The notes: generated by a model not told the origin, from the sequence alone. 64,000 bases of DNA from Cyanophora paradoxa CCMP329 (GCA_004431415.1 QPMI01000652.1:1-64000); one strand, 5' to 3'; shown: positions 1 through 64,000, counted from the stretch's first letter. A program made the numbers and translations.

Positions 1-1440
1 GGCTCGCGGCGGGCTCCGCTGGACTCAGACCGCTGGCTGTTCACGACGGAGGGCCACCCGCTGCCCCTCCTGCGCCTCCCCAAGCCCTCGTACCCCGTCG
101 AGCCTCTCCTCGAGATCCCCCCCGCCGAGCTCCGCTACATCGCCGGCTTCCAGGCGCGCCCCGCGCGCATCCCCAGCCCCGCCCTCTCTCAGGCACGCTG
201 ATGGCGGCCTCGGGCAGTGCGCGGCGTACCGGCGGGGGGAGCAGTGCCGGGCGCGGAGCGCGTACGCGGTGATGACCCCCCAGGAGCTCCTCGACGCCTT
301 CGTCTACGGCATCGGCCACGGCGTGCGCCCCCGCCCCCCCGCCCCGCCGCCCCCGCCGCCACCCGCCTCGTCCCAGCCCCGGGGCCCGCCGCAGGTGATG
401 CCCCAGCTGGAGTACAACGCGGTGCTCCGGCGGCAGCGCGAGGCGCAGCAGGCGCAGCACGCGCAGCAGGCGCAGCAGAAGCAGCAGCAGCAGGCGGCGG
501 GGGCGCCCAAGGGGCGGGGCCGGGGGCAGGCGCAGGCGCAGCAGCGGATGGTGCAGGTGGAGGTGGTGGGGGACACGGGGGGCCAGCCGGTGCACGTCGA
601 CGTGCGCCCCGCCGGGGACGGGATGGCAGAGATCGTCACCCGCGTCGGCTCCCAGGCCTACTCCACCCTCGTCGAGGGCCCGCCCCGCCCCGCGCCGCGC
701 CGCGCCGCGCCGCCCTCGCCGAGGCCGGGGCGCAGAGCGGCTGCTGCAGGAGGGTGCGGAGGAGGAGGACGAGGGCGGCGCCTACGCCGGCCTCGTCCGC
801 ATCCGCGGCGCCCCGACCTCGACGGCGTCCGCCCGCCCCGCCCTGCCCCGCCCCGCCCCGCCCGCCCGAGTCGGCCGCGCAGGAGCACGCCGCGGCGACG
901 GCGGAGTTCGGGCGGAGCTGCCGGTGGGGTTCGAGGGGAGGGCCCGCCCCCGCACGCCATGCTGCCGATCGCCCTCGCCGACCGCCCGAGGCCTGCGACG
1001 CCCTCGCCGCCCCGTGCCCCCGGCGCCCTCCTCCTCGCCCGCCGCGGCGCCTGCTCCTTCGCCAGGCCCGCCCGCCCGCCCCGCCGCGCGCCGCGGGGGC
1101 GTGGTGCCGGGCGATGCGGGAGCGCAGGAAGGGCGGGTGGCGGAGGAGGCGGGCGCCGGCGGCCTGCTCGTCGTCTCGGACGAGGAGCGGCCCTTCGGCA
1201 TGAGCGACGGTCCCCGCCCCGCCCGCGCCCCGGCCCGCGCCCCGCCGCGCGCGCCTCACCCCGGGGGCGTCGCAGACGGGACGGGGGAGGGCCTGCGCCT
1301 CGCCTGCGCGATGGTCGCCAAGTCCTCGGCGACCGCATCGAGGCCCTCCCCGCCCACCCCGGCCCGCATCCACGCCCCTGACGCTCCCTCGCAGGCCGCC
1401 ATCCGCGCCGGCCGCGCCCTCGCCGCCGCCCTCGCCGCCG
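1..1440 (+). CDS. 3' part of host EDEM3-like ER alpha-1,2-mannosidase (GH47 C-terminus + PA domain), multi-exon, partial
   Basis: Frame 1 at 34-66 reads WLFTTEGHPLP, the GH47 C-terminal F(N/T)TE(A/G)HP motif. Later exons read GALLLARRGACSFA / KGRVAEEAGAGGLLVVSDEERPFGM / DGTGEGLRLACAMV, a PA-domain signature. GH47+PA is the EDEM3 architecture. Exon structure and end are approximate, with frameshifts near 900-1060. Confidence 0.6.
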
Positions 1441-2877
1441 CCCCGCCCCCTCGCCCGCCCCCGCTCCGCCAGCGCCTCATCCAGGTAGCCCCTCCCGCCT
1501 TCTTCCGCTCTCCTCCGGACGTGACGGCGGCCTCAGATCCGCCTCCCTCCGCGGGGCCGAGCGGGCCGGGAGGCGGCGGCGGGCCGCACGCTGGCGTCGC
1601 CTCCCAAGTCCTGCCCCGCCTCCCCGCTCCCGTCGGCGGCCACCGCGGCGGCCCCCCCGGCGGCCCAGCACGAGATCCCGCCGCTCTCGCCTCCCCGCCC
1701 CCGATCCCTCCCAGGCCCCCGGCTCCGTCCCGTCCCCGTCCCGCCGCACTCCCCGTCGCCCCTCGCGGAGACGCCGGCGGCAGCGGCTGCAGGCGACTCG
1801 GGCGCCGCCAGCCCCTCGCCCTCCCCCTCGGAGGCCCCGCCGCCACGCCCACCGCCCGGCTGGGGCGCCGCCTCCCCTGCGCCCCGCGCCCCGCCGCCCC
1901 GCCGAAGGCCCCCGCGGCCCCCGCGCCCTGCCGAGCCGCCCATCGGCAACCGCCCCAGGCCGGGCGGCGGAGGCGGCTAGGGCGATAGCTATAGGATTCC
2001 GAGCTCTAGGGGCTGGTGGCCTATGTATTGACTCCTCCATTCCCGACTCGGCGAAGCTCCGTACCGCACTGCAGCTGCGGCATGCCATGATGCGTAGTCA
2101 CGGCCATGGCCATGGCCTCGGGATCTCGATCCGCCGCCGTGCGGCCTTCAAGGCTTCGGACTTGGGAGCCATGAATCAGTAGACTCAGTGTGACTTGCAA
2201 TTGGAATTCAATGATTTCCCGAAATTAATATCATAGTATTCACCGTGGCACCAAACTTAAGCTTGAAGATTAAAGGAACTTCGTCGGAAGTCCGACCGTC
2301 GGACGGTCTCGGCCCGCGTCGACGTCGGCCCGGCGGCCGGGGCGGGGGCGCGTACGGCGCTGACTGTCGGCGACTGCGGGCTTCGAATTCAGGCCCGGCG
2401 GCCGCCGGGCCCGGGGCTTCGAGCAATTGCACTGCGGCACTGGCGGCACTGCGGCATGCGCAAGCTGCGAATTCTCAAGTTCTTGAATTGCATACGCGTG
2501 CCTAGGTGCCACCAGAACTGGACCCCCCCCAAAGGAGGCTATTCCGGGGGCCCCTGAACGGAACCAAGGCCGTTTAAGGCATCTCCGAGGCCCAGAGGCT
2601 CAGGAAAAAATACCAGTTCCATACCCGGAGCGGATCCTAGGGTCTCGGGGGGAGGCCCCCCCGGGACCCCCCCGCCCCCAACTCGCCAGGAGAGGCCCGG
2701 GGAATGGAACCGGCGCTCTATTTCAACACTACGAGACCCGCAGACGCTAAATACGCGCTCCCCGCGGCGCCGGGGCGCGCCGGCGGCGCCGGCCGGGGGC
2801 GGATCAAATCTGCGCCCCGAGGCCCCCCGGAGGCTCCGAGAGGGCCGGCCGAGGCCGGGGCGAGGGGCGGAGCCGGC

Positions 2878-2889
2878 CATATATAGGGG
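2878..2889 (+). promoter_or_regulatory. TATA-like box upstream of protease-recombinase gene
   Basis: CATATATAGGGG about 75 nt before ATG 2959, in a very GC-rich background. Confidence 0.5.
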
Positions 2890-2958
2890 CCCGAGCTAAT
2901 AGAAGGTCCACGGGAGCGAGCGGAGAGGCGCAGGGGGCGGGGCGGAGGGCGGGGCGGG

Positions 2959-5689
2959 ATGTTCAGCGTGGTCAAGGACGCCTACGAGGTCGCCGAGTTC
3001 GACGGCCTGTGGGGCCGGGACCGCCTGATCCTGCTGCGCTCCGACGCCGGCCTCGTCGTGCCCGTCGCCGAGCTGCGCCGCATCCTCATCTACGCCCCCG
3101 ATGAGCCGCCGGAGGACCCCGACCGGGCGCTGGCGGACCTGTACCGCGTCCCCTGCAGGCCCGTCGCGAGCGAGGAGACGATCCTGCTGCTCGAGATGCT
3201 CGGCGTGATCCGCCGCGGGGCGCACCGGCCCGACGGGAGCCCGCCGCGCGTCGTCTCCCTCCGCCACGCCGAGCAGATCGTGTGCGAGCGGTGGGACGAG
3301 GACCCCGGGGTGAGCGCGAGGAAGCGGTGCGTCGCCCGCCACATCCTCGCCGCGATCGAGCGCCGCCGGCTCGAGTCGTTCGAGCGCGTCGAGCTCCGCG
3401 TCCTCCGCCTCGGGCCCTCCAGCGCCACCCGCGTCTTTGCCCTCCGCTGCAAGCGCATCGAGGTCCCCGTGAGCGGCGCCCCCGACCAAGCACCGCCCCG
3501 GCGCCCCGCCCCGCCCCGCGCCCCACGCTCACCCGGCCTCAGGACGTCGAGTGGTACGCGCCCATCGCGTCCCTCGCGCAGGCGGCGTACGGCTCCTCGC
3601 GGGACGTGCCCTCGCTGCGGGCCGAGATCAGGCGCAAGCACCCCGACCTCGGGGCCGACTCGCCTTTTCGCTTCGAGGCACGGACCGACGTCGTCGGGCG
3701 GGCCCGCTTCGCCCTCCTCACCAAGGCGCGCGCCCGCCTCCCGCCTCCCGAGCGCGCCCCGGGCGCCGGCTGATCGATATTGTGACCGCCCGCGGCCGGG
3801 GGGTCAGACGCTGACGCTGTACGCCGGGCTGAACGCCGAGGTCGAGGGCGAGGCGACGCGCGGGGCGGCGCGCAAGTGGGGCTTCATCAGCCTCGCCGGC
3901 GCCGAGAGGATCCTCCAGGGCCTGCCGCGCTTCGGGGACGAGCTCCTCGTGCCGTTCCGCCGCCAGCGCCTCGCCCTCGAGGGCGCCGACGCCGCCGAGA
4001 TCGAGGCCGCCGCGCCGCTGCCCCTCGCCCCCGCCCGCCGCATCGCCATCTTTACGAAGCGCGAGTGGCTCACGGTAAGCAGAGGGACGCGCGGGGCCGG
4101 GGCGCGGGGATCGAGGCGGAGGGGCCGGGGGGCGCTGACCGCGGGCGGCGGCGGCAGGACCAGCACATCGCCAACTGCCTCTCGATCGTGCTGGCGCGGG
4201 CCAGCGCGGCGCCCCGCGTCCGAGCCCTGTACCCCATGACGCTCGACATTGCGACGAGCCTCCTCCGCCGCCACGCGCGCGCCAGCCCCGAGAAGCGCCG
4301 GCGCCGCGCCCTGGGGGCGGCGGAAGAGGGGCGCGTCATCCTCTGCCCCGTCTCGGGCGGGCTCGTGCGGCGCGGGTCGGAGCGAACCTGGAGCGCGGGG
4401 GGCCACTGGACGCTCCTCGTGATCTCCGGCGACCTGCGCCGCACCCGCTACTTTGACAGCCTGGGCGCGCGCCCGGACCCGTCGCTGGAGCGGGCGGCGA
4501 AAAAGGCCTTTCCGAACTTTGAGTTCGAGGTCGAGACGCAGCTGCGGCTGCAGGCCGATGGGTACCAGTGCGGCATCTGTGCGCGCGCCGCCGCCGCTCA
4601 GCGAGTGGTACCGGTACGGTGCAAGGGGAAGGGACGCCGACGCACCCGTGCGCGCGCAGGGGTCCTCTACTTTGCGGAGAGCGTGGTGAGCGAGGCGCTC
4701 CTCGGCTTTCCCTGGGACGACGAGCTGCGCACCGGCGCCCTCCACTACCTGCGCACCAAGTCGCCCTCGTACGAGGAGAGAAAGGCGATCAACGGGCGCT
4801 TCATCGCGGGAAAGAGGGAGCACTTTCGGAGCCTGCTCGAGTCGGCGCTCGTCGGCGACGTCTACCTCTTCTGCGAGGCCGACGTCGCCGATCCGGAGCG
4901 CGTGACGCTCCCGCCGCCGGCCGCCGCGGGCGAGGCCGCCGCCGCCGCCGCCGCCGCCGCCGAGGGAGGCCCCGCCGGCGGCGGACGGGGGCCGCTGGTC
5001 ATCTCCTCGTCCTCTTCCTCGTCGTCCTCGTCGTCCGCCCCGTCCGACGAGGCCGACGAGGCCCAAGGCGGGGCCGCGGACGGCGGCGCCGACGGCGAGG
5101 CAGAGGGCCTGGAGCTGGAGGCGGCGCCGGAGGCGAGCGAGGGCGAGGCGAGGGCGAGGGGCCGCAGAGGGCGGGCGGTCGCGCCCGGAGCCGTACGCGC
5201 TGCCGGAGGGCGAGTGGAGCCGCGAGCTGCGGGCGCAGATGAAGCTCTTCGAGGAGTGGAGGACGAGGGCGATCAACCCGGACCGCGCGGGGGCGGCCGT
5301 CGAGCGGAGCACGGCCCTGACGAACGACGTCGGTGAGCGGGCGCGGCGGCGGCGGCGGAGATGCATATGGGCGGGGCGGGGGACGGAGGAAAGGGGGCTC
5401 ACGGGGAATCGACGCAGGGACGGTGGGGCGCTTCCTGGGGTACCTGGCGGCGAGGGAGGAGGTCAGACCGCTCTCGTTCGACGTCTTCTCGCGGGGGGAC
5501 CTGATCGACCTGTGGATGCGGTTCCTGACGTTTCTCAAGGAGGAGAGGAAGCTCACCGCGGGGACGCTGAGCGGCTACACCAGCTCGATCATCATGGCCG
5601 CCGCCTTTGTGCACTCGAGGACGGGCGCCGCGACGGGGAGCGAGGGCCCGCACGCCCGCGCCCTGAAGAACGTCAAGGTCAGAGGCGCT

Positions 5690-5721
<32 letters not shown>

Positions 5722-6689
5722 AGAGGGATCTAGAGAGAGGAGGAGAGGGGCGGAAGAGGGTCGGGGCGGGGGCTACGAACCCGACGCCCGCCCGCCCGCA
5801 GGCGCAGCTGGAAAAGGAGAAGCGGGAGGAGCGCAAGTGGCGGCCGCGGGGCGAGAACTGGGTCGAGTACGAGCAGGTCCTGGGCGCCCGGCTCGCCGCC
5901 CTCGAGCAGTACGAGGGCGCGAAGACGGACTACGAGCGGGCCCAGGCCCTCCGCGAGGCCTGCCTCCTCGGCTTCCTCGCCGTCACGCCGGCCCGCGTCG
6001 GGATCATCCGCCGCCTGCGCGTGGGGGTGAGCCTGCGGCGCGACGCGGGGGCGTGGTGCATCGTCATCGACTCGATGCGGGCGGACGACGGGACGGGGGA
6101 GATGGCCCTCGCGAGCAAGACGGCCCGCTTCCACGGGGCCCTCTCGATCCCCGTCGCCGCCGTCCTGCAGGAGCCGCTCACCCTCTTCGTGGAGCGCTTC
6201 CGCCGCCTCCTCATCCCCGACGGCGCCCCCGACCAGCAGTGGCTCTTCACCAGCTCGAGCGGCGGCGTCCTCAGCGAGAGCGGCTACGGCGCCTGGGTCA
6301 AGCGGGCGCGTCGGAGGGGTGGCGGGGCGGGGCCGGGGCTCACCGCCGCGCCGGCAGGTGCTGGAGCGGTGGACGGGCAAGCCGGTCTCTGCACGCGCCA
6401 TGAGGGCCGTCCTGACGACCTACGTGCGGGAGCGGGCGGCGGCGCACCAGATCGAGGGGACACGGCGGCGGCGGTGATCGAGGGGACGGCCCGCCTCCTG
6501 CAGCACAGCGTCCAGACGGCGACGACGCACTACGACTACGGCGCCCGCGCCCGCCAGGCCGCCGCCGCCGTCGCGTTCTTCGAGATGGCCGCCCAGCAGC
6601 ACGCCGCCCGCCGCGCGGCCGAGGGCGCCGACCGCGAGCGCCTCCCGGCCCGTCCCGCCGCCCGCGGCCGCCGGCTCCTCTGCGGCTCC

Positions 6690-6721
<32 letters not shown>

Positions 6722-7933
6722 CGGGGCGCCGACGGGCCGGACGAGGGGGTACCGGTGGCGCAGCCCGCCGCCGAGCCCGAGCCCGAGCCCCGCGCCGGCG
6801 CCCCGTCTCCCCCTCCTCCTCGTCGTCCACCGCGACGCCGCCGCGCCGCGCAGCGCGGAGGACGGCGCCCCGAAGCCTGCGGAAGAGGATGAGGAGAGCG
6901 ACGGCGGGAGCGGGCGGGCCGCTCGGGAGGCGCGAGCTCGTACTCGGAAGACGGCGAGGATTCCACGGGGAGCGGGCCTCGAGCGGCGGCGAAGAGGGCC
7001 GGAGCAGAAGCGGAGGCGCTTCCCGTGGCAGAAGCAGAACCCGTTCACGAGGCCCGGGATGCAGGTCGAGCGCGACCTCGCGATCGCCGAGGGGAGGTAC
7101 TGCGCCCCGTGCGTCAAGGTGAGGCCCGCCCGCCGTCCGCCCCGCCCCGCCCCGCCCGCCCCTCTCCCGCGGACCGACCCGGCAGCGCCCGCGCGAGCAG
7201 ATCTTCCGCACCGCGGCGGGGTACCAGCGCCACCGGGCGACGTCCAAGGCGCACGGCCGAGGGGCCGGGGCGGGGCGGGGCGGCCGCCGGCGGGGTCCAG
7301 GGCCGCGCCGCGCGGCGCGGGCGGGACGGGGACGGGGAGGAAGAAGAGGAGGAGGAGGGGGAGGAGCAGGTCGGCGGCGAGCCCCCGCGGCCCGCGGGCC
7401 GCTCTGGCACCTGCGCTGGACGTCGGCGTCGCCCTTTCGGGCGGGCCAGGTCGTGGCGGCGCTCACCTCGCACGCGGCGGATCCCCTGCCGCGCCCCGTC
7501 TTTGCCCGCCTCGTCGCGACGGTGCCGCTCCCCTCGGGCGAGACGGAGAACCGCTTCGTCGTGCTCCGGCGCTTCGGGCCCTGTACGCGCCGTCGACCGA
7601 GGGCGGGCCCGGCGACTGGGGCGGCCCCGCGCGCTCGTACCGGTGCAGAGCGAGTCGAGGAACGGCGCCGTCGACGTGCTGACGAAAAGCGAGCGGATCT
7701 TCGACCTCCTCGGCCTGGGCTCCTCCTCGTCGGCGCCGCCGCCGCCGGCGCCGCCGCCGGCCCCGCGGGCCCGGCCCGCGACGAGGAGCGCGAGCGCGGG
7801 CCCCGCGGCGCGGCCGCCCGCCGAAGCGCGGGGCCCGCTCCGCGTAGCCCCTGCGGCCGCCCTCGAGCCGCCCCCGCCTCCCACCAGCTGCAGAGATCGA
7901 GCGCGCGCGGGCTGGGCGCGGCCCGGGAGCTGA
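2959..7933 (+). CDS. Multi-exon protein: unknown N-terminus + Ulp1/C48-like cysteine protease + tyrosine recombinase + C2H2 zinc finger
   Basis: Frame-restoring introns: 3469-3542 GT, 3726-3807 GC, 4075-4157 GT, 4579-4659 GT, 5333-5417 GT, 5678-5801 GT, 6306-6357 GC, 7119-7200 GT. Needs small indels near 5140-5185 and 6456-6459. The last exon and stop are uncertain. Confidence 0.6.
4066..4700 (+). CDS. Ulp1/SENP-like (C48, clan CE) cysteine protease domain
   Basis: Spliced motifs WLT|DQHI, HWTLLVI (His 4404), YFDSL (Asp 4455) and QADGYQCGI|WVL (Gln 4551, Cys 4569) give the full H-D-Q-C set in Ulp1 order. Confidence 0.85.
5190..6560 (+). CDS. Tyrosine recombinase/integrase domain
   Basis: SAM-like N-terminal part (FLTFLKEERKLTAGTLSGY). 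Catalytic motifs in order: TPARVG (Arg 5994), ASKT (Lys 6117), WLF, SARAMR (Arg 6403), LLQHS (His 6504), TATTHYD (Tyr 6531). Confidence 0.85.
5699..5725. repeat. (GA)n microsatellite inside intron
   Basis: GA run within intron 5678-5801. Confidence 0.9.
7098..7254 (+). CDS. C2H2 (U1/JAZ-like) zinc finger split by an intron
   Basis: YCAPCVK|IFRTAAGYQRHRATSKAH after removing intron 7119-7200. Confidence 0.6.
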
Positions 7934-8050
7934 AGAGGTCGGCCGAACTGCGCGTGCGTAAAAAGAGGCCGGCGGGAGGAGACGCGGGGCGGCAAGCTAG
8001 CTGCAGCGCGCGCGGGCGCCGGGGCGCGAGCGCGTGCGACGCCGGCTTCG

Positions 8051-8461
8051 ATGGGGGACGCACCGGGGCCGCCGACGACGACTCCAGCGACGACGCAGTC
8101 GATCCTGGAGCGCGCAGGCTCGCAGCATGCCGTGTACCTGCTCCAGAGCGAAAAGGCGGGCGCCGGCGTGACCTACACCGGCTCCACCAGCTGCCTGGCG
8201 CGCCGGCTCAAGGAGCACCAAACGGGGGCGATCAAGGGCGCGTACACGGCCGGAAGGGGCCCCTGGCGACTCGTGGCTGCGGCGTGGGGCTTTGCAGACG
8301 CCGCCGGCGCGCGTTCGTTCGAGATGCGCGTCAAGAAGCGCTCCGGCGGCGCGAAGCGCAAGCTCCACGCCATGCGCGACATGGCGCATGAGGGTGCGAG
8401 CGCGGGCCTGGCGTTTGGGCTCGCCGAGGGCCTCGTGGGCGGCTGCGGCGAGGTCGGGTGA
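8051..8461 (+). CDS. GIY-YIG endonuclease, SLX1-like
   Basis: VYLL...TYTGST..LARRLKEH..GAIKGAYT..RGPW.LV...GF...A..FE; intronless, 136 aa. Confidence 0.9.
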   Translation: MGDAPGPPTTTPATTQSILERAGSQHAVYLLQSEKAGAGVTYTGSTSCLARRLKEHQTGAIKGAYTAGRGPWRLVAAAWGFADAAGARSFEMRVKKRSGGAKRKLHAMRDMAHEGASAGLAFGLAEGLVGGCGEVG

Positions 8462-9359
8462 GGAAGGCAGGACGGGCCGCGATCGCGCGCCCGAGGCTAG
8501 CCTAGCGGATGAAGAGTCGGATGTAGAACCTTGAAGAAGCGCGAGATGCCGCTCCCGCGATGCTGCCTGCGCTCGCCGGGTACGAGGCTTTAAGCACGGG
8601 GGGGGGGGGAAAGGAGGGGGAGAGGTTGGGGGGGGGAGAGGGGGGGAGGGGGGAAGCGGAGCCACGTTGCGACAACGTCGGTCAGTGTTCGAGACCGGGA
8701 CCCAAGCGGCGCCGGCGGGCCGCAGCTCGCGCTCTGCGATCGGATTTGGAGACGTTATGCGAGAGCGGGTGCCTCCAGCCCGGCGCGGCCGAGCGCAGAT
8801 GCGAATGGCGGGCGATGGGCCGAGCCTCGCGGCGCCCTCCAGCAGGCCGCCCGCCGGCCTGGGCACCGTGCTTCGAACTGCCTCTGCGCCAGGCCTAGGC
8901 TCCTTCCGGTGAGCTGGTGCGCCCTCGAGCTCGCGCGGCCGCCGGCGACGACCGCACACACAGCAGCACAGCAGCACAGCAGCACCCAGCTGTGCAGCGC
9001 GCTCCGCTTACCGTCCAGGCGAACCGCCGGGGCATAGCTCGCGGCGCCGGCGCGGCTCCCCCGCCCCCATGCCTCGGCTCCTCCGATCCCCGTCGACGGC
9101 AAGGCGGCGGCGCCGTCCTGCAGGCCCAAGCTCGGCGCCGCGGAATCGGGTGCGAGGGGCAAGCCAGAGGCCCCAACCCGCCCCCGCCTCTGCAACCGCC
9201 CGACCGCCCGCGCCGCCATGCGCAGCCGCAGTGCCGCGGATCGCGGCGAGCTCAGCGATTCCGAGCGTGCGTGCATCTTCCGGGTGCGGCGGGGCGGCGC
9301 TCCTAGAATTCCCCAGCCCGCCCCTCTCGCAGCCGGCCTCGCGCCGCGCTCACTCGCCC

Positions 9360-9840
9360 CTAACCCCCGTACCCCGCGCAGCGCGCGGTCTACGGCCCTG
9401 TGGCGGATTCCGGGTACGGGCCGTGTACCCCTCTCTGCTCCGGGCGGCGCGCCGCCGACTCTTCCGATCTACGGGTCCGGCCCCTCCCAGCGGTGCCCCG
9501 CCGCGCTCGCCGACCCCCGTACCCCCGCAGCCTGCGCTACACTGGCCGTGGCGCATTCCGGCTACGGACCGTGTACCCCCTCCCTGCGCCGCGGCACCTC
9601 GCGAGGGGCGGCTCGCTCGAGCGGTTCGGCATGCTTCAGAGGCCCAGCGGAACCGACCTCAGGGGGGGGAGCGGCACCGTGCCCCGAATCGACCCGTCGC
9701 GAGGTCAGAGCCGCCCCGCGCCCCTGCCCCTCCCCCTAGACCCCCTCTGCCGCCCCGCCCCTTCTGATTCGGGACGGGGGCGGGGGAATGCAGGAACGAC
9801 CCTGAGGGGGGTAGCGGCACCCTACCCGGAACCGGCCGGG
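9360..9840. repeat. Degenerate locus of the 34-bp core repeat
   Basis: + copies GATTCCGGGTACGGGCCGTGTACCCC (9406) and ATTCCGGCTACGGACCGTGTACCCC (9555), followed by decayed - copies (GAATCGACC near 9686; GGGGTAGCGGCACCCTACCCGGAACC near 9808). Confidence 0.65.
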
Positions 9841-10067
9841 CGGCTCGATGGAGATGCGGCGGTCCCGCGCGCGACGGGGCGGCCCGCTGGGCCCGGCCCG
9901 CCTTAAAGGGAACCCGGCAGCCGCTCTCTCGGGCCAAGGATCGCGGTCCTTCGACCCCCCGCAGACGCGCCCAGGTGCGCCGCCCACGCCCGCGCCCTCC
10001 CCCCTCGGCGACCCCGCCCGCCGGCCCCTCGCTCCGCACCGACGCCCGCGTCTGCGCAGGCGAGAGC

Positions 10068-11962
10068 ATGCCGGGCCGCGCGATCGAGGGCTCCGGCGGC
10101 GCCGGAGCGGTGGTGGCGGCGGCTCGCTCCCCGGCCGTCAAAAAGGCAAAGCAGGGCGGGCGCGGCGGCGGCGGCGGCGGCGGTGGAGGCGGAGGCGGCG
10201 GCGGCGGGCCGACCGAGGGACCCGCCGAGGACGCCGGCGGGGCGCCCGCCCGCAGCAGCAGCAGCAGGAGCGCGAGCACGACGGGGGCTCCGAGGGGCGC
10301 CCCGACGCCGAGCCTGGCGCCGCGGCCGCCGCGCCGCCGGCGCCCCCGGCAAGCCCAAGCGCCCCGCGGTGCGTTCCCCTCTCTCGCCGCCCCGGCCAAC
10401 TCTCATCCCGCCCGCGCCGCGCAGCCCGCGGGACGGCCGGCGGCACCCCCCCGCCCTCTCGGGGAAGCGCGCCAAGCTCTTTGCCGACGGCACCGGTGCG
10501 TCCCGTACCCCCCTCCCCTTTCCCTTTTTTCCCTCCCAGGGCCGCCCGCGCCGATGGGCGTCCCGGGGCGCAGGTCGCGGCGCCGAGGGGGGCGCCAGAG
10601 GCGCCGCGGAAGAGGCGCACGCCGCCGGCTTGGCGGGCGAGCGCTCGGACGGCTCCGGCCATGACGGCGGCAGCGAGGGGGACGGCAGCCAGCGCGAGGT
10701 GGGGCCGGACCCCCCCTCCCCCCTCCCTCCCCGCCCGGTTCGTCCCCTCTGACCGGTCTGCGCGCAGGGCCCCGGCTCGCACGACGAAGAAGACGACGAC
10801 GAAGGCAACGACGAGCGGGGCGACGAGGACGGGGCGGCAGCGACGCCGACGGGGCGACGGACCGCGCCCACGGGCGGGGCGGGGCCGGGGACCGGCCCTC
10901 AGCGCCGAGCTGCGCCGCGCGGCCGGCCTCCCGCCGGCGGTGACGCGGCGGGAGCGGGCGATCCGGGCCCGCTGGGCGCGCGCGGCGGCGCACCGCCGGG
11001 CGGCGGCGGCGCGGGAGGCGCTGGCGGAGCGGCTGCAGTCGACGCTGCGCCCGCGGGCCGAGCGGCTCGAGGCGCGCGCCGCCGAGCTGGGGCCCGAGGC
11101 GGCGGCCGCCGAGGCGGCCCACGTGCGGATGGTGGCGGAGCGGGCGGAGCTGCAGCTCGCCGCCTGCAAGGGCCGCCCGGGGCTCGAGCCCTCGATGCGG
11201 GCGGCGGCGGAGCGGGCGCGGCGCCAGCTCGAGACCGAGGAGCGGCGCGCCGCCCGCGCGCGATCCGCCAAGGCCGCCGCCGTCGCCGCGCGGCGCCGCG
11301 TCGAGGACGCCGAGGAGGCGCTGGAGGAGGACCCGAGCCCGGAGCCGATCTTCACCCCACCGGCCGCCGGCGCCTCCAGCGCCATCTACTGGGTCGCCCT
11401 CGCCGCCGCCCTCGCCCTCGGCGGCCCCGCCGCCGCCGACCCCGACGCCCAGGACCGCGCCGCCGCCGAGGCGGCCGCCGAGGCTGCCGCCGAGGCCGCC
11501 GCCGCCGCCGCCGTCGTCGACTCGTTCTCTTCTTCGTCTCCTCCGGAGGCGAAGACGGCCGCTCCGGCGCCGGCCCCGGAGCCCGGCCCCGCCCCGAGGC
11601 TCCTGCCCACGAGGCCGAGGGCGCCGCCCCTGCAGACGCCTAATCGAGACCCCTCCCCCCCCCCCCTCCCCACCCCCCCCCTCCCCACCCCGCCCCCTCT
11701 CCCTCTTTCTCCAACGACGAACGAAGCGCCTTCAGGACCCCCCGAGACGTTACGGGGTAGATGCAGGCGCGGGGTGGAGGGGGTGGGAGGGGGGGAGGGG
11801 GGAAGAATGCCAAGGGATTCCCGGGCGGCGTCGGGAATCCCGGGTCGAGCCGTCGAGACCGCGGGGTCGATAAAAGGGGTTGCGCGGTGCCATCTCACAA
11901 CACGAGCGTGCACTATCGCCCGAGAAAAGGCCGCCCACCCCCACCAATTCTCGTACCGCTAG
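10068..11962 (+). CDS. Hypothetical multi-exon low-complexity/coiled-coil protein with a hydrophobic segment
   Basis: TTAAAGGG at 9903 and ATG 10068. Candidate introns near 10368, 10496 and 10699. A/E/R-rich helical exon at 10890-11340, then IYWVALAAALAL. The true stop is probably earlier than 11962. Confidence 0.4.
11814..11879 (+). promoter_or_regulatory. Element promoter: GGGATTCCC + GGGAATCCC + GATAAAAGGGG
   Basis: Motifs at 11814, 11833 and 11869; ATG 11971. Confidence 0.75.
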
Positions 11963-11970
11963 AGATACCG

Positions 11971-12960
11971 ATGGCCACGGAGACGACGCACATGGCGGCG
12001 GCGGCGGCGGCGCCCCTTTCCGAGCCGGCGGCGCCCAGGTTGATCGCCGACCTCCCCGACGAGATCGTTCGCATGGTAACGAAGCGGCTCGGGCCCTGGG
12101 ATGCCAAGCGCACCCTGGGGTCTACGAACCGCCGCTTTCGCGACTTGGTCAAAAACGACGACGGCGAGTGGGCGGCCTTGTGCAAGACGCAGCTCGGGAT
12201 CGTGGTTCCCGAAGACGCTCCGCCGGGGACGGCCTACAACGTCTACGCCGGCTTTTTCGCGACGCGCTGCCGCTTGTGCTTTGAGCGCGGCTTCTGGAAG
12301 CCCAGCGAGGAGCCGATGGTGATGGACCCGCTCTTGAACATGCGCCTCTGCTCCACCGACGCCCGCTGCGATCGTACCCCGATGAGCAGCATCTACACCA
12401 TTTCTTATGAATCGAAGAACAGCCACGACAATTACGGGCTATACGGAAACACCATCCCGCACCTAGTCGTCGACGCGGCCGGTCGAACGAATTACGCCGC
12501 CCTCGTCAGGGAGCGGGAGCGCCGCCGCGGCCTCCCCGCCCGCCCAGGCCTCCTCTCCATGGCGGAGATCGTCAAGCGCTACCACCTCGTCCCCCGCCGC
12601 AATACGAAGCACCGTCCGCGCGGGGCCCTCGCCGCGGCCGGCTACGACCCGGAGACGCTGGAGGAGCGCTTCGACCCCGCCGCCGTCCGTGCCTGGCTGG
12701 TCGATGAGGCCGGCGCCGGCATCCCCGATCCAGAGGGGCGCGCACGAAATCTCGAGAAGGCGGCAGAGTACCGCAAGCGCCGCCGCGGACAGTTCGAGCA
12801 GCACACTGCGCCGGCTGCGCATATGCATGCCACCGCTCCGGCTGCGCATGCCACCGCGCCGGCTGCGCCTGCCGCGGGGGCGGCCGGGGGTGGCGTCATG
12901 ATCAGCTATATGAACTATATATACGACGTCGATCTGGGAGAATTCGTTACCGCTCCTTGA
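11971..12960 (+). CDS. F-box protein with Cys-rich zinc motif (paralogue 1)
   Basis: LIADLPDEIVRMVTKRL...LGSTNRRFRDLV...WAALC is an F-box; followed by CRLC...LCSTDARC. Intronless. Confidence 0.8.
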   Translation: MATETTHMAAAAAAPLSEPAAPRLIADLPDEIVRMVTKRLGPWDAKRTLGSTNRRFRDLVKNDDGEWAALCKTQLGIVVPEDAPPGTAYNVYAGFFATRCRLCFERGFWKPSEEPMVMDPLLNMRLCSTDARCDRTPMSSIYTISYESKNSHDNYGLYGNTIPHLVVDAAGRTNYAALVRERERRRGLPARPGLLSMAEIVKRYHLVPRRNTKHRPRGALAAAGYDPETLEERFDPAAVRAWLVDEAGAGIPDPEGRARNLEKAAEYRKRRRGQFEQHTAPAAHMHATAPAAHATAPAAPAAGAAGGGVMISYMNYIYDVDLGEFVTAP

Positions 12961-13393
12961 TTGAAAAGAGGTTAGCGGCAGTTGTCAAAGTGCACGTGTA
13001 GAATACGAATAGCTAAAAACCTAGCTATAGAAATGATTATGATATTCGATAGCTATACCGATCGATATCATGAATCGAACGAGATTTGTTTGGAACAGCA
13101 AAGTGACCGTCAGTCCATGTGCGAAGCGATAATTATAATGTTTATAATCAAATCAGTTAACGTTCCAAGGACATAAAACTGAGCTTTAAGTTACATGAGT
13201 TACATGCGATGTATATGTGTGCGTAGGAAATTTAAAATCGCTCGCGCATGTTGCGCGCGAAACATGAATTCGAGACCTCTCGTGGAGCGGCCAAGGGTGG
13301 AAATTAAAGGGCGCGGACCCGAAGGGGCGCGGTGTCACGTGCAAGTGCACAGGGGTACGCTCCTTCCGGCATGCGCACCCCGGCCCCTCGGTC

Positions 13394-13434
13394 GGGATTC
13401 CCGTTCACGAAAAAAACGGTGGCCGACAAAAGGG
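13394..13434 (+). promoter_or_regulatory. Element promoter: GGGATTCCC + GACAAAAGGG
   Basis: Motifs at 13394 and 13425; ATG 13525. Confidence 0.7.
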
Positions 13435-13524
13435 ATCGCGCGGCGCCATTTCGTCACTCGGGCGCGCCGACCCAAAGAAACGACGTCGACACCGGTACCG
13501 CACCCGATCCATCCAAAGATCTAG

Positions 13525-14541
13525 ATGACCCTGACGACGATGCCGACCCGTGCACTTGAGCTCGAGCCCGAATTTGTGGAGGCGGTGGCGCATGGAGGCC
13601 GCCCGGGCGCGTCGCCGGCGCCCGTGGCCGAGGCCGAGGCCGACATAAATCGCGAGATCGAGCTCACGATCGTGCCTGCCGCGCCAAAGTCGACGTCGGT
13701 GTCGTTTCTAGACCTCCCCGACGAGATCATCCGCGAAAAGATCGCCACCATGCTGGGCGCCAAGGGCGCCAACATGTACCTGGGATCCCTCTGCCGCCAC
13801 TTCCGCACCATCGTCAAGGAGCACGACCAGGCGTGGGCGCAGCTGTGCACGACGGAATTCGAGCTGGGCGTCACCAACATGGAGAGGGCCCCGCGCGGGG
13901 GGCCCCACGCCGCGTACTTTGCGTTTGCCGCCGTGCGCTGCAAGGCGTGCTTCTACGGCCACCGCGACTGGAGCCCCGCGGCCGACACGCCGTTTATCGA
14001 CCCGATCACAAAGTGGCCCGTCTGCGCCGACTGCGCCGCTCCCTACACGAGCACCGCGAACGGCGTGGCCATTGGTCACGTGATCAGCGCCATCTCTGGC
14101 GAGTCCCGCGAGGCCAGCGTCAAGTACGGCCTCTACGGAACCACCATCCCGCACCTCGCCGTCGACGCGGCCGGCTTTACGAACTATGCCGCCATCGTCA
14201 GGGAGCGGGAGCGCCGCCGCGGCCTCCCCGCCCGCCCGGGCCTCCTCTCCATGGCGGAGATCGTCAAGCGCTACCGCCTCGTCCCCGGTCGCTGTCTGCA
14301 TCACCGCCCGCGCGGGGCCCTCCCCGTGGCCGGCTACGACCCGGAGACGCTGGGGGAGCGCTTCGACCCCGCCGACGTCCGTGGCTGGCTGGTTGAGAAG
14401 GCCGAAATCCCCGATCCGGAGAGGCGTGTGCGCGATCTCGAGAAAAAGGCCGAGCGGCGCAAGCGCAAGCGACAGCAGGAGCCCGACGCCGAGCGCTCCG
14501 CCGCGCCGGGCGCGTCCGTAGAGGCCCACGCCGAGATCTAG
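13525..14541 (+). CDS. F-box protein with CxxC..CxxC motif (paralogue 2)
   Basis: SFLDLPDEIIREKIATML...LGSLCRHFRTIV...WAQLC; CKAC...VCADC. C-terminal half is near-identical to paralogue 1. Confidence 0.8.
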   Translation: MTLTTMPTRALELEPEFVEAVAHGGRPGASPAPVAEAEADINREIELTIVPAAPKSTSVSFLDLPDEIIREKIATMLGAKGANMYLGSLCRHFRTIVKEHDQAWAQLCTTEFELGVTNMERAPRGGPHAAYFAFAAVRCKACFYGHRDWSPAADTPFIDPITKWPVCADCAAPYTSTANGVAIGHVISAISGESREASVKYGLYGTTIPHLAVDAAGFTNYAAIVRERERRRGLPARPGLLSMAEIVKRYRLVPGRCLHHRPRGALPVAGYDPETLGERFDPADVRGWLVEKAEIPDPERRVRDLEKKAERRKRKRQQEPDAERSAAPGASVEAHAEI

Positions 14542-15355
14542 TATATCGTGGTTGATTAGATATATATATATATATAGGAAGATTGATTGCGATTGCGAGA
14601 GGTATGCGTTGCGCGGTTAACGTATACGTATACGCGTAGGTAAATCTCGCGCTCGTGCTCGTGGGAGATCATGGATATCGATATCGATCGGAAATGGATA
14701 TTTCGCACGCTTACGTATAATGCTCGTAAACATGTTTGCAATTTGTGGCTCCACGATGCAATCATTGAATGATTTGTTGAATAATCACTGAGATAAAACA
14801 TCGCCTTCCGATCCGCCACGTGCACGGCGCCTGCAAACTACGGCCTGGCCGGAAGCCTCTGGGGGGGATTACGTGCGCGTCCCGCGGCCGGCCTGACCCG
14901 ACGTTAACGCTAGCTATAGCTGGCGTGTGTCGAATTCAATTATAGTTCTTGGAAGCTTAAACTGTAAGATGGTCGACGTCGGTGCGATCGGCGAAGAAGG
15001 CAGTACTAGCGAATACGTAAACGTGCGATGCTTAAGCATGTACTACGTATACGGTATCATAGCATGCATTCGCATTGGTGCGTTCGTTTGCAATTCGAGT
15101 TCATTGAAAAAACTACGACGCCGACTCTGCAAGTTTGAATTTGCGGCAACAGTTTTCTACGCCGTTGCTGCACACGCGTACATACGTGCACATGTGTGCA
15201 CAACTCGCTGAATGTCAAATGATTGCAACGTGCGACCGTCCGGACGCAGTCTGTTTCATTCCCTCCTGTCCAGCCTGTACGTGTACGTGTATCCTTGCCG
15301 ACGGCGACGGGGGCGTACACGTACGGGATTCAGAAATCTTTTTCGGTCAGCGATC

Positions 15356-15414
15356 GGGAATCCCGGCATGAAATTCCGCAGTGCCACGGTGCAGCGAGGA
15401 GGAGGGCTATAAAA
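15356..15414 (+). promoter_or_regulatory. Element promoter: GGGAATCCC + TATAAAA
   Basis: Motifs at 15356 and 15408; ATG 15501. Confidence 0.75.
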
Positions 15415-15500
15415 GAGATCCACCTCATGATCAGCCTCGCAGACCACATCGGCAGTTCCGGATCCCTTTCGCAAAACAAAGCGGTTCAAACTCGCGAAAC

Positions 15501-15869
15501 ATGTCCAACGCGTTCGTCGAAGCCAACGTTACCGTCAACGGCGACGATGCTGTCACGTCGGTTGCAATCGGCGAGGAAGCGGGCGCGGTGGCGACGATGA
15601 CGTGCACGTGGGAAGAAATCGTGAGGCTCGCTGACCGCTTTATCGAGGACGACGACCGCATCCGCGCCGAGTCCGAGGCTGAGGTCACACCCGTCGCCAA
15701 CGGCGCCTACGGCAACACGGACATAGTTTGGCTCGGGAGCCTCTCGCCCGAGGAGATTCGAGCTGCGGCGGCGTCGGTGACGTGGGAGGAGATCGTGAGG
15801 CTCGGGGAGCGGTTCATCGAGGACGACAATCGCATCCGCGCCGAGTGCGAGGCCCGGGGCGATTGCTAG
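15501..15869 (+). CDS. Small acidic protein with two TWEEIVRLxxRFIEDDxRIRAE repeats
   Basis: Internal duplication, element promoter upstream, and a paralogue at 33145. Confidence 0.75.
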   Translation: MSNAFVEANVTVNGDDAVTSVAIGEEAGAVATMTCTWEEIVRLADRFIEDDDRIRAESEAEVTPVANGAYGNTDIVWLGSLSPEEIRAAAASVTWEEIVRLGERFIEDDNRIRAECEARGDC

Positions 15870-16471
15870 GTCGCGATTAATATTGATCAAGCTTATAAAT
15901 AGCTTGGATACCGTAGCACGTGTACGTATACAGTTCTGCGTCAGAAGCGATACATAATATACAAGCTTCACTGAGTCATGATCATGCCATGATGCATATG
16001 GATGCATGCGAATTCGACTGCACATACATATGCATGCATTTACATCATTACACACGTAAATATACGAGCTACTAAACGTATTATAGCTAAAACTAATGTA
16101 ATACGCATAATGTAAGGCACGTATATATATACCGCGCGGCGCGCAGCTGAAGTAGAGGTATACGTAGTACTACGGTACTTGGTAGGCGGCGTGGCCAATT
16201 CCGGATCCAAGTACGGCCTAAGCTTGCGTGCCCGTTTTTGCTCTTCGCATCGCCTCTAGATTTCCTCTCATATATAATCACCCTCTGAATCTCACACACA
16301 GCGTGGGTGTACGTAGCTATAACGTTCAATGGCTCACACGGGTACGTATACGGGTCGGTTTATTTCGCGTAACAAACCGTATATATATACGTAGTACGTA
16401 TACATGCGGGTCTGAAGAGAAAATGCGAGGCCCCACGGTACGGCCAGGGGGTAGAAGGGAGCGGGAAAGGA

Positions 16472-17116
16472 TCACTGTAGCTGGTCACGAGCGCTAGCGG
16501 GGGCGGGGGCGGGGGCGGCCGCGAGGGCTGCGTCGAGCTCGGTAGCGAGCTCTTTGTAGATCTTTTGCTTGCCCCAACACATCAGCTCCTGGCAGAGATC
16601 CGCCTCTCGGTAGAGCCGGAACGCGAGCTCCGCCTTGGCGTACCCGCCGTTGTTCGAACGGGGTCCGCGGTACCGGCTGCCTTGGCCTTTCTCGCGGTAT
16701 TCGTTCACGTAGTCATCCCACATTTCCCGCTCAAGGCGGGGGAAGCGCTCCACATCCGTCCATGTCCCATCACTGAAGATCTTTTCTTTGAAGCCAGACC
16801 GTGCGCCTGTAACGCCGACGTATTGCTCGATACGGGCGCGCTTGAGGGCTGTGTCGATGGCATCTACGGCTCTGGCGCGCTTCGCGCCGATTATGGCGTC
16901 GCAGTCGAGGTTCACGACTTCACGGGCTCCGTCGGCGTAGACCTGAAGGCCCTCCTGGATCTCCTCGGAGCTGCATTCCTCCAAAGGCTTAGAGCGGAAA
17001 ATCCGGTAGCGGGCTTCGAGGGGCCGTTTGGCGCCGGCGGCGACGAGCTTTGGCTCGTCGTCCTTGAACACGGTCTTCGCGCGCTTGATCAGGCTCTTCA
17101 CTTTGCCGGCGTCCAT
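16472..17116 (-). CDS. Hypothetical protein (214 aa)
   Basis: Balanced composition. Reverse TATA (17223-17233) and GGGATTCCC at 17267 and 17280 lie upstream. Confidence 0.7.
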   Translation of the reverse strand: MDAGKVKSLIKRAKTVFKDDEPKLVAAGAKRPLEARYRIFRSKPLEECSSEEIQEGLQVYADGAREVVNLDCDAIIGAKRARAVDAIDTALKRARIEQYVGVTGARSGFKEKIFSDGTWTDVERFPRLEREMWDDYVNEYREKGQGSRYRGPRSNNGGYAKAELAFRLYREADLCQELMCWGKQKIYKELATELDAALAAAPAPAPASARDQLQ

Positions 17117-17539
17117 GGTCGATCGCGGGGGCGGTCTAGGTCTGGGCTGGCGTAAGCTTTTGGGTGCGCGGGCGAGACCGCGAGTGCGAATGACGATCGA
17201 TGCCGACCGGAGCGGACGCGAACCCCTTTATAGACCCGCGATTCCCTTGGGGATCCGGGGGCTTGGGGGATTCCCGGTTGGGATTCCCGGCCCGACGGAC
17301 CCCGCCGCGTCCCAACCCCCCCGCCCCCCCCCCCCCCCCCTCGATCCTCTGCGTTCACATGAAGCCCAGCCCTCGCGGTGAAAAAAGCGCGAGACCGCGT
17401 CGCGCCTCGCCGAGCCTGTGGCGAGCTGGCCGGCGGCCGCCCGCCGCTCTGGCAGATGCCACGCCCGAGCGGGCCCGTTCAGGGGTACCCCCTCGCGCAC
17501 CCCGGCCTCGCTCACCGGCGGCGAGCACCCCGTACGGCT

Positions 17540-18160
17540 CGCTGCATCTGGCTCGCAGTAGGGGCGGCCTGGTCGATTCCGGCTACGGCGTGTGTACCCC
17601 TCAATCGCGCCCTCTCCGATTCTCGTACGCCCCTCGCGCTCGCCCTCGCTCGCCCTGCGGCCCGTTCGGTTCGCCGCAGCTGGTGCGCAGTAGGGGCGGC
17701 CTGGTCGATTCCGGCTACGGCGTGTGTACCCCTGCTAACGCTGCCCTTTTCCCTCCCTCTCCAACTACCCCTGGCCCTCCCGGGTCCCGCATCCTCTCAG
17801 CGAGGACCCGCAGGACGTCGGGGTACAGGCGCCGTAGCCGGAATCGACCAGGCGGGCGATAAGCGGCGGGGCTCGGTTCGGTCGTACCCCGCTCCCCCCG
17901 CCCCCGCCGCGCCCTCGCCTCGTCTCACCGCGCGCGAGCTCGCGGGTCCGCCCAGGGGTACAGGCGCCGTAGCCGGAATCGACCAGGCGGGCCATAAGCG
18001 GCGGGGCTCGGTTCGGTCGTACCCCCTGCTCCCCCCGCCCCCCGCTGCGCCCTCGCCCCGTCTCACCGCGAGCCCGCGCGTCCGCCCAGGGGTACAGGCG
18101 CCGTAGCCGGAATCGACCAGGCGGGCCATAAGCGGCGGGGCTCGGTTCGGCCGTACCCCC
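17540..18160. repeat. Head-to-head core array 1 (2 B units on +, 3 A units on -)
   Basis: B cores at 17567 and 17699; reverse A cores at 17820, 17955 and 18089 (period about 134). Confidence 0.9.
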
Positions 18161-18253
18161 GCCCCCCCCCGACCCCGCCCGCTCGCCCCGTCTCACCGAG
18201 GGCACGTGCACGTCCCAATTAATATTAATATTGCAAGGGGGAAGATGGGAGGA

Positions 18254-18934
18254 TCACTGATCGTGAGCGGCCGCGGGGGCGGGCCGGGGGCGGGGGCCCG
18301 AGTGCAGCTCGGGGGGAACGAGCCACGCGGCCGAGCGGTAGCGATCGCGAAACGCCTGCGGCGCCCAGGCGGGGAGCGCCGCCGCCCCCTCGTCGAGGCG
18401 CCGCCCGTAGCCCTGCGGGTCCGCCCGCCACCGCGCCGCGTGCTCGCCGGCGAGAAAAGTGATGCCGGCGCCCGGGGCGGCGCGGCAGAGGGGGCAGCGA
18501 AAGTCGGCGGGGGGCAGCGAGGCGAGGCAGTGGAGGCAGAAGACGTGGTTGCAGGCGAGGCGGACGGGCCGCGCGTGCGGCTCCAGGCAGACCGCGCACG
18601 GGTCCCTCTCGTCGGCGCCGGCCGCGCCGGCCGCGGCCGGCAGCTCGGCGCTCGACGCGTTCCGCATGCACCAGCAGGTGAGGGCGGCGAGGTGGCCGAG
18701 GGAGACGAAGCGGGCGAGGGCGGCGGGGTCCGTGCGCGGGTCGCCCCCCGCCGGCGCCTCGACGACCTCGGTCTCGACCCAGGACTTGCCGCGCGCCACG
18801 GGCAGAGGCACGCGGATGGAGCCGCGCGCCGCGTCGTACTCGTGCAGACCGTGCCCGCTCCGCGCGCGGAGCGGGTCCCGCTCCCCGCCGAAGCGCCTGG
18901 GGTACGGGGTGGCCCGGTGCCCGCGGGCGCTCAT
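18254..18934 (-). CDS. C3HC4 RING-finger protein (putative E3 ligase)
   Basis: CAVCLE...RLACNHVFCLHCL...CPLCR; reverse CCATAAAAGGG at 19032-19042. Confidence 0.85.
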   Translation of the reverse strand: MSARGHRATPYPRRFGGERDPLRARSGHGLHEYDAARGSIRVPLPVARGKSWVETEVVEAPAGGDPRTDPAALARFVSLGHLAALTCWCMRNASSAELPAAAGAAGADERDPCAVCLEPHARPVRLACNHVFCLHCLASLPPADFRCPLCRAAPGAGITFLAGEHAARWRADPQGYGRRLDEGAAALPAWAPQAFRDRYRSAAWLVPPELHSGPRPRPAPAAAHDQ

Positions 18935-19031
18935 GGGGTAGGGAGAACCCTGCGTCGACCGAGTTCGAGCGGACGGGGTACTGCGGTCGCGCACCCCTCG
19001 CTCTTCCTCGTCTACCCCCCGCCCAGGGGCG

Positions 19032-19238
19032 CCCTTTTATGGTCGGACGCGGCGGGCGTGCGGGGCGGGGACGGGGGCGGGGAGGGGAGGGGTTCGGAGC
19101 ACCTCGCCGGGGTACGCGGCGGGCGGGGAGCCGCGCCCCGCCGGCTCGGGTCGCGCGGGGAGCGGCACCGGCCGCGGAGGGCGGGGGTACGGCCGGCCGC
19201 GGCGCGGGATTCCCGTTCGTTTCCGCCAAGAAAAGGGG
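19032..19238. promoter_or_regulatory. Divergent promoter between RING and primase-helicase genes
   Basis: Reverse TATA-like box at 19032, GGGATTCCC at 19206, GAAAAGGGG at 19230. Confidence 0.6.
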
Positions 19239-19307
19239 CCCGCCCCGCGGGGAGGAGGGGCGTTGATCGCCATTCCTCGCCTGCGCCAGGGAAAAAGCGA
19301 GAACGGA

Positions 19308-22300
19308 ATGGAACTTGCCGAGGGGCCGCTCTGCATCGCCGGGCCGAGGGGCGCCGCGGGGCCCGTCCCCGCGCCGAAGCGCGCCAGGGACGGGGCGGCG
19401 GCGCCGGCGGGCGTCGCCCCCCCCCGCGCGCAGCCCTCGGTGCCGCCCGCCTCGGACGTCGACCCTGCCAGCGCCGCCCTCTTTGTCAAGATCGGGCGCC
19501 CCGGGGCGCGCCAGGACGCCATCTACCGCACCTCGTGGCGGCGGGTCCCCCTCGACGCCCTCGCCGGCGTGCAGGGCGCCCCGTCGGCGTCCCGCCCCCG
19601 CAACGTCGCCCAAGTCTGCCTCCAGCCGGCCGTCCGGCTGCGCGACGGACGCGCCGCCAAGCTCGCCTTTCTGGGCGCCTTTGACCTGGACGTGCACGTC
19701 GAGGTGCCGGCCGAGGTCTGCGAGGGGGCGGTGGGCGACGCGCAGCGGGCCCAGTGCAAGAAAGAGTACCTCTGCGGCGTCCTGGCCGAGGCGCGCACGC
19801 TGGGCGAGTACTGCCGCCGCCTCCCCGACGTGGCCCGCGTCGCCCGCCTCGCCCACGACCTCGCCGCCGCCTGCGAGGCGTCCGGCCTGCGCGCCCTCGT
19901 CGTCTTCAGCGGGCTCAAGGGGTTCCACGTCGTCGTGATGGAGCGCGAGCTGATCGCCCGCTCCGAGGCCGCCCGCCTCTACGACGCCGAGGACCTGCGC
20001 CAGTGGGAGCTCAGGCGCGCCCGCGCCCGCGCCCGCTTCCCGGGCGACTGGAAGCGGGCCTCGCGGTCGGCCGGCACGCGCGCCGTGCCCGGCATGGTCG
20101 ACAAGAGGCGGTCCTCGTGGCGCGGCGCCGACGCCCTCGCGGCCGTCGTGAAGCCCTGGATGGAGCGCAAGCTCGGGCCCGCGCTCACCGGCGCCCTGCT
20201 CGAGGCGGGGGCCGTGGACGTGAGCACGTGGAACCCGAACTGCGGGATGCGCGAGGACACGCACTACCACGGCTGGACGCTGCGCTACCCGGTGGCGATC
20301 GCCGACCGGACCGCCCTCGTCGATCCCGCCCGCGGCGACGCCGTCGACCTCTGCACGGCGCGGGCCGACCCCGCCATCGTCGCCTGGAACCGCGACTTCT
20401 ACGCCTGGCTCCGCTCCGCCCTCGCCGAGGCCCTCTTCCTCGACCTCCCGGCCCTCCCGCGCCCCGCCGGCGCCGGCGCCGACCTCGCCCGCCGGGCCGC
20501 CCCCAAGCGGAGGGCAGAGGGCGCCGGCGAAGAGGGCGGTCGGCCGCGCGGCCGCGGGCCCAAGCGCCCCCGCCGCGGCGCGCCGGGCGCGACCGACCCG
20601 GCCGCCGCCGCCGCGGCGGCCGCGGTCGATCCGAGCGGGCCCGAGGTGCCGCCGGACCGCCTCCGCCTCGCCCGCGCCGTCTACCCCGCCGAGAGCGGCC
20701 GGGAGTGGGAGCGCCAGGGCGGCGAGGTCGAGGCCTACGTCTCGCGCCCCGCCGGCGGGCCCTGCCTCCACGGGCGCGTCCACAGCAGCCAGAACACGCG
20801 CCTCGCCGTCGCCCCGTTTGGGGCGTGGGGCGTGCTGGCGGGCTCCGCCCACTGCTTCAGCCTCGCGTGCGCCGAGCGGCCGCTGCGGGGCGCCCTCGCC
20901 TTTGCCGAGGGGCTCCCCGCGCCGCCGCCGCCCGAGGCCGCCGAGGCCCTCGGCCGCTGGCTCCCGCTCCTCTCCGAGGCGGCCAACGCCGCGATCGCCG
21001 CCGCCCGCGCCGCCCGCGAGCTCCCGCCCCTCGTGCTCCCGGACGCGGCGGCGGCGCCGTACCCGGCCCGCGCCGACCTGGGCACCGACACCGTCGAGTA
21101 CCGCGTCAAGGCCCCCTGCGCCCTCTGCGGCGACCGCCGCGGCCTCGTGCGCGTCGACGCCCTCGAGGGGACGGCCCGCGCCCACGCCTGCGACGCCTGC
21201 GAGGAGGCCAAGGCGGCGGAGGCGGCGGCCGCCGCCGGCGCCGCCGGCTCGGGCCCGGGCCCGGGCCCAAAGGCGGCGCCCGAGGTCCGCCTGGGGCGCG
21301 CCTGGACCTCGTCGATCTCGGCCGTGCAGCGGGCCGTGCACCGCGCCACCGTCGGCGCCGCCGTCGCCGCCGGCCTCCTCCCCGCGTCGACGGGCCTGCT
21401 GGGGGCGACGGAGCCGCGGGCGACCCAGCCGCCCATGTCGGCGGCGCGCCAGAAGTTCGTGGCGGGGCTGGCGGCGCACCTTGAGGAGCGGCTGGCGGCC
21501 CCCGCCGGCTCCCCCGACGGGCCGACCCCCCTGGAGGTGGCGCCCGAGCAGGCGGCCCTCTGGGCCCGCGTCCCGCTCCCGAGCCTCGGGAGGCCGCTGG
21601 CGCCGCCGGCGGGGCGGCCCGACCTGGAGGCGGCGTGGCTGGGGATCGACGACGACGCCGGGGGCGAGGGGCCGAACCGGCGCTACGTCGACGGGGCGCG
21701 CATCTCCCGCGAGCTCGAGGGCCCCGAGGGGCAGGCGCGCACCCTCTTCCTGCGGGGGGGCATGGGGGACGGCAAGACGCGCGCCTGCGTCTCGATCTCC
21801 CGCGCGATCGTGGCCGACCCGGCCCGCTTCGGCGTCCGCTTCGCCGAGGGGCAGCGCTCCATCCTCTACCTCGTCGCGGGGCGGCTGCACGCGCCCGAGA
21901 TTCAGCGGGACCCCGAGTGGGCGACGGTGGCGCGGTGGGTCTCGTACCGCGACGTGCGGGACGGGGCGCCCGACGCCGCCGCGCTCCTCAGCACCGTCGA
22001 GTCGGTCCGGCGCTTCGACGGGGTCTTTCCCGTCGTGATCCTCGACGAGGGGGCCAAGGCGATCGTGACGGCCGTCCTCTCGGAGACGCTGGCGCCGGAG
22101 GCGCGCCAGAACCAGGCCCTGGCGCGCCTGGGGCGCCTCCTGTGCGAGGCCTCCATCGTCCTCGTCTCCGACGCCGACCTCTGCCAGCACGACGTCGACT
22201 ACTACCTCGCCCTGCGCCACCCGGCGCCGGCCGCGCCCGGCGCCGCCCGCGTCGTCTCCTACACCCTGCGCCCCGCCCCGCGGGGCCCCGCCGCGCGCCG

Positions 22301-24795
22301 CGAGGCGCTCGCGTACCCCCTGGGGATGGCGGGGGACATCGTGACGGCGCTCCTCCTCGGCGGCCGCCGCGTCGCCGTCGCCAGCTCGGACCGCCGCACC
22401 CTCTTCCGCACGATGGGCGCCGTCCGCGGCCACCCGGGCCTGCGCGGCGGCGGCGAGCGCGACCTCTACGTCTACGCCGACGCCCGCGCCGAGGAGAGGG
22501 CGCGGGCGCTGGACAAGGGACACGTCTGCCGCGAGGTGCGGCTCTTTGCGTACAACTACGCCATCCACCAGGGGGCCGACTACACGGACCCCGAGCACCC
22601 GTACGACGTCCTCGTCATCGCCGAGTCGGGCCGCACGGGGAGCGTCGTGCAGCTCTGGCAGCTCGCCGGCCGCGTCCGCTGCATCCGCAGCGACCGCGTC
22701 ATCCTCTGCGTCGGCGACGGCGGCGGCGGTCAGGAGGAGGACGAGAAGGCGGCCGAGGAGGAAGGGCGCGGGGGCGAGGGCGGCGACCCCGGGGAGACGG
22801 ACCCGGAGGCGATCCTGGCGGCGCGGGAGCGGGCCCTGGAGGAGACCTGGGGCCGCCGCGGGCTCGCCGGCGACCTCGCCTCGCACGAAATGCGGGCGGC
22901 GCTGCGCGTGCAGGCGCACAAGCTGGCGGTGCTGCGGGCCTCGCGGGCCGACCCGCTGGTGGCCGTCCACATGCGCATGCTCGCCGCCGGCGCCCGCGGC
23001 GTCTTCCTCCCGGGCGGCGCGCAGCCCGCGTGGGACGAGGCGCTGCAGGCCGAGGCCAAGTGGGCCGCGGAGCGGGCCCTCGAGATCGAGATCGTCCTCC
23101 CGCACGCCGCGGCGCCGCCCCTCGCGCCGGGGCGCGAGGAGCGCGTGCAAGAGGCCATGCACGGCCTCGGGGGCGACGTGGACGACGCCTCCGGCGGCGT
23201 CGCCGACGCGGAGCGGCGCGGGTACCGCCTGGGACGCGTCGCCGCCGACTACCGCCTGCGGGAGGAGGAGGTCGGGACCCCCGAGCTCCGCCTCGCCCTG
23301 CGGGCCCGGGACGCGCACCACGCGGCGCTGCGCGGCTACGGGGCCGCCTTTCTGGCGCACATGGAGACGGTGGCGCACGTGCGGGGCCAGGACGGCGGGC
23401 GCAACATCCTCCCCGACGCCCCCGACGAGGCCCACTCGCGCCGCAGCGCCGCCCTCCTCCTCCTCGCCGCCGGCTGCGAGCCGCCCGTGACCCCGTCGGC
23501 CATCCTCTCGCCCCTCCCGGACCCCGACGCGGCGGCGGCGCGGCGGGCCGGCGAGGCGGCGCGCGCGGGGTGCCTCTTTGCAGCGCACCGGCGGGCGCCG
23601 CTCGTCGAGGCGGCCGAGCTGCTCGCGCTGGAGCCGGCGGCGCGGCCGGCCGACCGCCTCGCCGCCCTCGCCGCCGCCGCCGGCGCCGGCAAGGCGGAGC
23701 GCGGGGACCTCGAGCGCCTCGCCGTCCGCCTCGCCGCGGGGCTCGTGGCCCACGCCGCCGCCGCCCTGGGGGCCCGCGTGCGCGCGTTCAAGACGCCGGC
23801 GGTGCGGGCGAGGGCGGGGCCCGGCGGGGGGCGGACCACGATGCGCAGCCGCGACGAGCGCGTCTACGCCGAGGCGCGCATCGCCTGCGGGGCCCGCTGG
23901 GCGTCCAAGGTGGAGCTCGCGCCCAGCGACGCCTGCTGGGACGACTCGGAGGCGGCGGCGGCCGCCGGCGGGGCCGACCCCGCGCCCCTCTGGGCGGCGT
24001 ACGGCGAGGGGTACTCGCCCGAGGGCGGGCACCGCTGGGGCCGCGCCCAGGCCCGCGAGGCGGCCGACCTCGCCAACCTGTGCGCCCTCGTCGCCCTCTC
24101 CTGCCGCCTCGCGTGGGGGGACCGCCCGGAGCGGACGGGGATCCTCCGGCTCCACCCCGAGGCGTACCTGGGGAGCGGGCGCGCCGCCTGCTGGCCGCCG
24201 CGGCCGCCGCGGGGGGCGCCGCCCCGGCCGAGGGGCCGAGGCCGTCGAGGGGCTCGCCGGGGCCGTCGCGGGGCTCGGGCCGGCCGAGCTCGCCGCCGTC
24301 GTGCGCGGCGGGTTCGCCGCCGACGCCCGCCTCGACGCCCTCGCCGCCCGCCTCGCCTCCGAGGCGCGCGAGGCGCAAGAGGCGAGGGCTCTGCGCGACG
24401 CGGCCGACGGGAGGCGGGCCGCCGGCGGGGCGCCGCCGGCGACGGGCGACCCGCGCGTCTCGGCCGAGGCCGTCGCCTGGTTCCTCCGCCGCCTGCACGA
24501 GTCCCGCTCGGACCCGGAGCGCTGCGTGCCGCACCCGCGCTCGCCGGCGCACCTGGTCTTTTTCCCCGAGCGGATCTTTGGCGCCGACGAGCGCCTCCCG
24601 GGGCCCAACGGCGTCGCGGTGCAGCGGGCGGGGCGGGCCTCGGGGCGCGACCTCTGCGTCCGCTGGGTCGACGAGAACAAGGCGCCCGCCCTCGCGATGC
24701 GCCCGGAGCGCATCGGGCCGCGCGGCGGGCAGCACCGCGGCCTCGGCGTGCCCCTCGCCCTCTTTGCCGAGATGGGGGTCGGCGGGCAGCAGTAG
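19308..24795 (+). CDS. AEP primase-polymerase + zinc domain + UL9/origin-binding-protein-type SF2 helicase fusion
   Basis: AEP motifs FDLD (19680) and VFSGLKGFHV (~19902). Zn ligands CLHGRVH...HCFSLAC (20763-20870). Helicase motifs LRGGMGDGKT (~21750), STVESVRRF, VVILDE (Asp 22044), SDADL, YNYAIHQGADY, QLAGRVR (22659). Intronless. A frameshift near 24180-24235 moves the natural C-terminus to the frame ending at 24795. Confidence 0.85.
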
Positions 24796-25029
24796 GCCCC
24801 GGCCCGAAGAGCGCGGGGGGGTAGGCGAGCGAGCTTGTGGGATGCGTGTTACAAGAAATTGAACCGGGCCGCGCGCCCTCGCGGCCGAGGGGCGGATCGA
24901 GACGAGGGGGGGGGGGGGGATGGAGATAGGGGGGAGGGGGGGGGAGGGAAAGAGGGGGGGGAGGGGGGCAGGGGGACGAAAGGGGTGGAAAGAGAGAGGA
25001 AGGATAGGCTTGGGGAGCGGGGGCGGCGG

Positions 25030-28000
25030 GGGGTACGGAAGGGGGCCGGGCCTCGCCCCTCGAAGCTCGCCTGGTCGATTCCGGCAACGGCGCCTGTACC
25101 CCTGGGAGGGCCCATGGGCCCTGCCGTGAGCTTGGGCGAGCGGCGGGGGGGCGGGGCGGGGCGGGGGGTACGGTCGGACCGAGCCTCGCCCCTGATGGCC
25201 CGCCTGGGCGATTCCGGCTACGGCGCCTGTACCCCTGGGCGGGCCCAGGGGCTCGTCGGTGAGGCGGGGCGAGCGGCGGCCGCGGGGAGCGGGCAGAGTG
25301 CGGCGTACGGGCGGACCAAGCCTCGCCCCTGATGGCCCGCCTGGTCGATTCCGGCTACGGTGCCTGTACCCCTGGGAGGGCCCGTGAGCTCTTCGGTGAG
25401 GCGGGGCGAGCGGCGGCCGCGGGAGCGGAGAGAGTGGGGGGTAACGGACGGACCGAGCCTCGCCCCCTGGTAGCCCGCCTGGTCGATTCCGGCTACGGCG
25501 CCTGTACCCCTGGGCGGGCCCGTGAGCTCTTCGGCGAGACGGGGCGAGCGGCGGTCGCGGGGAGCGGGCAGAGTGGGGGGTACGGACGGACCGAGCCTCG
25601 CCCCTGATGGCCCGCCTGGTCGATTCCGGCTACGGCGCCTGTACCCCTGGGCAGGACCGTTGGCTCTTTGGTGAGACGGGGCGAGCGGTGGCCGCGGGGA
25701 GCGGGCAGAGTGGGGGGTACGGACGGACCGAGCCTCGCCCCTGATAGCCCGCCTGGTCGATTCCGGCTACGGCGCCTGTACCCCTGGGCGGGCCCGTGAG
25801 CTCTTCGGTGAGACGGGGCGAGCGGCGGTCGCGGGGAGCGGGCAGAGTGGGGGGTACCGACGGACCGAGCCTCGCCCCTGATAGCCCGCCTGGTCGATTC
25901 CGGCTACGGCGCCTGTACCCCTGGGCGGGCCCGTGAGCTCTTCGGTGAGACGGAGCGAGCGGCGGGGAGCGGAGGGAGTAGGGGGTACGGGCGGACCGAG
26001 CCTCGCCCCCTGATGGCCCGCCTGGTCGATTCCGGCTACGGCGCCTGTACCCCTGGGCGGGCCCGTGAGCTCTTCGGCGAGACGAGGCGAGCGGCGGGGA
26101 GCGGGCAGAGTGGGGGGTACGGACGGACCGAGCCTCGCCTCTGATAGCCCGCCTGGTCGATTCCGGCTACGGCGCCTGTACCCCTGGGCAGGACCGTTAG
26201 CTCTTCGGTGAGACGGGGCGAGCGGCGACCGCGGGGAGCGGGCAGAGTGGGGGGTAACGGACGGACCGAGCCTCGCCCCTGATAGCCCGCCTGGTCGATT
26301 CCGGCTACGGCGCCTGTACCCCTGAGCGGGCCCGGGGGCTCGGCGGTGAGACGGGGCGAGCGGCGACCGCGGGGAGCGGGCAGAGTGGGGGGTACCGACG
26401 GACCGAGCCTCGCCCCTGATAGCCCGCCTGGTCGATTCCGGCTACGGCGCCTGTACCCCTGGGCGGGCCCGTGAGCTCTTCGGTGAGACGAGGCGAGCGG
26501 CGGGGAGCGGGCAGAGTGCGGCGTACGGACGGACCGAGCCTCGCCCCTGATAGCCCGCCTGGTCGATTCCGGCTACGGCGCCTGTACCCCTGGGCGGGCC
26601 CGGGGGCTCGGCGGTGAGACGGGGCGAGCGGCGGTCGCGGGGAGCGGGCAGAGTGGGGGGTACCGACGGACCGAGCCTCGCCCCTGATAGCCCGCCTGGT
26701 CGATTCCGGCTACGGCGCCTGTACCCCTGGGCGGGCCCGTGAGCTCTTCGGTGAGACGAGGCGAGCGGCGGGGAGCGGGCAGAGTGCGGCGTACGGACGG
26801 ACCGAGCCTCGCCCCTGATAGCCCGCCTGGTCGATTCCGGCTACGGCGCCTGTACCCCTGGGCGGGCCCGTGAGCTCTTCGGTGAGACCCTCAAGAGAAG
26901 AGGCAGTGAGGGCGAGCGAGGGCGGGGGCGCACGAGGGGGTGCGAGAGGCCTAGGGGGTACACACGCCGTAGCCGGAATCAACCAGGCCGCCCCTACTGC
27001 GAGCCAGATGCTGCCGGCCGCACGGGGGGAAGAGTGAGCGAGGGCGGGGGGGCAAGGGAGGGGCGGGAGGCTCAATGGGGGGTACACACGCCGTAGCCGG
27101 AATCGACCAGGCCGCCCCTACTGCGAGCCAGATGCTGCCGGCCGCACGGGGGGCAGGGTGAGCGAGGGCGGGGGGGCAAGGGAGGGGCGGGAGGCTCAGA
27201 GGGGGGTACACACGCCGTAGCCGGAATCGACCAGGCCGCCCCTACTGCGAGCCAGATGCTGCCGGCCGCACGGGGGGCAGGGTGAGCGAGGGCGGGGGGG
27301 CGAGGGAGGGGCGGGAGGCTCAGTGGGGGGGTACACACGCCGTAGCCGGAATCGACCAGGCCGCCCCCTACTGCGAGCCAGATGCTGCCGGCCGCACGGG
27401 GGGCAGGGTGAGCGAGGGCGGGGGGGCGAGGGAGGGGCGGGAGGCTCAGTGGGGGGGTACACACGCCGTAGCCGGAATCGACCAGGCCGCCCCTACTGGG
27501 AGCCAGCTGCTGCCGGCCGCACGGGGGGCAGGGTGAGCGAGGGCGGGGGGGCGAGGGAGGGGCGGGAGGCTCAGTGGGGGGGTACACACGCCGTAGCCGG
27601 AATCGACCAGGCCGCCCCTACTGCGAGCCAGCTGCTGCCGGCCGCACGGGGGGCAGGGTGAGCGAGGGCGGGGGGGCGGGGGAGGGGCGGGAGGCTCAGT
27701 GGGGGGTACACACGCCGTAGCCGGAATCGACCAGGCCGCCCCTTCTGCGAGCCAGATGCTGCCGGCCGCACGGGGGGCAGGGTGAGCGAGGGCGGGGGGG
27801 CGAGGGAGGGGCGGGAGGCTCAGAGGGGGGTACACACGCCGTAGCCGGAATCGACCAGGCCGCCCCTACTGCGAGCCAGATGCTGCCGGCCGCACGGGGG
27901 GCAGGGTGAGCGAGGGCGGGGGGGCGAGGGAGGGGCGGGAGGCTCAGTGGGGGGGTACACACGCCGTAGCCGGAATCGACCAGGCCGCCCCTACTGCGAG

Positions 28001-28360
28001 CCAGCTGCTGCCGGCCGCACGGGGGGCAGAGTGAGCGAGGGCGGGGGGGCGGGGGAGGGGCGGGAGGCTCAGTGGGGGGTACACACGCCGTAGCCGGAAT
28101 CGACCAGGCCGCCCCCTACTGGGAGCCAGCTGCTGCCGGCCGCACGGGGGGCAGGGTGAGCGAGGGCGGGGGGGCGAGGGAGGGGCGGGAGGCTCAGTGG
28201 GGGGGTACACACGCCGTAGCCGGAATCGACCAGGCCGCCCCTACTGCGAGCCAGCTGCTGCCGGCCGCACGGGGGCAGGGTGAGCGAGGGCGGGGGGTCG
28301 GGGGAGGGGCGGGAGGCTCAGTGGGGGGTACACACGCCGTAGCCGGAATCGACCAGGCCG
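25030..28360. repeat. Head-to-head core array 2 (14 A units on +, 12 B units on -)
   Basis: A cores 25069...26825 (period 131-138); reverse B cores 26955...28325 (period about 124). Confidence 0.95.
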
Positions 28361-29345
28361 CCCCCTACTGCGAGCCAGCTGCTGCGAGAGGGTACGCGCC
28401 GCCGAGCGAGCGAGGGGGATGTCGGCGGCAGGGCCCGGGCGGGGGCGGGGGGAAAAGGAGGGGCGGGGGGTACACAAGCCGCACCAGGGACCGGCCGCGA
28501 CGCCTAGGCCTGCGCTGCAGCCGAGATGCGCCTCGCGGCTTCGCAACGCGGGGCGGCCCGCGCCCGGGGCGTGCGACGACGCCGGGAGACGGCGGCCGCC
28601 GAAAAGAGGCGCGCCGGCCGAGCCTCGCTCGACGCGCCCTGCGGGGGGGCGAGGCTGGCGAACCGGGCTCGAGGCGCGGCGGCCCGGCGGCGCGGCAGGA
28701 GAGCGAGGCGCCCGGACCGCGCCAGCGCGGGCGCGGGCGCGCTCGCCGCAGCTGCTCGCCCCCGCACACGCCAGCGCGCTGCGCTCCCGGCGCCGCCCCG
28801 CCGCCCTGCGCCCCGGAGGATGAGCGCCCCGCTCGCGCTGGCGCGGAACGAGCCCTCTGCTTGCGCGGGCGGCCCGGCTGGCCGGCGGATGCGTGTGGCG
28901 GTGCGGCGCGGCCGCGGCGCGGCGGCGGTCCATAGCTAGGCGGAGCGGGGCGCCGGCGGGCGTGGGGCGCCGGCTCCCGGTGCCCTCGGCTAAGACGACC
29001 GGCGCCGGCATCCCGCCGGCCGGCCCTCGCGGGCGCGAGCCGCGCGCATCGCACCTGTTCGAGGCGCGCTCCGCGCCGGGGCGTCTCCTGAACCGCCCGG
29101 CCGGTCCTCGGAACGCGCAGCTGGTCCTGGAGCTACATGGACGGTGCAGAGGCGTCGCGCTGGCCGCGGCGCCGCGCGGCGCCGGCCGCGGACGAGAACT
29201 ACATGCCAAAGGTCGCCGGGACGGCAGGACCGGCTCCGCGAGCGATCTACTGTACTCGGGAGCTCCAGAGCTCACGGGGGCGTCGCGGGGCCCGCGGCCG
29301 CCGGCGCCCCGCATGCAGCGTTTTTTCGGGGCCAGTTTGCAACGT

Positions 29346-29373
29346 TTCGATCGTGCGACATCGCACGATCGAA
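29346..29373. repeat. Perfect inverted repeat TTCGATCGTGCGA-CA-TCGCACGATCGAA
   Basis: 13-bp arms with a 2-nt centre; a 19/21 related copy lies at 44215-44235. Confidence 0.8.
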
Positions 29374-30597
29374 TTTCAACAGCACGCCACGCCGCGTGAG
29401 GGCCCTCCGGGGCCTTCCCTAGCCCTTGTGGAGCCCTAGAGTCACGTCGGCGCACGCGCGCCCCGCTCGCGCGCGCCGCAGCTGCAGTGCGCGTGCATCC
29501 GTACGCGCGCGCGACGTCGACCGAGTCGCGCATCGAAAGCCGTTTCAACCTGGCTCTGCCAACGAACCCAGAGTTTACGGGCCTTGTGACGTGCGCATCT
29601 GGATGCCTTGCGTACCGGCAGCCTCACCTGTTGACCCGCACGCGCGGGCGCGGCCTAGGCCTAGGTGGCCGAACCATATGCATATGCATGTGCATGCCGA
29701 TCGACGATGGCCGGGACTCGGGAGGAGCGCCCACCTCGTGTGCCGCCGCTCGGGGTCCTGATCCATCACACTCTTAATATAAGCTTATAGCTAGCGAAAG
29801 TTTAAAGCTGCAGCTCGAGCTCGCAAGCATATGCATCCCGACCGGCCTACAGCGCTAGCTATAGCTCTAGATCTAGAGATCTCCACGTACTGTGACATGT
29901 ACATGTACGTGTACATGTGCCGGCCGCGGGGCATGCGCATATGCATGCGCTGCGCATGCCGTCGCACACGCAGGTACCGCCCCCCTGCTCTCCGCACATG
30001 TACGTATACGTATACAGGCGCCGGCATACGTATACGTATACGCCTCGCGTGCGCTCTAGATCTAGATCCGATCCGCGCGCGCATCTCGAGTCTTCGACTA
30101 GTACTTGCAGTAAACGCCCCGCGCGCGCGGCGGCCCGCACCCTGCCGGGCCGGCGGCCACTTGCGCCTACGAGACTCGGAACGGTACGCGCCCGCCGGCC
30201 TTGGCCTTGGCTCCGGATCCTCCCGAATAATAATCCCGATATCGATCCGGCAGCAGGCCCACGCGCACCCCGCCGCCGCCGCGGCCGCCCGCAGCGGCGC
30301 GCCGGGTCGGCGGCGGCCCGCGGGGCCAGGGGCGCCGTGCTTTGAAAGTCTGCGTGCGGTTTGCGATCGGTCCGGCCGCGGGGCCTCGGAGCCACGCGTG
30401 CCACGCGCCCCGGCCCCCCCGGCCCTCGTTCAGTTTGTTTTCTCCGGAATCCTGGAATCGTTTTTTCTCCAGGCCGGCCGGGATTCCTGGACAGCGAGGG
30501 GCCGATAAAAGGGAGCGCCCCGCCCCGTTTTCGGCACTCCCCACCGCCCGTGCACGTGCCGCCCCCCGCCGCCCCCCACCAGTCGCCGAGCATCGAG

Positions 30598-30951
30598 ATG
30601 CACATGCTGCCCGTCAAGGCTCTCCGTACCCCCGCCCCCCCTTGCGCCGGCGCCCGGCGCCCCGCCCCGCGCCCGCCCGCCATCGCCGTCGCCCTCGACG
30701 CCCTGGAGCTCTTTCTGCGAAACGCGCCCCTACCGCCCCCGCCTCCCCCGCCGGCGCCGGCGCCGGCCACCGCCACGCTCAAGCCCGGGCCCACGGCCGG
30801 GCGTCCCGCCGGCGCCGCCCCCGGCCGCCCGCGGCTTTTCAGAAAGGAGATCGTGAAGAAGCGCCGCGTGTGCTGCAGCTTGTGCGGATGCCCGGTGCGC
30901 GCCCGGTCCCCCCCCCCCCCCCCCCCCCCCCCCCCGTTTCTCCAGAAATGA
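30598..30951 (+). CDS. Small Pro-rich protein with basic patch and CxxC motif
   Basis: GGGATTCCT at 30480 and GATAAAAGGG at 30504 upstream; KKRRVCCSLCGC. Confidence 0.5.
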   Translation: MHMLPVKALRTPAPPCAGARRPAPRPPAIAVALDALELFLRNAPLPPPPPPPAPAPATATLKPGPTAGRPAGAAPGRPRLFRKEIVKKRRVCCSLCGCPVRARSPPPPPPPPPFLQK

Positions 30952-31410
30952 AACAAGCATCGCTGACCGCAACGGCTCGCGCAGGGTCGCAACAAGCGGT
31001 CCCACGAGCGAGGCCGGAAGCCTCACGCTTGCTTCTATAATTTCTATGTACAGCCAGCGGCCGGACGGATCGTCCCACGTAGCATGAATAGTATATTTTC
31101 CAAATCTGTATAAGCGGGTGATGAATTTGAATGGTTGTGTCGATTTGAAACGCAACGCAACGACGAGGCTATCGGAGGTAGCGAGTATGCATATGAATGC
31201 CGCGGTCATCGGCTCCTCCTGGGAGCTCGAGCCGTGATCACGATTAGCGTCCGGGATTCCCGTCGGTCGTTTTTGAGAGGGGGCCGGGCCGCGGCCGGGA
31301 ATCCCGCGCCGCGCCAGCCCATGGCCATGCCCACAAAATGGGAGCGGGCCCGAGGTGCAGCGTCATTTGCGTTTCGCGAAAACTCGGGAGGGGATCGATC
31401 TTGCAATTGG

Positions 31411-31842
31411 ATGTCGACCGCACGTTGCTTCACCCCGCTCGTGCCCATGGACGAGGGCTACGCATACGAGGATGAACTTCAAATGGTAAACGAGCTGGAG
31501 GAGCGCGAGGGCGAGGCACACGCGCTGGCCTTCATCCAGGGCAATTTCGGGCCCGATGGCTACACGTGTACGCTGCTCGGAGATCTAGACGACAAATTCA
31601 AACCCGACGACCTGCGTGCACGTGGCTCGGACGTCGACGTCGACGTGGACGCCGTTTGGAGGGCGAAATTCGAAGCGGGCGAGGGGTGCGCCGGCAAAGG
31701 CGCGCTCCGGACCTCGTGGAGCGCACGGACGTGCGATCGCGAGTGGGATATCGATTCGGATCCGCCCCTCCCGCTTTGTGGCACGCCTGCAGCTATCGTG
31801 GCTATGCCCGAGTGCTATGCAGCCTCGTGGTGGCAGTACTAG
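31411..31842 (+). CDS. Hypothetical acidic protein
   Basis: Promoter motifs at 31253 and 31297; GC3-rich coding-like frame. Start could be 31321. Confidence 0.6.
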   Translation: MSTARCFTPLVPMDEGYAYEDELQMVNELEEREGEAHALAFIQGNFGPDGYTCTLLGDLDDKFKPDDLRARGSDVDVDVDAVWRAKFEAGEGCAGKGALRTSWSARTCDREWDIDSDPPLPLCGTPAAIVAMPECYAASWWQY

Positions 31843-32362
31843 CGTTCACGTTGATGAACAGAGATTCATTTTGTGCACGTGACTCATGACATTGAACGCA
31901 ATCAAAGATCCAGAAAATCCGAGCGACAGGGGGGTTGGCCGCCGTTGGCCGCCGGAGGGTTTCGGGTTTGAAAATCGCATTCGGAGCTCGAATCAGATCG
32001 CGAAGAGGAGCGCTTGCGCTCAACTCACGTCGCAGCCCCCGCAGTGGACGGCGCACGCGCCAGTGGTGCCACCGGGCCGGCGTAGCACGTGGATATATCA
32101 GTGGGAGTTCGACACGCGGTGGTCATATGCATCATCACGTGCGCGCGAGGCCCCGGGCCGGTGCACGTGCCCACACGCTCGAGATCCGGATCGATATCGC
32201 GATCGAGCTCAAGGTCGTGGGTACCGTAGTGCGTAAACGTTGACGGCGCCGCACCGGTACCTGTACATGTTGGGATTCCCGCCTGGGATTCCCGATTGAT
32301 GGGCGCACAAAACTGCGCTGGGCGGTGGGCGGCTCCTCACTCTAGCTCCTGCCACCCGCAGC

Positions 32363-32602
32363 ATGGACAACCGGAACGCCGGCCTCCCCTTCCACACCCT
32401 GATCACCACGACAGGCGACAAGATGTACGCCGTCGCCCCCCCGGGGGCGGCCGCGTCGATGGAGCGACTTTGCCAGGATATCCTCTCCGACCCATTCATC
32501 GCCCGTGGCCTGCGGGCGCTCAACCTGCGCGTCGAATGCAAGCTGACCGTCTCGCCCTCGACGGGCGAGATCATCCTCGTCGCCACCGCCAAGCCGCTCT
32601 AA
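32363..32602 (+). CDS. Hypothetical 79-aa protein
   Basis: Tandem GGGATTCCC at 32272 and 32285; GC3-rich ORF followed by an AT-richer spacer. Confidence 0.6.
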   Translation: MDNRNAGLPFHTLITTTGDKMYAVAPPGAAASMERLCQDILSDPFIARGLRALNLRVECKLTVSPSTGEIILVATAKPL

Positions 32603-32912
32603 TTACGCAGATCTAGATCCTATAGCTAGATATGCATGCATATCTAGATCTCTAGATCTCTGTCCAGCGAGGCATATGCCTAGGTATGCAGGTACATGTT
32701 ATAATCATAATTACAGTACAACGTTTCTGTTTGGCCCCGGCAACGATATATCGATAACTGCAGGCGCTAGCTATAGCGCGTGTCACATATGCATGCACCG
32801 TTGATGATTCGATGATTCGATCTGAAGCTTATAATTACACACAAATTAAAACCTGAAAGCCGGGAACATGCATGCGTAAAAACCTCTGATCGTTGCCCGC
32901 GCAGAGGCCTCC

Positions 32913-33000
32913 TAGGACCGTCTACGTACCCGGCGCGGGGGCGCAGGGGTCAACGTTAGGACCGTCTACGTACCCGGCCCGGGGGCGCAGGGGTCCACGT
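32913..33000. repeat. 44-bp tandem duplication abutting a promoter
   Basis: TAGGACCGTCTACGTACCCGGC... at 32913 and 32957. Confidence 0.85.
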
Positions 33001-33144
33001 TGGGAATCCCGGCGTCGACGCGGGGGTCGCGATCGGCCATGGCCATGGGAATCCCGGCGTCGGCAGACCGATAAAAGGGGTGGTCCATCGCACCATCCGT
33101 GCAGACTCCATTTTCGCAGAAAAGGGGCGTCAATCAGAGAAGCG

Positions 33145-33486
33145 ATGCCGCCGCGCATGCGTACGCCCATCGCCCTCGCGGGCCCCGCGGCCGGCCCGCA
33201 GCTGAGCGAGATGCACGGCGCCGGCGCGACGGCGACGCGGGCTGAAGACGTAGAGGCGGTCTTTCTCGCAGGCGTCGACTACGAGACGCTCGAAGATCTG
33301 GTCGCAGTCGAGGCGTCGGTGACGTGGGAGCACATCGTGGAGCTTGGAGTCAGATTCATCGAGGAAGACGACCGAGCCAACGCCGGCAACGTTGACGTGA
33401 ACGGTGCCGACGTCGACGGCGACGGCGGGCTCGACGGTGATCATGAGGACGGGTCCGAAACGGACGCCATGTCGACGTCGCGTTAG
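33145..33486 (+). CDS. Small acidic protein, paralogue of 15501 ORF
   Basis: ASVTWEHIVELGVRFIEEDDR; GGGAATCCC at 33002 and 33047, GATAAAAGGGG at 33070. Confidence 0.7.
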   Translation: MPPRMRTPIALAGPAAGPQLSEMHGAGATATRAEDVEAVFLAGVDYETLEDLVAVEASVTWEHIVELGVRFIEEDDRANAGNVDVNGADVDGDGGLDGDHEDGSETDAMSTSR

Positions 33487-33999
33487 CTACATGTATACGT
33501 ACAGAATGATAGAAACAACGTTTTAACAATAGCAATCGCGCGCGCGCGTGCACGTGGTATGTATATATCGATTCCTTCAGTCATCGATATCGCGCTCGTG
33601 ATATCGATGCGTCGACGTGCGCGTCGAAACCTGCCAGGCCTAGGCTGGCCTGGGTGCATCGGTCGAGTCGGGCACGGGAAGGGGCGTCTATTCGATTTGC
33701 ACGTGTGCGTGCGCGTATACGTAGACCTAGGCGCCGCAATAGCTTCGTGTGATGCAGGGTTTCACTTGGAGAAAATGCACGCGCCGCGCACGCGTACGGT
33801 AGATAATTGCGTTCGCGTACACCGGCGTCTCATGATCACTGGCCATGGAATACATGGACATTGGAATTTGCGATAGTGGCAGGGCGTCACGTTTCGGTTC
33901 ATTTCATGGTACACAAGTACTGTGATTAGAGCAGATCAAGCCACGAGCGATATCAACTTCAATGGAAACCACGGCTAACTATAAAGACACGCGCGAGGT

Positions 34000-34290
34000 C
34001 TACTCGAGACGGCCCCAGGTGCGTCGACGTCCCAGCAGCTGCACGAACCGCTGAAGGGAGGCGGCGGTCCGGCCGCGCGGCGCGCCGCTGTCGACCACGA
34101 TATCGACGCCTTCTATCCATGAGGCGCCATAAAAGTCCGCTCCCTGCGGAATCTGAAGGTTGTTCCACGGGCGCCCGGTCGTGCCGAGCGCCGGCGGGCC
34201 ATCGATGACAGAGACAGCCTCGACCTCGTTAGCGCGATCGGACTCGACGGACGGAGAATGGCAAGGCGCCTCGAATGTGCACATGGCCAT
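34000..34290 (-). CDS. Hypothetical 96-aa protein
   Basis: Reverse GATAAACGGG at 34351; GGGATTCCC at 34371 and 34387. Confidence 0.5.
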   Translation of the reverse strand: MAMCTFEAPCHSPSVESDRANEVEAVSVIDGPPALGTTGRPWNNLQIPQGADFYGASWIEGVDIVVDSGAPRGRTAASLQRFVQLLGRRRTWGRLE

Positions 34291-34476
34291 GGCAACTGTC
34301 GAAAACGACGATAGAATGCCAATAAATGTCGGCCAAGGGCGCCCCGCAGCCCCGTTTATCGAGCCGGGCCGGGATTCCCGGCGCCCGGGATTCCCGACGA
34401 GGATTAGAAAAAACGAAAGAGGGGTAGGGGAAGGAAGGCCTAGGGAGGGGGGGGGGGCCGGGGCGGAGGCGTTAAT

Positions 34477-34640
34477 GGGGGCACACACGCCGTTGCCGGA
34501 ATCGACCAGGCCGCCCCCTAGGCCTACCGCGCGCGAGCCGGTCGCGGTTGCTGCGAGCCGTGCGGGAGGACGGGCGAGCGAGGGCGGGCAGTGGAAAGGG
34601 GGCGAGAGAGGGGTACACGGGCCGTAGCCGGAATCGACCA
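34477..34640 (-). repeat. Two isolated copies of the 34-bp core
   Basis: GGGGGCACACACGCCGTTGCCGGAATCGACCAGGC (34477) and GGGGTACACGGGCCGTAGCCGGAATCGACCA (34610). Confidence 0.85.
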
Positions 34641-34721
34641 CGTACACGGCTACCAGCAACGCGACGCGTCGACTTTGCATTTTTCATCCGCAGTTCGCCG
34701 CATTCATGTTCATATTGCATC

Positions 34722-35183
34722 TCACAAATGATACATCATGACATCGACGTTGAGACGGTCGCGGGCCCGAGGGTCGGCGCGGGCGACGGACGAGAGCAGC
34801 ATGTCGACCGCGGCTTGGACCGCGTCCGCCTGGCGACTATAGCTACCCCCGCCGGTCCGGCCGCCGACGGGCTCGACCACGACGCAGACGCGCCCGCCCG
34901 TGAGCATGTACGTGGAGGCAAACTCGACGAGGGCGCGGCGGACCGCAGGCCCGCTCCCGCCGGGGCCCTCGACGGGAACGAGGAGGCCTCGCCAGCGGCG
35001 CTCTTCCACCCTGATAGCAACGATGACGGCCACGCCAAAGATGGCCCTGACGCGCGGTTCGAGCAGAGACCCCGCCCTGCGGACTATGTCGAGCGCGGGG
35101 ACGGAAAATTGGACGGGGCGCCCCGTGGGGAGCTGTTCCGACACGCAGCGCGCGATCCGCCGGACCAGGTGCGAGGGCTCCAT
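34722..35183 (-). CDS. Hypothetical 153-aa protein
   Basis: Globular-looking C-terminal part of ORF 34722-36758; promoter motifs at about 35300 and 35355. Confidence 0.55.
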   Translation of the reverse strand: MEPSHLVRRIARCVSEQLPTGRPVQFSVPALDIVRRAGSLLEPRVRAIFGVAVIVAIRVEERRWRGLLVPVEGPGGSGPAVRRALVEFASTYMLTGGRVCVVVEPVGGRTGGGSYSRQADAVQAAVDMLLSSVARADPRARDRLNVDVMMYHL

Positions 35184-35554
35184 CGAACTCGAAAGAGCTT
35201 GCAAGCCGGCTACGTAAACGGCGAGCGATCGCGAGAAACGTTTACGAGAGCAATAGTGACGAGGACGCCCGACCACGCGCCCGCGGCGCGGCGCGCCCCG
35301 GATTCCCGGGCCCTGAAGTTTTCGGCTTTTTCCCGCGAGGTTCAAGGCCCGATCGGGAATCCCGGCCCCGCGCCCGCCCCCGGCCGGGCCTAGGCCTGTC
35401 AGCCAATAAGAACGGGCGATTCGCCTTTTTATATACCCTTGTTTGCGGTCGCCGCCGTTTTTAACGTTGGAGCTACCCGCAGGAATCGAGCCCGGATCAT
35501 CGGATCTCGCGCGCGCTCGCACCCGCGCCGGCTGCAGCTGAGGAAGCGTTTGCA

Positions 35555-36491
35555 ATGGCGACGGCCGACGCCGACGGCGCCGCGCGCGCCGGCACCCGCG
35601 GCTGTAATCGCCGCGCCGACGGCGAGCCTTCCGGCATCGCCCTACGCTGCAGGCCGAGCGCCAGAGGGGGCGGGGCCGAGGGCGGGGGCGAGGGCGGGGG
35701 AGATCTAGAGGGCGAGGTCGTCCACGTCTGCTGCGGCCTCGCGAGGACGAGCGTGCTCCTGCAGACCCTCTCCGAGTGCTCCGACGGCGCCGCCGGCACC
35801 CCCGAGCGCCCGCTCGTCGTCGACGTCCCCTTTTCGCCGCGCTCCGTGCGGCGGATCGACGCCGCCGCGCGGGGCGAGTGGCCCGGGACGGCCGCCTGCG
35901 ATCTTGGCGCCTACTTTGAGATGCTGGACGTGCTCGCCTACTTCGACAGCGAGGCGCTCTCCGACGCGACCGCCAGGCGCGGGGGGGGGCGTGGCATCGC
36001 GCAAGGACGCTTTCAAGGAGCTCCTGCGCATCCTGGACGCTCGCTGGGCCCGGGAGCGCCGGCCGGGCCGCCGGCGGCGGGCGGCGCCGGCGCCGGAGCC
36101 GCGCGCGGCGGATCGAGATCGAGATCAAGAGGGGTCCTCCGAGGGGCCTCGGGGGGCGCCCGAAATGGACGCCGATGAGGGCGCCGACGGCGGGCCGAGC
36201 CGCTGTGGCGGCCTCGGGCTCGACGGCGACGTGCACGTGGGGAGCGGGCCCGGACCCGCCGCCCGTCCCCGCGATGGAAAATCGAAGCGAGCCCGCACGT
36301 CCACGGGTCCCGGAGATGAAGAGCACCGAGAATACCGAAGGGGCCACCGAGAAAACCGAGGGGACGAGGAGCGGTCCGCAGAGGAATCTAGGTCGGGCGC
36401 GGCCTCGACACGTGGCGAGCTCTCGGCGGCCCGGATTCCCTCGGCCGTACCCCCGCGCGGGGCGGCCGGGGCCGAGGAATTTCCTATATAA
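35555..36491 (+). CDS. Skp1/BTB(POZ)-like protein, frameshifted at a G run near 35981
   Basis: LARTSVLLQTL...VVDVPF...YFEMLDVLAYFDSEALSDA resembles Skp1 (S..I..ML...VPLP...LFELILAANYLDI..L.D). Continues as ASRKDAFKELLRIL in another frame. Confidence 0.5.
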
Positions 36492-36591
36492 GGGATGGCG
36501 GCGCGCCTCGTTTGGCACTCGACCGCCGACGCTCACGTCCTCCCCCCGCGGCCGGCCCCCCTCTCCCGCACTCGCGATCGCACCCGACGAC

Positions 36592-36813
36592 ATGGAGAAG
36601 CTCGATCGCGCCCCGCGCACGCCCCGTCGCCCGACGACCAAGAGATGCCAGCACGCCAACGTCTGCGAGACGGAAGAGAGCTCCGCGACGTGCATGGACT
36701 GCGGCGAAGTGGTGTCGACCCTTCCCCCCCTGGTGTCGTGCCCGTCGTACGAACTCACGATGTGCTACGCGAATTCGGGGAGCCCCTTTGAATGCAGAGC
36801 TCGAGGCCTATAG
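36592..36813 (+). CDS. Stand-alone TFIIB-type zinc-ribbon peptide (73 aa)
   Basis: CQHANVCETEESSATCMDCGEVV; TATATAAGGG at 36485. Confidence 0.55.
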   Translation: MEKLDRAPRTPRRPTTKRCQHANVCETEESSATCMDCGEVVSTLPPLVSCPSYELTMCYANSGSPFECRARGL

Positions 36814-37124
36814 CCAGGGGGCCGCCGCGGGCCAAAGGCGTGCGCGAGCCGCCGAGCCGCCCGCGCGATGAGATCGTATGTTGTAATCACGTAGAATGCG
36901 TAACTACGTATACGGATCTAGATGTAGCTCCGGTAATTTGGGATTGTGACAGTTGCGAATCGATTTCGTTTCGATCATTTGGAATTCGAGACGAAAAGGA
37001 TCAAACTCGGGCCCGTAGCCCCCGGGCTTGCGGTCGACGGGAATCGCGCCCCCTTTCCGGCTATAAAGAGGGGCCGCCCCCGCCGGCGGTCTGACAGTCG
37101 AGGACCAACCAGGAGCCCGGGAGT

Positions 37125-37164
37125 ATGGCCCCTGCCGCACCCGCCCCGGCTTTTGCCGGCCCCA

Positions 37165-37197
<33 letters not shown>

Positions 37198-38096
37198 TCG
37201 ATTCAAGCCTCGAGCTCGACGACCTCGACCTGGACATCGATCTCGACGATATCGACGGAGAGGTCGGCGGGCTCGAGCTCGCGCCCGAGGCGCAACGGGG
37301 CTGTACCCCCGCCGCCCCCGATCGCGAGCCCGAGCCAGGGGCGCCGCCGGCCGGCGGTGCGGGGGCACGGGGCGCCGGGCCCGCCCCCGTCCCGGGCGCT
37401 GGCGCCTTTGCCGTCGCCGCCCCCACCGGCGCCCAGCGCCCGAAACCAAAGCGGCCCCCCTCGCCGACGAGCCTCGCCCTCGAGGCGCGGCCGCGGCTGC
37501 TGGAGGAGCTCCGCTCCGCCTGCGAGCGGCTGAACCTGCCCCCCGCCGCCGCGACCGAGGCGCTGCGGCAGCTCAAGCTCCGGCCCGAACTCTTCAACGG
37601 GCGGCCCTACTCGCTCCTGGTCCTCGCGGCCCTCTACTCTGCGTGCACCTCGCTGCACATCCCGCGCCGGATCTGCGAGTTCGAGTCGGCCTGCCCCGAG
37701 GGCACGCGGCGCCGCGCCCTCGTCCGGTGCTACAGGGAGCTGCGCCGCAGGGTCCCCGGGGCGCCCGCCCCCGGGACCGACGGGGGCGTGGGGCCCGCCC
37801 ACTACGTGCCCGGGCTGGCGGCCCGCCTCGGCTGCACCCGCGCCCAGACGGCCGACGCCCTCGCGCTGGCCGAGCGGTGGCACAGGGAGAGCAGGGCCCC
37901 CGAGCTCGGGATCCCGCAGATCCGCGCCGCCACCGTCGCCGCTGCGGCGGTGCTCCTCAGCCGCGGGCCGGGGGCCCCGCGGCTCAGCCCGCGGCACGCG
38001 GCCGCCGCCTGGGGCCTCGCCCCCACCCCGCTGTACACGGCGCTCCCCGTGGTCCGCGAGTTTCAGCGGCGGGCCTCGCGCCCGGCTGCGGGCTAA
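37125..38096 (+). CDS. TFIIB-like protein (two cyclin repeats, no Zn ribbon)
   Basis: ELRSACERLNLP...GRPYSLLVLAALYSAC...IPRRICEF...LVRCYREL...PAHYVPGLAARLG...ATVAAAAV; CTATAAAGAGGGG at 37061. Confidence 0.85.
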
Positions 38097-38788
38097 GGCC
38101 CCGGCCCCGCCCCCGGTGCCTAGGCCTGACGCGGCGATTAGGGCACTTGCAGATCTAGTCTAGACCCACCGGTACCGTACCGCCCGCTGCGCTGGCCTGG
38201 CCGATGTGCCTTTCTCCACATCACCCGAGTCGCGCATTCCTCTCTCCTTCAAATTTGGATTCTTCTGTTTGGAAATCACGATCGCGATTGAGGATGTATG
38301 CTGCACACGAACAAATATTAATACTATAGCCATTGGATAGGGCCGGGCGGGCGTGGGCGCGGAGGGGGGGGGTTCCCAATATATTGATTCGGGGTGCGAT
38401 TTGAAATTTCCCGAGAGCGGTGGCGCGCAGGCACCCGCGCCGCACCGGCGCGCGAGGCGCCGCCCGGGTCTACCCCGCGGCCGGCTCCGGGCTCTTCCCG
38501 CGTGGCGACGGCCGGATTCGCACCCTGCTGCCTCGCGGCTCCCCGCCCGGGAGCCCACCCGGCTCTCTCGGGCGCCGGCGCGGATGGAGAGCCTACCAGG
38601 GTACCCCCCGCCAGCCCCAGTCGAGCCCCGCGCTAGACGAGTCGCGAAAAACATGTACACCGATTCGCACAACCAATTAAGGGTACATTTATATATTTCG
38701 CACTGATCGTGAACATGAACCGTTGAATATGGTAAAGGCCACAACGAGCCCGCTAGCGCTGCCCCCGCACGGCCCTCGATCGACCCGA

Positions 38789-40510
38789 CTACTGAGCGCG
38801 GCCGCGGGTCGCGCGGCCGCTCCTGCGGCCCGAGGTCGACGCCTCCTCGCGCTCGGCGCGCTTGGCTTCGTTGCGGGCGCGGTGGAGCTCCTTCTCCTCC
38901 AGCTTCTTCTGCCGGCTGCGCTGCGCCGCCTCGGCCATCTCGGCCGCCGTCGGCGCCCGCACGACGACGGGCTCGACGGGAGCGGCGCGGTCGCTCGGGC
39001 CGGCGAGGGCGACCCCGCGGCGGCCCAGGGCGGCCCGCAGCCCCTCGGCGAGGTCCCGCCGCGCCCCGAGCGCCCGCAGCTCCTCTGGGGCCGCCGCCGC
39101 GCACATCGCCTCCAGGTACTCGCCCCCGACGCCGCGCCCGGCCGCCTGAAGGATGTGCTGGGCGGTGAAGCGGACGCCGACCGCGGCGGCCGCCTCGGGG
39201 ATGCGGGGGTCCGTGCACGTGGAGCGGCATGCGACCCGCCTCGCCAGGGCGGCCCGTGGTAGGGCGCGGGCGGCCGCGTCGCCCATGGCCAGCTGCAGGC
39301 GGGCAAGGAGCGCGTCCTCCCCCTCCGGAAGGTCCTCTGGCACCGCCCGCCGCACCGCCGCCTCCTTAAGCTTCTTGCCGTCGACGGCGCCCGCGGCCGC
39401 CCGCCGCCTCACTCCTGCCAGGGGCGCGTTCCGTTCGGCCACGCGCTGACGCAGGGCCCTGATGCAGCTCGCGTGCGCGGGGTGAGGGCCGAAAAAGGCC
39501 TCCTTGGGCAGCGTGGGCCCGCCCTCAACAAACTCGCCGACGGGCGTCTCCCCCTCCCCGCGGGGAATGGCCACCGCGGCGAAGCGAATGTGTCCCATAT
39601 CTGCATCCACCCCCGAGCAGATGTTGTAGACGTGGATGCTCACGTGAAGCGGGCGCCCCCCGTTCCACGCCGTCAGCTCGGCGGCAAGGCTCGTTTCGAT
39701 CCAGCCGACGACCTCCTCGCTCTTCCGATCCGTCGCCTCGCCGTCGAGCGAGTCCCCCCCGCGGAGCGCCTCCATCCCGACGTCCAACGCCACCACGGCC
39801 CAGATCGAGAGCGGAGAGCCCGACCGCGATCCCGCGCCGAACAACGAGACGGAGCGACCGCGGACGCGATCGCCGGCCCCAAAGGCGAAAAGCCCGAAGA
39901 CGGTTACCTCGCCGCCGATCGCGAGCTGGGGGGCGGCCGGCGGCGGGGTGCGCGCAAGTGCAGGCGGCGCCGGCGCCACCCCTGCAGAGGCCGGCGCCGG
40001 CGCGGCAGGCAGCACCCGACCCTCAACGAGCCAGCCGCGGCTGACGTGCCCCGGCATCTCCAGGTGATGGATGCGGACGATGATTTTGGGGCCCGGCCGA
40101 GGAATGTAATTGACGACAAGGAGCATCGACCCGTCGGCATCGCGCGCCGTCGATCCGGAGGGGCTCAGGTACATGTCCCCCACGGCCTCGTAGCCGCCGC
40201 CGGGGACGAGCTGGGCCCCCATCTTCTCGACCACCTCCACCCGCAGACGCGTCCACTCCTCCTGGGCGCCAGCCGAGAGGCTCGTCCCCTTGATGACGGA
40301 CGCAAAGTGCGACCGCACCATCGGCACGAGGACGGCAAAGCGCGCCGCCCCGCCCGAGCCATCGGCGACGGCGCCGGCCGCGCAGATCGTCCCGATGGCG
40401 CGGCTCGAGCCGACCTTGATCCACGCCTCTGCCCGGCGGACTCCGAAGAGGGCGCGCGCGGCGGCCGACGACGCGTCGACGGCGGCAAAGTTGGCGGACT
40501 CGGTCGACAT
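38789..40510 (-). CDS. Hypothetical 573-aa protein (beta-rich N-terminal half, helical basic C-terminus)
   Basis: Long intronless ORF. Reverse GACAAAAGGG (40624) and GGGAATCCC (40646) point to ATG 40510. Confidence 0.7.
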   Translation of the reverse strand: MSTESANFAAVDASSAAARALFGVRRAEAWIKVGSSRAIGTICAAGAVADGSGGAARFAVLVPMVRSHFASVIKGTSLSAGAQEEWTRLRVEVVEKMGAQLVPGGGYEAVGDMYLSPSGSTARDADGSMLLVVNYIPRPGPKIIVRIHHLEMPGHVSRGWLVEGRVLPAAPAPASAGVAPAPPALARTPPPAAPQLAIGGEVTVFGLFAFGAGDRVRGRSVSLFGAGSRSGSPLSIWAVVALDVGMEALRGGDSLDGEATDRKSEEVVGWIETSLAAELTAWNGGRPLHVSIHVYNICSGVDADMGHIRFAAVAIPRGEGETPVGEFVEGGPTLPKEAFFGPHPAHASCIRALRQRVAERNAPLAGVRRRAAAGAVDGKKLKEAAVRRAVPEDLPEGEDALLARLQLAMGDAAARALPRAALARRVACRSTCTDPRIPEAAAAVGVRFTAQHILQAAGRGVGGEYLEAMCAAAAPEELRALGARRDLAEGLRAALGRRGVALAGPSDRAAPVEPVVVRAPTAAEMAEAAQRSRQKKLEEKELHRARNEAKRAEREEASTSGRRSGRATRGRAQ

Positions 40511-41149
40511 GGCCCCTCTGCAAAAAGGGTTTACGGGTTCCGGCTGTAGGTGCTGCAGCTGTGGCTGCCGTCGTTGTCGACGTGTTTCGACCGCGCAAAT
40601 GCGCCGAGCTCGGCCGCCTCTCTCCCTTTTGTCGACGCGGCAGACGGGAATCCCGGGCGCCGAGAATCCCGAGCGCCATTTTATATAATTATTCGAGCGC
40701 GCGCGCCGCCCTCCGGTATCGTCTACCCGTTGCGCCCGCGCGCCCATCGTGATCATCTACCCTTGGTACCCTGTCCGGGATGCCCCAGCGCCCCCGCCTC
40801 TTCCTCTTCCCCCCGCAAGGCTTTGCATTGACACGGCGCAATTCGAATCCCGAATTCATGTCTGATTTCTTTGCGCAATAGATCACTGATGCATATTTCA
40901 TCGGCGAGAGCGATTTCGTCCGCGCCCGTCGCCGGCCGCGTCCGCTGCGGAGCGGCTGCGGCGGCCCCCGCTGCCGCCCCGGGCCTGCCGGCGCCCGGCC
41001 CCTCGTCCGCCGTCTTGCTTTGCCGGCGGCCGGGGCTGGGAGGCGGGGGAGCCGCTCGGCACCGTGCGGGCAGTTGCCGAGGCCTGCCGCAGCGCGGGCT
41101 CTCGGTGAGACGAGACGCGGGGCGCGGGGCGCAGGTGGGGGGAGGGGTG

Positions 41150-43335
41150 GGCGGGGGTACGGACGGACCGGGACCCGCCCCTGATAGCCCGCCTGGTCGA
41201 TTCCGGCTACGGCGCCTGTACCCCCTTCGACGGTCGCGGGGCCGAGTCCTGCCGCAGCGCGGGCTCTCTGTGAGACGAGACGCGGGGCGCGGGGCGCAGG
41301 TCGGGAGAGGGGAGGGCGGGGGTACGGACGGACCGGGCCCCGCCCCTGATAGCCCTCCTGGTCGATTCCGGCTACGGCGCCTGTACCCCTTCAACGGCCG
41401 CGGGGCCGAGTCCTGCGGGCGCGCTCTGTGAGACGAGACGCGGGGGCGCGGGGCGCAGGCGGGGGGAGGGGTAGGGCGGGGGTAAGGACGGACCGGGGCC
41501 TGTCCCTGATAGCCCGCCTGGTAGATTCCGGCTACGGCGCCTGTACCCCCTTCGACGGCCGCGGGGCCGAGTCCTGCCGGCGCGCTCTGTGAGACGAGAC
41601 GCGGGGCGCGGGGCGCAGGTCGGGAGAGGGGAGGGCGGGGGTACGGACGGACCGGGCCCCGTCCCTGATAGCCCTCCTGGTCGATTCCGGCTACGGCGCC
41701 TGTACCCCCTTCGACGGCCGCGGGGCCGAGTCCTGCCGGCGCGCTCTGTGAGACGAGACGCGGGGCGCGGGGCGCAGGTCGGGAGAGGGGAGGGCGGGGG
41801 TACGGACGGACCGGGCCCCGCCCCTGATAGCCCTCCTGGTCGATTCCGGCTACGGCGCCTGTACCCCCTTCGACGGCCGCGGGGCCGAGTCCTGCCGGCG
41901 CGCTCTGTGAGACGAGACGCGGGGGCGCGGGGCGCAGACGGGGGGAGGCGGAGGGGGGAAGCGAGGGGTACGGACGGACCGGGCCCGTCCCTGATAGCCC
42001 GCCTGGTCGATTCCGGCTACGGCGCCTGTACCCCTTCCACGGCCGCGGGGCCGAGTCCTGCGGGCTCTCTGTGAGACGAGACGCGGGGCGCGGGGTGCAG
42101 GTTGGGGGATGGAGAGGGCGGGGGGTACGGACGGGCCGGGCCCCGTCGCTGATAGCCCTCCTGGTCGATTCCGGCTACGGCGCCTGTACCCCCGTCGACG
42201 GCCGCGGGGCCGAGTCCTGCGGGCTCTCTGTGAGACGAGACTCGGGGCGCGGGGTGCAGGTTGGGGGATGGAGAGGGCGGGGGTACGGACGGACCGGGCC
42301 CCGCCCCTGATAGCCCTCCTGGTCGATTCCGGCTACGGCGCCTGTACCCCCGTCGACGGCCGCGGGGGCCGAGTCCTGCGTGCCTGCGTGCCGCGGGCGC
42401 CGAGTGAGCGAGGGCGGGGGCGCGGCGAGGGGGCGAGAGGCTCAGGGGGGTACACACGCCGTAGCCGGAATCGACCAGGCCGCCCCTACCACGAGCCTGC
42501 TGCTGCGGGCCGCACGGGGGAAAGGATGAGCGAGGGCGGGGCGCGGCGAGGGGGCGAGAGGCTCAGGGGGGTACACACGCCGTAGCCGGAATCGACCAGG
42601 CCGCCCCTACCACGAGCCTGCTGCTGCGGGCCGCACGGGGGAAAGGATGAGCGAGGGCGGGGCGCGGCGAGGGGGCGAGAGTCTCGGGGGGGTACGCACG
42701 CCGTTGCCGGAATCGACCAGGCCGCCCCTCCTCTGAGCCTGCTGCTGCGGGCCGCACGGGGCGCTGGGTGGGCGGGGGCGGGGCGCGGCAAGGGGGGCGA
42801 GAGGCCCAGGGGGGTACACACGCCGTTGCCGGAATCGACCAGGCCGCCCCTACCGCGAGCCTGCTGCGGCGGGCCGTGCGGGCCGCCGAGTGAGCGAGGG
42901 CGGGGGCGCTCGAAGGGGGCGAGAGGCCTAAGGGGTACACACACCGTAGCCGGAATCGACCAGGCCGCCCCTACTGCGAGCCTGCTGCCGCGGGCCGTAC
43001 GGGTCGATGGGTGAGCGAGGGCGGGGCGCGGCAGGGGGGCGAGAGGCTCGGGGGGGTACGCACGCCGTAGCCGGAATCGACCAGGCCGCGTCTACCACGA
43101 GCCTGCTGCTGCGGGCCGCACGGGGGAAAGGATGAGCGAGGGCGGGGCGCGACGAGGGGGCGAGGGGCTCGGGGGGGGGGTACACACGCCGTAGCCGGAA
43201 TCGACCAGGCCGCCCCTACTGCGAGCCTGCTGCCGCGGGCCGTACGGGTCGATGGGTGAGCGAGGGCGGGGCGCGGCAGGGGGGCGAGAGGCTCGGGGGG
43301 GTACGCACGCCGTAGCCGGAATCGACCAGGCCGCC
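41150..43335. repeat. Head-to-head core array 3 (8 A units on +, 8 B units on -)
   Basis: A cores 41191...42317 (period about 158-167); reverse B cores 42447...43298 (period about 121). Confidence 0.95.
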
Positions 43336-45217
43336 CCTACTCTGAGTCAGCGCTGCGAGCCGAGCGGGCCGCCGAGCGAGCGGGGGCGGGCGCGTAAGAG
43401 GAGCGGGGAGGATTGGGGAGGAGAGGGGGGGGGGGGGGGGGGGGGGGAGATCGGCCGTACAAGGAACCGGCCTCGACGCCTGTACCGTGCGCGAGGGGCG
43501 CCGCGAGCGAGCCAAGGGGCCGCGTTTCGAGACGGGCAAACTGCAGCCTGGGATCCGCCGGCGCGCTGCGCGTGCATGAATCGTAAGGGGCGCCGGCGGC
43601 GCGCCGCGCACGCGCCCGCGCGGCGCGGCCGTGGGCCCGCCGTCGAGCTTGCGTCTGCGAGCGCGGGAGCTTCGCGGGGCCAGCGGGCGCCGCTTCTGCA
43701 GCTCTTCCGAACGCGCGCCCGTGCAAAGAGAGGGGCAGACGTAGCGCCACGCCCTCGGGCGCTGCGAGGATGGATGTCAGGCCATGATCAAGCGCGCGCG
43801 ACGTTGCCGACGCGGCGGGCGAGGCTGACGGCCACGCGCGCGCCAAGCAGGAAGCAAGCAACGCACCCACGACACCCAAGGGCGCACATCAGGCCACGCG
43901 CACATGCACGCCTGAGCCACCGCAAACCAAGTCGGGCGGCGGCCGCGCACGGCGGTCAGCTCGAGCGGCTGGACGCGGTCGAAGAACGCTCCGGCATCCT
44001 AGCAACCGTGCAGTCGAAGCTTTGCGCTTCTTGAAAGAGGCGCGCAGCTCCGCCACGGCAGGGTCGGCAAACGCCCAAACGCGAGGCTCTAGATCTCGCG
44101 ATTGGGCTCGAGGAGGTCTCAACTAAGCCACGTGCACCAGAGGCTCGCGAGAGCCCGCTGGCTCGCCGTGCCGGCCCGTGGGCCGACCTGTCTCTGTATC
44201 TGGGTATCCCCCTTCGTGCAACGTCGCACGATCGACGGCGACGCTCGCGCGGCCCGCGTCTGACCCCCACGTCGCCTATTTGGATGCATAGCGAGGGAGG
44301 ATACGAGAGCGCATGTGCCCGCGGCGCGCTCCCGGGCCCGGACGCGCCGCCTCGGCTTTGACGGGCCGGTTTGCGGAGCCAGGGCGTGTAGGTCGCTCTA
44401 GCGCAGCATCGATAGCCTAAATGCACATCAAAATCACTTTTCATGCGGCACTGGCGAGCCGCGCGCCCGCACAGCGACTGTCGCACCGAGGCTGGCTTCC
44501 TTCTCGCTGCCGGCGCCCGCCCTCGAGCTCGACGTGCATGCGCAGGCCTAGGGCGAGCTATCTGTGCAGCGCCAGAGGTGCTTGACACTGCGGCGCGTGC
44601 GTCTACCGCGAGGGACACCGGCGAGCCTAGGCCTCGCCGCCGAATCGATATCAAGCCCAAGCTGCAAGTTAAGAGCGCGAGAAGCGCGGGCGGTACTCGT
44701 ATGCGAGATCTAGAAGGCTGGAAAAGGGCGGCCGTGGAGACGTCGGCGAGCTCGAGAGAGACGCATGCGCAGTTTGCGTCGCTAGAAACGGATAGGAACG
44801 GTTGCTCGGGTCGTCCAGAGTCAAGGATCGCGTACACGTACGCGTAGCACTGCCCACGTACGCGTGCCACAGTGCACCCGCGCGCGCCGCCGGCCGGTGA
44901 CCGGCCGCGGGCCTCGAGGCTCGGACGTCGACCTTGCAATTGAACGTTAATTATATAACAAGCTCGCGCGTGGACGCTGCAATAGCTGCGCGCGGTAGAC
45001 GCACAAACCTCCTTCGGCCCCGCGCGTTAACGTTTAAGACAGCTAGGTCCGTGGCGCATGCATGCGCTGGGGCGCATTTTGGGGGGTACGTAAACTCGGC
45101 GCGCCGATTCGCTCGCCGCCGCCCCGCACCTTGTCGCGGAGGCCCGTCTAGGGGCCGTGGTGGCTTGCAGACTCGGTTTTAGCCCGCTGGCGAACCGCCG
45201 CGGAGCCAGCGCCTGAA

Positions 45218-48120
45218 ATGGCTCCAGCGAGCGTGGAGGAGAAGGTAGCGCTCCAGCAGGTCCCTGCCCTCGTAGAGATCCTCAAGCTTCCCGATTTCGT
45301 GAAAGAGCTCGCGACGGAGAGCCAGAAGCAGCAGTCCATCCTCAAGTGCCGCTGCGACCGCACCTGGCTCCCGCAGTCGGAGCGAGCGTACCTGCCGCCA
45401 TGCGTCTGGACCAGCATCACAAGCATTCGAACGTGCTGCATGGCTGGCTGCCTACCCGGTGGCGACTCGGAGACGTACAGCCTGACGCGACTCCTCCGGC
45501 GGCCCTGCCAGAACGGGAGCGAAACGCGGACCCGTGCAAAGGCGATCAGTTTGCTCGTCAAGGGTGGCGTGTTCGCGTGCTTCACTTGCCTGAAAGGCGC
45601 CGGTGCGCCCCGCTGCGCGCCGCTGCAGTTCTTCCGGGCGGGATCCAGCGCGCGCGGCGACGCGCGAGAGCCGCGCCATAGCGCCGGGATATCTAGACCG
45701 GCAACGCTCGTATTCCCCCTCCGCTGCCAGCGCTGACCCGAACCCCGGCCCTTGCGCGCGCAGCGGCGGCGAACGAGCTCGTGTGCACGGCCAGCAATTG
45801 CTCCGAGGGGAAGCACGCGCTCTGGGACGCAGAGGCGAACGAACTGGCCTTCAGGCCGGTCGCAGCGCTTCGCGAGTACTTCTGGCCCCTGCAGATTCTG
45901 CTCCCGCCGGCGGAAGCCGAGCCCGCGGACGCGTCCGAGGAGTTCATCAAAGAGGAAGAAGCGGCTTTCCAGGCGCTGGAGGGCCTGCGCCGCGGGCGCA
46001 AGGCCGACAGCTCTCGCTCCAAACGCATGGTAACCCCCAGCCGCCTTCTCGTGCACGCCCCCTCACGCACGTGCAGGCCCCGGAACGTAAGGAGGAAGAC
46101 GAGGAGGAGGAGGAGGAGGAGGAGGAGGAGGAGGAGGAGGAGGAGCCCTCGGCCAAGAAGGCCAAGAAGGAAAAGGAGGCCGCCGGGGGCAAGGGCGGGG
46201 GCTCCTCCGGCAAGAGCAAGGTACCCCCCCCCGCTTCCCCCCCCGCTTCCCCCCCCCCCCTTCTCTCCCCTCCCGCGCCCCTCACGGCTGGCCGCGCAGG
46301 GCCACAAGCCAAATGGTCCAGGAAAGGGCGGCAAGGGCAAGGGCAAGGGCAAGGAGAAGGTACCCCCCCCCTCCCACCCCCTCCTCCTCCCCCCTCTCCC
46401 CACTCCCTCCGCTTCCGTACTCCAATCTCCCATCCCAGCCGCGCCCGTTGTCCAGGCTCTCGGGAAACACCAATCTCCCTGCGCAGGCAAACGAGGAGGA
46501 GGAGGAGGAGGGGCCCTCGGCCAAGAAGACCAAGAAGGAAAAGGAGGCCGCCGGGGGCAAGGGCGGGGGCTCCTCCGGCAAGAGCAAGGTACACCCCTTC
46601 CCACCCCACCCCTCCCCTCTCATCCTCCCCCCTCCCCTCCCCCCTCTTCCCACTCCCCGCCCCCTCCCTCCCTTCCCCCCCCCCCGCCCCCTCCCCTCCC
46701 CCCGCCCCCCTTGCCCCCCCCTCCCTCCCGCCCCCCCCCGCCCCCCCCGCCCCCCCCCTCCCCCGCCCCCCTCCCCCTCCCCCCCCCTTCCCGGGGGGGC
46801 CCTCCCCAACCCCTCCCGCGCCCCTCACGGCTGGCCACGCAGGGCCACAAGAACAAGGGTGCAGGAAAGGGCGGCAAGGACAAGGGCAAGGGCAAGGAAA
46901 AGGTGCCTCCCCCGGCCCCTCTCGCTCCCATCTTCCACCCCAGCCGCGCCCGTTTTCCCCCCGGCTCTCGGCATGCACCAACCTCCACGCGCAGGCAAGC
47001 AAAGGCGAGGAAAAGGAGGCGGCAACGGCGGATAAGGGCGGCGATGGCGACAGCGGCCTCCAGCTGCAGCTCACCCTTCGCGAGAAGCTGCTGTTCAAGG
47101 ACTACACCGTGGGCGCCCTCGTCGACTGCTACGGGGAGATCGGCCCCGCCGGCGACGGCGGGCAGGGCTCCAGCTCGGGGCGCGCGCGCCGCTCCGTGGC
47201 CACGCGGGCGAAACCCCCCGCCGAGTGGCGTCCCGAGGAGCGCGACTCTGCCGAGAGGGCGGACGCCGCGCAGCGGGACGCGGCGCTGGAGGAGCTGAAG
47301 CTGTCGCAGGAGGAGCGGGCGAGGCCCGACGCGACGCTCAAGGCGTGCCTCGACAAGCTCTGCGGCAAGGGCGCCGGGCAGCCGGCGGCGGTGGAGGCCG
47401 TCGGCAAGCTCGTCGCCAACGACTTCGGCGTGCGGGAGGCGATGCGCGGCAGCATGCGGGCGGCGCAGGACGTGCAGGCGCGCATCCTCCTCGTCGCGGC
47501 GAGCGCCGTGTTCTTCATGTTCCGCTTGTTCCTGGTGCGCCGCGAGTCCCGCGGGGCCCGCCGACCTCTGGGCCGCCGGCGCCGCTCCCGCTGCGCCGAG
47601 CTGACCGATACCCCCCCTCGCCCCCTCCCCCCCTCCCCCCACCCCCCCCAACCTCCCGCAGGGTCCCAATGGCGCCCTCACGGGAAAGTACGACAAGCAG
47701 GCGTGGGGCGGGTACCGGACGACGGAGGTCGAGCCGCGCCTCAACACCCTCCTCGCGGCCGCCGGCTTCGACCTCGCGCGCGACGACGCGGACGAGAAGC
47801 GCAAGCGGGTGTACGGCTTGCTGCGCAACGTCGGGCAGCTGATCTTCGAGCGCCCGCGCCTGGGCCGCCTCGCCGGCTCCGCCCACCCCGTGACCCTCCT
47901 CAACGCGCTCGACTCCGTCTTCAAGCTCGACAACAAGGCGAAGCCGGCCCTCTTCAAGCGCATGAAGGAGTGCGCGGGGCAGGAAGGCCGCGTCCTCGAC
48001 GAGCGGCTCTTCGAGCCCGCCGACGCCAAGGAGCTCGCCCCCATCAGGGGGCTCGCCATCGACCGGCTCGAGGGCGGCCAGCTCCTCCTCCTGGGCGCCG
48101 CCGCCCCTGCCGTCCGCTGA
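45218..48120 (+). CDS. Multi-exon hypothetical protein (Cys-rich N-terminus, poly-Glu/Lys-Gly middle)
   Basis: Coding-like blocks at 45218-45597, 45764-46003, 46077-46220, 46996-47520 and 47662-48120, separated by C-rich introns; includes a duplicated exon pair. Confidence 0.55.
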
Positions 48121-49170
48121 GCCCCTCGGCCTCCCTCCCGCCGCTGCCTCCTTTCGCCCCGTACCCCCGCCCCCGCCCCACACCCGGCACATCCCCTCTC
48201 CGACCGCTTTTCCCCGCACGTTTGCCCTCGATCCCCCACCCTCTCTTCCTGCCCCCCCTCCCCCTCCCCACCCCTCCCCTCCCCCTCCCGCCCCCTCCCC
48301 CCCCCCTCTTCTCGCCCCTCCCCTCGCCCTCCCCGTCCTACTCGCGGCCGCCCCCTCTCTCTCCGGCCCCTCCGCTTTCTCTGCCACTCTTTCACCCTTT
48401 TCCGAAAAGATTCAGCGCCCTATTCCTGCATTTCTTCTTTCCGATATGTATCATTTCCTTCCCTGTTTGGCGTGTTCGGGTTTCCTTTCGGAATCGAAAA
48501 GCTTGTCATTCAGAGGCGGTTCTGTGCTCGCTTGCGAGCAATGTTGTCATTGTGAGGAAAATGAAATGTGCACAATCGCTCTCGCAGCGGCCTTGAGCCG
48601 AGCGATCACACACATCTTTGAGGGCTCTAGATCTATGCTCTCTCAGAGTCTCTCAAATGTTTGTGGTCTCTATTTCGCGCTGGCTACACATACGGGTGCC
48701 CCCTCGGCAGGTCCATGACAGAGCTCGCAGAGCAAGTCGCGTCCATATGCATTTCATTCTGTCTTTAACGTTGAGCTCGTAAAAACCGTGCCTTGATGGG
48801 CTCGAACATGCAACGTCAAGCGGTGCCCACCTTGCGCGCGGACAAGCCGCTGGTTGGGCATGCGCCACGGGAGGCATCTTGCAGCGCCGCAGCTTGAATT
48901 ACTGTATACGTGTGTATGCATGTGCCATTTGCGCGCAAGTAATGCTCACAGCTAGCAGGAAGGATAGCTTCGGTATAGTTACAAAAACCAGAAACAAGAA
49001 GCGAGTTCACTCGGGAGTAGAGCCGGTTTCGTTGTGCGTATAGATGATCATGATGCAAGGGCGTGCAAGCAGAACTCACGGCCGCCCGCCGAGTCGCGAT
49101 CGAGCACCGCGCAACGCGCGATCCGACGACGCCAGCTATGTAGAGAGCTACATCGAGCTCTATTCTCTGG

Positions 49171-51634
49171 CTACTCGACGACGACGACGTGCACGAGTCG
49201 AAGGAAGATGAGCGGCACCCACATTGTTATCTGAGGCCACTGTCCGCCGGAGGGGGGAGGATACGGGAGGCTGTCTCGGTCCCAGACTCCGCGTATCCAC
49301 CCGGCCCCATTGGAATTGGGTAGCGGATCCAAGCCGGCCACGCGCCTCAGCGTTGCGAGCTCCGGATCACCTCTCGTCAGGTTCGAGCTCTTCAGCAGTT
49401 GGTTCAGGCGTTCCCTGCTCATTTCTCCCAATCAGAAATAATCGGGTTGTCGGGGCTTCGCGGGGCATTGCGAATCACCCGCAAATTTCCTCAATTCGAT
49501 CGATGTCGTCGGCCACGTTGAATTCGCGAAGCTCCCTGACACGCGAGAGATCGATCACCGCGCACTTGCCGTCCCAATCCACCCGGCGTTTCTCCGGCTT
49601 GGGGTGGTCCAGGCCAACGAGGACGGGGGATCGGTCGTCTCCATCGGGCCCAGCGGCGAGCGTGCCTCCTGCAGCCCTACGGAACCAGGCGCTCGCTAGC
49701 GCCTGCTCGATTGTGTCGAATTCAAATTCGGATGCGGCTGCGGGGGCGGCGGAGGGTGCCAAAGTCGCGGCCGCGGCCGGCTGCGGGCTCTCGCCCGACT
49801 CGGGCGACGCGACCGGCTCGAGCTCGCCGCCCGCGCCAGCACCGGGCGGCAGGCTCGCCGCTGGTTCGCTCGGGCGGCCATCAAAGGTAGAAAGGGGCGA
49901 GGACGGGCCGAACGCGTCTGCAAAGTGATCGCGAAGAAACCGGTCCTGCGCTTGCGCCGGGGGGTCCTGCGCGTGCAGCAATCCGAGGTGAGAAGGGGAC
50001 GCTCGGAGCGACGTCGGCGCAGGGCGGGCCGGGCCCGGGGAAGATCTGGATCTAGGGGGAGCTGCGGTGAATGCCTGCGCGCCGCTCACCGGCGAAAGCG
50101 GCTCGAATTTCGCGCCAGAGTCTTCACAGGCCGCCGTCAGAACAGGATCGGGCTGCTGATCGTGATCGTGCGCCTCTCGAGCCTGCCAGCCCGAGGCGAG
50201 CTCGCTGTACAACGCAGGAGTCGACGGCGGTGCCGCTGCCTCGAGCTCCACGTCCATCCAATCGGCGTGCACGCGATCGCGATCGGCGCTCAATACGGCT
50301 GCGGAGCTCCCTCCCGCGCCGTGGCCGGCGGGCGCCGCGCGGTCGCGGGGCTCGCGCTCGCAATCGTCCGCGCCGGTGCCGGCGGCCGCGGGTCCGACAA
50401 AGGCGCCGTCGCTGGTCGTGGCGGGTGCAGAACCGTCGAAGGCGCCGTCGCTGGTCGCGGCAAACGCCGAGGGGCTTGCGCATGCGTGCATGTGCGCGCG
50501 CTGGACTGCCCACGGAGCTCGGGGATCCACCGAAGCAGCATGGTCCAGCTGGAAAGGCTGCGCGGTCTCCGGTTGCGGCGCCCCGCCCGCTTCCGACGCC
50601 TGCGCGATGCGTTGCGTTTTAGTTTGCCAGGTCGACGAATGTTTCGGATTCGCGGCAAGTCCCTATAGCTAGATCTAGATCTGTTTCGAGGGCGGCCTCT
50701 GGACCCAGCGCACCTGCTTCTCCTGGTCCGCCATGCTGCAGTCGCCGTCTTCATCGATGCAGGGAGCGCCCTCTGGACTTGCATACTCTTGAATTTGCGG
50801 AATCGATTCCTGGCTCTGCGAGCGCGCGGCTCAGAGTTTGATCGCAAATAATTATACGAGGAGGGGGCGATGACATCCATGTGCGCGCGATCGACCCGAC
50901 AAGCAACGTACCTCGGGCTCCGGCCATGGAGCACTCGGGCTCAAAAACGTGTCGCTGCCCGAGGCGGTCCTGAGCACGATCGCGATCGGGAGAGGCATTG
51001 TATCGCCGACGCCGCCGACGGCCGACTCGGAACCGCCGCCGCCGTCGGGCCCAAGGCCGCTGCCAGCTGCAGGCGACTCGACCTCGCCGGCGATGGCCGC
51101 GCCGACACCGACGGCGCCGGACACCGCATGCACACGTGCAGCGGAAGCATGGCTCGCAGCAGGCGGAGAGCCGGCAGCTGCGGAGCACGCCGACGGGGCC
51201 GACGATCCATCATCGACCCGGGCCAGCTTCTTCTTGCTGTCGACGGTATCGACCATCTCCTCTTCCTCTTCTTCGTCCTTCTTGAGCTCGTCCTCCCCGC
51301 CGACGTGATCGATGGATCGCTTCACACCAGCTGCAGAGGGACCGGCTGCCTCCGCTCCGGTGGAAGAAGGACCCCGAGGCGCTCCCTGGACGAGGCCGTC
51401 CTGCTGGAGACGGCGCAAAAACTTGCTGTACATCTCGTCCTCGTTTTGGGCTCGCGCATACTGGCGCCGGCGCCTCAGCTCTTTGATCACGGCTGGCTGT
51501 TGCTCGACTTGCTTTGCGAGCCGTGGTGTCTCCTGCAGGGGCTTTAACTGCGCGTGCATCACCGTCCGCATGCCCTTTCTCGAATCCGGGGGGAGGCTGA
51601 GTCGACAGGGCGGGGGGACGGGACCAATCAGCAC
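49171..51634 (-). CDS. Coding exons of unknown function (possibly the C-terminal part of the AAA gene)
   Basis: ORFs 50852-51634, 49475-49923 and 49171-49431 have protein-like composition; structure unresolved. Confidence 0.35.
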
Positions 51635-51699
51635 TCAAGGAATCGGCGAGCCACGGATGTGAAGGAAGGCGCGTGGCCATGGGGCCAAAGGCGCACGTG

Positions 51700-54180
51700 A
51701 TCTGGTTTGTCGTGTGGTGGCCCTTTCCCTTGCGCTCAATCTCCTCAAGCTTTAGTTTTTCGAACCGGATGCTTTCCAAGGCCTCCTCCAGGTGACGGTA
51801 GCAAATTTCCACGTGCACCGGGGGCAACCCTGTGTTTCGTCAAAATCCGAGGGCGGGAAATTCTACCGGTCATTCATTCGAATTCGCAGCAGGGGGGCAG
51901 CTCACCGGGGCTTCCCGCCACTGCTGGGGCTGCCGACTTCGATGGAGCCGCGTTGCCGTGTTCCTCTCCCTGCTGACCGACCGCGGGCTCGAACTTGCTG
52001 ATCCCCCAGATCTTAACTGCGGCTTCGATAGCATCCCAACTCTCGTCTGTAATCGCCACAAACCCCACTTCTTCAAAGAGCGCGGTACAGTCGCGGTGCG
52101 AGAGCGCTAGAGCCTCGCAGCCCCTCGCAAACTTTTCGACGTTGTCCTTGAGCTTCACATCGGCGTTAAAAAAGTACGAAAGACCCTTCTGCTCGGCGTA
52201 CGCGATGCTAGCCAGCAGGCGCTTCTGAAAGTCCATTTTCCGTGGCAGCGAGAACCAGATCCTGCAGGATTACAGAGGAGGGGTTAGAGAGGAATTTGCA
52301 CGTGGGGATGCCATCGAAAACCAAGTTTGATTCGGAGATCTAGAGCACGCGTGGGCGCATGCATTGGTTGCGTTTGCGCTTTTGGCCACGCCAGCATTCT
52401 AATGAATGCAAACGTCTATTGCACATGCACGCTGGGGCCGTACCTGGTTTTGAAACGGGAGTAGATCGCACCGTCGACCATTTCGACGTGGTTCGTGGCA
52501 GCAATGAGAATAACGCGCTCGGAAGTGCTCTTGTCGAAGCCCTCCATGCACTGCAAAAGCTGCGCACGTTTGGGGGGGGCGCATGCGAGGTTTTAGCACG
52601 CAGAAGCGGAAAGTTCATCGCATATTGCGGCAGCGCGCGCGCGGTGGGCTGAAGCCGCCCGCGAGCTGCTGCTGGCGTTGATTGTCTCTAGTGAAAATAT
52701 TGAATGGGGTTCAGCGCTATGCAAAACGTTGGAGGAGCGCAGGCGCTGGTGGCTCTCGATGGTGTGGCTTTAAATGCAAGTCGTGCGCGAGGCCAGTGCG
52801 ACGTGCGGCACAGCTAGCGCTATGCGCAGGAATTTCGCTACAATAATTATATATATTAATCGGGCGTACCGTCGGCATGATATCGCTGGATTCGCTTGCA
52901 CCGCTTGATCCTTGATTCGCCCTGCTCTGAACGGCGCTCTCGATTTCGCTGGAGGGCAAGGGTCGATATGAGAGACGCAATCGGTGCAATCATTTAAAAC
53001 GCAGGAGCGCGAAGCAGCGCAGCGGTCTTGATATTGCGTAACGCTGATCATGATGTTCTCGTCTCGGGGGCACTATCGACGTTAGGTTGGAAAGGGGAAC
53101 TCGAGTGCGCACTCCCAAAAGATAATGGATCCGGATCTGGTCGAAGCCCCGAGGCGTTCGGCCAAGAGGTAGATACACTGGAGTATCTTCTGCGTGTTGC
53201 CTCTCTGCAAAGACGGGAGCAAAAACCAGTATTAGTGTCCAGCTGCGGCTCTGCCTTCTTCCACGATACGCTATCCTGGCCGGGAAGCTAATAATTGCAG
53301 ACGCGCCCACATGTTCGCCAGCGAGCTGATGCGGATCAAGAAAAAGTTCGCCCTGGCTTCCTTGGCGAGGGAGCGCGCGAGTTCCGTCTTTCCAGTACCC
53401 TGCAGGATATCGTCGATAAACGTCGATGGTGAAAATCTCGTGCGCAAGCAGATCCGCAGCTCACCGGAGGGCCGTAAAACAGCACTCCGTTTCCGGGCTT
53501 CATGAATTCTCCGTCTTTGAACAAGGGATGCCCTGCCAGCTGTGCCTTGATCCGGACCATTTTTTTTCTGGCCAGTGCAAGAGAGGAGCCGCCGCCGTTC
53601 GGATCGATCGCGAGAGAAGATCCAGAGCCGTCGTCTTTTGGAACTGCAATGCGCGTAAAAGCAAGATATATAGATTCGTCGCGATTTAATGAAGAGCTTA
53701 ATTATATGTAGTATATATAAGCTCAAATTAAGAGCACGCGGCGTGTGCGCACTGAGCTCGTCTAGGGTCTTGGCTCCCTTCAGCGCAGCGCTGTTGGGGG
53801 GGATGCGTGAGCCAATGACCGCCTCCAGAACCACCCTGATTCGACCGCTCGTCGAGATCAACTCCTTGGCATCCGCCTCGGAGAGGCCAAGATCAGTGAA
53901 TGCCTTCTCCCACTCTTCGTCATTGATCTCGTTATCATCGGACGATCCCCCGCTCCCCGATGGCTGCGACTTCTTTGACTTCTTGGTCCCCTCGATCTCT
54001 GTCTGTGGAGCCTCGGCGGGGGTGGCAGACGAATGCGGCTGGCCCGCAGCCGATGCAAGGTTTTCTCCCAGATGGGCGAAGAGGTCCACGACGCTTCCGT
54101 ACGGCTTCTTGCCCGTGGACATATCTTTCCACAGCTCGTCGAGCTTCTCCGCTCTGATGACGCGGTCACCACTCGTCAAG
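51700..54180 (-). CDS. AAA+ ATPase (Msp1/spastin-like core), multi-exon
   Basis: GVLFYGPP|GTGKTELARSLAKEARANFFLIRISSLANMW|RGNTQKILQCIYLLAERL...IIFW (Walker A split by an intron near 53400-53464); LVLAAT near 52240-52258; HLEEALESI near 51780. Gene limits unknown. Confidence 0.7.
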
Positions 54181-54402
54181 TCGAACTTGAGAAAGTCGTC
54201 TCCAAGGTCGAGCTCCCCTTCGAGTTCTACCCTCCCTTCCCATCGCTGCTCCTGCGCCCTCCGCTCCTTGAACGTATTCTCTGGCCAAGGTACCCCTCAC
54301 AATCAATCGCGGGTCTAGGCACAAATGAAATGCTCCGACAGACTCGGATCAAGCAAATCCCCGCTATCGTTCGCTACGGACACCGGGGCGCATGATTCTG
54401 TT

Positions 54403-57400
54403 TTAAAGCGTACATGCGATCGCACCGGTGAGGAGCCAAAACGTCCGGCGGGCTCGATCTTGATTGCCGAGGCACAGGAACGCAGCAGGAATGTCTTCCT
54501 GACCGTTGAACATGATCGCCCTGGCCGCCTGAAGGCGCACGAGCCGACGATTTTGCTGAGCAGCCGTTTGGATCGCGCTCGCGAGATTTTCCTCCGTGGC
54601 GCTGCAGCTGAAATCCGGGCCCGGGCCCAGCGCGACGAGCAGCATTGCTGTGTGCTTCTGTTTGCTGTCTCCGTCGATACGTTTGCCGAGCTGGAGTAGA
54701 TTCTTCAACTCGGCCTTCTGGAGAGACGACTGGTCGGACAACTGCGCCACGTGCGCTTGCCACGTGTACGTGCTCGACATGCTGATTTCGGTCTCCTCAT
54801 CGGATTCCGAACGCTGCTTCCTCGCCTTGGAATTCTTCTTTGCCGAGCTCTTGATCATGCAGTACGGGTAAAGAATGGCCTGCTTATCCCCCGGGTGCTG
54901 TGGACGCAAAAAGAAATGGTGTCCGGCATTAGAACATAGTCTCGAGCTTTCAAGAATAAATTAAAAGCTTGGATATTGTTACAGGTGTTTTGCGACCGCA
55001 TCCTATCGCAAATATTAATGTGGGCCACCGGTTTATGTCGGACCTTTGACAGCTCTTCGATGGTGTGGAGGTCGGATGCAGCTGCGACGACGCTTGCAGC
55101 AGCTTGTGCACCGGTGCTAGCGCTGTCGCTCGGAGCGGGGCTGGCATCGTTGCACTTTGCGGCGCCCGGATCCGAAGAGACGTCTCCCTGCGAGTCCGTT
55201 GCAATTGCAGAGCCGAGTCGCCAGCGCGCGAGCGCACCGTTCCGGCGGCGCCCGTCTGCCCGCTCGAGCTCGATTCGGATCTACTCGATGGCGCCCCCAC
55301 GCCGGCGTTGGCCTGCTGCACACGCTGCAGGGGCTGGTAAAAGGCGTTGGCGTTGAACTCTTGCCGGAGCTTCAGGTCGGCCTTGATTCGCTCTTGGCCC
55401 TTGCGCATCAGGTCCAGTCTCGGCTTCTGCACCTGGGTCTCGGCAGGCCTAGGTGCACCGTCAGGATGACTCGAGCTTGCAATGGGGATCGAGTCCAATG
55501 CGATTTCCAGCTCTCGAATCCGTTCCTTGAGATTTGTAATTGCGTCGCCGTGATCGCGATGCAGGAAGCGGATGAAGCTCTCGATCAGCAGCGATGCCCC
55601 GCCATCTGATTGCGATTGCAATAGGCGTGAAAAACGTTTGTGCAGCGTCTAGCCTATAGCTAGTAGTGCCGCTTACCGAGGAAGACGACTGCATAATCAT
55701 TGACACGTGATTTGTGACCGACAAATGCACGCAGCTCTTCGGCGATCTTCATCTCCAGAACGTTGGTGCCCCTCCACTCATGTGCGCTCTGTAAACTGTT
55801 GGGTCCGATGAACAGGGGAGGACAGGATTTGGTGGAAACGCCGTCTCCCTTGCAGCCGAGCGCGGTCTCGATCGCGACTCCAAGGCCGGCGCTAGCGTTC
55901 ATAATCGAGTCTTTGATCTGCTCACAGGTATGAGGAGCGAAATGGAGAGATCGGCTACTGCACGGATTGCTGAGATCACAATGACGAACCCGTGACGACA
56001 ATCTGAATCCAGAACCCTGCTGCGAATGGATGCCGAGCTTGCCAATCCAAGCTTTGTCCTGTTAAAGGAAATCAAACGAGAAGGGTGTGCGGCTACCGAT
56101 ACACATAGCTATCTAGAATTATACGCAACAATGCTACTCTTGATCGAGAATGATCGCTGCCTGGTCGAACTAAAGAAGTGTACACAGCCTGGCAGCGAGC
56201 TATTGCGCTTTATGGTCGCGCGTGATGAGCAAAACGTACCAGCACAACCGCTTGCGACCCACTGTGGTCGGTAAAAGGAAGAAGCAGCGCCCGGGCAAAG
56301 CTATTGCCTGTAATCAGGTCGCGAATGTTTCTTGCGAGAAAGTTCGTGAGGCTCTCCGGACCCTCCACTGTCTCTACCAGAAACAGTTCTACGCTGAGCG
56401 TAGAAAACGGGTCCGACGTCAATTGGCCATCAACAGTCTTTGTGGGCTTGAAATGGAAGAGTTTGAATCCTCCAAACGGCGAATTCAAAGAATCCTGCGC
56501 ATGCATCGGTCGACACGAATTCGAACTCGAACGGTTTCAGCGCACGCGCCGCGCATCGGATGAACTAAACATTATCTGCACTCTCCGTATCTGCTATAAC
56601 TCACCGGGCGCTTCTTCGGGTCGATCGGATTTCGCTTGACCTCCAGGTTGAAGGAGTGGGGCGCAAGCAGACCTCGACTCTCGCGGTTTTTCGGACGTTT
56701 CGCGGCTGCGAAACAAGGATTGCACTTTGTCAGAGAAAAAAAGGTACACTCGTAATTATCGTAAATTATACACGTTATATATATATATACGTAATAAGAG
56801 GGTATATATCGCGCAGTGATGATCTAGTATTCGTGAAGCGCTGGGGTCCCATAAAAACACTACGCCTCGACGCTGCACAGCGGCAGTCCCGGAGTCCGAA
56901 TACTTTTGAGCACGTTTATCGCTGCATGCGCATTCTGAATCTCAAGGTCAAGCTGGTAGCAGAGTCGTTTGCGGTCTGCAGCGCTAGCGGAGGGGGCCGG
57001 TGCTCTTGCACATTATAATTACAAGATGCCAAAGATGCACGCACTGCTTTCAGTGCCATCCGGACTCGAAGTCGATGTAAAGATCTTCACTTCAACAGGT
57101 GTTTCTGATTGATTCAGTGCGTTTGGCAGCTGAACGTGAAGCGCTCGTGCGAGAATGTTGAAGTCGATTTGCGCCTGAGAGATCTTGCGAAACAGCCTTG
57201 CATGCTCGTCTGGTAGTTCTGACACGGAAAAATGCAGGATGATGCTACCAACATCGCAGCCGATGAGGCGGACTCGATTCTTGGTGATCATGGAGTGGAG
57301 ATTGTCGAGGTTAACGTTGGAATCCGCTGGCGCTTGCGCACCAAGCACAATCTCAATCCAGCCCCACAAAGCCTCTTCGAGCTGCATGTGCTTCAAAATT

Positions 57401-60400
57401 AGTGTGTCCGATGTACCAATTCAGGTGAATCGAAAAGAGAATCTAGATCTAGCACGCATACGTGGTTGAACATATACACATATATGCATATGCGCATGCA
57501 TATCTGCTTGTTCAAATAAATATCGAAACGCGCATGCGCAGTCTTACCAGATTGTGCAGATGAAGTGATTCGCGGGATCCAGAAACTATGGACTCACAGT
57601 GCTCGGTTTTGAAATCTGTGCAAGTCTCCAGGCAAAACCAGGCGCAGTTGTCACCGACGATCTCCACATCGGCGTCTGGGCCCTTGTGGGGAGCCTCCAG
57701 CTCCGAATCCCCCGGATCTGTGACTTCGACATGGAACGAGGGCTATGCGCCGACAGCGACGTATACAGAGATCTAGAGTGGCGGGTGCCCGAATTAGAAC
57801 GCAGGGCTTGTACATGCTTATATACGTATACGTATACGGTCGAATCGATGGGGTTGGGGCACAAACTTCAACATTGCTTTCGGCTCCGGAGGCCTATAGC
57901 TAGGTCCGGGGGCGGTCTTTGATTTAATTTGTGCGAGTATTGCACCTTCACGTTTGGCCTCGCGGTCAGTTGCGAGCTTTGCACGCCCCAAGTAAGAGAT
58001 TTGTGAGCACGGCAACGCGAGGTCCCAGACAACAATCTGTGCGGTGATGTGGGATTCCATCAACTTTGACAGCGATGCATGCGCTCAAGGCAACGGTAAA
58101 ACCGAATCAAATTAAATGCCTTTGCTTCGTTTGATTCGCAAAGGAGAGCGGAATTGACTGTGTTCGTGGCATCACGATCGGATCCCGAACGGGGCGCTTG
58201 CTGCATTGACGGCGGCGGAAAGAGGCCTCCATCAACTGAGCGCGCGAGACTGCGTTCGCATTCCTCGGAGGCATCGGCGATAGCCTGGAAGAGAGCGTTG
58301 TGGCACGAAAGGTCGATGTCGTAATCGGGGTGGATCCAGAAGACAACGGAGCTCGGGTCCGGATCCGTCTCAACAGGGTGGTGCGAATCACTTCCGGAGG
58401 ATGAGATTGTCTGTGGAACACGGACGTCGGCGCCCTGTACGCAGAGACTCAGACGCCGCGGGAGAAGAGATCTAGTTCTAGAGGCTACAGGTAGCGCCGG
58501 TCTCAAGGTAGGCGTACGGCTTCTGAGGGGCCGCGGTGGGATCCGGAGGGGGGGTGCACGCGCACGCTCAACATCGCTGCAGAATGTGCATCCAGATCTG
58601 TGCCGCCGGAAGCGTGCGTGACCGCAGGAGAAGCCTGGCTCACGCCCGCGTCCTGCATGCGTACGCCAGCAAAGGCGCTCGCCGGCGCACTGGCGAGACC
58701 GCCGAGGCGCGGGCCGTCGGCGTCCGAGCCTGCCGAGGCGGTGGCCCCCGCGTCTGACCGCGGCACCATGGCCAGGGGATCGATATCGGTTGATGGAGAC
58801 CCGACAGGGTCGTCAAAGCCATGAAGGCGCCCATGGCCAACAACGGCTCCCGCGGTTGACGACAGAGGCGCCGGCGCTGGTGACGCCGCAAACGGAGAGC
58901 CTGCACAAAAGTTTTTTAACTATTGTTCGCGATGAAATTCAAGGTAGGAGGGGATGCAATGATGGCTATTCAGCGGAGACGTGGAGCTTAGCGCACCCTT
59001 TGAGGTAGCCTTTGCAGTTTTCGCCTTGGAGGGCATCAGAGAAGCAAGCGAAAAGGCGGAGAGGTCGCGGTCGTTGCCGTCTGGAGCGACGAAACTGCCG
59101 AGGGTAGGGCCCTCTTCATCCGGATTCTTGATGCGGAGATCGTGCTTAGCGCCCATCGATTCCTCCACCTCCGCCCATGAAGGACCGAGAGCGGCTTTCA
59201 AGGGTGCGAGGACCTGGGCACGTGCGCAGAAGACGTCCTGGAACCCAACCATGTGCTCTGGAGATACGGACAGCATCCTCTCCATCAGGCTCTGATTCTT
59301 CTTGTCATTCTTGCCCGATGGACCTAGAGCGCACAGTGAGCGAAAGTCGATCGCGGGCGCCATCCATTTTCGAAGTCTACTGCCGGCGCTAATCCGACTG
59401 GTAAATTTCGTAAACTAGTGGGCAGCCGTAATGAAGATACGCGGGGCAGCATTGACATCAATAGCGTCGGTCGGCGTGCATACCTGGATGCTTCCCCGCA
59501 TCCCCGCTTGCAATCTTGACGAGGCGGAGATCGACGGGCCCGGGCGAATCGCGTTCCTCCCCGCCGATCGTGCTCGCACCTTGCACTTGTTTGCGAGCCG
59601 CGGAAGCTCTCTCGGCCTCTGACAACGAAAAGAGAAATCCCAGCGCCATGCCAAGCTCTCGGGGAATCTCTCCGCTGACTGCGCACGCGACAGCCGCTTC
59701 GGCATCCTCGGCGGTGAGCCTGTAATCGCGATTGCCGGTGCGGGCGAGCTCGAGCTTGGCCTGTAGTGCCTGTTCCAGCACGCGCCTGTTGTGGCTGATG
59801 ATATCTACAATGCTAGCGCTGGACGTCTGTGGAATTGCGATAATAGAAGTGGGCGCCTTGAGGTTGTCCAGGTCTTTTGTGGCGGGGGGGCCGGGCGAGG
59901 CCAGCTGCGAGCTCGAGACCGATGCCCGAGGCAGTTGCGGCTGCTTGCCATCGCCATGAGAGGCTTCAGCTGCTGTCTCGCTTCCTGCCTGCTCGGGCGA
60001 AACGAGGAGATCGTCCAGAGAAATCCCCTCCGGAAAGTGAACCTCTTCGAGAGGGATGTGGCTGCTGCAGAACCAGCAAAACAGGCGGACACCCTCCAGA
60101 TCGGGCGTCCGAACCTGCTCGCGCACGAAATCGCCTACGTGAGCTGATATTTATTATATTTAAAGCACTTGCCGATCAGGCGTTCGCACGACACGCACGC
60201 GTGCACGCACCACGAACTTGGTCATGTTGGCATGCAGTGCATGACGATAGCAGTTCATGCATGCGACGTGGTGGTTGACTTCGGAGGTAGAATCGTGCAT
60301 GATGATGTAATCTTGCGATGCCTTGCCGATCATGTCCTTTGCAGCGTCCTCGCCTGGGGCGCAAACGCAAAAGTCGATCTTCTTCGGATCGATCGAGGAA

Positions 60401-63400
60401 AGCACTCTCTTTCGAAGGCGTGCCGAGGCTATGTCCCGCAGGGCCGCATCGTCGGGATTCCACGTGCGGAGGGGGAGGAGAGCGAGAGTTTCGATGTCTA
60501 GCTCGCGCGTCATCGGAGACCGATTCTCACGACAAACCTCGACAGCTCCACCAGCACCTGCACGTGATGTGCGAAATATCAAATAGCGATCTTGGAGTAA
60601 ATCATGATCATACCGAAACAGTATATATATTGAATAATGAAACTTGAATTTCGGGGAACGATGGGGGGCGGATTGCGAATTGCGGGAGCTGAACCATAAT
60701 TAAATATATAAACACTTCTAAATCTATAACCACGTGCACGTGGCATAGCCGAAGATCTAGAGAGCCCGTGGGTCTAGGGTGAGGTAAGCGATGTGCGAGC
60801 TGAGGCATACCGAGATGTTTGTCAAAGAGTGTCTTAAATGTCTCGTCCTTGTTGGCACAAATCATCGCCTCCAGCAGACCACGGGATTGGCCCGCGCCGT
60901 GGTAACAATCAGCCAGAACACAGGTTTCGGGATTGCACAGCCAGCCTGAATGGGAACAACACGTGTACATGGGCGCCTCTGAGGTTGACATCTGCGGCTG
61001 CAGAAAGCCGGACAGAGGAATAGAACTCAAAGGTCAGAAAACTGGAGCTCGCAATCGATGGCGCGCGTGGGATAGGAAGGCTAGGGCACCGGTACCGGAG
61101 GAAGGATGGGGCCGACAATTGACAAGTGTGCGACAGAGGCAACGAATTGCGTGACGAGGGGATGGGTGAGGAGCTCGTAATCGTTGGCGTAAACGGTGGC
61201 ACCCGAAGACAATAGTAGTGCGATTAGAGAGAGGAGGCACGGTGCGCATGCATATGTGCAGCCCTTGACTTCTTCACCGAAATTCTCGAATTCATCGCCG
61301 TGAGAAGCACAAGGGGATTTGAACCCTTTCAGCTCCTCGAACTCAACATCGAACTGGAGCCTTGCCAGAAGAGCTTCTGCCGCCATGGTAAGCAACCGCT
61401 TCGGCGTTTGATATGCTGACAGGAGAATTCGATTCTCGCTTCTCGGGATGAGAAACTTGAGCGTGTCCAGCGGTAGTGCCACCTCTTCGTCGATGAGACG
61501 CTGTCCGCATGTGTTAGAGCACGATGATTGAGCCGGAAAAAAGGGAGACGTCTTGGAGATCTAAAAGCTACACGTCGGAGTGAACAAGATATTCGTTGAC
61601 TAAACGTGCGACCAGAGACGAACCTTCACGTCACCATGCATACAAATAACCGACAAGAGGTGAGCCGTTTCCGCCGGCCGCAAAACGTGCCTTCCATCTG
61701 GAGAAAGCCGCCCGCCGGGGCTGGCCGCCAAGAGCATCGAGCAGTGCATCATTCGAAAAAGAAAAAGCCTGGGTCCGTAGAAAGGGTCGGGCAGATGCCT
61801 TGCACTGTCACCTGCGAGATGCCGATGATTACTAAGTATAAACGTATTTCATTTGAATGCCCGCTTGCGGAGACCGAGATTAGCACAAGCTACACACATT
61901 CACCAAGAGTCTTGCCAGTTGCAAGGGCATCTCGAGCTCGAGGGGCGCCGGTTGAAATTCGCTTATTACAAGAAATTACTGAGGCGCGAAAGTGAAGTCG
62001 ATGTGCTCCCGGAATTCCGTCGCCGGCCCAAAAGAGTACTCTAGTCGCGGTCTCGATTCCATGCTGCAGAAGCATGGTACCCCCGTCAAGCTCCGTTCGA
62101 ACGATGAGCCTTCTACAGAGGGTGTCGAGAAGGGTTGCGAAATCGGCGGTTGGTAGACTCGTGGCTGCAAGTACGACAAGCCACTCCGTGGCACAAGGAT
62201 CGTGAAACTCGTCAAGCTCTGCGGCGCCAATGCAATCGAGAATGCGGAGAAGAGGCCAGTTCTTTTCTAGCATTAGTGAAAGGAATATCCCGTCGACTGG
62301 GAATCCATTCCGAAGAGCAAGGAAAATGATCTCATCCAGCCGTTTCAAGATCTGTCGGGTTTGCAGAAGTCCAGGAGTTGGTACCACATCGGATTCACAA
62401 TCAGAGTAGGTCTCGAAAACTTATACATATTCACTTTCATCTTGAAAAACATTCCGATATTCCTATGTGTGCATTTATGAAAACGATTCGAAAGCTTGCG
62501 CTTGGCGTTTCAATGACTTTAAAGCTTATGATCAATCGAGTTACGATGTTCGCGCATGCCGACTCGCAATTATTTTATGATTTCCAACTGATCGTGAGAC
62601 ACATGTACGCACATCGTCGGCGCTCAGAGACCAGTCGTGCTTCTTCTCACTGGCAAGGCGTGTGCCTGCAAGTCCGTCCGACTGCAACATCGAGTTCTGT
62701 AAAAGATGGAAATTGAAGTTATTTCACACTAACAAAGATTTCAAGGGATTCGACTGCGATTGAGATACCTTGACATCGATCCCGGAGTCGACGTCAGAAT
62801 CAATGGTTGCGTGCGTTTGCGTACGTGCGCGCAGAAGCGCGGTGATTCCGTCGTCTCCATCTTCGAGTAAGCTCTCAATCTGCGGTCGATTCGAGTCAAG
62901 CGTCAAGCGTATCGCAAAGGCAAGAGAGAACATCTAAATTGGGGGTCGCGTCCACTTATTTAGCTTGCAAAAACTATGTTCGTGTACGCGTTTACACATT
63001 CCTCGACATAAATGTAGCGAAAACAAAAATGCATGTGCGCACCGCCTCGCGGGCGAGGGAGAACAGGTCCTCCATAGGAACGGGATCATCCCAAACCGAG
63101 GCTTCCTGCAGCTGCTCATCCTCTTGATCTGAGCCACATTCGACGGATTCAGGTCCGGAGTCACGGTCGCCCACGTGCACCACATGTACAGGCGCTGTTT
63201 TCTCCGATTCGTGTTCAGATGTCGACTTTCGATGGTGCAGCGGAATTCTAAGGCATCTATCTTCTGGAACGTTGCGCATCGTTTGTGTGGGGTCACGATT
63301 GGTAGGACCAGGCCCGACAAGCGCTTGAGAGGAGAAATGGGGGGGCGGAACTTGAACAGGTTGTAGTGAGGTTTTGTCATGCAACGTTTCCCGTAGGAAG

Positions 63401-63648
63401 GAATATGCCCGACCGAGAACTTCGAGAACCTGGATGCATCCAGCCGCATCGTCAAGCAACTCACGCTGCGTCAAAGCGTTTCGCTGGGCCAGCGGCGTGC
63501 ACGTGGGAGAGGGGCTCATTTTGGAAAAGAGCCACTTCAGCACATCAGGGTGCTGACACAAAACAATGCCGAGCTTCACGGGGTGATGCACGCCAACCTC
63601 CCAGCCGCCTACTGTTTTAATCCAGCGCACTGCGGAAGTCCTTGTCAC
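54403..63648 (-). CDS. Series of minus-strand exons of one or more uncharacterised genes; possible RING-like Cys cluster at 60060-60380
   Basis: Protein-like minus ORFs (54403-54909, 54950-55621, 57019-57396, 58920-59363, 59458-60126, 60160-60582, 61890-62387, 62992-63648); CVC...HVACMNC...FCWFC. Confidence 0.3.
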
Positions 63649-64000
63649 GACTTTAATTTGATCGAGACTCGAGACTAGTTGATCGCGAACGTTGATGCAT
63701 TTTACGTATGCATGCTTAATTGATCTAGATCAATCTTGAATTAGTTTGCATCTATACGTATACCGTACATGCATGAACTTTGATCTACAAAAGATCTACA
63801 GGATGCCGCGCACCCTTGAACAACTCCCGTCGATCATTCATCCAATTCGGCCCGATGGGATCTCCTTCGTGCACGTGCTCATGGACTTCCCGCAAGAAAG
63901 TCAAGCTCATGCAGTCAGCAATGTTCGAGACGTCGTCTAAAGCGTAGAAGCGATCAATCTTGTGATCTGCCAGAGGCACAACTTGTACATTAGAATGGGA

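Follow-up and report, generated by a model that had tools for sequence, protein, structure and literature searches.

What kind of element fills the block of about 42 kb that lies beside a host gene in this part of the Cyanophora paradoxa genome, and could it move and copy itself as a unit? Our combined findings favour, with a probability of roughly 0.55, an element lacking recognisable capsid or packaging genes that would move by a recombinase-like protein and be copied as a nuclear circle through a primase-UL9 helicase acting at repeat arrays. In what follows, the window is the whole stretch of DNA analysed (64,000 nucleotides). At and near the ends of the block lie the following features.

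1-1990 (+): host flank outside the element, the 3′ portion of an EDEM3-like gene with introns (weak GH47/PA fragments; low-depth flank contigs)
2493-2502 (+): left copy of a candidate terminal direct repeat of 10 bp, adjoining the inferred left boundary (lead only)
2504-2533 (no strand): zone of the block's left boundary, where multi-copy DNA begins (contig end and depth step, about 3-fold)
44859-44868 (+): putative right-hand partner of the 10-bp repeat, marking a candidate right end

The left boundary is sharp in two sequencing runs, X1 and X4, in both of which the flank contig (1477-2533) stops at the identical base; by position 2700 contig depth has risen from 82.8 to 300.8 in X1 (3.6-fold) and from 56.7 to 183.5 in X4 (3.2-fold). 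A reading made earlier from the sequence alone had set the ends at 2500 and 44300; the contig end and depth step uphold the left one, near 2504, and the right one was not confirmed. The 10-bp repeat is a candidate for the termini; among 2401 background positions, 87 (3.6%) yield a match of this length. Another direct repeat, of 13 bp at 2433 and 44444 (E 0.25), was set aside as termini since it falls outside the contig break by 60 bp, and no terminal inverted repeat was found for the block. Three ORFs at 49-54 kb had no exact database protein and were of no help in placing the right end. The gene in the flank is weakly EDEM3-like, which fits the host neighbour proposed earlier: positions 1-1340 hold weak fragments of the GH47 C-terminus (E 0.23) and of PA (E 0.033).

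C. paradoxa, the host according to the names of its proteins, has at least two collinear and near-identical gene sets of this kind. On tig00020509, seven gene models (g9764, 9762, 9757, 9756, 9753, 9750, 9749) keep the window's gene order, six of them with 95-99% identity to window proteins. Five further models on tig00021536, also in window order, form a third, partial set, which may be an assembly duplicate, as suggested by its near-identity to the window with many indels. The species is reported to be more likely haploid (PMC6704402), which makes it improbable that the second gene set is an allele. The collinear sets on other contigs and the depth step at the left end dispose of the objection that the block is single-copy, and they support its mobility as a unit. 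Depth ratios of block to flank were 3.1-5.4 in X1 (six contigs listed) and 2.1-3.4 in X4 (six contigs), contig depth being a poor measure of copy number and X1 possibly the window's own source. The elevated depth expected of an episome was found to the extent of the roughly 3-fold step at the left end, but integrated copies, three or four in number, account for the ratios of 2.1-5.4 and make an episome unnecessary. By depth, no large amplification of the element was seen in three cultures.

The element opens with a gene that would supply its means of movement, followed by a nuclease gene.

2959-7850 (+): lead gene (exon map against P0019; eight predicted GT-AG introns, 64-124 nt)
8051-8461 (+): GIY-YIG (SLX1-like) nuclease (E 1.1e-8)

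Beginning about 450 bp inside the left boundary, the lead gene encodes an N-terminus without assignment, a Ulp1/C48 protease domain (about 4400-4700), a tyrosine-recombinase-like domain (about 5190-6575), an acidic region and a C2H2-like finger. The Ulp1/C48 domain matches the C48 profile at E 0.0052 and a solved deubiquitinase at E 6e-4; neither this domain nor the introns had been noted before. The catalytic residues of tyrosine recombinases stand in a canonical order, which P0019 keeps (R828, K869, R944, H978, Y987). The recombinase pentad is RKHRY (PMC10104507); in the recombinase-like domain an Arg takes the place of the usual H-x-x-R histidine. Language-model features from the Atlas score 0.96-0.97, and the neighbours there are mostly clusters labelled Preplasmiviricota. 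The domain had no match in Pfam, PHROG, NCBIfam, PDB sequences or fold searches, nor to DUF3435 (E up to 1 and up to 10), DUF3504 or GCR1_C; a single-sequence structure model of the region was of low confidence (43.6), with uninformative fold searches. A plasmid match to the region (E 2e-3) was discarded, as it reaches only the first 115 residues. Motif order and language-model features together give moderate support to the lead protein being a tyrosine recombinase, as the sequence-only reading had proposed. Two EukProt models join the GIY-YIG nuclease to the lead gene; in one other it is free-standing.

At the centre of the block lies the putative replicase.

19308-24795 (+): AEP primase fused to a UL9-type SF2 helicase, with a long C-terminal region (profile, Atlas, motifs)

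The ORF carries one frame slip in the window, near 24.17 kb. UL9 was the top match of a six-sequence helicase profile (E 1.6e-4; four of five rows) as well as the closest solved structure, and comparison with Herpes_ori_bp clusters gave an Atlas score of 0.97, so that the proposed central primase-helicase of OBP/UL9 type is borne out. The AEP motifs (D126/D128, H207, D304) are retained in all three relatives with a clear AEP region and the helicase motifs across subfamilies about 30% identical; such retention points to long selection for function. All ten models of the helicase family come from this one alga and fall into at least five subfamilies, two of the 12 HMMER matches (LamG and Ig repeat proteins) having been judged spurious and left out. 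No relatives outside the alga were found in viral contigs, metagenome contigs or phages. A weak CyRepA1 match (E 0.013) is a lead only.

The lead gene differs from the rest of the block in its introns, its first position and the absence upstream of the promoter word GGGAWTCCC, described below. Such a gene could belong to a Crypton- or Starship-like recombinase transposon with viral DNA as cargo, in which the primase-helicase and arrays do not replicate the element. Teratorn, for instance, is a piggyBac fused with a herpesvirus. Some CryptonS/F elements are reported to carry a Ulp1-related C48 peptidase and to have short direct repeats at their ends (PMC3212892), and only two recombinase models were recovered by word search, against ten helicase models, though this search is insensitive to relatives 30% identical. 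We consider such a transposon quite unlikely: DUF3435, DUF3504 and GCR1_C are unmatched, and helicase motifs kept intact in at least five subfamilies of one genome are unlike passive cargo.

If the primase-helicase does copy the element, the arrays of a 34-bp core are its predicted loading sites.

9407-9579 (+): two diverged repeat-core copies (core search)
17529-18198 (no strand): array 1, 2 type-B units (+) then 3 type-A units (-), head to head (repeat mapping)
25028-28385 (no strand): array 2, 14 type-A units (137 bp, +) and 12 type-B units (124 bp, -), head to head (repeat mapping)
34427-34660 (-): two more repeat-core copies (core search)
41101-43340 (no strand): array 3, 8 type-A units (159 bp, +) and 8 type-B units (121 bp, -), head to head (repeat mapping)

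All 51 copies of the core, described earlier as a private repeat, lie between 9407 and 43322, mostly in the three head-to-head arrays. Within the core, 6-bp inverted arms flank a 7-bp spacer, in which types A and B vary, and array 1, inverted relative to arrays 2 and 3, brackets the RING and helicase genes together with array 2. This design would also suit two classes of recombination site with different spacers, inverting or excising internal segments, rather than origins. Yet only 5 of the 6 arm bases pair in most copies, the RING-helicase segment is inverted in neither of the two other gene sets, and the left end has no core, which together make recombination sites improbable. That alternative concerns the arrays only and is otherwise compatible with our preferred explanation. 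No A/T-rich unwinding element was found at the array centres. The arrays hold no tRNA, and five Rfam rows were all far below the gathering score; non-coding RNA was rejected as their nature, four units folding no better than shuffles (z 0.6-1.3). Two stray repeat units gave folding z of -1.7 and -2.3 against shuffles. In viral contigs an 18-base core pattern had three single matches, about the chance expectation.

The block also appears to possess its own promoter code and transcription factor.

11814-40670 (no strand): GGGAWTCCC palindromes, dispersed (motif search)
36592-36813 (+): 73-aa Cys/His ORF with its own promoter (picked by promoter motif)
37125-38096 (+): TFIIB core, cyclin-type repeats, without zinc ribbon (E 1.4e-7)

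A TATA-like A-rich word follows GGGAWTCCC at a distance of 14-79 nt, and the start codon comes about 57-125 nt after that word. There are 17 exact copies in the 41.7 kb inside the block and none in the 22.3 kb outside, its privacy being measured against this flank of 22 kb only; 200 shuffles gave a mean of 0.7 and a maximum of 5. The word precedes 10 of 13 independently defined genes, compared with 75 of 605 ATGs (background 12%; p 1.7e-7). Both the private promoter motif and the element's own TFIIB, as claimed by the sequence-only reading, were recovered. By eye only, the 73-aa Cys/His ORF resembles a TFIIB zinc ribbon; it had no family match.

The remaining genes are mostly small or orphan.

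10068-11640 (+): probable intron-containing low-complexity gene, no family, no GGGAWTCCC upstream (sequence reading)
11971-12960 (+): F-box protein 1 (PF00646, E 2.3e-4; copies on two other contigs)
13525-14541 (+): F-box-like paralogue 2 (53% identity with the other contig's F-box 1)
15501-15869 (+): small acidic protein 1 (exact EukProt model; paralogue of the 33145 ORF, E 4.6e-10)
16472-17116 (-): 214-aa orphan (EukProt model comparison)
18254-18934 (-): RING-finger protein (family match)
30598-30951 (+): small ORF, not an exact EukProt model (picked by promoter motif)
31411-31842 (+): 143-aa orphan (97% identical copy on another contig)
32363-32602 (+): 79-aa ORF (picked by promoter motif)
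33145-33486 (+): small acidic protein 2 (paralogue of small acidic protein 1)
34000-34290 (-): 96-aa ORF (picked by promoter motif)
35555-36178 (+): 207-aa orphan without family match, resembling BTB/Skp1 by eye only (sequence reading)
38789-40510 (-): 573-aa orphan, the only intron-free ORF of capsid-protein size

At the RING gene, a 91-nt GT-AG stretch (19012-19102) is skipped in one contig of run X16. A second apparent skip in that run, in the lead gene, was not counted as splicing: its size is unlike the predicted introns, and the contig retains one of these.

Could one of these genes encode a capsid? The block might be an endogenous virus or satellite whose capsid is an unrecognised gene, either the 573-aa orphan or one past the right end, or is supplied by a helper among the polinton-like or giant viruses integrated in the same alga. 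Its size is that of mriyaviruses (35-45 kb), an AEP-UL9 fusion is reported in some Yaraviridae (PMC11253617), and C. paradoxa is reported to carry PLVs (PMC12220804) and GEVEs (PMC12344493); the Preplasmiviricota-labelled neighbours of the recombinase point the same way. The N-terminal half of the 573-aa orphan is predicted to be strand-rich (pLDDT under 50), but the protein closes in helices and a charged basic tail and has no homologue. Its single-sequence structure model, the check on capsid folds called for earlier, was of low confidence (pLDDT 41.7), with uninformative fold searches. Among 542 six-frame segments of 2500-44500 the single Walker A is the helicase's own, leaving no packaging ATPase (A32-like) there, and the non-annotated gaps hold no capsid-sized ORF of ordinary composition. 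Family-profile scans (Pfam, PHROG, NCBIfam) matched no polymerase B, RNA polymerase, pPolB or DDE transposase, and the same general scans, which leave several orphans, matched no HUH endonuclease, VLTF2 or VLTF3. The earlier statement that no capsid, packaging ATPase or family B polymerase is recognised holds for the latter two; for the capsid there was no family match, the one candidate having yielded only a poor structure model. On balance, we regard a virus or satellite as unlikely.

TFIIB, GIY-YIG, F-box and RING genes are typical of large DNA viruses. With the AEP-UL9 helicase (PMC11253617), they give the block a content resembling such viruses, and GEVEs are reported in this alga (PMC12344493), so that segmental duplication of an inert piece of an inserted giant virus might be considered. 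We think this very improbable. Of the traits of Nucleocytoviricota GEVEs, TFIIB alone is present, with family B polymerase, RNA polymerase subunits and ATPase not found and capsid genes unmatched. The rise in depth lies some 450 bp ahead of the recombinase-like gene and adjoins single-copy flank, the copies start with the same gene and keep its order, and one contig has a clean GT-AG skip.

In the capsid-less replicon that we favour, the recombinase-like lead protein would likely insert and excise the element. Once excised, the element would be replicated as a nuclear circle by the primase-UL9 helicase, for which the head-to-head arrays are the predicted loading sites, with host polymerases performing bulk DNA synthesis; re-integration of circles would give new copies. 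In the integrated state the intron-rich lead gene would be read like a host gene. A second programme would comprise the intron-free genes behind GGGAWTCCC and TATA, transcribed by RNA polymerase II together with the TFIIB that the element encodes, and the F-box, RING and Ulp1 proteins may adjust host ubiquitin/SUMO control. Intron-rich latency genes set against promoter-driven genes are reported for punuivirus (10.64898/2026.10.09.758095), and possible autonomous replicase modules have been proposed (10.64898/2026.10.13.758929). The element probably derives from a polinton-like or mriyavirus-like virus, as the module for replication and integration left after the loss of the capsid genes.

To our knowledge, large self-copying eukaryotic DNA elements have nearly always proved to be capsid-bearing viruses, and we know of no replicase belonging to the large recombinase-driven capsid-less elements, the Starships. 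A coatless element with recombinase, replicase and transcription factor would fill this gap as the nuclear equivalent of the integrative plasmids found in bacteria. It would also provide a compact, culturable test, with 51 candidate sites, of recognition by a UL9-type primase-helicase outside herpesviruses, and possibly a tool for site-specific integration and expression in a glaucophyte.

It is doubtful that this amounts to a new class of nuclear integrative replicon, capsid-free and in at least five lineages within one glaucophyte, with a tyrosine recombinase, a circle whose replication starts at iteron-like arrays recognised by an origin-binding helicase-primase of herpesvirus type, and an RNA polymerase II programme of its own, driven by a private palindromic promoter and a split TFIIB. 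"New class", the term first used, is too strong, tyrosine recombinases with AEP replicases, including AEP-SF2 fusions, being reported in polisuviruses (10.64898/2026.10.13.758929).

Mriyaviricetes, and the Yaraviridae with an SF2 helicase (PMC11253617), share a size of 35-45 kb, the lack of a DNA polymerase, a fusion of AEP to a UL9/R8/F1055L-like helicase and predicted nuclear replication; Mriyaviricetes encode capsid, ATPase, VLTF2/3 and HUH and are described without integration genes, whereas here a recombinase-like gene leads and those genes were not found. Cryptons (PMC3212892) and Starships (PMC10104507) likewise place the recombinase first, some Cryptons with a Ulp1-type peptidase, and short direct repeats without long terminal repeats are expected at their ends, where this element has the one 10-bp candidate (3.6% by chance). 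Unlike them, it has no DUF3435/DUF3504 match and has its own replicase, TFIIB and promoter code in a non-fungal host. Transpovirons and the proposed autonomous replicase modules (10.64898/2026.10.13.758929) also combine replication and integration genes without a morphogenetic module, but are described as pPolB plus DDE transposase or as AEP genes on their own; the present element greatly exceeds them in size and has a recombinase and a transcription module, and neither pPolB nor DDE was found. Latent giant viruses (phaeoviruses, PMC13236599; punuivirus, 10.64898/2026.10.09.758095) share a recombinase near the end, minimal junction homology and intron-rich versus promoter-motif gene classes, but are large, complete, virion-making viruses.

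With polinton-like viruses (Polisuviricotina; 10.64898/2026.10.13.758929, 10.64898/2026.06.19.733378) the element shares a recombinase (moderate support) and an AEP primase-helicase, the SF2 type being a reported minority there, as well as GIY-YIG, integration in protist genomes and repeats bracketing the replicase. It is slightly larger than their range of 14-40 kb, lacks an A32 ATPase and a recognised major or minor capsid protein, and adds TFIIB, 6.3 kb of bipartite arrays and an intron-rich lead gene fused to Ulp1. What is new here is that recombinase and AEP-SF2 occur without a recognisable capsid module and alongside large bipartite arrays, TFIIB and a dedicated promoter word. Because polinton-like viruses that do bear capsids are known to have modules of recombinase plus primase-SF2, the element is best read as a novel variant that apparently lacks a capsid.

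The block is a real, multi-copy and well-organised mobile element. Exact protein look-ups showed that genes in the window have partner models in Cyanophora paradoxa, and the long ORF at 19308 had two database matches, each a EukProt model: P0001, with 100% identity across 98% of the query, and P0002, encoded on another contig, with 96%. The sequence-only reading had proposed a search for other copies in the genome, and collinear gene sets were indeed found on tig00020509 and tig00021536. The former carries seven gene models in the same order as the window, with 95-99% protein identity for the six that were compared:

Lead gene copy (window 2959..7850, plus strand): tig00020509 g9764
F-box copy: tig00020509 g9762
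RING copy: tig00020509 g9757
Helicase copy: tig00020509 g9756
143-aa orphan copy: tig00020509 g9753
TFIIB copy: tig00020509 g9750
573-aa orphan copy (window 38789..40510, minus strand): tig00020509 g9749

Five models lie in order on tig00021536 (g22234, 22236, 22238, 22239, 22241), and a truncated lead gene is found at tig00021535_g22231. Since both are near-identical to the window yet indel-rich, this third set could represent either recent copying or duplication in the assembly; C. paradoxa is described as more likely haploid (PMC6704402). In addition, a diverged relative of the 214-aa orphan gene (16472-17142) was seen in sequencing runs X2, X4 and X16 (~87% identical in X16), which suggests that the genome contains additional related elements. 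Our preferred reading, to which we give a probability of roughly 55%, is an element descended from a small DNA virus but lacking a capsid, which would integrate through its recombinase-like lead protein and be copied by its own primase-helicase.

Read depth was assessed by comparing positions 1-19900 with contigs of four runs (three of the 15 DNA-type runs listed and one guessed to be RNA); the contig pieces considered are 32 of ~67,700. A flank contig (1477-2533) terminates at the identical base in runs X1 and X4, and this break, with 31-letter words, would place the first shared base at ~2504. Depth rises from 82.8 (X1) and 56.7 (X4) in this contig to 300.8 and 183.5 at position 2700 (3.6x and 3.2x), and inside-to-flank ratios for the six listed contigs per run were 3.1-5.4x in X1 and 2.1-3.4x in X4, with the caveat that contig depth is a rough, GC-biased copy measure and that X1 may be the source of the window. 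The elevated depth anticipated for an episome was present just past the left end, but three or four integrated copies suffice to account for it, and no large episomal pool was visible in contig depth over 1-19900 in these runs. Frame slips in this stretch are likely assembly errors, because the window has single-base gaps at homopolymers relative to the run contigs; another slip, near 24.17 kb, lies beyond it. We consider it very improbable that the block is an inert relic. The 10 bp that end at 2502 are found one more time in the window, at 44859-44868; matches of this length occur at 87 of 2401 background positions, so this direct repeat is only a lead to the element ends.

The lead gene has eight short introns, predicted by mapping against the database protein P0019. 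It encodes a Ulp1/C48 domain (E 0.0052 and, in another search, 6e-4; residues H392, D409, C447) followed by a recombinase-like region. In the Atlas of protein clusters, this region resembled unnamed clusters labelled mostly Preplasmiviricota (0.97) and a cluster in which 17% of the members carry Phage_integrase (0.96). R828, K869, R944, H978 and Y987 follow the order of catalytic residues in tyrosine recombinases, with Arg where the H-x-x-R histidine is usual. The RKHRY pentad is also given in PMC10104507. None of the searches by Pfam, PHROG, NCBIfam, PDB sequence or fold bore out the recombinase identity. The next gene encodes a GIY-YIG nuclease. A C48 peptidase is also encoded by some Cryptons (PMC3212892), and Teratorn is a fusion of transposon and virus (PMC6431247); that the block is a transposon with viral cargo seems improbable to us.

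For the primase-helicase, a six-member family profile matched the herpesvirus origin-binding protein in four of five rows (best E 1.6e-4), and the Atlas concurred. Helicase motifs I-VI are recognisable; AEP motifs are retained in P0001, P0025 and P0026, degenerate in P0030, and fall outside the protein models P0024 and P0027. A HMMER search of the helicase domain against 1.84 billion representatives gave 12 matches, two of which were dropped as spurious. The other ten are C. paradoxa models on nine contigs, forming at least five groups ~27-30% identical to one another across long alignments. Separate searches of viral and metagenome contigs, sensitive to close relatives only, gave no relative. 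P0027 and P0024 (tig00000540 g1925 and g1940), of different subfamilies, share a contig at a distance of 15 gene numbers and may mark tandem or nested elements. Further helicase models include tig00000526 g1902, tig00021072 g17967, tig00020539 g10409 and tig00000104 g4819.

A 34-bp core occurs 51 times between 9407 and 43322 and nowhere else in the window, with 47 copies in three arrays (17529..18198, 25028..28385 and 41101..43340) and four strays. In each array, type-A units face type-B units head to head: three A and two B in array 1, 14 A and 12 B in array 2, and eight of each in array 3. Array 1 is oriented opposite to the others. Within the core, 6-bp imperfect inverted arms flank a 7-bp spacer, in which A and B differ. 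Following the model of herpesvirus origins for helicase loading at head-to-head sites, we infer that the arrays would suit bidirectional loading; they have no A/T-rich centre. They could possibly be recombination sites, enhancers or partition sites instead. Neither of the two other gene sets showed an inversion of the RING-helicase segment. Checks for tRNAs, RNA families and folding ruled out a known RNA. On the plus strand, arrays 2 and 3 are G-rich through both of their halves and contain 25 G-quadruplex-like patterns; the minus strand has none.

GGGAWTCCC is found 17 times inside the block and never in the 22.3 kb of the window outside it (200 shuffles: mean 0.7, maximum 5); four copies with one mismatch lie beyond the block. 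With one flank mismatch permitted, 10 of 13 genes have the motif in the 260 nt before them, compared with 75 of 605 ATGs. These genes were defined without the motif, leaving out four motif-picked small ORFs; by the same measure the lead, GIY-YIG and RING genes have none. A TATA-like word follows downstream, and a 44-bp tandem duplication (32890-33005) directly precedes one palindrome. The TFIIB core (E 1.4e-7 and 2.5e-4) is without a zinc ribbon. A 73-aa Cys/His ORF just upstream resembles one by eye, with no match in the searches, and may supply it. TFIIB may accordingly be encoded in two parts (36592-38096), each with its own promoter word. An X16 contig skips 19012-19102, a minus-strand GT-AG stretch upstream of RING, which is weak evidence of transcription as X16 is only guessed to be RNA. 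Small acidic proteins at 15501-15869 and 33145-33486 have a common 23-31 residue repeat unit, twice in the first.

Judged from 542 six-frame segments of at least 40 residues, a packaging ATPase is absent from 2500-44500, because the sole Walker A motif there belongs to the helicase. The capsid is unrecognised rather than excluded, since the 573-aa orphan, the only large intron-free ORF lacking an assignment, has no homologue except its own copy and no usable predicted structure. A virus or satellite with an unrecognised coat is a less likely alternative to the capsid-less descendant.

To the right, a gene with introns spans 46027-48120. Two of its exon blocks are near-repeats rich in lysine, and its globular C-terminal part has no Pfam match; the gene may be the host's or the element's. 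Across 48600-64000, GC drops to 0.56 and the minus strand carries fragmented coding pieces. Among them are one from an AAA ATPase (53274-54122, E 1.4e-4) and a weakly matched one of PD-(D/E)XK type (60163-60699, E 0.029).

No description of the block was found in the literature searched; supplementary endogenous-virus tables of the cited papers could list these loci, as reportedly could those of a 2023 survey of protist genomes. The block does not match any of the tested families in every defining feature, and whether it is a new class of element we regard as doubtful. PLVs (PMC12220804) and GEVEs (PMC12344493) are reported in C. paradoxa. Phaeoviruses integrate via a terminal recombinase (PMC13236599), an AEP-UL9-like fusion is present in some Yaraviridae (PMC11253617), and a punuivirus has two gene classes, intron-rich and promoter-motif (10.64898/2026.10.09.758095). 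The polisuvirus core is capsid plus ATPase (10.64898/2026.06.19.733378); polisuvirus recombinases are paired with PolA or AEP replicases, a considerable minority of them as SF2 fusions, and the existence of autonomous replicase modules has been proposed (10.64898/2026.10.13.758929).
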